43,870 bases of DNA from Verrucomicrobiota bacterium (GTDB taxonomy: Bacteria > Verrucomicrobiota > Lentisphaeria > Victivallales > UBA1829): assembly GCA_022703965.1 (NCBI GenBank), contig JAKJHH010000002.1, positions 1 to 43,870 on the forward strand. The letters run 5' to 3'. The notes under the pieces were generated by a model. The model worked only from the letters and a program-made list of their open reading frames with translations, was not told the DNA's origin and searched no databases. This document shows positions 1-43,870 of the stretch, piece after piece. How positions within the stretch are numbered: the stretch's first letter is position 1; each line of letters opens with the position of its first letter. The translations under genes were made by a program, and so were the position numbers.

Positions 1-290
1 TTTTCATGGATCTTTCAGGCATGGAGCCGGTTGAATCTCCGGAAGACCTGCCGATGAGCATAATAATGCCGGCCTTCATGATCAGTGAACTCAAAACGGC
101 CTTTCAGATGGGCTTCCTCATATACCTTCCCTTCCTGCTTGTGGACGTTGTGGTATCAACCGTTCTGATGTCGATGGGTATGATGATGCTTCCTCCCGCG
201 ATGGTATCCATGCCGTTCAAGATTCTTCTCTTCATCCTTGTCGACGGATGGGAGCTTATGGTTCGATCTCTTGTAATGAGCTTCGCCTAA
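1..290 (+). CDS. fliP: Type III export-gate protein FliP/SctR, C-terminal part (5' end lies outside the window)
   Basis: The frame is open from nt 3 to the stop at 290. The C-terminus SELKTAFQMGFLIYLPFLLVDVVVSTVLMSMGMMMLPPAMVSMPFKILLFILVDGWELMV matches the conserved FliP/SctR C-terminal TM region. FliQ and FliR homologues follow it. The fragment does not separate flagellar from injectisome origin. Confidence 0.8.
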   Translation, partial: FMDLSGMEPVESPEDLPMSIIMPAFMISELKTAFQMGFLIYLPFLLVDVVVSTVLMSMGMMMLPPAMVSMPFKILLFILVDGWELMVRSLVMSFA

Positions 291-329
291 GCGGCTTAAA
301 CAGGCAAAAAACAACAGGAATATATTGGC

Positions 330-599
330 ATGTCAGAAGGACTTCTCATAGATATCATGGAGCTCACGATTCAGACGACGGCGCTGATGTGTGCCCCGCT
401 GATTCTCACAATTCTCATCGTGAGCGTTGTAATTCAGGTATTCCAGTCCGTGACTCAGCTCAAGGATCAGTCCATAGCTTTTGTTCCTAAATTCTTCATA
501 ACAGGCATCGTTTTCATTATCGCAATTCCCTGGTATATTCAGATTACCCGCCAGTACTGCGAAATCATTTTCAAACTCATGGAAAGCGCATCGCAATAA
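330..599 (+). CDS. fliQ: Type III export-gate protein FliQ/SctS
   Basis: 89 aa with two hydrophobic helices and the FliQ-like core QSVTQLKDQSIAFVPK. An AGGAA RBS lies about 10 nt upstream. The gene sits between the FliP and FliR homologues. Confidence 0.8.
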   Translation: MSEGLLIDIMELTIQTTALMCAPLILTILIVSVVIQVFQSVTQLKDQSIAFVPKFFITGIVFIIAIPWYIQITRQYCEIIFKLMESASQ

Positions 600-614
600 A
601 GGAGTCCGCTTTTC

Positions 615-1412
615 ATGCAAATGTCCTTTGATTTTCCTCTTGAAGTCACAGCCATAAAGTTTCTTGCAGTCTTTGCGCGTGCAGGAGCATTCACCATGGC
701 GTTTTCAGTCTTCGACGGCAATAATATTCCCATGCCTGTAAAAATCATTTTCGGCATCATGATAAGCCTGATAATGATGCCTCTTGTGCCGGTGGAATGG
801 TGCGATGCGGCCTTTGTCGCGAATCTTGATATGCTCAAACTCACAATGCTGGTTCTGGGTGAGATGCTGCTCGGAGCCGGAATCTCTCTGGTTGTCGGCT
901 GCATCATGGAGATATTCAACTTCGGAGGCAGCATGATTGACATGGATATCGGCTTCAACTCCGCTCAGGAATTCGACCCGGTCAGTCAGGAAAACCGCAG
1001 CGTCATCGCCGGATTTTTCGGACAGTGTTTCATGGTTATCTTTCTTGCTGAAGACGCTCATTATGAAGTAATCAAACTTATTGCTGCGTCCTTTAACAAC
1101 CTTGAGCCGGGTGCCTTCATGGTCAATCAGGACGTTCTGGATATTTTCATCAACATGAGCGCCGGAATTTTTTCGACCGGAATCCAGATTGCCCTCCCTG
1201 CCCTCGGCACAATGCTCATAGTAAATATAGCGCTGGGACTTCTTGCCCGAATTGGCGAAGACTTTCCTGTGCTTATGCTTTCATTTCCGCTGAAACTTGG
1301 CATAGGCATGATAATCGTCATCGCCATACTTCCTTCGGTCATGGGACTCTGCCGCGGTCTGAACGGCGAACTCCTCAAGTGGATGGGCGCCCTCTGCGGC
1401 GTGGAAATTTAG
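615..1412 (+). CDS. fliR: Type III export-gate protein FliR/SctT
   Basis: 265-aa polytopic membrane protein with the size and gene order (after fliQ) typical of FliR/SctT. A GGAG RBS precedes the ATG at 615. Confidence 0.75.
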   Translation: MQMSFDFPLEVTAIKFLAVFARAGAFTMAFSVFDGNNIPMPVKIIFGIMISLIMMPLVPVEWCDAAFVANLDMLKLTMLVLGEMLLGAGISLVVGCIMEIFNFGGSMIDMDIGFNSAQEFDPVSQENRSVIAGFFGQCFMVIFLAEDAHYEVIKLIAASFNNLEPGAFMVNQDVLDIFINMSAGIFSTGIQIALPALGTMLIVNIALGLLARIGEDFPVLMLSFPLKLGIGMIIVIAILPSVMGLCRGLNGELLKWMGALCGVEI

Positions 1413-1440
1413 GCAATGCCCTTCTGTGACATTGACGTAA

Positions 1441-4400
1441 CTACTCTGCAAATATCATCTTGCCGAACTGAGATGAATCCCTTATAGAGCCGATACCTGA
1501 ACTCCATTGCAGCCAGCCCTTGCGCCCTTTTCCGTCATTATCGTTGATGAGCAGTGAAAAACCGCATTCTTTTCCGGCTCTGATGGCAAAGGTCGGACAT
1601 ATCGCGCTCTGTTTTATGGCGACTTCATAAACAGTGATTTCTCCGCTCCTCAGAACTTTTGCGCTCACCCCGGCCGGATTCGCTCCCATTCGATATTCGG
1701 AAACTATGTCTTCAGTAGGAATCGTTGTATAGCGGAAGACAGCTGTTTTATCATCCACCAGACAAACTCCGAATTGAGTGGAAGGAGAAGCTTTATGCTT
1801 CATATCAGGATCAAAATCAAACTGTATGGAGTCATGTTGCCACATGGGAAATCCTTCGAGTCCGGAAGATTTGATATTATCTTTCACCTTTACGGCAAGA
1901 TATATTGTATCGTCATTCCAGGCGCTGGCAAATTCGGCACTTATATCGTCCTTGCCCGCGTAGTCGTTTATAACGGAGTCTTCCACTTTTGTGAATTTGA
2001 TATTTGCCCAATCATCCAGTTTTCCGTCAAGCACGATTTTTGCGTTATTCGCTGCGTTTACAAGATAAAGCTGTCTGTTCAGCGGCATACCGGAATGAAT
2101 TCTTATCATTTCAGCCGAAGCTATTTCGAGCACCCCTTTGCTTTTGTATTCATAGAAATGCACAGTCAGATTCGCAGCATTGGCGGGAGCCGTCCATTCG
2201 GCTTCTAAAGTCTTCCAGTCCGATGCAAGCTCTCCGTTTACAAAGTTATTGAGCTCTCCCAGCTTTTTTCCGGATGCGTCACTCACAACAAACATGACTC
2301 TGAACAAGCCCTGTCCGCGAGCTTTTACTTTGAAGTAATAACGCGAGCCGGGAATAACTTTAAGTGGATGAATATTCCTCAGCGCTCCAGTTCCGTCAGT
2401 AACAAGCTTCACGGAAGCTCCTTCATTGAAATTGAGCTCAGAATCACCCCATTTTACCCATTCTTGCGTATTAAACGGCGGAATCATATTTTTCCCTGCC
2501 GGAATGCTGGATACTGTCACAGGAAAACTTCCGGAGACCGGAACATTCATATCCGCGCTGCTTATCAATCCCTCGGTTTTCACCGTATAGGACGCATCGT
2601 TAAGCGACGGCTTAAGCGGAACTGAGACAAGCTTGCTTTCTCCGGGCTTGAGTTTTATTTCAGAGATTTCTGCTGAGGATATGGCGGAGAAATCTGCCTT
2701 TAGCGATGCGCTTTGCAAATTCTTTCCTGTCCCGAGGGAAAATTCCACATCCAGATTTTTCCCCGGCTGAACATCCTGAGATTTTATGTTTGTATGCAGA
2801 GAGGTTCCAAGCAGGAGCGCATTGATATCGCACCCTGTGATCATAACAGGATCTTTACCCAATTCCAGCTTCAATACTCCGCTTTCTGCTGCAAGTTTTC
2901 TGCTGTTATCCATAAGATCTATGAGATTGATTTCGGGATTTTTTACAAATAACCGTACATTCTCAAGCTTATCTCCGCGATTCACAAGCAGAACTATGTA
3001 ATCGCCTCCGTTTTCTACTGCTCTTGCAGGAGAAAAATACTTGTATGCATAAGCCTCTATGCCTGGAGCCGGACTGAAACTCGTGAAATATTCGGCTCCG
3101 GTAAAACGATTGACAAGAGTTTTGCTGACGGAATAAGTATATTTCGGAGTGTCATCAGGCCCGATCTGCCCCCAGCTTCTCCATGTGCTGCCCGTCAAGA
3201 TGAAGTTATATATTCTCAGCACTCCGTTGGCGTTTCCGTATATATAATTGCGTATAAGATTACGGGCGGCCTCGCGTCGTGTCTCTTCATCAACCTGACC
3301 TAAAGTGCCGCAGGAATCGCAACGTGTCTCGTTATTTAGAAGCCCCATGTTTCTTCCGACTTTATCAAGCTGACGGTTTATGATGCTTATTCTGTCGTCA
3401 TCCATATAGTGATCAGCCGTATAATCTATGTACTTTCCAACGCCGAGCTGATAAAGTCTTATTATAAAATCAGACTGACGCGCCCAGACAGTTTCGGCAA
3501 CTATCTTTATATTCGGTGCGACTTTCCTGATAGATTCCGAAGCTGTTTTTATAAGCTCAAAATACTGTTCAGCTGTCCCTTCGTGCCAGTATACGGATTG
3601 TTCCGACGGCTCATTCCATATTTCTATCTCCCGGATCTTGTCCTTATATCTTGAGGCTATCAATGCACAGACCTCTCCCCATTTTTTCATATCTTGAGGA
3701 ACAACATTATAAAGCTCCCATATATGTTTAAACTTGCGTTCAGGCTGATACTTCTTTGTCATCCATTCCGGTGTTCCGAGTATGCAAAGCTGTATACGAA
3801 TGCGGTCTTGCAGTTCCTTATCTATGACATCATCATAGTATTTCCAACGGAACTGTCCTTCTTCTTTTTCCAGAAACTGCCAATCTATCGGAAGAATACG
3901 TTCATGATGAATCTGCAATATACGCCGGAAATTCCTGTAATTATCCTGACGTTCATAGTCATTATATTCATAAGGATCGAAAAGATGTCCCGGAGATATG
4001 CCGCAAAGTCCTATGAAACTTTTATCTATTTCCTCTTCAGTCAAAGGAGCAATCATACGTACAGCGGCTATCCTGTTTTCAATGACAGATTGTCCCATCT
4101 GCAAAACTACCGGAACATTATCTTTTTTCAGTCTGGCTCTGACTCTGTAATGTCCGCTTTCGGATGACGGACAGCGCAATTCAAGAACAGCTTTTCCCTG
4201 ACTGTCCGGCTTGATTTCGCAGTCATTTGAACTGACAGTTTTATCAAAGTAATTAACAAATTCAACAGAAGCCATATATTTTGAATTCTTCTCAAGATTG
4301 TAAAATGATACAATAACAGAGGCAGGCTCTTTCACATTATATGCACTTCTCCACATGAAACCTTTGGCCGGACTGATTTCCGCAACGGGATTTTCAGGAA

Positions 4401-5037
4401 CAGGGCCTGCGGCGCTGTCAAGCGATATATAATCAAACAGATAGCAACGTCCGTAAGTTCTTCCGGATGTCTCATTGAGCTTGATTTGGTTTTCACCTTT
4501 CTGCGCCTGAAAGTTTATTCTAATTATGCACGGCCCATGTTTTTCCATATATTTTTCGAGGTCATAAGGCAGATATTCGTGATGGACAGTTCCATCGGGC
4601 AACGCTATTCTAAGAGAGGGACGCAACCAGTCATTTCCGTCAATATCCATATTAGGATTGGGAGAAAGACGATGGCTGTTAAACGCTCCTGGAGCCTTAG
4701 GCATAAGGCGGATTTCAAAAGTTCTCCACGCAGCCTCTTTTTCCTGCCAGATGATATTCTGTTCCCGCACCAGACTGTTGTTGGCCGAATTTCCTCCTGA
4801 AATTCCTCCCGGCATTGCGGGTTTCTCTATCAGTTTATTCTCCGGAATCTGATATGTGAATGAAAACTTTGCGCGATCATATGCTTTATTCTTGAGGATT
4901 TCGGGACTTGTCTTGAATTCGGCACTGCGATACGTTATAAATTCCTTATCGGAGTCATCTTTTATGCCAAGCTGCCATATATTTTCAGCTCCTGCATTTA
5001 CAGCAAATAGAATCATGATAAAAGCAAAAAATCTCAT
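1441..5037 (-). CDS. Secreted multi-domain glycoside hydrolase (clan GH-A TIM barrel, family unassigned) with a CBM4_9-like module and a C-terminal CBM9/DOMON-like module
   Basis: Signal peptide MRFFAFIMILFAVNAGA. The TIM-barrel region carries the acid/base-type motif IREIEIWNEPSE and a GTPEW segment. The C-terminal region DGKLDDWANIKF...AWNDDTIYLAVKVKDN...HDSIQFDFDP resembles CBM9-like domains. A GGAGA RBS precedes the ATG at 5037. Confidence 0.6.
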   Translation of the reverse strand: MRFFAFIMILFAVNAGAENIWQLGIKDDSDKEFITYRSAEFKTSPEILKNKAYDRAKFSFTYQIPENKLIEKPAMPGGISGGNSANNSLVREQNIIWQEKEAAWRTFEIRLMPKAPGAFNSHRLSPNPNMDIDGNDWLRPSLRIALPDGTVHHEYLPYDLEKYMEKHGPCIIRINFQAQKGENQIKLNETSGRTYGRCYLFDYISLDSAAGPVPENPVAEISPAKGFMWRSAYNVKEPASVIVSFYNLEKNSKYMASVEFVNYFDKTVSSNDCEIKPDSQGKAVLELRCPSSESGHYRVRARLKKDNVPVVLQMGQSVIENRIAAVRMIAPLTEEEIDKSFIGLCGISPGHLFDPYEYNDYERQDNYRNFRRILQIHHERILPIDWQFLEKEEGQFRWKYYDDVIDKELQDRIRIQLCILGTPEWMTKKYQPERKFKHIWELYNVVPQDMKKWGEVCALIASRYKDKIREIEIWNEPSEQSVYWHEGTAEQYFELIKTASESIRKVAPNIKIVAETVWARQSDFIIRLYQLGVGKYIDYTADHYMDDDRISIINRQLDKVGRNMGLLNNETRCDSCGTLGQVDEETRREAARNLIRNYIYGNANGVLRIYNFILTGSTWRSWGQIGPDDTPKYTYSVSKTLVNRFTGAEYFTSFSPAPGIEAYAYKYFSPARAVENGGDYIVLLVNRGDKLENVRLFVKNPEINLIDLMDNSRKLAAESGVLKLELGKDPVMITGCDINALLLGTSLHTNIKSQDVQPGKNLDVEFSLGTGKNLQSASLKADFSAISSAEISEIKLKPGESKLVSVPLKPSLNDASYTVKTEGLISSADMNVPVSGSFPVTVSSIPAGKNMIPPFNTQEWVKWGDSELNFNEGASVKLVTDGTGALRNIHPLKVIPGSRYYFKVKARGQGLFRVMFVVSDASGKKLGELNNFVNGELASDWKTLEAEWTAPANAANLTVHFYEYKSKGVLEIASAEMIRIHSGMPLNRQLYLVNAANNAKIVLDGKLDDWANIKFTKVEDSVINDYAGKDDISAEFASAWNDDTIYLAVKVKDNIKSSGLEGFPMWQHDSIQFDFDPDMKHKASPSTQFGVCLVDDKTAVFRYTTIPTEDIVSEYRMGANPAGVSAKVLRSGEITVYEVAIKQSAICPTFAIRAGKECGFSLLINDNDGKGRKGWLQWSSGIGSIRDSSQFGKMIFAE

Positions 5038-5081
5038 AGTTTTCTCCGGGTGGCTATTCTTCTATTTAAGGGTTGGAGTCA

Positions 5082-5738
5082 TTAAAACGACCACATACTG
5101 TCAAAAGGGCCGGGATACTTTTTAATGTAATATGTACCTAATCCTGTTTCGGTTATAGCGCTTCCAGGACTCAAACTGTTAACGTGTCCGTCGCAGAACA
5201 GAAAATTGCTGCTGCTGAGATGTCCGAGTGTAGCGGTATCGTTGGCATAAGTCCAGAAATAATTTCCACTGCCCCAATCGGCATCAAGCCAGGATCTGCG
5301 CCCAAATGACTCGACAAGCAGAAATACAGAACTTGGATTCTTGATCTGAGCCAGTTTTTTACCGCTGGGCCGTTTAGTAGGCACTGCATATGTTATAGTG
5401 TTGAAAGCATAACTGGCCTTTTTATATGCTCCCGGATCGCGAACGACACGGTCATTTGCACATGTAAATATTTCTGCTTTGAGTACATAATTCCATATCC
5501 CGTATTGCCATGCACCCTTTGATACATCCGTATGATCGAAATACGGCATATAATCGCTCCAGTCTCCGGCATACATCATCAAGCCCTGCCCGAGCTGACG
5601 CATGTTATTGCTGCAACTCATCTGCTTCCCGCGTTCCCTGACTTTGCCCAAGCTAGGCAGAAGCATTGCGGCCAGAATCGCGATAATCGCAATCACAACC
5701 AGTAATTCAATGAGGGTGAAAGCTTTTCCGGTTTTCAT
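5082..5738 (-). CDS. Prepilin-type N-terminal methylation-motif protein with C-terminal H-X9-DG motif (DUF1559/TIGR04294-like pseudopilin-like protein)
   Basis: The N-terminus is [32 protein letters not shown] and the C-terminus carries [14 protein letters not shown] (H-X9-DG). A GAGAGGA RBS is present. The start is 12 nt after the LacI stop, and the stop is 44 nt before the hydrolase start. Confidence 0.85.
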
Positions 5739-5750
5739 GAAATCCTCTCG

Positions 5751-6746
5751 TCAGCTATTGAGTTTCATCGTGCTTTTTCTTGGAGTTAAGCTACACTCAA
5801 GAAGCTCCGGACTCACATCCCGTCCTTGAATAAGGTTTATAAGCATTCTTACCGATACTTTTCCTAATTTTTTTGTAGGTTGATGTATGGACGTAACAGG
5901 AGTTTCGAGATTTTCCAATTCATTACTTTCTTCAAATGAAATAAGCGAGATATCATCAGGAACACATAAACCCATTCTGCGTAATTCCATCAAAAATTTC
6001 AGGGTCAGAGTACTATTAAGCGATAAGATCGCAGTAGGACGGACAGGCATGTTAACAAGCTCTGAGACAGCACTTGTAACGGACAAGTCTATATCGTCAT
6101 AACTTTTCATCCATATCGATTCCGAATCTCCACCATTCTCTCTGATAATAGAAAAGAACCCCTCTATTCTATTTTTGTGTCCGTAGTCACCCTGATGTCC
6201 TGAAATTATGCCTATATTCCGATGCCCCATGCTCCACAAATATGATGCGGCATCACGCCCGGCTTTAAAACTGTCAGTACGCACGTTATTTGCGGGAATG
6301 GATGGCATGTTGCCTATGAATACTTTTGGAATCTCAAGTTTCTCAATTGAAAGCGAAAGATCGTGCATCTGAGCCAATTCCTGAACGATCAGCCCCTTAA
6401 GTGAAAATTTCTTGATGATATCCTGAATATATCCAAGAGAAAGCCGACTGGGCGTGACAGGGATAATCTGAGCAATCATTCCTTCGGCGGTAAGAGTTTC
6501 CAATATTCCCGTAAGCAGAGTGCTTGTGTAATCCTGCACCATAAAATCCTTGTAGATCAGCATCACGATACCTACACAATCGGGAGTTGTGGAGTAGTGA
6601 TTGCTACTGAAGCCCATTTCGGCAACAATTTTTTCAACGGTTTTTACGGTCTCGGAGCTGTGACCTCCCTTGCCGTTCAATATTCTTGAGACGGTTGCCG
6701 AACTCAAGCCAGCCCGCTTTGCAACTTCTTTTACTATCGCAGACAT
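5751..6746 (-). CDS. LacI-family transcriptional regulator
   Basis: The N-terminal HTH is VKEVAKRAGLSSATVSRILNGKG, followed by a periplasmic-binding-protein-like sugar-binding fold of typical length (331 aa). Confidence 0.85.
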   Translation of the reverse strand: MSAIVKEVAKRAGLSSATVSRILNGKGGHSSETVKTVEKIVAEMGFSSNHYSTTPDCVGIVMLIYKDFMVQDYTSTLLTGILETLTAEGMIAQIIPVTPSRLSLGYIQDIIKKFSLKGLIVQELAQMHDLSLSIEKLEIPKVFIGNMPSIPANNVRTDSFKAGRDAASYLWSMGHRNIGIISGHQGDYGHKNRIEGFFSIIRENGGDSESIWMKSYDDIDLSVTSAVSELVNMPVRPTAILSLNSTLTLKFLMELRRMGLCVPDDISLISFEESNELENLETPVTSIHQPTKKLGKVSVRMLINLIQGRDVSPELLECSLTPRKSTMKLNS

Positions 6747-6915
6747 ATCTAAAACCTTTGTATCCGGTTACATTTTCTATTTCCATTATATAACAGATCT
6801 CTGAAAGAAGCAATGCAATAATTACACAAAAATTACATAAAATATTGCAAAGACAAGCCAGAAGCAGATAAAGCAAGAGAAGAAAAGCATAAGCATGATC
6901 TTGTATGGCAAAGTA

Positions 6916-7599
6916 TTACAGAGAAGAAGACTCACCGGATTCTTCCATATGCTGCTTTGCAATAAGATGCTTGCGTATGGAATCAATCGTGAAATAGTTT
7001 GCAAGGAGAGCGGAAAGAATCAGTCCGGCGGCAGCCGTCCAGAATGTGCATAAAATGTAACCGGGAACCATCGCCGCCGCCCAGGCGTAAAGAACCAGAG
7101 TCCTGTTGGATGCTTTGAGAGTTCCCATATTCTGTTTCAGCAGAAAAAAGTTGATGAGGAGTCCGGGAATTATGCTGAAAAGGAAAGATATCCTGTTAAA
7201 GCTTTCCGAGTCTATGACTCTAAAGAAATTGTACCATATTCCGCTTATGAATTCGGGGCCGGGCAGAGGCGATGAAAGTACATAATACGCCGCAATGCAA
7301 AGCCCGAAAACTATTCCGCTCAAGCTAAAAAGCACTATCGAAACATCTTTGTCACGCTCCATTAGAAACTTGAAAAGGAAGAGCAGTATCGCGATCACTG
7401 GAATCGAAAGCAGAAAACTCCAGGGCAGCCAAAGCGGAATAACAACATGTCCGTAAGCAAAAATGAAACAGATGAGCAGACTCTTAAGATAAAGCGTCGA
7501 AAACAACCATATCGCCCCCCAGAGCAGACTTAAGCCGCCCCAGAGAAAAAAAGGCCATTGAGTGGCTTCCACGTTATCTCTGTCTCTTACAACTGTCAT
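6916..7599 (-). CDS. Polytopic membrane protein, unknown function
   Basis: 227 aa with about 6 hydrophobic segments rich in W/F/L. I recognised no family motif. It lies downstream of the LacI gene at 7708-8745 on the same strand. Confidence 0.5.
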   Translation of the reverse strand: MTVVRDRDNVEATQWPFFLWGGLSLLWGAIWLFSTLYLKSLLICFIFAYGHVVIPLWLPWSFLLSIPVIAILLFLFKFLMERDKDVSIVLFSLSGIVFGLCIAAYYVLSSPLPGPEFISGIWYNFFRVIDSESFNRISFLFSIIPGLLINFFLLKQNMGTLKASNRTLVLYAWAAAMVPGYILCTFWTAAAGLILSALLANYFTIDSIRKHLIAKQHMEESGESSSL

Positions 7600-7707
7600 T
7601 ACTGTTTATCCTTTGCGCGTGAAAAGATAAGATTGACACAAAAGCGCAAAAGTCAACCCCGCAAGGCAGCTTTAAGTTCCGGAATAAGCTGATTTTTCAG
7701 AAGCATA

Positions 7708-8745
7708 TCATAACGCTGGCGATGCAGTGGACTCTCTGAGGACAAGAGAGACAGGATGAAACTCGTCTGTCGAGGCGACCTTTTTTCCGGCACGGATTTC
7801 AATGATTCTCCGGACAGCGGCTGCTCCCATTTCACGGTAAGGCTGTTTAACGGTCGTCAGCCCGGGGTTGCTGTAGGCTGCCATCATCATTTCGCCGAAC
7901 CCGATTACAGATACTTTTTCAGGAATGGAAATGTCGCGCTGCTGCAAGACTTTCATCAGGTTCATCGCAAGCATATCAGTCACGCAGAAAAAGGCTGTCG
8001 GGAAAGGCTTGCCGGAAAGAAGCAGACTGTCAATAGCAGAGGATATCTTCTCGTCGCTTCCGCCATTGATAAGATGCTCAGGCAAGACATCAAGTCCGTG
8101 TTTCTTCATTGCCTTGATAAAACCGTTCTCTCGCATAAGCGGGAAGAGTTCAGGATTCTGCGAGCCGCCCATCCATTCACGACTCAACACCGCAATGCGG
8201 CGATGTCCGAGTCCGACAAGATGATCCACCGCCATCGCCGCTCCGGATTCGTCGTCCGAAATAATCCTGCGGACTTCAGGATGAACCGAGCTTGAGGCAT
8301 CTACGGAAACAAGAGGGATTCCCTCGGCGCTGCAACGTTTAAAAATATAATCGGTATGTTCATTGTCCGCAGACTGCATGATAAAGCCCATCGGCCTCTG
8401 CCTCAGTGCCGAATCCACCGCTTTTCTGTAGTCATCGACAAGAGTCCACGGAATGATGTGCATAAGAATTTCCTGCCTGTCTGCCTCCAGTGCGGCACCT
8501 TCAACGTACCACGACACGAACTGAGGCCAAATCAAGGGAGCCGCATATGAAATGACTTTTGCGTAACCTCTCTTCATTGAACGTGCGGATTCATTCGGAA
8601 TGTATCCGAGTTTCGAGGCTGCATCCAGAACCTTCTGAGCGGTCTCCGGACTTATCCTCATTTTCTCGCTACGCCCTTTTAGCACGTGCGAAACGGTTGC
8701 TCTGCTGAGCCCTATTGATTCAGCGATATCATCAAGTGTAGGCAT
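7708..8745 (-). CDS. LacI-family transcriptional regulator
   Basis: The N-terminal HTH is LDDIAESIGLSRATVSHVLKGR, followed by a sugar-binding domain. The ATG is only 3 nt after the GH2 stop codon, so the gene is probably co-transcribed with it. Confidence 0.85.
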   Translation of the reverse strand: MPTLDDIAESIGLSRATVSHVLKGRSEKMRISPETAQKVLDAASKLGYIPNESARSMKRGYAKVISYAAPLIWPQFVSWYVEGAALEADRQEILMHIIPWTLVDDYRKAVDSALRQRPMGFIMQSADNEHTDYIFKRCSAEGIPLVSVDASSSVHPEVRRIISDDESGAAMAVDHLVGLGHRRIAVLSREWMGGSQNPELFPLMRENGFIKAMKKHGLDVLPEHLINGGSDEKISSAIDSLLLSGKPFPTAFFCVTDMLAMNLMKVLQQRDISIPEKVSVIGFGEMMMAAYSNPGLTTVKQPYREMGAAAVRRIIEIRAGKKVASTDEFHPVSLVLRESTASPAL

Positions 8746-8748
8746 GAT

Positions 8749-11700
8749 TCAGTTTTTCCTGATTTTTTCCAGACTTATTCCGGCAATCGCGAGCGAAGCG
8801 TCGGAGATGGATTCTATTCTAATTGAAACCACAAGTTTGCGAGGCTCCGGATTCTTGAGCTTCCAACACCATATTACGGCATCCTGACGGGATGGAGTTC
8901 TGCCTGTCCATGCGCAAACTCCCTTTTCGATATCTCTGTAGTACTGATAGCCATCAAGCTCGACTCCGGCTTTTATAACTGCATTTGAACTTGTTCCGTC
9001 CGCATAAATGAATTTCACATTAGCGGCCTCGCTTCCGGCCGGAAGCATATTCGAAAGAGCTCCGAGCATCAGAAGAGACTCACAGAGGCTGTTGATCTTG
9101 AGATTTATGCTTTCAGTTTTTGCCAGCACGATGCAGGACTTGCCTGAGTTCTTAGCCGGATCTGTCATCTTGAAGTCGAATCCTGCGTAATTCACAGCTT
9201 CCTCAGGGAACTTTTCGGGAGGCTGAGGCATGTTCAGCACAGGATCATTTCCTGTCACGTTGACCGGAAAATAACGCATGTCGTCTTTTGCGTTGCCGAA
9301 CCATCCCGGACGTGATATTTCAGGCCTGTGCCAGAAGTCACGATTCGCCGCCTTGCTGATATCCACAGGCACAGTTTCAGTCTCGGGACCTGCCGTAACC
9401 CTGCATCCGCTTCCCTTGAGCAGAGCCGCGATATATCTTGTTGAACGGACAGGATCTGTCAACGCCTGATCTTCCCAGAGAACAGAGCTGATAACGAGCT
9501 TTCCCTTACCGTAAGGAATCGAGATAAGGACAGCAGGCTCAAACGGAGATTCCACAGGCTCTCCCGATACCGTCATCTTATATTCAGCCATAAGAGGAGT
9601 CTTGATTTCTTTAGGGGTCTGCCCCTTCAGTTTTTTAATGAGCATGTCATAAATATCATAACCCTTCATCCAACAGAGATCGTCATTGGAAAGTCCGTCG
9701 GAAAGAGCTGACGCTTCCTTGCGGAGCACCTGCCTTAAAACTGCTTTTTCCAGCTTAATTTCACGTCCTGTCAGCTTGGACAGCAAGCCTGCGCTTTCAG
9801 GATTAATCCCGCTTATTATGACAGTCCTGCCACTCTCCGCAGCCTTGGCTATTTCATTTGAATTCAAGGTTTCTCTTCCGCTCAAAAGCAATACGTTTCC
9901 ATTTTCTTTTGCATATGCGATTCCAAGCTTATCAAGTGCGGCACGGACGCTTCCGGAACTGCTGTAAGGCTTGAGTTCTCTGGGTTGCCATTCCGCGCTC
10001 AAAGACTGGAGCAGAAGATTCAAAAGATACGGTGCCGAGGCATCCTTATGATATTCACTGGCAAGCGGAATCTGGCAGATAAGATAATAGCCGTTTCCGC
10101 GCGGCACTCTGATAAGAGGGCTGTGCGTGAGGCCGCCTTGTGAACCGCAATCCAGCAGGATATCCATGTCGGACAAATCGGGTTTGTACGCGCTGGAGAC
10201 TGAAACAAGCTTTTTCGAGCCCCATTCCTTCAACCAATCCTCATCAATCGAACTCAGAACTTTGTCGGTAAAATTTCTTTTGAAGGCAAAAGCCGCCTTG
10301 TGAGCCGCATCGAGTTTGAGCGGCATATTGCCCGATGCCTCCGCCTCCAGCCAAAGGACTTTCAGTCCGTTTCTGACTGCGGAATCTAAGAGAGCGGAAT
10401 CCTCTTTTGCAGGCTTCCAATTATATATCAGCAGCAATGACGGCTTGCTTTTCAATGCGTCTTTCAAACTGCTGTATTGTCCTGAGGTAAAATTCAGGCT
10501 GCCTGGGAAAGTTCCGTCTCCGCTCAAAAGAGCTGAATTAGCAGGAACTTTTACGTCCGTTTCGGGAAATATCCAAAAGTTTTTGACTGTTCTGCAAAGT
10601 TCTTCGCCACTGCTTTTTCTTTTAAGGATATGCACCTCAGTCCGCTTTTTAGGCTTATCTGTTGCCTTGTCTGAAAAGACAAGGATCATTTCCTTGAAGT
10701 CGCCCCCTTTAAGACGGAACTCCGCAGTTTTTCCTTTGTTTTCCAAACTGTCTTCACCAGTAGCCGAGCAAAGAACTAAATCCTCATCGGTAAAAGTCTG
10801 ATTGTAAATCTTCAAACGTTTTTCGATCAGCTGACCTGAATAGAAATTCGAGCCGTCCGGCACGCTGATATGAAACGACGGCATCAGCACACGATTTTTG
10901 AAAAGAGGATTTTCCTTTATTGTCTCTCCGCTTCCCCAGGGATTCCAAACTGAAACTCCGGCGTAATAATAGCCGTCGCAAAGCATTCTATAGGCATCAG
11001 CCCAGGCATCGTAAAAGCCCTTGTCAAGATCAAACGCCCTGTCGCCTGCCCATGAAGCCATTCCGTATGGAGGATTCAGCGAGTATGGCGGATAGAGATC
11101 TTCAGAAAGCATTATCGGCTTTTTCTGATCCCACGCGACTCCCTGCCATGGCTTCAAACCATCCGTCAGCCAGTAAGCAGTATTTGGCAGCATATTATGG
11201 ATCTTTGCAGGTTGCCATGCGTAGTGGAAGCTCAAAGCAGGCGCAGGCCCGTGCTCTCTGACGGCTCCTGATTCGACATCGCCCGAACATGTCCATATTC
11301 TTGTCGGATCGGCGGTTTCGACTTTTTTGCCGAGCTCACACATTTTCATATTGGCCTTGAACTTTTCCTCATCTGTTCCCTTCATGTATGTACCGGCAAA
11401 CTCATTGGAAAGCGCCCAGTAAATCACAGAGGGATTATTTTTGAAAGTCCCGACCATGCTGAGAAGATGCTTTTCAGCAGCAGTCCAGAATTCAGGCTCG
11501 ACTTCATTCGCTTTTGGAGAACAGAGGCCGCTTTCCGGACAAACGAGCCAACCTGCCTCGTCAGACTTGCGGATTATGCGGTATGAAGAGCCCAGATGCA
11601 GTCTGTAGCCGTTAAAGCCTCTTTCGCGAAGGAGCTTTATAGTTTCATCCATTGTCTCTTCTTTGTTCTGGTCGATATAGGCGAGCAAAGAACAACGGCG

Positions 11701-12609
11701 ATGCAGAAGCTTCATTCCATTCAAAAAGATGTCCGCCAATTGAACTTTGATTTCTCTGAAGCCGAAACGTTGACGGTAAAAATCAATAAGTTTTCCGCCC
11801 GAGCTGATCTTTATATCCATATAATATAGATTCGGAGAATCGGGTGTCCAAAGCTTAGGATTCGCCCACAAATCGTTCATCGCTATTTTACGGGACTCTC
11901 CTGACTTCAACTTGAGCTTCACAGGCTGATGCGAGAACTCTTTTCCGCATGAGGCTATGACTTCTATATCCTTTTCAGATGAACTGCCGTTCCTGACTGT
12001 GATCTCAGTTTTCAGTGCTTTGACGTCCCCGGCGGAGGGCTGAATGAAAACATCTTCAGTGTAAACTTCGCCCCTCGTTTCGACGTGAACCGGAAACGGA
12101 ATTCCGACAAACTGAGCGTAAAGCCAATTCATTCCTTCAGGGCGCTTCCCGCTTACATTGCGGGTTCCGTAAACCTTGACGACAAGACTGTTCGAGCCTT
12201 CCTTAACCCAGGCGCTTATATCAATCTTGAAGGGAAAATATCCGTCCTCCGATTCCCCCGCTCTCTGCCCGTTGACAAAGACTTCAGCTCTGTCTGTGAC
12301 TCTTTCAAAGGCGGCAAAAACTTTCTGCCCGCGGCTCTCCGTGAGATTGAAATCTTTGCGGAAATAAACACAATCCTTCTCCTTCGTAAAAAGAGAGGAA
12401 TGCTTGCCTGGAACTGGAGCCGGACGCCAGGAATCCTGCGGAATTTCCAGAGAGGACGGATGAGCCGGAGAAGCCTGCCATTCCCCCGAAAGATCAAGAG
12501 CTTTGCACGGCGCACTTATATGATCCGTAATAGCCTTGAAATCCTGAGCATGATTCATAATTGCAGACAAAACTAAAAAGCAGGATAATAATCCCTTTGC
12601 TGAAAGCAT
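8749..12609 (-). CDS. Secreted GH2-family glycoside hydrolase (beta-galactosidase/mannosidase/glucuronidase-like) with a long C-terminal extension
   Basis: Signal peptide MLSAKGLLSCFLVLSAIMNHAQ. GH2 sugar-binding domain VFAAFERVTDRAEVFVNGQRAGESEDGYFPFKIDIS. The TIM barrel starts FGFREIKV and carries WALSNEF (NE acid/base). About 650 aa follow, including GATase/GH42-domain-B-like stretches. A GGAGA RBS is present. Confidence 0.75.
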   Translation of the reverse strand: MLSAKGLLSCFLVLSAIMNHAQDFKAITDHISAPCKALDLSGEWQASPAHPSSLEIPQDSWRPAPVPGKHSSLFTKEKDCVYFRKDFNLTESRGQKVFAAFERVTDRAEVFVNGQRAGESEDGYFPFKIDISAWVKEGSNSLVVKVYGTRNVSGKRPEGMNWLYAQFVGIPFPVHVETRGEVYTEDVFIQPSAGDVKALKTEITVRNGSSSEKDIEVIASCGKEFSHQPVKLKLKSGESRKIAMNDLWANPKLWTPDSPNLYYMDIKISSGGKLIDFYRQRFGFREIKVQLADIFLNGMKLLHRRCSLLAYIDQNKEETMDETIKLLRERGFNGYRLHLGSSYRIIRKSDEAGWLVCPESGLCSPKANEVEPEFWTAAEKHLLSMVGTFKNNPSVIYWALSNEFAGTYMKGTDEEKFKANMKMCELGKKVETADPTRIWTCSGDVESGAVREHGPAPALSFHYAWQPAKIHNMLPNTAYWLTDGLKPWQGVAWDQKKPIMLSEDLYPPYSLNPPYGMASWAGDRAFDLDKGFYDAWADAYRMLCDGYYYAGVSVWNPWGSGETIKENPLFKNRVLMPSFHISVPDGSNFYSGQLIEKRLKIYNQTFTDEDLVLCSATGEDSLENKGKTAEFRLKGGDFKEMILVFSDKATDKPKKRTEVHILKRKSSGEELCRTVKNFWIFPETDVKVPANSALLSGDGTFPGSLNFTSGQYSSLKDALKSKPSLLLIYNWKPAKEDSALLDSAVRNGLKVLWLEAEASGNMPLKLDAAHKAAFAFKRNFTDKVLSSIDEDWLKEWGSKKLVSVSSAYKPDLSDMDILLDCGSQGGLTHSPLIRVPRGNGYYLICQIPLASEYHKDASAPYLLNLLLQSLSAEWQPRELKPYSSSGSVRAALDKLGIAYAKENGNVLLLSGRETLNSNEIAKAAESGRTVIISGINPESAGLLSKLTGREIKLEKAVLRQVLRKEASALSDGLSNDDLCWMKGYDIYDMLIKKLKGQTPKEIKTPLMAEYKMTVSGEPVESPFEPAVLISIPYGKGKLVISSVLWEDQALTDPVRSTRYIAALLKGSGCRVTAGPETETVPVDISKAANRDFWHRPEISRPGWFGNAKDDMRYFPVNVTGNDPVLNMPQPPEKFPEEAVNYAGFDFKMTDPAKNSGKSCIVLAKTESINLKINSLCESLLMLGALSNMLPAGSEAANVKFIYADGTSSNAVIKAGVELDGYQYYRDIEKGVCAWTGRTPSRQDAVIWCWKLKNPEPRKLVVSIRIESISDASLAIAGISLEKIRKN

Positions 12610-12622
12610 TGTGCGTCTCCGT

Positions 12623-13405
12623 TCAGGGTTTTATGTCTCTGAAGAGATAATTGTTGTTTGCCGAAAGTTCTTTGAAGCCCAGCGGCTTGACTCCGCCGTC
12701 CACCATCAGCGTATTTGCCTTGCCACCGTTTGTCGCAATATAGCTGTTTATAGTAGCCGCCTCGCTTTCAGTAAAAGAACCGCGATGTCTGAGAAAGGGA
12801 TAAAAGGCGCTTCCAAAACCGCCTCCGGCTATGATGATTGATTGTGTTCCGCTTGGAGTAGGAGTCGAATCCGTGGCAAAAATTGTGGAGGACGGAACTC
12901 TTATCTGACTGAGTTTTCTGAGTTTTGCCGCGCTGGATGATGTATCATAAGATAGATACACAAAGTTCATCCCATACGAGACTTCTTCCTGAATCGCTAC
13001 TGTTGTATCGCCCAGTTTCTGCGGGCTTGTCGCAGGACAGCAGAATATGCTTGAATGGAAACCGCCTGGCATATTCCACCACCTTTCATCCCATCCTGCC
13101 GGAGGATTCGGCTGAGTTTTGCCTACCGCATATTCATAAATCAGGCTTGGCCACCAGCTTTTTCTTGTCGCACCTGTCCCACCATTAAAGTTTTTGACAC
13201 CGTCCGGAGGGATGTAGTCATTGTAGTCTCCGCAATACATCAGCATCCCGCAACCGATCTGCTTCATTCTGGATGCGCAGGAAGTCTGTTTTGCCATATC
13301 CCTTGCCTTGCCAAGAGAAGGCAGCAACATACTGGCAAGAATTGCTATGATGGCAATGACTACAAGAAGTTCTATTAAGGTAAAAGCTTTCCGAAAATGT
13401 CCCAT
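12623..13405 (-). CDS. Prepilin-type N-terminal motif protein, H-X9-DG family with a degenerate C-terminal motif
   Basis: The N-terminus is [33 protein letters not shown]. At the C-terminus [14 protein letters not shown] replaces H-X9-DGH. A GGAG RBS lies 6 nt upstream, and the stop is 13 nt before the GH2 start. Confidence 0.8.
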
Positions 13406-13435
13406 AAAACACTCCGCTATATCGTTATAGCAACT

Positions 13436-13464
13436 ATTATATACGTATCAACAATGAAAGTCAA
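13436..13464 (-). promoter_or_regulatory. Sigma70-type promoter for the 12623-13405 / GH2 / LacI operon
   Basis: On the minus strand the sequence reads TTGACT - 17 nt - TATAAT (-35 at 13464-13459, -10 at 13441-13436), about 30 nt upstream of the ATG at 13405. Confidence 0.45.
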
Positions 13465-13649
13465 TAGCTTATGGAAGGAAAAATCCGATACAACAGATTT
13501 AAGCAGGCAGAGAGTTTTTCCGTAAAAACTGCTTAGATTTTTCATATTCTCTGCTTCCGTCTTTTTTATCTTCAACAATTCAGCTTGACTAGAAATATAT
13601 TTCACATGGACAATGTCCTTAAAATCCTATCAATGTCCTTTTTTTTATA

Positions 13650-13677
13650 TTGTCATATGCTTTGAAATGCATATAAT
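13650..13677 (+). promoter_or_regulatory. Sigma70-type promoter for the 13715-14407 / 14430-17924 operon
   Basis: TTGTCA (13650-13655) - 16 nt - TATAAT (13672-13677), about 38 nt upstream of the ATG at 13715. Two CAATGTCCTT direct repeats lie just upstream. Confidence 0.4.
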
Positions 13678-13714
13678 TGCTTTATGGAATATATTGCATA
13701 TGAGAGGAGATCAG

Positions 13715-14407
13715 ATGAGCGAATGTAAAAGGATACCATTCACCTTGATAGAATTGCTGGTGGTAATCGCCATTATAGCGATTCTGGCATCAATGCTTCT
13801 TCCGGCTCTTGGAAGCGCAAGGGACAAAGCCAGAAGCATGGCTTGCATTTCCAATCTCAAGCAACTCAGTCTGGCGGAAATGCAATACACCAACGATAAC
13901 AATGACTTCATGGCTCCGACTATCTTTGCAATAACATCCAGCATACGCCTCTGCTGGTGCTGGGACGAGACCTCTACTCTCAACAGCTTTCCCCTGCTTC
14001 CTTACTTCGCAAACCGGGAGCAGTTCATGAGAACAGCAAGATGTCCGGGTGACATCGAAATTCAGAAATATCCTGTCGGCACCGCCGGAAAAATTTCATA
14101 CACAAGAAATACAAACCTCGGACAGACGCATGTTCCCGCGCTGCCTGAAGACGGAATCCTGCGTTTTTCTCAGATAAAGCCGACAGCGCCGTCACAAGTG
14201 ATAATGACAGCGGATCTGAATCCGGACAACCCGCTTGGACGCGTGATAAACTTCATCACCGCCGATAACAATAGAATCGCCTATCGCCACAATAAGTTCA
14301 CGAATTCACTTTTCACGGACGGACATGTCGCACCTGTACGCTATGGTTCCATCGTCAGGAATAATGTCGAATTCAGAAACAATCTCACAAACCCAATCTT
14401 TCCTTAA
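13715..14407 (+). CDS. Prepilin-type N-terminal motif protein with C-terminal H-X9-DG motif
   Basis: I chose the ATG at 13715 because an AGGAGA RBS (13704-13709) precedes it. The longer ORF from 13613 adds a non-protein-like leader that overlaps the predicted promoter. The N-terminus is [33 protein letters not shown] and the C-terminus carries [14 protein letters not shown]. Confidence 0.8.
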
Positions 14408-14429
14408 AATTCAAATAAAATGGTGATCA

Positions 14430-17400
14430 ATGAAAATACTGACAACGCTCCTCCTGTTTCTACCTTTACTTTTCTGTTCCGCCGCCGATCCGACTCCTTT
14501 TGCTGCATGGTCAATGGATGAGCTTTCGGGAGCAGTCGCTAAAGACAAATACGGCTCATATGACGGTATCATCACCGAAAAATGCATGCGCGTAGCGGGC
14601 AAATCGGGACAGGCCTTGCGCTTCGGTGACGAGCGTTCCTTTGTCTATGCTAAACTGCCGTGGAAAAACTCTTCATTCTCCTTCAGCGCATGGACAAAAG
14701 TGATTGCTTTCCCGGATAAGACGCAAGCCTCAATTTGCGGGTTCCCCGGCTGGAGTACCGACATCGGCGTAACAGCGTCCGGGAATTTTTATTTCGAGCT
14801 TTTTAACAAAGACAAACAGCAGTTTATGGCAGTCTCACCTGATTCTTATCCCCTGGGACAATGGCACTATGTCAGCGGTGTCTTTGATCTCGAAAACTCA
14901 AAACTCATGCTTTATATCGATGGAGAAAAACTCGCGGAAAAAGCATTCGCGGGAAGCCTTTTTCCATATCCTGACGATTTTTATATCGGATGCTCCAAGC
15001 CCACAAGTTTTGTAGTTCCTTACTGGTACAAGGGCGACATCGATGAAGTGGAAGTCTACAGAACAAAAATCTCAGGAGACTTCATAAAAAAGCGTTACCT
15101 TGAATTGAAGAACAAGGAAGTTCCAGCCGACAAAACAGTTTCTCACGTGGGAAAACATGGACAACCCCTATGGCTGACACCTCCATCTGAAACAGTTCAA
15201 GCGCTGACTGATGAGTTCAAAAAAATACTGAGTAAACAGTCTAAAAGCAACGCTGAACGCGAGCAGGATTCACGTGGAGTCCCTGTTCTGGAAATCAACG
15301 GCAAAATAACACCCTTTCTTGGAGTCGATCTCTTTGAGCGCAGACTTGAAGCAATCTATCTCCAGCCGTTCACGACAGCCGGAATGAAAATCGTCAATGT
15401 TTCCGTCAACATCGGAAGACCCTATGAATTTTCAGGCATGAAGCCCTACTGGAACGGGCCGGACTCGTATGATTTTTCCGATATCGAAAAACATATTCTG
15501 CGCCCTCTCCAAACTGATCCGTCTTGCAAGATTATCTTATGGGTTCAGATAGACCCGTACTGGAGCTGGCACGAAACACATCCTGACGATCTGATGAGAA
15601 ATGAACGCGGCGATGGCATGGTCGCGGAACAGCATTTTCAACGCTATGGGATTCCGGCAAATAAACGGGAAAGGCTGGTCTGGTCATTCTTCTCGGACAA
15701 ATTTCGTGATGAAATGTCCGAGACCCTCAAACGGCTAATAGCGGACATCGAAAAGAGTCCTGCGGGCAATTCAGTTGTCGGCTACCTGATAGGCGGTGGA
15801 ACAGATGCCCAGCTTTATCACTGGCAACCGCCGAATCATATCCTTTCAAAGCCGGAAAACTGGGGCGACTACAGCAAACCTGCACTGAAAGCATGGCGAG
15901 TCTGGCTCAAAGACAAATACGAATATACCAGCGAAATATCCAAAGCTTGGAACATGTCCGTCACAGACTTCGACAAGCTAAGTGCGCCATCGGCTTCAGC
16001 GCTTTGCGGCGGCTCATTTTTCCACGATCCCGCCAAAGAACGTCAGGCAATGGACTGGAAGCGTTTCATCACAGATGGACGCAGAAAACTCATATCGCAT
16101 TTTGCCGGACTTATCAAGAATAATGTTTCCGGTGATAAAATTGTCGGAATATGCTCAGGGGACAGCGGTTCACGTCGCGACCTGACAAGCATGGAGGAAT
16201 TCCTGCGTGACGACAATATTGATTTCTTCCTGCATCAGGCCACATACGGTCAGCGGCTGCCTCCGAATATCGGCGGAATCAATGCAAATCTGGCTTCGAT
16301 TGCAGTCAATGAAAAACTTTTCGTTGCTGACAGTGACCAGCCTACATGGTGCTCAAAACCGCACGGAAACATCAACGCAGGCGCAGGCATACATCATGAC
16401 GCGTCTTTCCACGGATGGGCAAAGGATATCGAAAGCTTACGCTCGATGTGGAGGCGTGACTTCGGCATGCTCTGGACTACAGGAGCCGGAGCACTCTGGA
16501 ATCCCGTTTTCGGCGATCTCTGGGCCTACTCCGACCAATCTATAATAGACGAATTGAAGTTCATTGTGGAAACATCCGCAAAAGTTAAAGCGCAGTCTCC
16601 TGAAAAACCACTTGCCGAACTGGCAGTAATCTATGACGAAAAAGCAGTGGATTACCTGAAAGGCGGACTCTCGCAAGCTCATTCACAATGGATTCGCATG
16701 CAGCAGAATGAACTTTATGCCTCAGGAGTGCCCTTCGGCGTATATTATCTTGCCGACCTGAAAGAAGGACTTGTGCCGCCCTCAAAACTCTACATCCTGC
16801 AAAACCTTATGAATCTGGATCGAGCCACCTGCAAAGCCCTTGAACGACTCAAGAAAAACGGTGCCACTCTTCTTTTCATGAACGATACCGGATACGAACA
16901 GTCTTTTACTGACATCAATACCGTTTTCAAGGCTACAGGAATTCACCTTGAGCGGGCAGACAGAGCAGATAATGTAAATCTGCCGCTGAATATGAAATCA
17001 TCCCTCACAAACTGGAACACTGACGTAAAAACAGCAAAATCTGGCATCAAATGGCCGACTGAAGCCACAATATACGGACCTTTCCCGAAAAATGCGCCCG
17101 AGCCGGATTATCTGTCCATGGCGACGGCTCCTTCGCTGCTCAAATGCGGAAATTTTCAGGCGGCATCACGCAAAATAGCCATTAATCCATCAGGAACAGA
17201 TATCGCCGCCGCCCTTTCAATACGTCCGGAAGAAGGATTGACCGCATATATCCTCATCAATTTTGAAAGCTCAAAAGCCGGAGAATTCCCCTTCGGTGCA
17301 TCGGCTGACTGGTGGATGAAATGGTGCTTGAACGGCAAAACCGTATATGATACCTACAGCTCAGGAAACGGCAAAGCGGGCTTTAATCTCGATACTCACA

Positions 17401-17924
17401 GGTTCACGGCATCCGTCAATGAAGGCAGAAATACTGTGATAATAAAAGTCAGCAGCGGAACTAACGGTTTTGCGCTCGCTGCCGGCGGGCCCGATGAAAT
17501 TGCTGCTCCACCGTCCTTCAACTGCAAATCCGAAAAAATAGAGCTTTCGGAATACAGCCTTTGCTCCGTCGATCCTGAAGCAGAAGCTCTTGCCTATTAT
17601 CCCGGAACTTCAAAAACAGCCTTTGCCTTCAAGAATTGCGGTTCATGGAAGTCTGTCTTCATCGGCAGCAGAGTTATCTCAAGAGACATGATCTCAAAAC
17701 TTGCCGAAGAAAGCGGAGCATGGCGTCTCAGTGAGCCGAATATCGTTTCCGGCGCGGCGGAAAACATCATCATGCTCCACCCTCTCAAGGACGGAATATA
17801 CAAAGTCAGACTCAAGAAGGAGGCAGCACTTGAGTCACTGCCACCCGATGACATCAAGACTTCATCTAAGCTCGAACATGAACTTAACCTGAAAGCCGGA
17901 CATACATATCTCTTTAAATACTGA
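14430..17924 (+). CDS. Secreted LamG (Laminin_G_3) domain protein fused to a GH42-like putative glycoside hydrolase
   Basis: Signal peptide MKILTTLLLFLPLLFCSAA. LamG signature GQWHYVSGVFDLENSKLMLYIDGEKL...GDIDEVEVYRTKIS. The central region has a GH42-like segment (ALKAWRVWLKDKYEYTSEISKAWNMSVTDFDKLSAP) followed by a domain-B-like stretch. I did not identify a clear catalytic NE motif. Confidence 0.55.
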   Translation: MKILTTLLLFLPLLFCSAADPTPFAAWSMDELSGAVAKDKYGSYDGIITEKCMRVAGKSGQALRFGDERSFVYAKLPWKNSSFSFSAWTKVIAFPDKTQASICGFPGWSTDIGVTASGNFYFELFNKDKQQFMAVSPDSYPLGQWHYVSGVFDLENSKLMLYIDGEKLAEKAFAGSLFPYPDDFYIGCSKPTSFVVPYWYKGDIDEVEVYRTKISGDFIKKRYLELKNKEVPADKTVSHVGKHGQPLWLTPPSETVQALTDEFKKILSKQSKSNAEREQDSRGVPVLEINGKITPFLGVDLFERRLEAIYLQPFTTAGMKIVNVSVNIGRPYEFSGMKPYWNGPDSYDFSDIEKHILRPLQTDPSCKIILWVQIDPYWSWHETHPDDLMRNERGDGMVAEQHFQRYGIPANKRERLVWSFFSDKFRDEMSETLKRLIADIEKSPAGNSVVGYLIGGGTDAQLYHWQPPNHILSKPENWGDYSKPALKAWRVWLKDKYEYTSEISKAWNMSVTDFDKLSAPSASALCGGSFFHDPAKERQAMDWKRFITDGRRKLISHFAGLIKNNVSGDKIVGICSGDSGSRRDLTSMEEFLRDDNIDFFLHQATYGQRLPPNIGGINANLASIAVNEKLFVADSDQPTWCSKPHGNINAGAGIHHDASFHGWAKDIESLRSMWRRDFGMLWTTGAGALWNPVFGDLWAYSDQSIIDELKFIVETSAKVKAQSPEKPLAELAVIYDEKAVDYLKGGLSQAHSQWIRMQQNELYASGVPFGVYYLADLKEGLVPPSKLYILQNLMNLDRATCKALERLKKNGATLLFMNDTGYEQSFTDINTVFKATGIHLERADRADNVNLPLNMKSSLTNWNTDVKTAKSGIKWPTEATIYGPFPKNAPEPDYLSMATAPSLLKCGNFQAASRKIAINPSGTDIAAALSIRPEEGLTAYILINFESSKAGEFPFGASADWWMKWCLNGKTVYDTYSSGNGKAGFNLDTHRFTASVNEGRNTVIIKVSSGTNGFALAAGGPDEIAAPPSFNCKSEKIELSEYSLCSVDPEAEALAYYPGTSKTAFAFKNCGSWKSVFIGSRVISRDMISKLAEESGAWRLSEPNIVSGAAENIIMLHPLKDGIYKVRLKKEAALESLPPDDIKTSSKLEHELNLKAGHTYLFKY

Positions 17925-17936
17925 AGAAGCCGGAGC

Positions 17937-19904
17937 TCAACGTTCAATTTCCAGCAGGTACCATACGGATGGAATTGATCCTGTTTTCACTGTAACCATG
18001 CCGTCAACAGCATTAAATACTATTGCCGGAGCGGCGGCGCTCATATCGCCTTTAAGCGCCGTCATTTTAACGGATTTTGCGTTGAGTTTTATCTCTGAAT
18101 CTATTTTTTCAGTAAGTATCCTGCCCTCGCGGGAACGTTCGACAGTCATCTTTTCGTTCCACGTTCCGCAGGGTTCTTTGATTGTGTCGATATAAGAAAC
18201 TCTGTCCTTGTCGTTTTCGGCTCTGCCTACAGTGGTCAGCAGAACTTTCCCGGACTCCTTAAGATCTTTTCCATCCAGAGAACTGAGAATGACTGTGACA
18301 AAGAGATTTGAGGATTTTATGACTGCATCATTCAGCTTATTTTCCCCTTTGCCGAGGAATCCCGAAATCCCCTGAGTTCTCGCGGAATTGATGATAAGCT
18401 GTCCATTTTTCCAGTCTCTTGTGATTTCGCCAGTATCGCTGACGATTCTGCCGTCCTGAAGTCCTCGGTCTCCGGCTATAAGTCCTGCGTCCTTCATCTG
18501 CTTATCAAGAGAGCGGGCAAGATTGATCTTATCGCTGACCGTGTTTTTCAGGCTGTATTCCATGGAATTTGCAGCTTCAGGCTTGGACGCGGCAAGAACA
18601 AACGAAGATGATTTTTCAGGCTTTGTAGAAAGCGTTGTTTCGACTCTACTCACATAAGGCAGATAATTGAACGGAAATCTGGCGGTTCTAAGTCCTGTAC
18701 CTTCTGAAAATTCCAGACGTTCCTCTTCGTTGTAAAGAATTTCTACTTTGTTCTTCGAGGCTGCCACGTCGCGTCTGTGATAGATCAAGGCAGCCGCGGG
18801 GAATGTTCCGAAGATGGCGGGATCGTTGAATTCAGTTGTCGGACTGAGTATTTTTGTTGTTTTCTCGGCGTCATCCCATGTATACCATCCCATATAAGCG
18901 AACTGCATGATGGCATCCCAGTCCTGAAGAGCTGAACTTGAGGCAAGAGAAGGCAGATATGCGCATCTCCACTCATGCGGCCACATTGCGTCGGACTCGG
19001 TGCTTGTCACAGGCATTGAACTGAGTTTAACTGCCGCAATACCGGGTTCTATCATGTCTTTTCCGCTCAAGGGATTCACTTTCACAAGCGGTTGATTCTG
19101 CATCATAACAGTCATTTTGGCATTCGCGAATTTCGCATGATCGAAGTATTCGTTCTGTGATGTGTAGTCCATTACGGAATGAGTATCCAGCTCGGCGATG
19201 TCGTAAATGATGTTCGTTCCCGCAAGCGGCACTTTGAGACCGAGTTTTTCAAGTTCCGCTTTCATCTCGCGATAATAATCCGTCTGAAGATCCTTGAGGA
19301 AGGCAATATAATCTCTGTGCTTTGCAGGAGACTTCTGCATCGGATCTTCCGCGATGATATCGCCATTCTCAAGACTTTCATTTTCAGAAAGCGCGTTGCC
19401 CCATGCCTTGGCGAGTAGCACTGTTGAACCATACTTGTTTTTCAGGCATTTGCTGAAGAGCGCAGAAAGCAGTTTCTTATAATGATCGGGAGTGTATCTA
19501 TCCTTATTTTTTCGGCTTGCCCCCCAGTCAAAAAAGGCGGACTGTTCGTTGATAATCATCATCATGGCAACGGCAGGTTCATCGATAATCGCCTTGCCGG
19601 TATACTTGTTAACGTGGGTAAGAAGATCCTTCATGTACTTTTTCCCAAGTTCCTTGAGGTAAGGATCATAGTAAGCCCAGGGTCTGTGATGAAAGTAGAA
19701 GTCTCCGCCAATGACATTGTCCGCAGGCTGGAAGTCTCTCGCTGAAAGCCCCGTAACTGAATCCATCACTATATAAATCCCCTTATCCTTGAGACATTTC
19801 ATGTAGTAATCGAACTTGTCCCAAAGTTCGGGATCGGAAATCAAATGCTGGCGGTCTGGACGCGAATTGTCGATTATCGTGTACTCCATAAGATGCAGAC
19901 GCAC
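17937..19904 (-). CDS. C-terminal two-thirds of a GH5-like (clan GH-A) hydrolase; 3' fragment of a frameshifted gene
   Basis: The ORF begins at a GTG with no signal peptide, inside a TIM-barrel strand (RLHLMEY...). It contains MMIINEQSAF (NE acid/base-like). Its reading frame stays open upstream to 19946 and there reads LARSGINLVRLH, which continues the upstream ORF. Confidence 0.6.
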   Translation of the reverse strand: MRLHLMEYTIIDNSRPDRQHLISDPELWDKFDYYMKCLKDKGIYIVMDSVTGLSARDFQPADNVIGGDFYFHHRPWAYYDPYLKELGKKYMKDLLTHVNKYTGKAIIDEPAVAMMMIINEQSAFFDWGASRKNKDRYTPDHYKKLLSALFSKCLKNKYGSTVLLAKAWGNALSENESLENGDIIAEDPMQKSPAKHRDYIAFLKDLQTDYYREMKAELEKLGLKVPLAGTNIIYDIAELDTHSVMDYTSQNEYFDHAKFANAKMTVMMQNQPLVKVNPLSGKDMIEPGIAAVKLSSMPVTSTESDAMWPHEWRCAYLPSLASSSALQDWDAIMQFAYMGWYTWDDAEKTTKILSPTTEFNDPAIFGTFPAAALIYHRRDVAASKNKVEILYNEEERLEFSEGTGLRTARFPFNYLPYVSRVETTLSTKPEKSSSFVLAASKPEAANSMEYSLKNTVSDKINLARSLDKQMKDAGLIAGDRGLQDGRIVSDTGEITRDWKNGQLIINSARTQGISGFLGKGENKLNDAVIKSSNLFVTVILSSLDGKDLKESGKVLLTTVGRAENDKDRVSYIDTIKEPCGTWNEKMTVERSREGRILTEKIDSEIKLNAKSVKMTALKGDMSAAAPAIVFNAVDGMVTVKTGSIPSVWYLLEIER

Positions 19905-19909
19905 AAGAT

Positions 19910-21301
19910 TTATGCCTGAGCGTGCAAGAGAGTATCGGCAAGCTCTTCAGCCTGTGCTTTAGTCGGAAAGAGCGTACCGTGTCCATGTATGTTTGTTCCG
20001 AAAAAACGCGCCGGACTTCCATCCTCAAAGACGAACTTTCCGCCTTTTGACTTTAAGAATCCGTGCTTTCCCGCAGGCGCGTCGAGCAGGAAGGAAAGAT
20101 CGACAAGAGCATCAGGCGACTTCCTGTTTTTCATCTCGAAATAATACCAGTCGGCATAGTTTCGAGTCTTCAAAACAGGACTGTCCATTACATCGACGTC
20201 CCCCTTCACCAAGCTCAATGCAAAGATAAACCACATCACTTTATCCGAAGCTGTTTTGAACTCAATGGAGACAATCTCCTTTGAAGGTTCGGGATTGCGG
20301 AAAGGACTCACAAAGAGATAAACAGGACTTTTTGCAGGACAGGCAAGAGACAGGCTTGCGATTCCGGCTTTGGAAGCGTTTCCGTTCCACCAGTCGCCGC
20401 TATTGGCACCGGCAATAAATGGCAGAGAACTGCTGCTTTTATCGGAATAATTAATCTTCATGCTTCCTACCGGACTTTCAGGCTGAGCCCAGGCGCAAGT
20501 ATTGAGAACATATATCCAGTCGGACTTTCCGCTGTACTTAACTATTGCGGACTCACCAAAGCCTGGACGTCTGCTCAAGGATACAACGCCCTCAGATGCG
20601 GCTTTGATATCGAAGGGAATTCCGCAAAACTGCTGGATTCCGTCCTTGAGATTGCGTAAATCAGCCTCGCCCTGATCTGTCCAGCCTCCCTTGCCGTCTC
20701 CTGAAATATCATCCTTCAAAGAGCGCTTTACAGGAGCCTCAATTGCGGGATTCTCGAAAGATATTTCAGTAACGCTCAGATTATCCAGATAAATGCTGCC
20801 CTTCTTCTCGGGTCCTGAATAGCTGTCGTTGAAGATAAAAACAACGGGGCGAATATTTGTTGCATTATTTTTCGGCTCACCTGAAACTATTTTAAATTCC
20901 TGCCAGTCCGTCGTAACCTGAATTTTAGTGCCTCCAAGACTGCCGTTGCCTTTGTTGTCGATTTCAGTGTTAATACCGATTCTGCTCTCCACTGGCTCAT
21001 CGCTGCGGATGTATCCGCTGAAGCAGTAGCGTTTAGCAGGATCATAAGGAATTGACTTTCCAAGCGCCAGATAAGGATTCAGCGATGTAAAGCCGTCGCT
21101 GACTTTCAAGGCCTTAGTCCCGGCATACGGCTTGATATCCGTTACCGTGACTATGCTTTTTATTTCTTCCTGAGATAAACCCGAATTGGCGTTGACTCCC
21201 CAGGGAGACCAGTCCTTGTTTCCATTCTCAAAATCCCACGAAGCTCCGGCGAGCGATAAGCCCGAAATAAGACAGGTCAAGACGGTAAGCATCTTTTTCA
21301 T
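19910..21301 (-). CDS. N-terminal part (signal peptide + CBM4_9-like module + start of TIM barrel) of the same frameshifted hydrolase
   Basis: Signal peptide MKKMLTVLTCLISGLSLAGA. A CBM4_9-like segment runs SWDFENGNKDWSPWG...TDWQEFKI...IYLDNLSV. The fragment ends ...ARFFGTNIHGHGTLFPTKAQAEELADTLLHAQA*, which is typical of the first strands of a GH5-like barrel. Confidence 0.6.
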   Translation of the reverse strand: MKKMLTVLTCLISGLSLAGASWDFENGNKDWSPWGVNANSGLSQEEIKSIVTVTDIKPYAGTKALKVSDGFTSLNPYLALGKSIPYDPAKRYCFSGYIRSDEPVESRIGINTEIDNKGNGSLGGTKIQVTTDWQEFKIVSGEPKNNATNIRPVVFIFNDSYSGPEKKGSIYLDNLSVTEISFENPAIEAPVKRSLKDDISGDGKGGWTDQGEADLRNLKDGIQQFCGIPFDIKAASEGVVSLSRRPGFGESAIVKYSGKSDWIYVLNTCAWAQPESPVGSMKINYSDKSSSSLPFIAGANSGDWWNGNASKAGIASLSLACPAKSPVYLFVSPFRNPEPSKEIVSIEFKTASDKVMWFIFALSLVKGDVDVMDSPVLKTRNYADWYYFEMKNRKSPDALVDLSFLLDAPAGKHGFLKSKGGKFVFEDGSPARFFGTNIHGHGTLFPTKAQAEELADTLLHAQA

Positions 21302-21337
21302 AATGATGTATCCCAGCGTGTTTTGATTTTATTATCG

Positions 21338-23206
21338 TTATGGAAGAACGGAAAAAGCGAAGCTCCATTTTACGGAGGAAACTGCTTTATCCGTAATTAC
21401 TGCAATCTGCCAGCCGCGGCGGTTGATTCTGCCGCACTCAAGAGAGCCGGATTCTCCGTTGTCGTTTATCGTGATAAGGTCGCCCGGCATTATGTATATT
21501 GTCAGCGAAACTGAGGTGAAAATAAGCTCGAAGCGCATTTTTACCGTTCCGGCTTGCCACTCAAAGATATTGTCTGAAACTTTCTCCGGCTTTGATACGA
21601 CACGGAATCTTGCTTCTGTCACGGCATTTTTGCCGAGTGTTATTTCATCGGCAATCCGAAGGAGACGCGAATTCACGGCTTCCGCAAAGCGCTCCATTTT
21701 GAGCACTCTTTGTTCTGGGCGGTAAGCGTCCGCAAAACTCATCAGGACGCCGTTTTTCTGTTTCAGAGCGGAAAGTTTTTTGAGTCTGCCGTAGTCTACT
21801 GTTGCGGGATTGAAGGCGTGATAAATCCTGTCGTCATCCTGACCTGCGGAATCAAGGATTATGCTGTTTAGATAGAGTCCTGATTTTCTGCCGAGGTAGC
21901 CGGAGCCGAGGATCAGCGGAATATCGTTCCACGCGGCGAAAACAGATCCGGCATCCGGATGAACATGTCCGGCGTTGAACTTGTAAATAGCTTTTCCATC
22001 CTCATCAAGAGGCATGCTTTGTCCCATCGGAGCTCCGTATTTAGCCAGAAGGCGTAGGGTATTGCCGTTTTCTTTTTTGTCCGAAACAAAAATACCGTAG
22101 TCGTCGAAAATGTGAGTTGAGTCAAAACTTGTGTCTGCCTCGGCAGCCTTGCCAGTCCAGAAAAGAGTCCAGAAGCCTTCGCAAAGTCTGAAGCCGCGCT
22201 TTATAAGAGCCTCGGCTGTAGCGAAACATTTAGAACTATTGTTTTTCATGCCGACCCAGTAAAGCAGATGCGAATAGTTCTGAATCCAAAGATCGGGAGC
22301 CGGCCCCGTCCAGTTTTCAATTTCCTCAAGACAAGTGAAATTCCACTGTTTGGGAGAGTTGTCGCCAACGTTGAAATAATGTTTTCCGCTCGGAAAAAGC
22401 GAATATTCCATGAACTTCCATACTTCAGTAAAGCAGGCTTTGTCGTGCAGACTCATTCCAAGATGTCGTTCTGCGATTTCCGTCATGCGGATCAGCCATA
22501 TAAATGCGTAATGGAAATAATCTATACCCTCATAATACCAGCCGTCTTTTCCGAGTCCGTCGATAATGAGCGGGATGAATTCGGCTGACTCTTTGAAATA
22601 CCTCTCTGCTTCAGGATAATAAGGTTCCAGTGCTTTGCAGAGGCACATGAAGCCTGTAAAAGGAATATAAAAATGATTCTGCGTATAAGGATGTCTTGAA
22701 TAGGGTCTTGCCTTGAAGCGCTCATAACCCAGCTCAAGATTTTCCTTCATCTTGCAAATCAGCCGTTCAATGAATTCCTTTTCGCAGAACTCACCGCAAA
22801 GATCAAGGAAAAACGCAGTCGCATAAGCAAGATTTCCGTAACTCAAATCAACCGTAGCGCAAATGTTTTCCTGACGGGCGGCCTTATCCCAAAGCTGCGT
22901 ATTTACAACTGCCTCGATCCAGTTTCTGGCGGACTCAAAATATTCTCTTTTCCTGCTGATCCTGAATGCCACGCTTGCTTCACTAATCAGCCATGAGCAA
23001 TATTTGCTGTCTCTGGTCTCGAAAGGCTCAAAGTTTTTGCCGTCAAAACGCGTGATTTTGTAAAAGATACTTCCATCCGCTGCGCTCAAAGTCCTCGGCG
23101 CATCCTGAAGCAGGAAGTCTCTATTGAATCCATCCCACAAATTTTCATTGGAAGTAAAAGCTTTTTCCAAGTCGCTTCCTGAAAAAAATATGTATGAGTC
23201 TTTCAT
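21338..23206 (-). CDS. Heparinase II/III-like (alpha/alpha-toroid + beta-sandwich) putative polysaccharide lyase, no signal peptide
   Basis: The C-terminal motif NAGHVHPDAGSVFAAWNDIPLILGSGY resembles the GH-H-D-G-F core of heparinase II/III family domains. The N-terminal half is W/Y-rich and helical. An ATGA start/stop overlap links it to the upstream oxidoreductase gene. Confidence 0.55.
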   Translation of the reverse strand: MKDSYIFFSGSDLEKAFTSNENLWDGFNRDFLLQDAPRTLSAADGSIFYKITRFDGKNFEPFETRDSKYCSWLISEASVAFRISRKREYFESARNWIEAVVNTQLWDKAARQENICATVDLSYGNLAYATAFFLDLCGEFCEKEFIERLICKMKENLELGYERFKARPYSRHPYTQNHFYIPFTGFMCLCKALEPYYPEAERYFKESAEFIPLIIDGLGKDGWYYEGIDYFHYAFIWLIRMTEIAERHLGMSLHDKACFTEVWKFMEYSLFPSGKHYFNVGDNSPKQWNFTCLEEIENWTGPAPDLWIQNYSHLLYWVGMKNNSSKCFATAEALIKRGFRLCEGFWTLFWTGKAAEADTSFDSTHIFDDYGIFVSDKKENGNTLRLLAKYGAPMGQSMPLDEDGKAIYKFNAGHVHPDAGSVFAAWNDIPLILGSGYLGRKSGLYLNSIILDSAGQDDDRIYHAFNPATVDYGRLKKLSALKQKNGVLMSFADAYRPEQRVLKMERFAEAVNSRLLRIADEITLGKNAVTEARFRVVSKPEKVSDNIFEWQAGTVKMRFELIFTSVSLTIYIMPGDLITINDNGESGSLECGRINRRGWQIAVITDKAVSSVKWSFAFSVLP

Positions 23207-24228
23207 CTATTTTTAAGCTCCTTTAGCTGTCCGAGAATTTCAGTAATTATCCGCATGCTTTTCATGGCTGAATACATATTGCAGTAAAGCCCGGCATCCT
23301 CACCGGATACAAGACGCAGAAATTTAGCCATCTGATGAACGAAACCCTGAATATAAAGCATCGACTCCTGAGATGCGGGATTCAGCTTGTATTCCTTCAT
23401 GTCGGGTCTGTAATGCACAAGTTCGGCAGGCTCTGCGACTTTGTCCAGAGAATGATAAACGAGTCTGACCGTTTCCTTTTCCGCACAGCACTCATAAGAT
23501 TCGAGATTCATGCCGCATGCAGGTCTTAGCTCAAGAGAACAGCTTCCTCCCTCAAAAGACGCTTCTATCAGCAATCCTGAATTTATGCCGCCGTCCTCGC
23601 TTGGCTTCCATGATCTCACTGTTTCAATTTTCAGCTCGCCGACGCAACTCTGAATAAAATCCACAGGATGCCCCAGAATGTCCTCATAAAAGATCTGCTC
23701 CTTGCGTGCCGCTCTCATGAAACGGGCAGTAAATCTTTTTTCTCCGCTCATTAAGTCAATGATTCTGCGGAATTCATATGCTGCCGCCTGAGATCTTCGG
23801 TTATACCCTACCAGCGCCGCTGTTCTATTTTTTCCCAGAATTCCAGCCAGACTCTCAAGCTCTTCCGGATCGTGCGAGACAGGTTTTTCGATGAAAAAAG
23901 GAATTCCTTCCTCTGCCAGTTTTTTAGCGACCGCAACTCCGTATGGAGGCCATAACTGTATCATGTATGTGTCACAGATATGTCTGTCGGAAATCTCGCT
24001 AAAATCTTTGCAGATCAATGCTTCCGGGAAAAACTGTCTTGCTGAGAGAAGAGATTCTTCTTTAGGATCGCAGAGAAGAACGATATCGAAAAGAAATCCT
24101 TTTCCCCTGAGCTCAAGCAGAGCCGGAGCATGGCATTTGCGAAACATGTTGCCGCAGCCGATGACTCCGATTTTGAGATTGCGTCCGTTCGGAGCCGGAA
24201 GCGGAAAAATTTCTTCTATACTGTTCAC
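23203..24228 (-). CDS. Gfo/Idh/MocA-family NAD(P)-dependent oxidoreductase
   Basis: The Rossmann N-terminus is LKIGVIGCGNMFRKCHAPALLEL, with EKP in FFIEKPVS. It uses a GTG start with a GAGGG RBS, 12 nt after the pseudopilin-like stop. Confidence 0.8.
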   Translation of the reverse strand: MNSIEEIFPLPAPNGRNLKIGVIGCGNMFRKCHAPALLELRGKGFLFDIVLLCDPKEESLLSARQFFPEALICKDFSEISDRHICDTYMIQLWPPYGVAVAKKLAEEGIPFFIEKPVSHDPEELESLAGILGKNRTAALVGYNRRSQAAAYEFRRIIDLMSGEKRFTARFMRAARKEQIFYEDILGHPVDFIQSCVGELKIETVRSWKPSEDGGINSGLLIEASFEGGSCSLELRPACGMNLESYECCAEKETVRLVYHSLDKVAEPAELVHYRPDMKEYKLNPASQESMLYIQGFVHQMAKFLRLVSGEDAGLYCNMYSAMKSMRIITEILGQLKELKNR

Positions 24229-24240
24229 GAGAATGCCCTC

Positions 24241-24936
24241 TTACTTGGATTTCTTGTAATACCAGTCGATATTTCCGTTCAAACCTGCAAGCAGAACCAT
24301 GCGGGTCATCCAGCTGACATGACCGTCCGCCCATACGCAGTTCATTCCGTCGCTGTGACGGTTTCCGACTACAGGATTTTGAGCCCATCCCGCGGCTGAA
24401 GGCGGCAGAACTCTGGCATACAGAAATTCGCCTGTTCCTCCGACTCCGTCGCTGCTGTCTCCGCATACAATTGTCTGCCCTGGCATTTTTATCTCATTGA
24501 TTCTGGCTCTTGGACGGTCAGGCGAGCCGTCATAGTATCCGATGTTATAGTAATTCCATCCGTAACCGCCGCGATGATTCCAGCTGCTAAGTTCAAGCTT
24601 CCAGGACGGACACTTGAAGTAACGCAAGTTTATTGAATCGGACAAACCGCTTGCGTTAATCCCCATATAAGGAAAGAACTCGTACTTCCATTCAGTAGGG
24701 CTCATACCTACAGTGTCGCTGATCGGCAACCATCCTGCATAGTCATTTATATAAGCGCTCGTTGCTATTGCAAACTGTCTGCATGTGCCTGAGCAGGATG
24801 TCCTTTTTGCCATTTCTCTGGCTTTGCCGAGAGCAGGCAGAAGCATTGATGCCAGTATCGCAATAATCGCGATAACGACCAGCAACTCTATCAAGGTAAA
24901 GCGCAACGGATCTTTTGCGGAATTCATAATTTTCAT
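24241..24936 (-). CDS. Prepilin-type N-terminal motif protein with C-terminal H-X9-DG motif
   Basis: The N-terminus is [38 protein letters not shown] and the C-terminus carries [22 protein letters not shown] is present, 19 nt after the AraC stop. Confidence 0.85.
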
Positions 24937-24955
24937 ATAAAGCCTCTGCCTCTAT

Positions 24956-25807
24956 TTAAAATGAATCATTCTCTTTTCTGAATGAACTTGGAGATTTGCC
25001 CGAATTCCTGCTAAACCAGCGTGAAAAATGATGTACGGAATTGAAGCCGAGATCGGCAGCAACCGCATAAACAGGTTTTTTGTCCTGAGAAAGGTTTTCC
25101 TGCGCGACCTTGACCCGTCGCATATTGATGTAATCCTGAGGCCCCATGCCGAAAGTATCTTTAAAACGACGCTCAAGCTGTCTGCGCGAAATTCCAGACT
25201 TCTGAGCCAGATCGTCAACCTTGATCTGATGCACAAATTCATTTTCGATTATATCCAGAGCCGTCTCAAAAGGATCTCCAGATTCGCCGCTGTTCTGCGA
25301 GTTCAGGATTTCCCATTCGCGCACTTTTCCGCCGTCCGGCCATAAAGCCATAAGTTCCATCAGCATCGAAAGCTTCAGGAAGGGATTGCAGCTTTCAGAC
25401 AACGCGATGCGATAAAGTCTGTCAAACTGAAAATGAAGGGCGCGGCAGGCAGGAGAAAGGCTCTGAACCGCCGGGATTTCCTTTTCTTTCATGAATTCCT
25501 GCGTGTCAGGAACTATTATCTTGGCTGTATAGAAAACGGAGGGATTCGTTTCCGCCTTAAGCTCATATCCGTGTCTGACATTATGATAGTGAATCATCGC
25601 CATATTACCTTTGACAGGAATTTTCTCTCCGTCAAGCATAAGAAAACCATTGCATCCGCAGCAAAAGTCAAACTGTAGAATATTGTCGTGGCTGTGTTCA
25701 GTAAGAATCCATGTTTTGCGCATGATCCTGTGCCTGTGAACCTGAATAATAGCATCAGGATTCTTTATCAGGTATTCATAAAGTTTTTTCATGCTTTTTG
25801 TGTTCAT
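24956..25807 (-). CDS. AraC-family transcriptional regulator (cupin-like N-domain + C-terminal HTH)
   Basis: The C-terminal AraC HTH region is VDDLAQKSGISRRQLERRFKDTFGMGPQDYINMRRVKVAQENL...VAADLGFNSVHHFSRWF. A strong GGAGGA RBS overlaps the upstream stop codon. Confidence 0.8.
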   Translation of the reverse strand: MNTKSMKKLYEYLIKNPDAIIQVHRHRIMRKTWILTEHSHDNILQFDFCCGCNGFLMLDGEKIPVKGNMAMIHYHNVRHGYELKAETNPSVFYTAKIIVPDTQEFMKEKEIPAVQSLSPACRALHFQFDRLYRIALSESCNPFLKLSMLMELMALWPDGGKVREWEILNSQNSGESGDPFETALDIIENEFVHQIKVDDLAQKSGISRRQLERRFKDTFGMGPQDYINMRRVKVAQENLSQDKKPVYAVAADLGFNSVHHFSRWFSRNSGKSPSSFRKENDSF

Positions 25808-25816
25808 GAGTCCTCC

Positions 25817-26620
25817 TTACGCTCCGGCAAGCAGTTTTTTAAGATAAGCCATATCTTTCCCGAGATTCTCAAGCACGGCATCCCCTTGAAGATGTACACG
25901 TGAACCGTATTCGCCATGCAGACAGTAAATTCCTCCGTAATTCCTGCTCTTGAGATCATTGATATGTTTTTTCCATGAGAACGATGAATTGTGACAGTCC
26001 GTCCATTCCGTAACGTATTCGGCCTCTTCGGAATCAGAAGCGTTAACACGTTTTTTATACGCGCTTTTCAAATTGATCATGCCAAGTTTAGGCCAGACGA
26101 TATCGAGCGCCATATCGGCAGGTTCTCCGGCTATGGAGCAGTGCGCGCAATCAAGGACAACGTTTACGTGACGTTTGTCATAAGATTCCATAAAACTCAT
26201 GAGAGCTGCGGCGCTTCCTACAAAGTAATCGCAATGATTCTGGATGCCAAGCGATACACCAGACTCCTCAAGTGCGGGAATCACGGCATCAATGCGTCTC
26301 TTGTAGTCGTCCAGACTCTTCACATAAGCTTTTTTCATGTCGATAAAAAGCATTATCCGCAGCATTCTTATGCCGTTCATCCCCAGAACTCTTATCACAT
26401 GCTCATTGATTTCTCCGGCGGCTGAAAATATTTTAAGACCAAAATCCGACATAACATTTAACGCGTCAGGAAGCTTTTTTTCGATGTTCTCAGGAGACAC
26501 ATGAAAACCAGGTCTGAGCGGAAGTTCAATACCATCCGCCCCCAGAGACTTAATCCTTCCGGCGATGTCGCTGATACTGTATTTTTCAGGAGACCATGGC
26601 TTTGTAAACACTGATATCAT
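25817..26620 (-). CDS. Sugar phosphate isomerase/epimerase-like protein (xylose-isomerase-like TIM barrel)
   Basis: 267 aa. GADGIELPLRPG near the N-terminus and the HCDYF / LDCAHC / LHGEY pattern are typical of AP_endonuc_2/xylose-isomerase-like TIM barrels. An AGGAAC RBS is present. Confidence 0.7.
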   Translation of the reverse strand: MISVFTKPWSPEKYSISDIAGRIKSLGADGIELPLRPGFHVSPENIEKKLPDALNVMSDFGLKIFSAAGEINEHVIRVLGMNGIRMLRIMLFIDMKKAYVKSLDDYKRRIDAVIPALEESGVSLGIQNHCDYFVGSAAALMSFMESYDKRHVNVVLDCAHCSIAGEPADMALDIVWPKLGMINLKSAYKKRVNASDSEEAEYVTEWTDCHNSSFSWKKHINDLKSRNYGGIYCLHGEYGSRVHLQGDAVLENLGKDMAYLKKLLAGA

Positions 26621-26702
26621 AAAAGTTCCTCTTAAACGTCTATATCCAGATTATATAATTTTTATCTTCAAAAGTCGTTAGCTGAGCCGGACAAAAAACT
26701 TG

Positions 26703-27569
26703 TCATTTTGCGACATCAGAAAAGGAAGCTCTGTATTCTCCCGGACTCATGCCGCAAAGTTTTCTGAAGAGTCTTGTAAAGTAACTCTGCCGTGTGAATC
26801 CCGTCATGTCAGCTACCTCGCAAAGACTCAGATCAGAGGCAGATATAATACTCTTGGCAAGTTCTATCCTTTTCTGCTGTATATACTTATTGATGGTTAT
26901 ATCTTCTTCTTTCCGGAATATCGTATTGATGTAATTAGGATGCATGGACATCTCCCCGGCAATTCCGATAATACTGAGAGTATTAACGCTTAAATCCCTC
27001 TCGACAATACTTTTAATGCGTGATACTATGCGTCGTACAGGCTGTTCAGTATCCTGCCTTGCACCCTGCATAAGAAGCTTGATCCCAAGAAAACATAGAT
27101 CGAACTGAAGCATGGATGTCCTGAAACTGCCGCTTTCTTCATTTCCGGCTTTCACCGCTTCCTTATGCTTATGCAGAAAATTCTCGGTATCAAGTCGATT
27201 CAGATGCCGTATCAGATACGAGGCACTCTCCATGCCCCCGCAAATCTCTTGCAGAGGAGTCAGAAGATATTGTCCGTTCTCATCCCTGAAACGCCAGATG
27301 AGAGTCGTATGCTCAGCCCCGCTTCTGCTGTTGACAATAAAACGATGCGGCACAAGAGGATTGATGAAAAGCAGGCTGTTAAGAGGCAGATTCAAGATAG
27401 GAGAGCCTTCAATTTCCGCGCGATATTCCCCCCTGCTGCAAAGGATCATGTGATATGAAGGGTGCATATGAACGTTATCTCCGTATTTCCGGTAGAATTC
27501 CTTTTTCAGATATTCTATCTCCATGCAGTAATTACGTCCTTCAAACTGAATGAGACATCCTGATTTCAT
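26703..27569 (-). CDS. AraC-family transcriptional regulator (cupin-like N-domain + HTH)
   Basis: The C-terminal HTH is IAGEMSMHPNYINTIFRKEEDITINKYIQQKRIELAKSII...VADMTGFTRQSYFTRLFRK. The start is uncertain: ATGs lie at 27635, 27569 and 27524. I chose 27569 because the first 22 codons of the long ORF look non-protein-like and a TATAAT box at 27606-27611 (minus strand) lies inside them. Confidence 0.7.
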   Translation of the reverse strand: MKSGCLIQFEGRNYCMEIEYLKKEFYRKYGDNVHMHPSYHMILCSRGEYRAEIEGSPILNLPLNSLLFINPLVPHRFIVNSRSGAEHTTLIWRFRDENGQYLLTPLQEICGGMESASYLIRHLNRLDTENFLHKHKEAVKAGNEESGSFRTSMLQFDLCFLGIKLLMQGARQDTEQPVRRIVSRIKSIVERDLSVNTLSIIGIAGEMSMHPNYINTIFRKEEDITINKYIQQKRIELAKSIISASDLSLCEVADMTGFTRQSYFTRLFRKLCGMSPGEYRASFSDVAK

Positions 27570-27670
27570 AAGACACCGATAATTTGTTTTGTGTAATGAT
27601 ATTCTATTATATAAGCTTAAACAAATCAACAGCATATTTGTTTTGTGAAACTCTTCTTCCTTTTGTGTTA

Positions 27671-27699
27671 TTGTCTAAATGAGTCGGACAGCATATAAT
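27671..27699 (+). promoter_or_regulatory. Candidate sigma70-type promoter for the 2-hydroxyacid dehydrogenase gene
   Basis: TTGTCT (27671-27676) - 17 nt - TATAAT (27694-27699). If real, it excludes the ATG at 27679 as the start codon. Confidence 0.35.
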
Positions 27700-27726
27700 T
27701 CTATTAACAGGACAGGGAAATCAAAT

Positions 27727-28752
27727 ATGAATAAAAGACGTGTCATTCTGGCGATTCCGCGCGACTTCCACCGCTTCAACGATCTCTGGACGGAAGAAGC
27801 CGTCAAAAAAGCTGTCGAGCTTGAAATAGAAGTGAACTTCATTGATAAAACGCCTAAGACTAAAAAGGAATGGGCAGATGTCCTGACGGGTTATGAAGTA
27901 CTGATAAGTTCATGGTGTACTCCGGTTCTGGACGCTGAAGTTCTGGCTGACAATTCAACTCTTCGCCTCGCCGCCCATGCGGCAGGCTCGGTCGCTGATC
28001 TTGCCGGAGCTCTTCCTAGAAACGATATCAGAATTTCAAGCGCCAATGAACTCATGTCCACGGCGGTGGCCGAATGGTGCACTGCAATGAGCTGGACAGG
28101 GCTTTCAAACATGCTCAAATACTCCAACTTCGGCGGACGCACACCGATGAACTGGAACAAGCAAAGCAAAGATTTCCGCTACATCAGAAACTCGAAAATC
28201 GGAATATGGGGCTACGGCAGCATCAGCGCAAACTACATCAAAAGACTGCTCCCCTTCGAACCTGCTTCGATCATGGTTAACAGCAGACACGGCAGTTTTC
28301 AGGATAAGATTGTTAAAAACGCAAGCCTTGAGGAAATTTTCAGCACGGCCGACCTGATTGTCCTGCTTGCAGCTCTGACAGACGAAAATATCGGCAGAAT
28401 AAATAAGGATTATCTTAAGCTTATGCGTCCAGGCGCGGTTCTCATGAATCCCGGACGAGGCCGTCTTGTCGATGAAAAAGATCTGTTGGAAGCTTTGCCA
28501 AATGGAAAATTCACCTTCATTTCCGACACATTTCACAGAGAACCACTGCCGGATAACGATCTGCTGCAATCCTTCCCGAATGTGATCTTGACGCCTCACT
28601 GTGCAGGCTCGAATACATCCTGTTACGTCCCTGTGATGCTTGAGGAGGCTTCCCGCTTTTTTGACGGAACTCCATTGCGATACGAAGTTGATCTCTCACG
28701 CATTGCCACAATGACCAAAAACAGTCTGAACAGTGCCGGAAAGAGTTCCTGA
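27727..28752 (+). CDS. D-isomer-specific 2-hydroxyacid dehydrogenase family protein
   Basis: NAD-binding segment IGIWGYGSISANYIKRL. Catalytic-region motifs NPGRGRLVDEKDLLEAL and TPHCAGS are present. I preferred the start at 27727 (MNKRRVILAIP) over 27679 because of the predicted promoter position. Confidence 0.75.
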   Translation: MNKRRVILAIPRDFHRFNDLWTEEAVKKAVELEIEVNFIDKTPKTKKEWADVLTGYEVLISSWCTPVLDAEVLADNSTLRLAAHAAGSVADLAGALPRNDIRISSANELMSTAVAEWCTAMSWTGLSNMLKYSNFGGRTPMNWNKQSKDFRYIRNSKIGIWGYGSISANYIKRLLPFEPASIMVNSRHGSFQDKIVKNASLEEIFSTADLIVLLAALTDENIGRINKDYLKLMRPGAVLMNPGRGRLVDEKDLLEALPNGKFTFISDTFHREPLPDNDLLQSFPNVILTPHCAGSNTSCYVPVMLEEASRFFDGTPLRYEVDLSRIATMTKNSLNSAGKSS

Positions 28753-28756
28753 AAAT

Positions 28757-29557
28757 TCAGACAGGATTATCGGTATTTTTCCCGCAGTGCGGACATATGC
28801 GTCCGCCGCTTCTGGCGTTTTTGATTTCATCGACAAAGCCTGCGCCTAGAATACCGGCAGGCAGAGCGAACATGCCTATGCCGATAACTGAAATTATACT
28901 TGCCCATACTTTACCGGCAACGGTTACAGGGCACATGTCTCCGTAACCGACGGTCGTAAGCGTCGTGACGCCCCACCACATCGTAGCTGGAATGCTGGAG
29001 AAAAGCTCAGGCTGAGCTTCGTTTTCGCAATAATACATAATACTTGAGGATATGACAAGAAGAGTTCCCATCAGAACTGAACTCATCATCAGCTCATCTT
29101 TTCTGGAACGGAGCACATTTCTTATAAGAAGAATCGACGAGTAATAATGTCCGAGTTTCAGAATCCAGAGCATACGCAGGAGTCTTAGCGCTCTTAAAGC
29201 TCTGAGGTCGAAACCGGCAAGAGGCAGGTAAAAAGGCGCAACTGCAAGAATATCAATAAGCGACATCGGGCTTCGCACAAAACGAAAAAGTCCGCCAGGA
29301 AAGTCTCCGTAACGGGGATCGGCTGAACATGAAATCAATCTGGCAAGATACTCAAGAGTGAAGATGACGACTGAAAACACCTCAAAAATCTCAAGCTCTC
29401 TGCCAAAAGAACTCTGAATTGAAGGAAGAGTTCCAAAGACTACAGCAAGCACGTTGAGAACAATAAGTCCGGATATGAGAATCTGCACAAGATGTCCTGC
29501 CTTGCCCTTGGAACGTTCAAGCGTATCCCATATCATGACCTGAAACTTAGCCGCCAT
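28757..29557 (-). CDS. Voltage-gated-type (6TM) potassium channel
   Basis: K+ selectivity filter TTVGYGD. The S4-like segment RALRALRLLRMLWILKLG carries spaced arginines. The C-terminal tail contains CPHCG. The longest ORF starts at a TTG (29593) and overlaps trpD. The ATG at 29557 has an AAGGGGA RBS and I prefer it. Confidence 0.8.
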   Translation of the reverse strand: MAAKFQVMIWDTLERSKGKAGHLVQILISGLIVLNVLAVVFGTLPSIQSSFGRELEIFEVFSVVIFTLEYLARLISCSADPRYGDFPGGLFRFVRSPMSLIDILAVAPFYLPLAGFDLRALRALRLLRMLWILKLGHYYSSILLIRNVLRSRKDELMMSSVLMGTLLVISSSIMYYCENEAQPELFSSIPATMWWGVTTLTTVGYGDMCPVTVAGKVWASIISVIGIGMFALPAGILGAGFVDEIKNARSGGRICPHCGKNTDNPV

Positions 29558-29585
29558 GAAACTAATATCCCCTTTATTCCAACGG

Positions 29586-30626
29586 TCAGACAAGTCCGCC
29601 TGAAAGTTTTGTCAGAAGACGAAGTTTTTCTGTCGCGGCTCCGGTATCAATGGATTCTTCGGCGCGTCTGATTGCTTCATTCCAGCCGGAAGCCTTGTCG
29701 GCGGCAAGAATTGCGGCTGCGGCATTAAGGACGCATATTCTGCGGCGATGTCCGCGCTCCCTTCCTGCTACAATGTCCTTAAGTATTTCAGCGTTTTCAG
29801 CAGGACTCCCGCCTTTTATGTCCTCATGAACGGCGAGCGGAATTCCCAATTCTTCGGGACTTAGAATGTACTCATGTATGCGGTCTGTACAGGCTTCGCA
29901 GACAAAGCTCGGCCCGGTAACGGTAAGCTCGTCGAGTCCGTCCGAACCGTGGACGACGATAAGTTTTTTCATGCCCAGCATGATTCCTGCTTCGGCTACA
30001 AGACGGCAGAGATGTTTGGAGTAGACTCCGATGACTCCGCGCGCAGCTCCGGCAGGATTTGTCAGAGGACCTAGAATGTTGAAAATGGTTCTTATGCCAA
30101 GCTCCTTGCGGACAGGCATCGCATGTTTCATTGCCGGATGAAGTCCCGGAGCAAAAAGGAAGGCAATTCCGGCTCTGCTGAGACACTCCGCCATCTCTTC
30201 CTGACTCATCTCAATCCGGATGCCGAGAGCGGCGAAAACATCGGCGCTTCCCGATTTGCTGGAAACCGCGCGATTGCCGTGCTTTGCAATCGTAATTCCC
30301 GAACCTGCGGCTATAAAAGCGGCAGTGGTGGAAACGTTGATTGTATGCTGTCCGTCTCCTCCTGTTCCGCAGGTATCGACAGCTTCGGGATCGGCGCAGA
30401 AAACTTTCAGGGATTTTTCGCGCATCACGGAAGCGCCGCCAGCGATTTCGGAAGAGGTCTCGCCTTTCATTCTCAACGCTGTCAGCCAGGCGGCAAGTTT
30501 TACCGGAGACACATTGCCTGACATGATTTCATTCATTGCGGCTTTGCTTTCTTCACAGGAAAGAGTCTGTCGGTCAAGCAGCTTCAGAAGTGTTTCATTT
30601 ATAATATTCGAGTGTGTATTTGTCAT
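29586..30626 (-). CDS. trpD: Anthranilate phosphoribosyltransferase
   Basis: The canonical TrpD motifs are all present: CGTGGDG, AKHGNRAVSSKSGSADV, FLFAPGLHPAMKH, RKELGIRTIFNILGPLTNP. A 4-nt ATGA overlap links it to the upstream small gene. Confidence 0.85.
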   Translation of the reverse strand: MTNTHSNIINETLLKLLDRQTLSCEESKAAMNEIMSGNVSPVKLAAWLTALRMKGETSSEIAGGASVMREKSLKVFCADPEAVDTCGTGGDGQHTINVSTTAAFIAAGSGITIAKHGNRAVSSKSGSADVFAALGIRIEMSQEEMAECLSRAGIAFLFAPGLHPAMKHAMPVRKELGIRTIFNILGPLTNPAGAARGVIGVYSKHLCRLVAEAGIMLGMKKLIVVHGSDGLDELTVTGPSFVCEACTDRIHEYILSPEELGIPLAVHEDIKGGSPAENAEILKDIVAGRERGHRRRICVLNAAAAILAADKASGWNEAIRRAEESIDTGAATEKLRLLTKLSGGLV

Positions 30627-31024
30627 TTCTGTTTTCCGTCGTGGAGAGCGTTCAGTTTTTCATAGGAATTCTTCGCCTGCGGATACCATTCATGCCTGGG
30701 AAAAAGCTGCATGAAGCGTCCATACCAATAGATAGCGACATCAGGCATTGATTCTTTTTCCGCGCAAAGCGCAGCCGTATAGCAGAAATACGGAGCGTTT
30801 GCTGACTCCGGCACAATTATCATCGCTTTTTCGCATACTTTACGCGCATCGGGAAACATGTAGAGAAAGAGCTTCAGTTTTACAGCGTTCTCTATCATGT
30901 CAATGCTGGACGCCGAATTCGGTCTTGCGAAGCCGTTTTCAGCCATCTTCGTGCTTATCAGCGGAAGAAAAGAAAAAAACATCGCAATCAGAACCGGAAT
31001 CCCTATCAGTATTATCTTCTTCAT
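30623..31024 (-). CDS. Small N-terminally membrane-anchored protein, possibly TPR/helical-repeat-like, unknown function
   Basis: 133 aa. The TM anchor is IILIGIPVLIAMFFSFLPLI and the C-terminal part is helical and W/Y-rich. It is translationally coupled (ATGA) to trpD. Confidence 0.45.
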   Translation of the reverse strand: MKKIILIGIPVLIAMFFSFLPLISTKMAENGFARPNSASSIDMIENAVKLKLFLYMFPDARKVCEKAMIIVPESANAPYFCYTAALCAEKESMPDVAIYWYGRFMQLFPRHEWYPQAKNSYEKLNALHDGKQK

Positions 31025-31059
31025 AAACAGACCTTTTGTACCGTTCCTATTAATCTTGC

Positions 31060-31959
31060 TCAGATGCCGTTTTTTTCAATCCTTTTATCAGGGAAATGAA
31101 GCAGTATGAAATCCATCACGTCCTTTATGCTGAAAAGCGAGCTTTTTTCAAGGCCGGTATCCGGATAAAGCAGCATGGGCACCGGATTCATAGTATGAGC
31201 ACCTGTTGTGATGTCCTCGCAATTTCCGTGATCGCTGCAAAGGAGTATAGCCGTATTCTCCGGCAGTATCTCCGAAAGCTTGGCGATGAAAGTTCCGAGA
31301 TTATGCAGAACTCCGCTCAATTTTTCACGGCTTCTTTTGTGTCCTATCCTGTCCGTCATGAAATATTCAAAAAGCACAAAATCATAATTCTGCACTACTT
31401 TCAGCAGATCAAAGGCAGCGTCTTCAGGATCTCTCTTCGGAAGATCCTCGACATAATCCAGAGTCTCCCTTGTGATGTCATGAACCACCGCTTCATTTCT
31501 GCGCAAATCCGGCAGCCGGAAGACCCCTTGAGGTAGAGACTCGCTCATCACAGTCGTAACTGACGCATAGCGAAGCTCAAGAAGTTCGGCGGGACTGTGG
31601 CGTATGTACGAATTCGCAAAAGCAGGACGGTAGCCCCTTTCGAGCAGGACGGAATAGACGTTGCGCTTCCTGATAAGTTCACGCAGTGAAGGCCCCGGAA
31701 AAGCCTGCATGTGCATACCGCAGTACTCGGCAGCGTTGACTCCGGTGAAAAGTGTTGTCTGTCCGGTCGCGCTCTGCGGTATTCCTTCTACTCCCAGACA
31801 GGCATCCAGCGGAATTGAAAAGTTCTGAAGCAGATCGATAAAGCGTTTCGGACAGTATTCAGCATAAAGGGAATTCGCGAAGCCCTCCGCCGGAACTCCG
31901 AATCCGTCAACCATTATCATAATAAGTTTATCTGTCTGCTTTAAGAGCGGCCTTTTCAA
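31060..31959 (-). CDS. Alkaline-phosphatase-superfamily metalloenzyme (cofactor-independent phosphoglycerate mutase / phosphopentomutase-like)
   Basis: The metal-ligand-type motifs are IMIMVDGFG (N-terminal Asp), FMTDRIGHK and LLCSDHGN. It uses a TTG start with an AGGAA RBS. Internal ATG starts would truncate the first beta-strand. Confidence 0.6.
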   Translation of the reverse strand: MKRPLLKQTDKLIMIMVDGFGVPAEGFANSLYAEYCPKRFIDLLQNFSIPLDACLGVEGIPQSATGQTTLFTGVNAAEYCGMHMQAFPGPSLRELIRKRNVYSVLLERGYRPAFANSYIRHSPAELLELRYASVTTVMSESLPQGVFRLPDLRRNEAVVHDITRETLDYVEDLPKRDPEDAAFDLLKVVQNYDFVLFEYFMTDRIGHKRSREKLSGVLHNLGTFIAKLSEILPENTAILLCSDHGNCEDITTGAHTMNPVPMLLYPDTGLEKSSLFSIKDVMDFILLHFPDKRIEKNGI

Positions 31960-32005
31960 ACGTATATTCCTGCTGAGTTTAATTTTACATCATGGAATTT
32001 ATATT

Positions 32006-33415
32006 ATGAGTCTGCATTTTTACAGTCGATCATTGAAAATAAGCGTCGCATATTTACTGATGACCGGAACGATTCTGCTTTCATCAGCTCAGGAAGAGCC
32101 TAAACCGGGAGCCAGACTGGAAGTCCCGTCTCTTACGCAATTGGCGCAGGATCTTTCAGGATTTTCCGATACCGTTGTACCCGGCTCGGCCAGTACAGTT
32201 GTCCTTTTCACCGCGGCACTCGGTTTTAATCCATACCTTGCTGCCCTCGATACAAATTACAATATCGTTTTCTGCGTGTATCCGGCATATCCCGACCCTA
32301 CGACAGGCTTCCCTTCATGGGCGGCTTTTCTGGATAAAAAAGGAGATCACCTGGAATCCTCATTCTCCATAAAAAACAAGACCTATTTTATCCGTGACTT
32401 CTCGGGCAGAGTCATGATCAGCGATTCACAGGCTCTTGAATCTTCCGTTAAAACACCTGAAAAATGCACTGAAAGCGATGCGGATATCATCCTTTCGATC
32501 TATCCGGCATCCGCGATGAACGGACTTTCATTCAAAGATTACATGGACAAATACGGTTTCGCAGGAAAGGACAGTTCGGAACTCCCCGTAAACTCTTTCC
32601 TTTTCAACACTGCCGCCGCAGTTGTGGGACAGACTGATATGCTGGCAAACGAAATCTCATTCTCGCCTGAAGGAGTAAAACTCAAGACCGGATTTCATCC
32701 GAAGAAAAACTCCTCTCTCGAAAATATGATGAAAAACGCGTTTATAGCGGACTCAAAAGACTTGCCGCCTCTCTTTGATGATGTTCAGGCTGTACAGGCT
32801 TCCGCAAATCTCCCTGCTCTCAGTTCCGAACTTGTAGCAGCACTGAAGGCTGAAAGCAGTCTCTTTGCCTCGAAAAACGGCAGTGAATCAAAAATTCTTA
32901 ATGAGACTCTCATTGCCGCCGTTGAAAGCGGAGCATCCAAATTCTCGATTTCAGGAGCTGTCGACGGCAAGAGTTTTTCATCCCTCCGAGTTCGTCTGCA
33001 CTGCGCCAAAGAACAGAGTTTAGCGTTCAGACAGAAAATTGCCGCAATCGATGGGATTTCAAAGAGCGCACACGAAGGTTTTTTTCAAATCTACAGTAAA
33101 GGTGAAGGCGAAAAGACAAAAAGACTCTTTGTCCTGAGCAGTGATGACTCCATTACTTTCGTCTTCGGTAAAGACGGAGAAGAAGAGGCTTTTGCAGCTG
33201 CCTCTGTCACAAGCAAGACTTCTCCAGGTACCTTGCCGGAGCGGACTTTTCTGCACATCAAAACCACGGGCGACGATCCCGGAACTATCTCCGCTTCATC
33301 ATCACCCGAAGGCAAACTTCTTTTGAACTGCATGCTTCCGCCTGGAACAGTCAAAGGCATGCTGCCGACAAAACTAATTTCCAAGCCCGAAAAAAAGAAG
33401 AAAAAACAGCAGTAA
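32006..33415 (+). CDS. Secreted hypothetical protein with polybasic C-terminal tail
   Basis: 469 aa. It has a signal-peptide-like N-terminus (SRSLKISVAYLLMTGTILLSSA|QEE) and a Ser/Ala-rich body, and ends KPEKKKKKQQ. I recognised no family motif. Confidence 0.5.
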   Translation: MSLHFYSRSLKISVAYLLMTGTILLSSAQEEPKPGARLEVPSLTQLAQDLSGFSDTVVPGSASTVVLFTAALGFNPYLAALDTNYNIVFCVYPAYPDPTTGFPSWAAFLDKKGDHLESSFSIKNKTYFIRDFSGRVMISDSQALESSVKTPEKCTESDADIILSIYPASAMNGLSFKDYMDKYGFAGKDSSELPVNSFLFNTAAAVVGQTDMLANEISFSPEGVKLKTGFHPKKNSSLENMMKNAFIADSKDLPPLFDDVQAVQASANLPALSSELVAALKAESSLFASKNGSESKILNETLIAAVESGASKFSISGAVDGKSFSSLRVRLHCAKEQSLAFRQKIAAIDGISKSAHEGFFQIYSKGEGEKTKRLFVLSSDDSITFVFGKDGEEEAFAAASVTSKTSPGTLPERTFLHIKTTGDDPGTISASSSPEGKLLLNCMLPPGTVKGMLPTKLISKPEKKKKKQQ

Positions 33416-33439
33416 ATCCAAAACTTATTTTCTCTATAT

Positions 33440-34216
33440 TCATGCTTTTCCGCGGCTTTTTTCGCGGTAGGAGCCGGGAGTGCAGGAATTGCGCTCACGG
33501 AAGGCGAAGCTGAAAGCTCTTTCATTCGCGAATCCGCATTCGGCGGAGATTTCTTTGAGGCTCATCGGAGTGTTTGCAAGCAGAGAACGCGCTCTGTCCA
33601 GACGGCATTCCAGAGAAAAATCCTTGAGGCTTTTTCCGTAGTATTGCCTGAAAAGATGACGCAGATAGTCATTGCTGACTCCAACACGACGCGCGATTTC
33701 CCTGATTTTCGGAGGCTTGGCCGTCTCAACCGACGCAATACGCCGGGCTTCCGACACCACAAGAAAAGCCGGATCATGTTCCTCTCCGCTCTTCGAGTTC
33801 AACTCCCATATTATCGACTTCATCAAAGCGACTGCCCGCAAATTCTTTGCCTCTATTGAAGTCTCTTCCCTCCAATGCGTTATGTCTTCAAGCTCCATTA
33901 ATATCGATTGTTTTCCGAGAGACTTCAGAAGAAACGGACGATTCAGAATTTTCAAAATTTCAGGATCACTTACAGCAACCTGCACGCAATTGTCGATTCC
34001 GGCGCTTTTCATCTTCTGGTCGTGAGGCATATCCGGAGGATATATGACAAGGTCGCCGGGGGCAAAACTGATTTCAGTGCCGTCGGCACATTTTGTAAGA
34101 CCGCTACCTGAAGGATGATATACAAGTTCGTAACCGTTATGCGCATGCATATGACATGAATGAGTACTCGAAAGCACTCCTGCAAATGCAATGACAAATT
34201 CTGCTCCGTAGTCCAT
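33440..34216 (-). CDS. AraC-family transcriptional regulator (cupin N-domain + HTH)
   Basis: Cupin-like segment HMHAHNGYELVYHPSGSG...GDLVIYPPDMPHD. The C-terminal HTH is IREIARRVGVSNDYLRHLFRQYYGKSLKDF...ISAECGFANERAFSFAFR. The start is either 34216 (with an AAGGG RBS-like sequence) or 34279 (no RBS). Confidence 0.7.
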   Translation of the reverse strand: MDYGAEFVIAFAGVLSSTHSCHMHAHNGYELVYHPSGSGLTKCADGTEISFAPGDLVIYPPDMPHDQKMKSAGIDNCVQVAVSDPEILKILNRPFLLKSLGKQSILMELEDITHWREETSIEAKNLRAVALMKSIIWELNSKSGEEHDPAFLVVSEARRIASVETAKPPKIREIARRVGVSNDYLRHLFRQYYGKSLKDFSLECRLDRARSLLANTPMSLKEISAECGFANERAFSFAFRERNSCTPGSYREKSRGKA

Positions 34217-34341
34217 AGAATAAGCCCTTTTATGACCGATTGCGGGAATAGATAACCGTTTTCGGGAATAGTTAAGCATACAATTTCATTATAAAATATA
34301 ATTGTCAAACCGAAAAAGATAATAAACCAAAGAGGATTTAT

Positions 34342-35331
34342 ATGGAAAAGAGAATATTATTCACAGGCAAAGCTCAGGTCGAAATGGAGAACTTTGAAGT
34401 CAAAGCTCCCGGAGCAGGAGAACTGAAACTCAGAACTCTCGTAAGCCTTATGAGCACAGGCACGGAAAACATCGTCTTTAACCGTCTTTTTGAAGAAGGC
34501 ACAGGTTGGGCTGCATGGGTAAAGTATCCGTTTTATCCCGGCTATACCTCATGTCTTGTCGTCGAAGAAGTCGGCGAAGGCGTGACAAAATTCAAGAAGG
34601 GTGACAGAGTTGTTGCCCGTTGCGGACACGCTTCCGCTCACATCGTCAAAGAAGATTCCTGCATAGCGGTTCCGGACGGAATCAAAAATGATGAAGCCGC
34701 ATGGTTCGGTCTCGCTAAAATAGCAGCTATGGGGGCAAGAGCCGCCAAGCTCGGACTCGGCAAGTCAGTTGTAGTTGTCGGAGCAGGTCCTATCGGACAG
34801 ATGACCGCAAGATGGTGCGCAGCCGCAGGAGCAAATCCGGTCGTTATCGTGGACACCGTTGAAATGCGCGTTAAAATGGCATTGAAAGGCGGTGCGACTC
34901 ACGGCATCAGCCGTCCCCTTGGAGCGGCTAAGGAAGAGCTCGACGCAATATGTCCCGGCGGCCCGGATATCATCATTGACAGCACCGGACACTATCAGGT
35001 ATTTACAGACGTTCTGCATGCGGCAAAACGTTTCGGCAGAGTCGTGCTTCTCGGCGATACAGGAACTCCTTCCAAACAGTGTCTTACTCACGATGTCATG
35101 AACAAGGGACTCGAAATCGTCGGAGCACATGACTGTCATGAAGATCCGACATGGAATACAAGCATCATAACCGACTTGCTTTTCCGTCTCGTAAAGGCAG
35201 GACGTTTCAGTCTGTCGGGTCTCAATACTCACAATTTCACTCCTGAACAGAACGTCGAAGCCTACAAGACCGCCAACGAAAAGCGTGCCGAAACAATGGG
35301 CATCACCTTCACATGGCAGGCAGGTCTGTAG
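34342..35331 (+). CDS. Medium-chain dehydrogenase/reductase (MDR) family oxidoreductase, apparently lacking the catalytic-zinc GHE motif
   Basis: GroES-like N-domain. Rossmann motif SVVVVGAGPIGQMTARW. The usual GHE position reads YPGYTSC. An AGAGGA RBS is present. Confidence 0.75.
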   Translation: MEKRILFTGKAQVEMENFEVKAPGAGELKLRTLVSLMSTGTENIVFNRLFEEGTGWAAWVKYPFYPGYTSCLVVEEVGEGVTKFKKGDRVVARCGHASAHIVKEDSCIAVPDGIKNDEAAWFGLAKIAAMGARAAKLGLGKSVVVVGAGPIGQMTARWCAAAGANPVVIVDTVEMRVKMALKGGATHGISRPLGAAKEELDAICPGGPDIIIDSTGHYQVFTDVLHAAKRFGRVVLLGDTGTPSKQCLTHDVMNKGLEIVGAHDCHEDPTWNTSIITDLLFRLVKAGRFSLSGLNTHNFTPEQNVEAYKTANEKRAETMGITFTWQAGL

Positions 35332-35416
35332 ACCTGCACCCGAGTAGTGCGGTTCAGCTTCGCTTACCGCACGGAAAGACCTAGAAACGGGTAGCGACGG
35401 CAGTCCCTTGCCGTCG
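35320..35416 (+). other. Three consecutive stem-loops in the intra-operon spacer
   Basis: Stem-loop 1 is GCAGGTC-tgta-GACCTGC (35320-35337, spanning the TAG stop). Stem-loop 2 is GTGCGGT...ACCGCAC (35347-35372). Stem-loop 3 is CGACGGCA-gtccct-TGCCGTCG (35395-35416). None is followed by a U-tract. Confidence 0.4.
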
Positions 35417-35464
35417 AATCTTCGATAACACGAGGGAATAATAACAATACGAAAAGAGGAATTT

Positions 35465-36229
35465 ATGAAATTCAGTGCTACCGATTGGAGTTTTTTGAAA
35501 AAAAGCGGACTTGAGCCGCAGGAATATTACGAAAAGCTTAAGAAAGCCGGATTCGATGCGGTGGAAATGACGGAACCAGCTCTTCGCGAAACTGCCCGCA
35601 AGGCAGGACTCGAAGTCCTGAATATATCCTGTCCGGGTATGGAGAAGGGGCTCAACCGCAAGGAAAATCATGCTGATTTGCTTCCTAAGATCAAGGATTG
35701 CATTTATGAAGCGGCGGACAACAAGGTCAAGTATGTGATCGTCTTCAGCGGTGCCCGTGCGGGACAGGATGATTCTGAAGGGCTTAAGAACTGTCGCACA
35801 GCTGTTGAAACTCTTATTCCCGATGCCGAAAAAACAGGAGTCGAAATACACTTTGAAGGCTTCAACACATACGATCATCCCGATTATCAGGGAAGCAGTT
35901 CTCGTTATATGTTCAGCCTAGTCAAAGCGGTGAACTCTCCATACTTCAAGGCTCTTTTCGACATATACCATATGGAAATGGCGGGTGAATATACCGCGTC
36001 AATCATCCGCGACAACCTTGATCTGATAGGACATCTCCACGTTGCCGGAGCGGGAAAGCGTCTTGCTCCGAAGATGGACGGACTTATCAAATATCCTGAA
36101 ATCGTGAAACAAGCGACATCAGCCTCGTATTCCCGCTACTGGGGACTTGAGTTTTTCCCGTCAGACGATGTTCTGGGCGATTTCGTGAGAGTCAAGAACG
36201 AAATGCTGAAGGCTTCCAAAGTGTATTGA
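35465..36229 (+). CDS. Hydroxypyruvate-isomerase-like / sugar phosphate isomerase-epimerase (xylose-isomerase-like TIM barrel)
   Basis: 254 aa. The motifs GFDAVEM, VIVFSG, IHFEGFN, FDIYHME and GHLHVAG are typical of Hyi/AP_endonuc_2-type TIM barrels. An AGAGGA RBS is present. Confidence 0.7.
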   Translation: MKFSATDWSFLKKSGLEPQEYYEKLKKAGFDAVEMTEPALRETARKAGLEVLNISCPGMEKGLNRKENHADLLPKIKDCIYEAADNKVKYVIVFSGARAGQDDSEGLKNCRTAVETLIPDAEKTGVEIHFEGFNTYDHPDYQGSSSRYMFSLVKAVNSPYFKALFDIYHMEMAGEYTASIIRDNLDLIGHLHVAGAGKRLAPKMDGLIKYPEIVKQATSASYSRYWGLEFFPSDDVLGDFVRVKNEMLKASKVY

Positions 36230-36308
36230 TTCGCAATACATTAATATTGAGGCGGAATCTTATATTTGCCTTGCGCGATGCTATATTAGCGCCGAAAGCA
36301 CGAAACAA

Positions 36309-36472
36309 GGGAGCCTCTAAAAATTGACTTGAGAAAAAAAATCATGTATTGCGGCTTAAAGCCATGATTTTGCAAGTCATCGGCTAGCAGAGCTAACCGA
36401 TGCCGCGCAAGGTCGTGGCGCTTGCCGCAAGACAGAGTTTTGTTCCAAGTTTTTCAATTTTTAGAGGTTCCC
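36309..36472 (+). other. 164-nt inverted-repeat-bounded structured element (candidate cis-regulatory leader RNA or MITE/REP-like repeat)
   Basis: GGGAGCCTCTAAAAATTGA (36309-36327) pairs with TCAATTTTTAGAGGTTCCC (36454-36472), giving 19 bp with one G.U. The helix encloses three local hairpins (36340-36369, 36378-36402, 36405-36428). The element ends 14 nt before the AAGGAG RBS of the GH38 gene. Confidence 0.5.
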
Positions 36473-36499
36473 GCAATGCATAACGCAAGGAGATATAAG

Positions 36500-39400
36500 A
36501 TGCTTAAACATCCGGCGCTTACAGAAGCAAAGGTCAAGAATCTCATCGCCCGCATATACCCTGCGGACGTCTATCCTGAAAACATTCCCGTTGATGTGGA
36601 AATCCACGAAGTCAAAGGCGAACCAATAACCTATCAGGAAGCTGTAAAGAGAAAGTACAAGCCTCTCGCCAAAGGTCAGGAATGGGGAAGTCTCTGGGAC
36701 ACCGTCTGGTTCAAGGTCAAAGGAAAAGTTCCGGCTAAATGGAAAGGCTCCGAAGTAGTCGCCAGAATCAGCTTCAACTACATCTTCCGCGAAGGATTCT
36801 CCTGCGAAGGACTGATCTGGATGGATGGCAAACCTGTTACCGCCATCAACATGAACCGCGACGACATTCCGATCACACGCAAGGCTTCAGGCAGTGAATC
36901 ATTCGAGTTCTACGTCGAAGTCGGCGCAAATCCGATGGGCGAATGTACATTCAACGGCAGACTCCTTGCCCCGGACTACAACTCTGCTCCTCAGTACAAG
37001 ATCACTGAAGCAGTCCTTTCAATCTACAATCGCGAGGCTAACGACATCTACAGCATGCTCAACTTCGCGCTTGAGACAATGAAGGCTCTGCCTGAAGGTC
37101 AGAGAAAAGGACGCCTTCTCTACGCCCTCAACGACGCAGTAAACGTTCTTGAGCCCGGCGACATGAAGAGTCTCAGAAAAGCCATTGATCTTGTGATGCC
37201 CGAACTCAAGAGAAAGAACGGCGACACTGTTCACAAGATTTCCGCCACAGGTCATGCGCACATCGACACAGCATGGCTCTGGCCGCTCCGCGAAACCGTC
37301 AGAAAATGCTCAAGAACCTTCTCTACCGCCCTCAAATACATGGATGAGTATCCTGAATACGTATTCTCATGTTCTCAGGCTGTTCAGTACGCATGGATGA
37401 AGAAGAATTATCCTGACATCTTCAAGGGCATCAAGGAGAAGACAAAGAGAGGTCAGTGGGAACCCGTCGGCTCAATGTGGGTCGAACCGGACTGCAATAT
37501 ATCCTCGGGCGAATCGCTTGTCCGCCAGATTTTCTACGGCAAAAAGTTCTTCAGAGAAGAGCTCGGAGTCGATACAAAGGATCTCTGGCTGCCCGATGTT
37601 TTCGGATACAGCGCGGCTCTTCCGCAGATTCTCAAGAAGTCTGGAATCGATGTATTCACAACCATCAAGATAAGCTGGAATCAGTTCAACAAATTCCCCT
37701 ATCACACCTTCTTCTGGAAGGGTATCGACGGAACTGAAATATTCTCGCACTTCCCGCCATGCAGCAACTATAACGGCTTTACCGAACCATGGGAACTGCT
37801 CAAGGCTGCCAACGAGTTCAAGGAAAACGACAGATGCAACCGCTCTCTCTACATGTACGGCTGGGGCGACGGCGGCGGAGGACCGACACGCAAGCAGATC
37901 GAGTGGGGACTTCTTTCCAAGGATGTCGAAGGACTTCCGCAGGTCACTCTTGAGCCTTCATCCGAATTCTTCAAGAAAGCTCAGAAGGATGCCAAGGATC
38001 TTCCTGAATGGGTTGGCGAACTCTATCTTGAACTGCATCGCGGAACATACACAACTCAGGCAAGAACAAAGAGGGCAAACCGCAAGAACGAGCTCAACCT
38101 CAGAAATGCTGAATTCCTCGACGCTCTCTCTTTCATCAAGGGAACAAAGAACTCAACAGAGCTCATCCCTTCACCTGAATTCGCTATTTACGAAGCACCC
38201 GACGAAAGCCGCGGCAAGTCTCCGAGAGCCAAGCACGCCGAAGCTCTCGACAGAGCCTGGAAAATGGTTCTCACCAACCAGTTCCACGACATCATTCCCG
38301 GCAGCTCTATCAACTGGGTTTACAAGGATAACCTCATTGACCACGAAAAGGTCGAAGCTCTCGCCAAGGGCGTTTCCGCAAGCGCAATTTCAGGCATAGC
38401 CGACGAAGTAAGCACAAAGGGAATCAAAAACCCGATGATGCTCGTCAATACTCTCTCCTTCAAGCGCGGCGAAGTTATCGACATCAACGACCGCGACAGC
38501 ATCTATACTGAAGTTCCTTCAATGGGATACTCGGTAGTCGATGCCAAGAAGCTGCTCAACAAGCTTCCTGAAGGACTTGAGCCTGTCATGGTCAGCGTGA
38601 AGGGCGGCAAAACCGTCATCACAAACGGACTGCTTAAGATCACTGTAGACGCAAACGGCCTCATCAGCTCGATAATCGACCTCGAAGCCGGCAACCGTGA
38701 AGTGCTTCCGAAGGGCGCTAAAGGCAACCTCTTCCAGCTCCACAAGGACAGACCTGTCAACTGGGATGCCTGGGACGTCGATGTATTCTACAAGGAAACC
38801 GTCACAGACATAACCGAGCTCAAGAGTTTCAAAGTTCTCTACACAAGTCAGCTCAAGACAGTTGTACGCATCGAGCGTGAATTCAGCGGCTCCAAGCTTG
38901 TTCAGGACATGATTGTCCGCGCAGGCACAAAGAGAATCGACTTCGTGACGGATGTAGACTGGAACGAACAGCACAAGATGCTGAAAGTCGCCTTCCCCGT
39001 CGAAGCGCTTGCACCTAAGGCAGTCTGTGAAATTCAGTTCGGACATGTTGAGCGTCCAACGCACTACAACACAAGCTGGGATATGGCAAAGTTTGAAGTC
39101 TGCGCCCACAAGTACGTTGACATCTCCGAGCACGGCTACGGCGCGGCCCTCATCAACGACTGCAAGTACGGACACGACATACACGGCAATACAATGCGCC
39201 TGAGCCTGCTCAGAGCTCCGACAGCTCCCGATCCGGAAGCTGACCGCGGCAAGCACAAGTTCACCTACTCGTTCCTGCCTCACAAGGGCGACTTCAGAGC
39301 AGCAGGTGTAATCAGTGAATCCTACAGCCTCAACATTCCTGTGATCTCCATGCCTCTTGCTGAAAATCAGAGCGGCAAACTGCCGTCTTCGATGAGTTTC

Positions 39401-39655
39401 TTCAAGATCAAGGACAATCCGGCGATGGTAATTGAAGCGGTCAAGGTTTCAGACGACGGCAAGTCCGTGATCGTCAGACTTTATGAGTCCTTCGGTTCAC
39501 GCGGCAGCTTTACGATGGAATCCGATATTCCGTTCAAGTCCGCGAGCCTGACAAACCTGCTCGAAGAAAAGCAGGCCGATCTCAAGCTCAAGGACAAAGC
39601 TGTAAGTCTTGAAGTCAAGCCCTTCGAGATCATCACAATCTCCTTCCAGCTCTGA
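36500..39655 (+). CDS. GH38-family alpha-mannosidase (cytoplasmic type)
   Basis: GH38 motifs are SATGHAHIDTAWLWP, WVEPDCNISSGESLVRQ, LPDVFGYS and LELHRGTYTTQ. It is about 1,051 aa with no signal peptide. I chose the ATG at 36500 because AAGGAG lies 7 nt upstream. The TTG at 36422 would place the start inside the structured element. Confidence 0.85.
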   Translation: MLKHPALTEAKVKNLIARIYPADVYPENIPVDVEIHEVKGEPITYQEAVKRKYKPLAKGQEWGSLWDTVWFKVKGKVPAKWKGSEVVARISFNYIFREGFSCEGLIWMDGKPVTAINMNRDDIPITRKASGSESFEFYVEVGANPMGECTFNGRLLAPDYNSAPQYKITEAVLSIYNREANDIYSMLNFALETMKALPEGQRKGRLLYALNDAVNVLEPGDMKSLRKAIDLVMPELKRKNGDTVHKISATGHAHIDTAWLWPLRETVRKCSRTFSTALKYMDEYPEYVFSCSQAVQYAWMKKNYPDIFKGIKEKTKRGQWEPVGSMWVEPDCNISSGESLVRQIFYGKKFFREELGVDTKDLWLPDVFGYSAALPQILKKSGIDVFTTIKISWNQFNKFPYHTFFWKGIDGTEIFSHFPPCSNYNGFTEPWELLKAANEFKENDRCNRSLYMYGWGDGGGGPTRKQIEWGLLSKDVEGLPQVTLEPSSEFFKKAQKDAKDLPEWVGELYLELHRGTYTTQARTKRANRKNELNLRNAEFLDALSFIKGTKNSTELIPSPEFAIYEAPDESRGKSPRAKHAEALDRAWKMVLTNQFHDIIPGSSINWVYKDNLIDHEKVEALAKGVSASAISGIADEVSTKGIKNPMMLVNTLSFKRGEVIDINDRDSIYTEVPSMGYSVVDAKKLLNKLPEGLEPVMVSVKGGKTVITNGLLKITVDANGLISSIIDLEAGNREVLPKGAKGNLFQLHKDRPVNWDAWDVDVFYKETVTDITELKSFKVLYTSQLKTVVRIEREFSGSKLVQDMIVRAGTKRIDFVTDVDWNEQHKMLKVAFPVEALAPKAVCEIQFGHVERPTHYNTSWDMAKFEVCAHKYVDISEHGYGAALINDCKYGHDIHGNTMRLSLLRAPTAPDPEADRGKHKFTYSFLPHKGDFRAAGVISESYSLNIPVISMPLAENQSGKLPSSMSFFKIKDNPAMVIEAVKVSDDGKSVIVRLYESFGSRGSFTMESDIPFKSASLTNLLEEKQADLKLKDKAVSLEVKPFEIITISFQL

Positions 39656-39669
39656 TATCAAATCCAAGC

Positions 39670-39704
39670 GGGGATGCGTTTGCAAAAGCGCATCCCCCTT
39701 TTTT
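39670..39704 (+). terminator. Rho-independent terminator after the GH38 gene
   Basis: GGGGATGCGTTT-gcaa-AAGCGCATCCCC forms a 12-bp stem whose lower 9 bp are GC-rich. TTTTTT follows at 39699-39704. The U-tract overlaps the stop codon of the convergent gene at 39703. Confidence 0.7.
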
Positions 39705-42700
39705 ATTTCAGCTCAAGACTTCCCCAGTTTGCCGGCGACGTCCAGTTCCCGGAATTACCTGCCCATACAATCGTTTTTCTTGAAGATTCCCCTGCAATAT
39801 CTGTATCCGTAGCCTGAAAACTCATAGGCAGCTTGAGGCCTTTGGAAGGACTGAAATCGCTCTTCAAGGATTTCCACGGAATAGCAGCTTCAAGCATATA
39901 TCCATACTTGAAGGCTTTTGAGGCTATTTTTATATCCGCATCTTTTTTCAGCTGACAGCACCATGCCGTAGCTTCTTTCTGAGTTCCTCCGGCAGGAGCC
40001 AGAAGCATCTGAAAATCTGTTTTACTCATCGCATTGACTTCTTTTGAAAGAGCCGCTCTTTTCGGACTTTCAGGGTCAAGGCCGAGGAAAAACTCTATCC
40101 CGTCCGAATCCCATGCGGAAGCCTGAGGCGCATGACGTTCCAACATGTTGTCATAAACAATTGCACCGAGATAGAGATTCGAGGAATCCCAGCGGAAACG
40201 CATCTCGCAGGAGAGATCAAGCGGACCGCTCCAGAGTTCACGTCCTTTCTGAACTTTTGAGGATGCCGAAGCACCGCAAACGCCTTCAGAAGTCCATTCG
40301 CCAAGATCTCCGTCAATAGTAATCGAAGATGGCGGAACCTCCATTGCAAACGCTTCTTTTGAGCTGGACAACACCGCTTTCAAATATGTTTCTGACGGAA
40401 AAGGAGGAATCGACAGCACAGCATCAAGTCCGTCAACAGACATCTTAAAAGACTGAGGAGCTTCCGAAACTTTCATTGAAAGAAGCGGAAATAAAGCAGC
40501 GCGCCGTTCCTCCGGATTTATCGTAAGATTCATGCCCGCCTTTTTAAACTGCCATCCTGAAGCCGCATTTTTGAGCTCGACCAGAGGATTCAGCACTTTA
40601 TTTGTCTTGTTGACTGCATATACGCCAAGGGCAGGATTTTCAGTATCATCCAGCTCCATGCCGCCGCTTACTGAAAAACGGTCGCCGTCAATATCCGCAT
40701 CACTCAGGAAGGAACGGACAGCCTTGAAATCAGCTACGTCAAAACAGAGGTAAACAGGAGCAGTATTCAAGCTGAGAATTCCGTTTTTATAAGCGTCGCA
40801 AGCTTCTCCGAAAAAGTTATAAACCGAGAAGCCCGGACCTTTTGCAGGAAGCTTCAGAGCGGATGCTTTTTCTGAATCCCACAGGGCGGCAAGTATTCCT
40901 TTTTCGCCCTCATAAAGCGCGACATATCTGCTTGAACCAAGCTTCATAAGTTCAACTGGATGATTGCGTCCCTCAAGCATTCTGGCGAGACCGTTTGCGG
41001 CAAGAAGTTCAGGACACGGCGAGCCGTCATACTCGATATGCTGAAGTCCGTAAGGACTGCGATGCGACATTATGTAAATATCATTCGGCATATTTCCGAA
41101 CCAGAAAAACGGACCTTTGCCCACCGAAGAATCAATGAGAGTTTCACGAATCAGAAATTCCGCCTTGGCTCGAAAATCAGGAACGCAAAAACCGGGCTCA
41201 TGTAAATAGGCTCCGGGCAAATTTATTTTCTCTGCGGAATAACCTGTAATTTTCGTATTGTGGCTCTTCTCTGTATGCCATACAGGAAGGACTTTGCCGT
41301 ATTGAGCCATAGCCGCTTGAAGGACAGCTATCATCTTGTCCGTTCCGTTTACAAGACTGCGCTCCGGAGCGACATTGCTGTACATATGAATGGACAGAAC
41401 ATCCATGCTGCGTCCTTTATCAAGCTCCAGAACACGTTTCGTCCAGGGAGCAGGTTCTCCGCCCCAGTCTGAAGTTGCGCACCCGCCTACTATTTTGCTC
41501 GATGAATCGACAGTTTTTGCCGCTTTTGAGGCTGATTCAAGATAAGGCAGATATTCTTCAGGACTTATCCAGCAATTGGGTTCATTCATTATTTCCCAGT
41601 ATTTTATTTTGCCTTTATAGCGTTCTGCCAGAGTCTTCACATAAAAAGACCAAGCTTCAAGCCTGGGAAAAGATACATCAAGAGCCCAGGAATTCTTTAC
41701 AGAGCTTTTTGCCACACGCTCAGTAGCCCATTCGGGAATAAACGCATTGCCGTTTTTGTCGTATGAGGCTCGGCCGAATCCGCTTCCAAGTATGGGCATG
41801 ATATTGAGTTTTGCGTCCTGACAGTTTTTCATCACTATGTCTGTCTCCTCAAAATTCAATTTCCCTTCCTCGGGACATGTTCTTTTAAATGTAAAATCCC
41901 AGCTCCTTGTCCAGCCGAAACCGAGCTTTCGGACAATCGGATTTCCATCTGCCGCATCACAGCCAAGAGCCCAGTCATCAGGCAGGAATCCATCGTATTC
42001 CATTGGCTGATAAACGCCGAAGATAAGCTCATCTGAAAGATTGGCATCCTTACTCTTAAAGTAAATCCTGTAATAACCGCAGGGGAGCTGAGGAATTTTC
42101 ATTGAGGACTTCAGATTGGACTCGGCCTGAATGGAAAAGTCCAGTTTCCCTTCGGCAAGATTCTTGTCCCAATAGTCCTTGATCAAATAGGAAATGGACA
42201 AGTCCGTTTTTTCTTTGGAGTTGTTCCGAAAGAATAGACTGATTTCCCCATTTTTCAGTTCAGATTTGCTGAAAAGCTTATGTTTCTGCTGTATCTGCGC
42301 ACCGAATTCCAGGGCTTCAGGCATATATTCTCCAAGCTCGCCCTCCTCAAGCTGCATGTTGTCAATCCAAAGTTTTCCTGAAGAAACAGCAGGATGTATT
42401 CCCGCCCATGTTTTACAGTAATTCAGTACATTAAATTTAGCGGGTTTGAACGTGTATGAATATCTTTTCCAATCCCTGCCAACATTGAAGCTGATACCGC
42501 TTGTGCCGTCCCAGCTGCCGTTTTCACGACAGTCAAGAGATGCTCTCATTGAATCCGAATCCGACTTCATCCATGCGGAAAGCGTATATGTCTTTTCAGG
42601 ATCAAGTTTAAGCGGACGCGACTCCACCATATTAAAGTTGAAGCGGCCTCGTTTAGCCTTGATATCCTCAGCCGTAATGAGCAGACTGTATTTTCCAGAG

Positions 42701-43575
42701 TAAGCGTCACTATCATCAAATGCCGGCTGAACGGCCGGACTTGTCCATGCTTCAGACCAACTGTAAACGGCAAGAGGATTGATTCCGTGAGGTCCTACCT
42801 CAAAACCTGAGCCTGCGCCAAGGAGATTTTTCTTTATAAGAACCTGTTTTGTCACCGAAGAAGCGGCAAGAGCCGGAAACTGTTCGCCTTTCTTCAAAAG
42901 AGCCATTTGGAAACTGAACTTGTCATCCTTGAGATTCATGTAAAGATGAAAATCCGTTTCAGGCTTGCCGTGATGACGGCAGTCGGCAATATTGTAGGAA
43001 ATATCAGAGGAAAGTACTTTGATTCCAAGCTCATTTTCTGCATCTATGGAAAAGCGGAATTCACCTGCGGCTTTGCCCTGATTCAAGATATAGTTTGTCC
43101 CTTTTTCCTCAGGGAAAGCCATTTTTTTCCCGTCGACAATAAACTCATGTCCGGCAAAAATTTTGACGGGAAGAAGAATTCGGTATTTCACATTTTCCTT
43201 GGCAGGAAATTCCAGCTCGCTTTTGTATGAGATATCAGCAATAACAGTTCCATTAACCTGTCTGTATGAAGTCTTGATAGATGCCTTGTATTCTTCGCAA
43301 TATGAATCCATCGCAACAGTTTTTGTCTCCTTATCAACAGCCGAGTTTTTTTCTTTAGGCAGCTTATAGCCTGGAAATATAGGGCCGACAAAAATAACAG
43401 AGTCGCCCGAAGGCATAGCAAGCTGCCAGCCTGAAGAATACTTTTTAGGTTCAAACTGAATGTTTGTAACTGTATCCGCAAAAAATCCGTTCGGACAGAA
43501 ACTCAGCTCGTTTGCGAAAGAGGAAATGGCAATACACAAAGCGGCCATCCCCAGTATGATCCGGGTTGATTTCAT
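39703..43575 (-). CDS. Secreted multi-domain glycoside hydrolase (clan GH-A TIM barrel) with a CBM4_9-like module and a C-terminal CBM9/DOMON-like module
   Basis: Signal peptide MKSTRIILGMAALCIAISSFA. CBM4_9-like segment YSLLITAEDIKAKRGRFNF...YTLSAWMKS...LWIDNMQLEEGE. TIM-barrel motif KIKYWEIMNEPN. The C-terminus DGDLGEWTSEG...RWDSSNLYLGAIVYDN...DSDGIEFFLGLDP is CBM9-like. The architecture matches 1441-5037. An AGGAGA RBS is present. Confidence 0.6.
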   Translation of the reverse strand: MKSTRIILGMAALCIAISSFANELSFCPNGFFADTVTNIQFEPKKYSSGWQLAMPSGDSVIFVGPIFPGYKLPKEKNSAVDKETKTVAMDSYCEEYKASIKTSYRQVNGTVIADISYKSELEFPAKENVKYRILLPVKIFAGHEFIVDGKKMAFPEEKGTNYILNQGKAAGEFRFSIDAENELGIKVLSSDISYNIADCRHHGKPETDFHLYMNLKDDKFSFQMALLKKGEQFPALAASSVTKQVLIKKNLLGAGSGFEVGPHGINPLAVYSWSEAWTSPAVQPAFDDSDAYSGKYSLLITAEDIKAKRGRFNFNMVESRPLKLDPEKTYTLSAWMKSDSDSMRASLDCRENGSWDGTSGISFNVGRDWKRYSYTFKPAKFNVLNYCKTWAGIHPAVSSGKLWIDNMQLEEGELGEYMPEALEFGAQIQQKHKLFSKSELKNGEISLFFRNNSKEKTDLSISYLIKDYWDKNLAEGKLDFSIQAESNLKSSMKIPQLPCGYYRIYFKSKDANLSDELIFGVYQPMEYDGFLPDDWALGCDAADGNPIVRKLGFGWTRSWDFTFKRTCPEEGKLNFEETDIVMKNCQDAKLNIMPILGSGFGRASYDKNGNAFIPEWATERVAKSSVKNSWALDVSFPRLEAWSFYVKTLAERYKGKIKYWEIMNEPNCWISPEEYLPYLESASKAAKTVDSSSKIVGGCATSDWGGEPAPWTKRVLELDKGRSMDVLSIHMYSNVAPERSLVNGTDKMIAVLQAAMAQYGKVLPVWHTEKSHNTKITGYSAEKINLPGAYLHEPGFCVPDFRAKAEFLIRETLIDSSVGKGPFFWFGNMPNDIYIMSHRSPYGLQHIEYDGSPCPELLAANGLARMLEGRNHPVELMKLGSSRYVALYEGEKGILAALWDSEKASALKLPAKGPGFSVYNFFGEACDAYKNGILSLNTAPVYLCFDVADFKAVRSFLSDADIDGDRFSVSGGMELDDTENPALGVYAVNKTNKVLNPLVELKNAASGWQFKKAGMNLTINPEERRAALFPLLSMKVSEAPQSFKMSVDGLDAVLSIPPFPSETYLKAVLSSSKEAFAMEVPPSSITIDGDLGEWTSEGVCGASASSKVQKGRELWSGPLDLSCEMRFRWDSSNLYLGAIVYDNMLERHAPQASAWDSDGIEFFLGLDPESPKRAALSKEVNAMSKTDFQMLLAPAGGTQKEATAWCCQLKKDADIKIASKAFKYGYMLEAAIPWKSLKSDFSPSKGLKLPMSFQATDTDIAGESSRKTIVWAGNSGNWTSPANWGSLELK

Positions 43576-43592
43576 TGATTTCTCCTTAACTG

Positions 43593-43870
43593 TTATCGAG
43601 GCAGGTAATCTTTATCGAAAATATTTGTGCCGGTGAATTTATATGCACTGACGTGTCCGTCCTTGAAAAGAAAATTCGCCTGCCGGGAGTGGAGATTCCA
43701 TCCGACAGCGTAAGCAGTAGCCGAACTCGGCCATGCATCCGTGTTAAGTGCAACAAGGTAACCAGTACAGGTGTTAACAATTGAGGCACTGATTCCATTA
43801 TAATCCTTCTCGCCCATAATAGCCGCACCATCTTTTATTCTGTCAAAGCGTCTGTATATTCCAGGAGCTG
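43593..43870 (-). CDS. Prepilin-type H-X9-DG family protein, C-terminal part (5' end lies outside the window)
   Basis: The frame stays open to the window edge. The C-terminus carries HSRQANFLFKDGHVSAY (H-X9-DG). The stop is 17 nt before the start of the 39703-43575 hydrolase. Confidence 0.8.
   Translation of the reverse strand, partial: APGIYRRFDRIKDGAAIMGEKDYNGISASIVNTCTGYLVALNTDAWPSSATAYAVGWNLHSRQANFLFKDGHVSAYKFTGTNIFDKDYLPR

Follow-up and report, generated by a model that had tools for sequence, protein, structure and literature searches.

Pilin-like genes of the DUF1559/H-X9-DG family head sugar-regulated exoenzyme operons in Lentisphaerota

What is a DUF1559/H-X9-DG pilin-like gene doing at the head of operons for giant exported carbohydrate-active enzymes (CAZymes)? 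The question is raised by a Victivallales-like contig of gut or sediment type, from a Verrucomicrobiota bacterium of the class Lentisphaeria, of which a stretch of 43,870 nucleotides (the window) was analyzed. It contains five units, each with a pilin-like gene of 218-260 aa (P1 to P5) heading a co-directional operon, separated from the next gene by 12-44 nt, and each encoding a Sec-signal CAZyme of 1,100-1,300 aa (H1 to H5). All five exported CAZymes of the window lie within these pilin-headed operons, and a cytoplasmic GH38 lies outside them. A sequence-only reading had placed each pilin-like gene directly 5' of a same-strand unit with a giant, multi-domain hydrolase bearing a signal peptide. 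On recheck its gene coordinates and gaps were all correct, and the five units were confirmed, as were the signal-peptide-like N-termini and the GH and CBM domains of all five enzymes. It had also described the pilin-like family as lacking a demonstrated function, and our literature search found no published function.

Five pilin-headed units encode the exported CAZymes of the window

In module 1, on the minus strand, a LacI-family regulator (5751..6746; Pfam LacI and Peripla_BP_3/1) is found 12 nt upstream of P1 (5082..5738, 218 aa), and its orthologue in locus L083 (60% identity) occupies the equivalent position. P1 matches PF07596 (33.8 bits), PF07963 (30.0), TIGR02532 (28.0) and TIGR04294 (19.3), and its leader reads MKTGKA/FTLIE. 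After 44 nt follows H1 (1441..5037, 1198 aa), with a signal-peptide-like N-terminus, a GH39/GH42-like TIM barrel, CBM4_9 and CBM9 (Pfam); only seven homologues of H1 were found among 5.8e9 proteins. In module 2, P2 (12623..13405, minus strand, 260 aa) has a degenerate motif (N...DGG) and matches PF07963 (32.5), PF07596 (28.3) and TIGR02532 (30.9), with no TIGR04294 match in the NCBIfam search. It is followed after 13 nt by H2 (8749..12609, minus strand), a 1286 aa GH2-family enzyme with a signal-peptide-like N-terminus and the Pfam domains Glyco_hydro_2_N, Glyco_hydro_2 and Glyco_hydro_2_C, and 3 nt further downstream by a LacI-family regulator (7708..8745, minus strand; Pfam).

P2 and P3 diverge from a putative promoter region (13436..13677) that holds the two best sigma70-like sites of the first 20 kb as judged by consensus match, at 13464..13436 on the minus strand before P2 and at 13650..13677 on the plus strand before P3, each agreeing at 11/12 consensus positions. 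Because this promoter-like site and a GAGGAG ribosome-binding site (RBS) lie upstream of 13715, that position is favored over 13613 as the probable start of P3 (13715..14407, plus strand, 230 aa; PF07596 29.1, TIGR02532 22.7). H3 (14430..17924, plus strand, 1164 aa; Pfam Laminin_G_3 and a GH42-like TIM barrel, signal-peptide-like N-terminus) begins 22 nt later. A GGAG-type RBS had been reported for each downstream start; in module 3 the RBS is GGTGA.

Module 4, on the minus strand, has an AraC-family regulator (24956..25807; Pfam HTH_18/HTH_AraC) 19 nt upstream of P4 (24241..24936, 231 aa; TIGR04294 25.7, PF07596 26.9), which carries the canonical H-X9-DG-H motif. P4 had been paired with the whole unit downstream of it, which starts with another gene; the giant hydrolase itself is on the same strand and is not adjacent to P4. 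Two cytoplasmic enzymes, neither with a signal peptide, occupy 21338..24228 on the same strand: a GFO/IDH/MocA oxidoreductase (23203-24228; Pfam), 12 nt from P4, and a 622 aa protein (21338-23206) with a weak DSE-like_N/DUF4962 match in Pfam and in the precomputed Pfam annotation of locus L089. Beyond them lies H4 (17937..21301, minus strand, ~1,120 aa; signal peptide, CBM4_9, GH42-like). It consists of two ORFs in different frames and is one gene that a frameshift near 19905 has broken, the segment ...GINLVRLH... reading on across the break; a Logan assembly that probably derives from the same sample shows the split too.

For P5 the window holds the C-terminal 91 aa (43593..43870, minus strand; motif HSRQANFLFKDGH), the N-terminus lying beyond its edge. 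On the same contig beyond the window (locus L081, where P5 and its regulator span 5597-7371) the full 249 aa protein has a canonical prepilin-type helix and is preceded by a GntR regulator gene with a 4-nt overlap. Thus four of the five modules have a LacI, GntR or AraC regulator; the three noted earlier stand, and that count was too low. Downstream of P5, after 17 nt, is the 1290 aa H5 (39703..43575, minus strand), with a signal peptide, CBM4_9, a GH5/GH10-like core and CBM9 (Pfam); some H5 homologues match PF00331 (GH10). A strong bidirectional terminator-like hairpin (39670..39697; 12-bp stem with seven GC pairs, then a T-run) closes both the H5 unit and the convergent GH38 gene.

No terminator-like site is present at any P-to-H junction of the window. 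Given also the gaps of 12-44 nt and the promoter-like sites just upstream of P2 and P3, co-transcription of pilin-like gene and hydrolase is plausible. The Pfam search found no SusC/D, TonB-receptor, ABC or MFS genes in the window, in agreement with the earlier reading. Core genes of type II secretion or type IV pili (secretin, ATPase, platform, prepilin peptidase) were likewise found neither within the window nor beside the sampled loci described below.

Pilin-like genes are enriched upstream of exported enzymes in Lentisphaerota

Four of the five window pilin-like genes are followed within 60 nt by a co-directional gene of at least 700 aa, compared with a Lentisphaerota background of 4.2%, a pattern far beyond chance. 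The arrangement could nevertheless have arisen without functional coupling, simply because copies are so numerous or because a cassette was duplicated: the family comprises 36,416 clusters at 50% identity (E≤1e-30), five copies lie within 44 kb, and our sample of 35 independent Lentisphaerota loci with 46 pilin-like genes is biased towards relatives of P4, the query. In these loci, analyzed with a crude gene caller and signal-peptide predictor, such a large downstream gene follows 13/46 pilin-like genes and 13/308 other genes (OR 8.9, p=1.7e-6), and when gene order is permuted inside each locus, 3.45 +/- 1.66 would be expected where 13 are observed (p<5e-5). The adjacency that the sequence-only reading had proposed to count (a signal-peptide-bearing product of at least 800 aa, at most 50 nt downstream) also exceeds permuted gene order in these loci, with 8 cases against 1.55 +/- 1.11 expected (p<5e-5).

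The effect is directional. Large genes are not enriched upstream of the pilin-like genes in the Lentisphaerota loci, and the products of downstream neighbors appear to bear signal peptides in 21/27 cases versus 59/293 (OR 13.9, p=2e-9), with no such enrichment among upstream neighbors (7/27 versus 73/293). Sugar-type regulators (GntR/LacI/AraC) make up about 17 of 31 co-directional upstream neighbors, and the pilin gene is second in its directon in 20/42 cases, compared with 54/268 for other genes. Downstream partners include GH2, GH39-like, GH42-like, GH43, GH78, GH123, PL, heparinase II/III-like, pectate-lyase-like, sulfatase and DUF4838 proteins; the partners belong to unrelated families, and therefore the pattern is not a duplicated cassette. 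Regulator/pilin/enzyme triads are moreover kept amid different flanking genes. Absence of coupling is thus already disfavored, and we regard it as very improbable. The family had been described as very large in Lentisphaerota, Planctomycetota and Verrucomicrobiota; the enrichment of large downstream genes is specific to Lentisphaerota, and the Verrucomicrobiota and Planctomycetota samples do not show it.

The layout is real, directional, enriched and recurrent with unrelated enzyme families. It is characteristic of Lentisphaerota: a sugar-responsive regulator (LacI, GntR-PBP or AraC) at the head of the unit, then the DUF1559/H-X9-DG gene, and finally at least one multi-domain CAZyme exported by Sec.

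Gene order is conserved while partners are sometimes exchanged

Under the earlier proposal, every paralogue may serve one enzyme as its dedicated partner, recognizing only the neighboring CAZyme as an export adaptor, a tether or a SusD-like glycan-binding subunit; these three options are not separable by sequence alone. Tight operonic pairing in the window speaks for such a partnership, as do the minor-pilin precedents TcpB-TcpF and CofB-CofJ (PMC9565799, PMC6048534). Among six comparisons of orthologous hydrolases, the pilin head was co-inherited in three (L083, 192 bits; L091, 162 bits; L093, 103 bits; unrelated pairs reach 47 bits at the 99th percentile), weakly related in one and clearly replaced in two. 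Co-inheritance in close relatives would, however, also follow from plain vertical descent of the operon. In L084 the H1 orthologue is 48% identical, but the head scores 25 bits against P1 and the two regulators share 23% identity; the closest H5 orthologue, in L090, is 50% identical, but the head scores 21 bits against P5. In L002 a pilin 41% identical to P1 stands ahead of an unrelated GH78, the gene immediately downstream of it being cytoplasmic, and in L092 the order is inverted, with the pilin gene downstream of the enzyme. The pilin gene adjoins the enzyme in 5/5 H5 homologues examined but in 2/5 H1 homologues, and three more distant H1 homologues (35-45% identity) lack any pilin gene. 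Gene order is thus conserved and a strict one-to-one partnership is not; co-inherited heads bear out part of the proposal, and we consider exclusive recognition of the neighboring enzyme improbable.

A conserved assembly helix, a variable head and an altered cleavage site

P1 to P4 pass the cut-offs of PF07596 (DUF1559; Pfam) and TIGR02532, and P1 and P4 also that of TIGR04294 (NCBIfam). The H-X9-DG-H motif was correctly assigned to four of the five proteins (P1, P3, P4 and P5). The shared prepilin-type N-terminus claimed for all five is seen in four within the window; that of P5 lies outside it, although its canonical form is found on L081. By eye the five proteins had not been alignable beyond the N-terminus and the C-terminal motif; a full-length alignment was obtained, at 28-39% identity.

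The proteins share a two-part build: a type-IV-pilin assembly helix that hardly varies (F1, E5 and a stretch of about 21 hydrophobic residues), and a variable, well-folded head in which Cys, His and Asp positions are invariant. Across phyla the helix is kept almost residue for residue, with no exception at F1 and E5, on which processing, methylation and packing of pilins depend. A profile comparison with solved type IV pilins and GspG gave a match along the N-terminal helix only. AF2 modeled P4 with a pLDDT of 84.7 over its full length; the head reached 93.5, and for it Foldseek found no structural neighbor in the PDB (best E=0.65) and no lectin- or CBM-like fold.

Residue -1 before F1 is A, A, P, R and N in the window proteins. 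Gly occupies this position in just 4/46 Lentisphaerota copies and Gly or Ala in 33/241 close relatives, compared with 35/35 Verrucomicrobiota and 7/7 Planctomycetota copies. The Gly/Ala that elsewhere almost always stands at the prepilin cleavage site has thus been lost from the Lentisphaerota copies. Strom and Lory reportedly found that residues other than Gly/Ala at -1 block prepilin peptidase cleavage in model systems, and because -1 is mostly of this kind here, fibre assembly is not assured.

Lacking the Gly(-1) cleavage determinant, the proteins might therefore stay uncleaved and anchored in the inner membrane, facing the periplasm, and form no fibre; they could be an escort or holdase for a very large exported enzyme, or the gene a membrane-targeting leader through which the polycistronic mRNA reaches the translocon. 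The essentially random -1 residue, a head unlike known pilin heads, and a place directly 5' of exported genes that is kept without conserved partnerships all fit such a role. A plain membrane anchor would not, however, need invariant F1 and E5 or a helix conserved across phyla, and a role in mRNA targeting alone is hard to square with a head that is folded and conserved, down to invariant Cys, His and Asp. We judge a non-fibre role distinctly unlikely.

A possible role for the pilin-like subunits

The most likely mechanism, which we propose tentatively, is that the pseudopilins, one furnished by each operon, feed into a common machine, similar to type II secretion or type IV pili, that exports or displays the co-induced enzyme. 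A sugar signal would release the repressor, so that the exoenzyme is made together with its own pilin-like subunit, which would insert into the inner membrane via its N-terminal helix. The shared machine would take the subunit into a short fibre, and the fibre would push the periplasmically folded enzyme across the outer membrane or keep it displayed there. The variable head may bias the choice of cargo or substrate, and pilin/enzyme partnerships would be exchangeable over evolution. Against export of this kind stand the cytoplasmic genes directly downstream of the pilin genes of module 4 and L002, and the head, in which no resemblance to the heads of solved pilins or pseudopilins was detected. 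The enzymes might also stay in the periplasm and not be secreted.

The same cytoplasmic neighbors are sugar-processing enzymes and are easier to reconcile with a tie to the substrate than with one to a single cargo protein. Substrate-induced surface subunits might thus form a glycan-capture or uptake fibre that binds the target polysaccharide and delivers it to the cell or into the periplasm. The giant enzymes expressed with these subunits would work at the surface or in the periplasm, and the whole would be a TonB/SusCD-independent analogue of a polysaccharide utilization locus (PUL). Pili-like fibres of a planctomycete bind gold-labeled dextran, which is then internalized (PMC5394234), and Lentisphaerae strains WC36 and zth2 are without ExbB, the energizer of the TonB system (PMC11361711), just as the window is without SusC/D or a TonB receptor. 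Variable, well-folded heads and control of these operons by sugar-sensing regulators also agree with glycan capture. Yet the strongest statistical signal is for signal-peptide-bearing proteins directly downstream (OR 14), the orthologous hydrolases with unrelated heads in L084 and L090 presumably share a substrate, the head has no detected lectin- or CBM-like fold, and no retraction ATPase is in evidence in the window or sampled loci; the -1 residue is as much a problem for this fibre as for any other. We therefore place glycan capture on the unlikely side, as a possible reading.

The layout gives the DUF1559/H-X9-DG family its first testable role, that of a private pilin-like gene heading sugar-regulated exoenzyme operons, a usual arrangement in Lentisphaerota. 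A precedent is offered by minor pilins that bind a secreted protein of their own operon, TcpB with TcpF and CofB with CofJ (PMC9565799, PMC10120004, PMC6048534).

Five modules of a pilin-like gene and a giant exported enzyme

ORF listing, translation, and Pfam and NCBIfam scans of the window resolve five modules, each containing a DUF1559/H-X9-DG pilin-like gene (P1-P5) and a giant CAZyme gene (H1-H5), and all five hydrolases have Sec-type N-termini. In module 1 (minus strand), a LacI gene (5751-6746) lies 12 nt from P1 (5082-5738), which is followed after 44 nt by H1 (1441-5037), a signal-peptide protein with a GH39/GH42-like barrel, CBM4_9, and CBM9. Module 2, also on the minus strand, consists of P2 (12623-13405), 13 nt, the GH2 enzyme H2 (8749-12609), 3 nt, and a LacI gene (7708-8745). 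Module 3 is on the plus strand, with P3 (13715-14407) 22 nt from H3 (14430-17924), which combines Laminin_G_3 with a GH42-like barrel. On the minus strand, module 4 comprises an AraC gene (24956-25807), 19 nt, P4 (24241-24936), 12 nt, and a GFO/IDH/MocA gene (23203-24228), followed by a gene whose 622 aa product matches DSE-like_N weakly, and by H4. The fragment of P5 in module 5 (43593-43870, minus strand) lies 17 nt from H5 (39703-43575), which has CBM4_9, a GH5/GH10-like core, and CBM9.

The intergenic gaps of the five modules were all exactly those of the sequence-only reading, and several of its other details change. The near-identical N-terminus that it ascribed to five proteins is visible in four, because the window cuts the N-terminus of P5. 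On the identical ENA contig L081, full P5 has 249 aa, with the leader ...RFLN preceding [25 protein letters not shown], and a GntR-family regulator gene upstream shares 4 nt with the P5 gene; with this regulator, four of the five modules, rather than three, possess one. A GGAG-type ribosome-binding site had been read at each downstream start, and that of module 3 is GGTGA.

H4 appears as two minus-strand ORFs in different frames (19910-21301, 463 aa, and 17937-19904, 655 aa), with the break within 19895-19925. A TIM-barrel motif (...GINLVRLH...) spans the break between the two ORFs, indicating that H4 is one gene of ~1,120 aa with a frameshift or assembly error. The same split is found in the Logan contig L089, which ends ~240 nt beyond and is probably from the same sample; it could reflect a pseudogene, strain heterogeneity, or assembly error.

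In agreement with the initial description of the hydrolases as lacking an anchor, no canonical lipobox was seen by eye in the five proteins, and PEP-CTERM gave no Pfam hit. Pfam likewise detected no SusC/D, TonB-receptor, ABC, or MFS family in any window ORF, as had been noted. The two best sigma70-like matches of the first 20 kb fall between the divergent P2 and P3, with one just 5' of each pilin gene, and the match 5' of P3 favors 13715 as its start. No terminator-like hairpin is present at any pilin-to-enzyme junction of the window, and a strong one (39670-39697) ends the H5 unit. The promoter-like sites and hairpin-free junctions make co-transcription of pilin and enzyme plausible. A search for LacI operator palindromes in the promoter regions gave only weak inverted repeats with 73-74% complementarity, of no use as operator candidates.

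A mannoside-type cytoplasmic cluster without a pilin-like gene occupies 33440-39655 and contains AraC, a Zn-dependent dehydrogenase, a xylose-isomerase-like TIM barrel (35465-36229, plus strand), and GH38. This GH38 α-mannosidase (36422-39655), cytoplasmic and without a signal peptide, serves as an internal negative control. Between the LacI genes of modules 1 and 2 is a gene for a 227 aa multi-pass membrane protein (6916-7599, minus strand) with no Pfam or NCBIfam match; the only other multi-pass membrane proteins noted in the window are a FliR-type export-gate protein and the product of a K+-channel-like gene (28757-29593). The FliR-like gene (Bac_export_1, 615-1412) ends a plus-strand group (1-1412), in which a FliP-like C-terminus and a FliQ-like gene come before it; the group abuts H1 directly and represents a type-III-like export gate in a glycan degrader. 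Flagella are reportedly absent from the Lentisphaerae strain WC36, yet laminarin induces its flagellar genes (PMC13526803, 2026).

Pilin-like genes precede exported CAZymes in Lentisphaerota

A family-profile search of species-representative genomes yielded 80 loci (L001-L080: 35 Lentisphaerota, 30 Verrucomicrobiota, 8 Planctomycetota, and 7 others), among whose called ORFs 106 family members were found by HMM; the loci were ranked by similarity to P4, several of them share MAGs, and the gene caller was simple. Within 60 nt on the downstream side, a co-directional neighbor of ≥700 aa was present for 14/99 pilin-like genes and 25/687 other genes (OR 4.4, p = 1e-4). The signal derives entirely from Lentisphaerota (13/46 versus 13/308, OR 8.9, p = 1.7e-6), with no enrichment in Verrucomicrobiota (1/33 versus 10/300) or Planctomycetota (0/9 versus 2/50), and extending the large-gene pattern to all PVC phyla was therefore rejected. 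Large upstream genes show no excess (2/103 pilin-like versus 20/705 others).

When the family label was shuffled among the genes inside each locus, 13 large downstream neighbors were observed against 3.45 ± 1.66 expected (p < 5e-5). Under the limits suggested in the sequence-only reading (a signal peptide, ≥800 aa, and a gap of ≤50 nt), the comparison with permuted gene order bore out the adjacency, with 8 observed and 1.55 ± 1.11 expected (p < 5e-5). That the juxtaposition is a coincidence of a family with very many copies is, given these permutations, highly improbable. Signal peptides, called by a crude heuristic checked beforehand on the window, point in the same direction: in Lentisphaerota, 21/27 genes directly downstream are signal-peptide-like, compared with 59/293 other genes (OR 13.9, p = 2e-9), and there is no excess directly upstream (7/27 versus 73/293). 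The link is thus to exported proteins and not merely to large ones. Verrucomicrobiota gave only a weak signal-peptide signal (p = 0.036).

Pfam annotation of 20 large downstream proteins from independent loci identified GH78, heparinase II/III-like (3), GH123 (2), and DUF4838 (3, two with Glyco_hydro_67N) proteins, CBM9- or CBM4_9-bearing, pectate-lyase-like, and β-helix proteins, and one SSF transporter. Smaller downstream genes encode sulfatase, GH43, polysaccharide lyase, glucuronyl-esterase-like, and GFO/IDH/MocA proteins. The 31 co-directional upstream neighbors (Peripla_BP_3 14, GntR HTH 13, LacI HTH 2, AraC 1, FCD 1) include ~17 sugar-type regulators, and the pilin gene is second in its directon in 20/42 cases, compared with 54/268 for other genes. 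The recurrent unit is a regulator, then a pilin-like gene, then an exported CAZyme.

Adjacent tandem DUF1559 genes occur in L004, L023, L026, L030, L037, L056, and L070, and consecutive pilin-to-CBM9-enzyme modules in L090 (210-10394), indicating that a single operon can encode multiple pilin-like subunits. The gene immediately 3' of DUF1559 in Verrucomicrobiota and Planctomycetota typically encodes 87-180 aa (L026, L032, L039, L052, L070, L033, L072, and L009); Pfam assigned no family to ten of ten such small genes. DUF1559 and the small gene may form a two-gene unit distinct from that of Lentisphaerota.

Co-inheritance and replacement of pilin and enzyme

To follow individual pairings, the H1 and H5 families were compared across loci. 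Only seven H1 homologs were found among 5.8e9 proteins. At L083 the whole triad is orthologous (hydrolase 57%, regulator 60%, and pilin 56% identical, the latter 54% in the head, the variable part after the N-terminal helix), and the flanks differ. L084, with a hydrolase at 48%, has the same gene order, an unrelated pilin head (25 bits), and a regulator at 23%. The H1 homologs at 45%, 37%, and 35% have no adjoining pilin gene; the one at 37% (L086, 4529-8621) is preceded by a gene for a 149 aa LysM-domain protein, perhaps a different kind of small accessory protein used by another lineage. Conversely, a pilin 41% identical to P1 (L002), in a unit with a GntR-type regulator, precedes a GH78 protein that lacks a signal peptide, which is followed by an exported protein of 948 aa.

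The H5 family has an adjoining pilin gene in all five contexts examined, upstream in four and downstream in one. The latter (2898-8706 of L092; CP087563.1, a 7.4-Mb genome) has the order LacI, H5 ortholog (45% identity), DUF1559, with the pilin-like gene 3'. Head similarity to P5 is 162 bits at L091, 103 bits at L093, 34 bits at L092, and 21 bits at L090, despite L090 having the closest hydrolase (50%); for heads paired with unrelated enzymes, the background median is 22 bits and the 99th percentile 47 bits. Such mixed similarities at orthologous hydrolases show that pilin and enzyme are often co-inherited and that either can be replaced. Gene order is more conserved than the pilin-enzyme pairing. 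The dedicated cognate partnership of the sequence-only reading is weakened by the exchangeability of both partners, with which a looser preference would be compatible; that each protein is a strictly cognate adaptor for its enzyme, as the orthologous triad at L083 might suggest and the unrelated heads at L084 and L090 argue against, seems improbable.

The pilin-like proteins are short members of the DUF1559 family

P1-P4 score 28.0, 30.9, 22.7, and 22.4 against the type IV prepilin-like model TIGR02532, all above the cut-off of 16.3. For PF07963 (N_methyl, cut-off 21.2), P1 (30.0) and P2 (32.5) pass, and P3 (20.8) and P4 (20.9) fall just below. PF07596 (DUF1559, SBP_bac_10; gathering threshold 23.3) matches P1-P4 at 33.8, 28.3, 29.1, and 26.9, with no hit for the P5 fragment, and the alignments cover profile positions 2-34 up to 2-61 of 268 only, identifying a short variant. 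TIGR04294 (cut-off 19) matches P4 (25.7) and P1 (19.3), with no hit for P3 or P5 at E ≤ 0.01. By eye, the H-X9-DG-H motif can be recognized in P1, P3, P4, and P5. The P2 C-terminus (12623-12760, minus strand) reads N-X9-DGG, so that both motif His residues are absent and the remaining fold signature is kept; P2 is a natural variant regarding possible metal binding by the motif. A profile search among 1.84e9 representatives placed 36,416 clusters (50% identity) in the family at E ≤ 1e-30 and 233,493 at E ≤ 1e-10.

The five proteins had been described as not alignable beyond their shared segments; a full-length alignment was obtained, with 28-39% identity. Recent cassette duplication was rejected as the origin of the modules: besides the low identity of the pilins, the hydrolases show at most 27% identity over 181 aa, and similarity so short and weak at best indicates that the modules are not recent copies of one cassette. 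F1, E5, and a hydrophobic helix of ~20 residues, [17 protein letters not shown], are found in P1-P4 and full-length P5, and the helix, including F1 and E5, is nearly invariant in sets of 20 and 60 homologs. Subunits packing into type IV filaments characteristically have F1 and E5. Head residues that are invariant or nearly so include two Cys, one Tyr, one Trp, and the His and Asp near the motif, from which a disulfide bond and a metal site may be built.

AlphaFold2 modeled full-length P4 with a pLDDT of 84.7 and the head alone with a pLDDT of 93.5 and a pTM of 0.90. The predicted structure is a long helix followed by a compact α/β head, in which the H-X9-DG segment would form the last β-hairpin with DG at the turn. 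Foldseek against the PDB matched the full model to pilins weakly and along the N-terminal helix only (best E = 0.67) and gave no match to the head (best E = 0.65, TM ≤ 0.15); in a profile search of PDB sequences, the hits to type IV pilins and GspG were confined to the first ~60 residues. Identity with the T2SS major pseudopilin GspG was rejected on the head model, for which Foldseek returned neither GspG nor a pilin, and on TIGR01710 scores of 24-35 bits against a cut-off of 88.85, confined to profile positions 2-59.

Lentisphaerota copies have lost the Gly/Ala(-1) determinant

In model systems, cleavage by prepilin peptidase requires Gly(-1), the residue just before F1. The -1 residue was read in the window (5720-5738, 13385-13405, 13715-13745, and 24895-24936), in L081 (6622-6655), and in loci L001-L080. 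It is A, A, P, R, and N in P1-P5. In the Lentisphaerota loci Gly is present in 4/46, Ala in none, and otherwise almost any residue is found; 241 close relatives have G in 11 and A in 22. Gly or Ala is present in 35/35 Verrucomicrobiota and 7/7 Planctomycetota proteins. The Lentisphaerota DUF1559 proteins depart from the Gly(-1), rarely Ala, of type IV prepilins, having lost this determinant with F1 and E5 invariant.

Either the Lentisphaerota prepilin peptidase has relaxed specificity, or the proteins are unprocessed. The second possibility would fit an uncleaved, membrane-anchored periplasmic escort, for which the missing Gly(-1) speaks and the retention of the filament-packing residues F1 and E5 does not; we regard this as a distinctly unlikely role. 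The loss, unexpected and found in one phylum, is of independent interest to pilin biology, since it implies that either the prepilin peptidase has a new specificity or the pilin fold has been turned into a membrane anchor.

Discussion

The conserved, directional operon layout with sugar-type regulators ties the DUF1559 family to exported CAZymes in Lentisphaerota. The reading we prefer, tentatively and at somewhat less than an even chance, is that each operon's own pseudopilin would serve a shared T2SS/T4P-like machine that exports or displays the co-induced enzyme. It draws on two precedents, the Pul secreton, a maltose-regulated system for the giant pullulanase, and the minor pilin-cargo pairs TcpB-TcpF and CofB-CofJ. 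Against it stand the missing Gly(-1), a head fold unlike known pilin heads, an immediate neighbor that is cytoplasmic in two cases, and the lack of machine genes: no secretin, ATPase, platform protein, or prepilin peptidase gene was found in the window or among the scanned neighbors of the Lentisphaerota loci.

The SusC/D and TonB machinery behind glycan use in Bacteroidota is missing in these bacteria. A PVC-type polysaccharide utilization without SusC/D or TonB could have DUF1559/H-X9-DG as its missing accessory component, a proposal that we consider doubtful. Each glycan-inducible operon would encode its own pilin subunit to re-tool a shared secretion/retraction machine, the subunit being either a cargo-selecting piston or display fiber that serves the giant CAZyme induced with it, or else a retractile, glycan-specific fiber that brings this enzyme its polymer; processing of the Lentisphaerota subunits would fall to a peptidase no longer needing Gly(-1).

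DUF1559 is described as a large PVC-restricted family without assigned function (PMC10632474, PMC4807772, and PMC2754498), and our literature search, whose incomplete coverage leaves room for an earlier description, found no paper linking DUF1559/H-X9-DG (TIGR04294, PF07596) to CAZyme operons. For one of the largest protein families without known function, the layout, phylum-wide and statistically solid, gives a concrete, testable context. The sensor, pilin-like, and exported CAZyme order is a PUL-like unit for annotating Lentisphaerota genomes, and it predicts exported enzymes and their controlling regulator. The layout resembles known couplings of secreted cargo to genes for pilins or pseudopilins, here in a PUL-like organization.

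In the Klebsiella oxytoca pullulanase secreton, pulA lies beside pulC-O under MalT regulation, and the locus encodes the whole machine in cis, i.e., secretin, ATPase, platform, five pseudopilins, and peptidase. The window shares with it a sugar-inducible type of regulon joining pseudopilin(s) to a glycoside hydrolase cargo of >1,000 aa that must pass the outer membrane. It differs in having one pilin-like gene per enzyme, five times in 44 kb, with machine genes absent nearby, and in its DUF1559/H-X9-DG head, where that of Pul is GspG. TcpB-TcpF of Vibrio cholerae and CofB-CofJ of ETEC are likewise encoded as pilin and secreted protein in one operon, the pilin recruiting cargo for pilus-dependent secretion (PMC9565799, PMC10120004, and PMC6048534). 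These systems have one pair per pilus operon with the whole machine alongside, and their cargo is a small colonization factor, not a CAZyme, whereas the putative Lentisphaerota partners are exchangeable.

Bacteroidota PULs resemble the modules as substrate-regulated clusters in which CAZymes that are exported or on the surface are accompanied by a regulator and an accessory protein without catalytic function, many per genome and varying in enzyme content. The window has neither SusC, the TonB-dependent transporter, nor SusD, whose adjacent genes define a Bacteroidota-type PUL; its enzymes have no obvious lipobox, its accessory protein is pilin-like, and its regulators are LacI, GntR-PBP, and AraC, whereas PULs use hybrid two-component or ECF/anti-sigma systems.

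The pili-like fibers of the crateriform structures of Planctomycetes, which bind dextran that is then internalized (PMC5394234), offer another case of a PVC bacterium without SusC/D handling polysaccharide. Together with the absence of ExbB/TonB in Lentisphaerae strains (PMC11361711), they favor a role of the pilin-like proteins as a glycan-capture or uptake fiber, which we consider unlikely; the dextran fibers may be linked to DUF1559, as we infer. The Verru_Chthon cassette (TIGR02596-02599) also places PVC-specific pilin-like proteins in small conserved cassettes and gives weak N-terminal hits in the window. It is a cassette of four genes without a CAZyme, and membership was rejected at 21-25 bits against a cut-off of 70.

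DUF1559 also forms paralog swarms in Planctomycetota and Verrucomicrobiota; Planctopirus limnophila has 68 paralogs, its largest paralog group, two of them essential (PMC10632474). The pilin helix, LLPAL..AR, the C-terminal H-X9-DG, and very high copy number are common to these swarms and the copies studied here. The window copies are shorter, the Lentisphaerota copies lack Gly/Ala at -1 and, unlike those in the Verrucomicrobiota and Planctomycetota samples, they are enriched 5' of large exported CAZymes.

Follow-up and report, generated by a model that had tools for sequence, protein, structure and literature searches.

The Correia elements of Neisseria duplicate the dinucleotide TA and carry an IHF site as well as promoter elements; REPINs are not known to have target-site duplications and reside in genomes that carry a cognate RAYT. 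The features of MITEs have been reviewed (PMC10969869): transcribed Correia repeats form a long double-stranded stem with RNase III cleavage at the paired termini, and ERIC sequences alter mRNA decay. In REPINs, compensatory changes between the arms similar to those described below have been documented, and an alternative “clover” fold has been discussed (PMC3116915).

The window analysed here (the whole stretch of 43,870 nt) harbors, in the 270-nt spacer (36230-36499) between a TIM-barrel gene and a GH38 alpha-mannosidase gene, an imperfect palindrome. With a probability of about 0.9, it represents a single copy of a MITE of about 165 bp, a palindromic transposable element that is non-autonomous and does not code for protein (Table 1). 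Its small size and the lack of a transposase gene agree with such an element; the only open reading frame touching it is an in-frame upstream extension of GH38 from a TTG at position 36422. The first-pass annotation had described the same stretch as a cloverleaf-like element closed by a 19-bp helix and had considered both a ligand- or protein-responsive leader RNA of the mannosidase and a MITE/REP-like repeat. The closing helix (19 pairs including one G.U), the length of the spacer and the distance of the element to the AAGGAG motif are as described there; the GH38 start codon follows 27 nt past the element end. According to the Pfam assignments, the genes are arranged in the order divergent AraC regulator (33440-34279, minus strand), zinc-ADH-like gene, TIM barrel and GH38; after subtraction of the element and one copy of the duplication, the spacer would measure about 102 nt. 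A second repeat in the window (87-98 nt, 68-82% identical; 5634-5720, 13298-13384, 13739-13836 and 24814-24900) corresponds to the prepilin-type N-terminal segment of several pseudopilin-like genes and is a coding-sequence similarity, not a mobile repeat.

Table 1. Coordinates of the palindromic element, its parts and the adjoining genes (numbering of the window).
Feature	Position	Strand	Remarks	Basis
TIM-barrel gene, xylose-isomerase-like	35465-36229	+	stops 79 nt 5' of element	Pfam
Left target-site duplication ACAA	36305-36308	+	imperfect, 3/4 versus right copy	flank table
Whole copy of the probable MITE	36309-36472	+	164-nt imperfect palindrome, one long rod hairpin	alignment with flanks, nhmmer, folding
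Left terminal inverted repeat GGGAGCCTCTAAAAATTGA	36309-36327	+		sequence; alignment of copies
Core	36360-36420	+	61 nt, kept across families with different termini	covariance model match (78.9 bits); core alignment
Apical hairpin CATCGGCTAGC-AGA-GCTAACCGATG	36378-36402	+	conserved C.A mismatch	
Right terminal inverted repeat TCAATTTTTAGAGGTTCCC	36454-36472	+		sequence; alignment of copies
Right target-site duplication GCAA	36473-36476	+		flank table
AAGGAG ribosome-binding site of GH38	36487-36492	+	outside element, 14 nt past element end	
GH38 alpha-mannosidase gene	36500-39655	+	1051 aa; Glyco_hydro_38N/38C/Alpha-mann_mid	translation; Pfam

The search for further copies proposed in the first-pass annotation was carried out by BLAST and nhmmer in the window's own assembly (G000; 4.2 Mb, 380 contigs, 78% complete) and yielded 12-13 copies: eight full copies (C222, i.e. 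the window copy, C55, C372, C317, C244, C96, C88 and C78), three that are cut by contig ends (C292, C275 and C268) and two divergent ones (C374 and C276). Their identity to the window copy is 78-94%; they are located on separate contigs (at least 12 dispersed copies) and adjoin unrelated genes in all orientations. When they were aligned with their flanks, the similarity dropped sharply at GGGAGCC... on the left and at ...GGTTCCC on the right side; the boundaries of the window copy were therefore set at 36309 and 36472. The terminal inverted repeats (GGGAGCCTCTWAAAATTG / CAATTTTWAGAGGTTCCC) comprise 18-27 bp, and 19 bp in the window copy, with GGGAGCCTCTWAAAATTG(G) as family consensus terminus at both ends; a parent element would share the terminus GGG(A/T)NNCTCTWAAAAYTGG. 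Target-site duplications of 4 bp, which the first-pass annotation had recommended to look for, are perfect in four of the G000 copies (ATAA/ATAA in C372 and C78, TTTA/TTTA in C96, TTCA/TTCA in C88) and match in three of four positions in others (TTGA/GTGA in C244, ACAA/GCAA in the window copy, GAAA/TAAA in C276), whereas the flanks of C55 and C317 revealed no recognisable 4-bp duplication. The repeat reading is supported in its MITE form by the multi-copy state, the terminal inverted repeats and the target-site duplications. Besides the complete copies, solo matches to the terminal repeat were present at C97:7840-7872 and C336:96-113 (0 and 2 mismatches). The sequence that follows them is unlike the MITE interior, and one of the two is located at the edge of a contig; ends of a related element, ends of an unassembled parent IS and chance are all conceivable origins.

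A sister family with about 240 copies is present in the Victivallales MAG G241 (JAISIP01, “Victivallales bacterium Hm464_bin66”, 2.4 Mb), where the terminal repeat GGGTATCTCTAAAAACTGG gave 241 forward and 245 reverse matches versus 1 + 1 for the reversed control. The G241 copies share the architecture of the window element (about 166 nt, inverted termini, rod fold). Among the 51 unique full copies examined, the 4-bp duplication was perfect in 34 and matched in three of four positions in 10 more, the commonest targets being TAAA (10), TTAA (4) and TTTA (4); these duplication statistics are strong evidence that insertion proceeds through cuts with a 4-bp stagger, the targets being AT-rich and TNNA-like. 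With regard to the neighboring genes, the copies were positioned between tandem genes (14 co-oriented, 8 in opposite direction), divergent genes (12) and convergent genes (9). One full copy (L099:1335-1500, contig C35 of G241) abuts a DDE_Tnp_1 frame that begins at model position 48 and is a nested insertion that splits the transposase gene of another IS. A mini-derivative of 38 nt, GGGTATCTCTAAAAACTGGGTTGTTTTTAGAATTAGCC, which contains little beyond the two terminal repeats, is found at L095:974-1011 (G241:C153); a comparable deletion form of about 65 nt exists for the type B element treated below (G414:C39:2251-2315).

Folding of positions 36300-36480 resulted in −88.4 kcal/mol versus −45.1 ± 4.2 kcal/mol for dinucleotide shuffles (z = −10.4), and the minimum-energy fold of the element itself (−87.0 kcal/mol) consists of one rod-like hairpin with about 65 pairs, in which the left arm is paired to the right arm as far as the apical hairpin. 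This result is at variance with the proposed cloverleaf. The stems of the three local hairpins do exist at 36340-36369, 36378-36402 and 36405-36428, but the first and the third are not kept: the best fold with hairpin 1 forced reaches −68.7 kcal/mol and is thus 18 kcal/mol worse than the rod, and when 30 copies (four genomes) are aligned, the pairing amounts to 61% in hairpin 1 and 49% in hairpin 3 versus 94.9% in the rod, with zero compensatory changes in hairpin 3. In the same alignment, which comprised 51 consensus rod pairs and was compared with 500 shuffles, the paired rod cells exceeded the proportion in the shuffles (84.9 ± 0.5%), 31 of the 51 pairs contained a compensatory change (shuffles: 18.5 ± 1.6), and 165 cells were compensated (shuffles: 47 ± 5). 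None of the 500 shuffles reached any of these rod measures, and sliding of the partners lowered the pairing to about 40%. Within G000 alone the covariation was modest (5 compensated pairs versus 1.8 expected), including the C-G pair 36381/36399 in the apical hairpin of the window copy that replaces a T-A pair in sister copies.

The compensatory changes do not necessarily reflect stepwise selection on a transcript. In single G241 copies (L088:1495-1661, L095:2365-2530, L073:2100-2266), 4-6 bases of one arm beside the apical hairpin have been rewritten so that they exactly complement the opposite arm, e.g. GCGCGTAT x ATACGCGC and GTTCGCAT x ATGCGAAC. This pattern looks like a templated correction of one arm by the other in the DNA and less like the outcome of stepwise selection. 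The covariation alone is therefore no proof of a functional RNA. The + strand of young G000 copies folds 10-19 kcal/mol better, and among recent single mutations A.C is at least as frequent as G.U; since the master copy passed on this strand preference as a single inherited trait, and in view of the A.C/G.U counts, no selection at the RNA level was deduced from it. The first-pass annotation had further pointed to a pairing of CCTTGCGCG (36269-36277) with CGCGCAAGG (36404-36412) as basis of an alternative structure competing with the third hairpin. The 9-nt complementarity is present but at chance level: a second one of 10 nt, CGCAATACAT / ATGTATTGCG, links positions 36232-36241 of the same left flank with 36344-36353, the 10-mer and the 9-mer pairings are not colinear for one helix, and flank-to-element complementarities of 8-10 nt at unrelated positions are seen beside several other copies. 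Both are probably fortuitous.

The distribution of the element is patchy. A first search in 40 relatives gave no match; a search with the family consensus in 400 genomes of the phylum retrieved related elements in three, which belong to the same order and to another family. An exact core-pattern scan of 185,579 species was positive for only 7 Lentisphaeria/Victivallales MAGs, several of them labelled as animal or human gut, and of the 151 genomes of the order screened with the covariance model of the 61-nt core, 8 were positive; the core was absent from all 51 other searched genomes of the window's own family. The core pattern had no match in the JGI metagenomes and IMG/VR, and exact-pattern scans with the right subterminal 25-mer (genome contigs) and a 28-mer of the right arm (metagenome contigs) found nothing. 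Lineage-specific bursts and a patchy occurrence of this kind would be expected of a mobile element. The termini fall into different types: besides those of G241 (type A), type B termini, ATACGCTTTCTTGAATGAG...GAAAGCGTAT, were found in G414 (at least 8 full copies), G415 and G332, and type C termini, TATACTTTGAACGG..., in G032 and G418; G241 and G332, with type A and type B, respectively, are members of one genus. The type B elements show no 4-bp duplication, and a TA duplication is possible. Common to the three terminus types is the apical hairpin TGGCT(NNN)-AGA-(NN)TAACCA with a fixed C.A mismatch; in types A and B, this hairpin is bordered by TTTTGCAAG...CGCGCAAGG, where the U.G pairs are invariant. 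The conservation of this core exceeds the needs of a DDE transposase.

An autonomous IS with matching ends was not found in G000 among its 8 DDE_Tnp_1 loci and one DDE_5 locus; likewise, the ends of the transposase loci in G241 and G067 were unrelated to the element, and no IS with the element termini was found among the DDE_Tnp_1, DDE_5 and Y1_Tnp loci of G000, G241, G067 and G207 taken together. All these MAGs are fragmented, and multi-copy IS are often left unassembled in assemblies of this kind. Insertion sequences of the ISfinder families IS5, IS701 and ISH3, as possible parents, possess inverted repeats starting with GG and 4-bp duplications at AT-rich targets; they resemble the element in its termini and duplications, but no member with matching ends was found. 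An IS5-family element on contig C87 was dismissed as parent on account of its different ends, GGTTTTATCCGTAAATAA, and an IS701-like gene on C269 because no matching repeat was present. The former is a complete element of about 918 bp (L044:1019-1936; G000 C87:4386-5303), IS427/IS1031-like and unrelated to the MITE, with the transposase encoded in two overlapping frames (DUF4096-like N-terminus plus DDE) and the inverted repeats GGTTTTATCCGTAAATAA / GGTTCTATCCGTAAATAA. A perfect pair of terminal repeats 1557 bp apart on C153 of G241 proved not to delimit an IS: it encloses a glycyl-tRNA synthetase gene, which is flanked by the 38-nt mini-element on one side and a full copy on the other.

As the whole-length palindrome, the co-varying arms and the core outlasting its termini go beyond what a DDE enzyme needs, the mobilisation of the element may be unconventional. 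A REPIN-like or otherwise hairpin-dependent element, moved as single-stranded DNA by an HUH/Y1 enzyme (RAYT, IS200-like) or by another structure-specific enzyme that reads the apical hairpin and not the termini, would account for the palindrome and for the frequent compensatory arm changes, of a kind also documented for REPINs (PMC3116915), as well as for the apical hairpin (TGGCT..AGA..TAACCA) with its fixed mismatch under three terminus types; moreover, Y1_Tnp matches are partial in G000 and strong in G207. However, regular 4-bp duplications of variable sequence are unexpected from RAYT or IS200/IS605 chemistry, the terminal inverted repeats are clear, and Y1_Tnp (PF01797) had no match in G241, the genome with about 240 copies, although at 89% completeness this does not prove its absence; mobilisation by a RAYT was rejected and the hairpin-dependent alternative as a whole is regarded as improbable. 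A related view, somewhat speculative and rather doubtful, considers the 61-nt core as the invariant part of a superfamily, a structure-specific module read on one strand, to which the termini are attached as exchangeable adaptors. It is derived from the persistence of the core over three unrelated kinds of termini with apparently different target duplications and from the freely co-varying stem; its reader could be an undescribed hairpin-binding mobilisation protein or a host RNA- or DNA-binding factor.

The other two alternatives to a plain MITE insertion concern the effect on the downstream gene. A dedicated cis-regulatory leader RNA evolved for GH38 (riboswitch, protein-responsive attenuator or stabiliser) would be in line with an element that is located in the GH38 5' region at a distance of 14 nt to the ribosome-binding site, and with its very stable fold and co-varying helices. 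Against it stand the at least 12 unrelated loci in G000 and about 240 in G241, in both orientations and also between convergent genes, and the target-site duplications; the first-pass annotation had not recognised a known riboswitch class, and the scan of the element against Rfam 15 (E ≤ 10) gave only a 16-bit chance match (toga_FSE). Furthermore, the element is not kept 5' of GH38 elsewhere. The TIM-barrel protein is 62% identical to its best homologue among 5.8 billion proteins searched, and in the nearest homologous AraC-ADH-TIM modules a GH172 gene or a histidine kinase comes next, with short spacers and no element; a GH38 gene downstream was not found in the nearest loci examined. Since other genes are located 3' of these modules, there is no conserved GH38 leader, and since the TIM-barrel relatives do not exceed 62% and the nearest loci have different downstream genes, no orthologous empty site is available for comparison. 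Simple scans of the spacer detected neither promoter-like nor terminator-like sites: the stem is followed by GCAATGCATAAC and does not form the GC-rich stem with U-tract of an intrinsic terminator. An outward hybrid promoter at the right end (TTTACA, 16 nt from the edge) was discarded as well, with poor flanking −10 candidates, implied leaders that are too short and no sigma-70-like match. The probability of a dedicated leader is accordingly close to nil, and the element as a regulator or riboswitch of the mannosidase is rejected; it lies in the GH38 leader by happenstance.

A MITE that was co-opted after insertion is a less remote alternative, albeit an unlikely one: copies just upstream of ribosome-binding sites would be retained since the transcribed hairpin either defines a 5' end that is processed and protected or acts as a translational insulator and, in the present case, aids GH38 expression. 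Of the 13 G000 copies, 7 have one end at a distance of 21-31 nt in front of a start codon (C222: 27, C372: 22, C317: 21, C78: 31, C374: 23, C55: 23, C244: 22 or 31 nt), compared with 4.6% of intergenic positions by chance; for 1-35 nt upstream of a start the chance value is 16%, both being based on crude ORF-based gene calls. The binomial tails are 6e-7 for the 21-31-nt window, which was set after seeing the data, and 0.002 for 1-35 nt, and G241 exhibits a looser trend in the same direction. In addition, an orthologous copy is found in three other Lentisphaeria species (G207, L067:1442-1606; G416, L119; G078, L176), in which the right terminal repeat TTTTAGGAGGTCGCC is followed by AAAATG and supplies an AGGAGG 8 nt before the downstream ATG; judging from its sequence, it looks like an exapted insertion. 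Precedents are provided by Correia and ERIC (PMC10969869). On the other hand, the copies show no preferred direction with respect to transcription (same versus opposite: 14 versus 8 in G241, 4 versus 2 in G000), a large number of them are found between convergent genes or well away from starts, and the distance window was chosen post hoc on crude gene calls. A preference for AT-rich targets could mimic the pattern; it could thus result from target preference, from selection, or from both.

According to the favored MITE interpretation, the element would have inserted into the original spacer of about 102 nt between the TIM-barrel and GH38 genes and duplicated an AT-rich 4-bp target (ACAA/GCAA), moved in trans by a putative enzyme that would recognise the 18-27-bp terminal inverted repeats and introduce 4-bp staggered cuts. 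If ADH, TIM barrel and GH38 are co-transcribed, the transcript would include a hairpin of ~80 bp, the end of which precedes the ribosome-binding site of GH38 by 14 nt. As in the case of Correia and ERIC, this hairpin would be a substrate of double-strand-specific RNases; in view of these precedents its processing is likely, may affect the expression of GH38 and could uncouple the stability of the GH38 mRNA from that of the upstream genes.

In practical terms, the assignment removes one candidate riboswitch from the annotation and explains several contig breaks in the MAG. As no paper treating MITEs together with Lentisphaerae as its topic was found in the literature, a MITE family is perhaps described here for the first time from this group. 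Features that are worth a closer look are the expansion to ~240 copies in a 2.4-Mb genome, the co-evolution of the arms, the hairpin that outlasts its termini and the enrichment 21-31 nt before starts. Were the hairpin processed in the mRNA, many operons for glycan degradation in gut Lentisphaeria would be affected in their expression.

Among the described repeats, REPINs have long hairpins with compensatory arm changes in common with the element (PMC3116915), but differ from it in view of the regular duplications and of the most copy-rich genome (G241) without a Y1 transposase match. Correia elements (CREE/NEMIS, Neisseria) are likewise MITEs; they measure 100-160 bp, possess terminal inverted repeats of about 20-26 bp and are often located near gene starts, and they share the long double-stranded stem of the transcribed repeats, the RNase processing of which would apply here by analogy (PMC10969869); in contrast to Correia, the element has a 4-bp duplication, and no sigma-70-like promoter was detected. 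The ERIC or IRU sequences (Enterobacteriaceae, Vibrionaceae; imperfect palindromes of 127 bp) differ in that the present element occurs in another phylum (Lentisphaeria), has clear 4-bp duplications at TNNA-like targets and retains its core under three kinds of termini. Descent from the Correia or ERIC families is unlikely given the 4-bp duplication and the Lentisphaeria host, and the comparison with both, resting on described properties, means that the element works like them and not that it is a member of either. In this sense it shares with ERIC the whole-length palindrome of 125-165 bp, the intergenic location, usually (here presumably) co-transcribed with the neighboring genes, the conserved central core, copy numbers that vary from few to hundreds between related genomes, and, with none found in the fragmented MAGs searched, the lack of a known dedicated transposase (PMC10969869).
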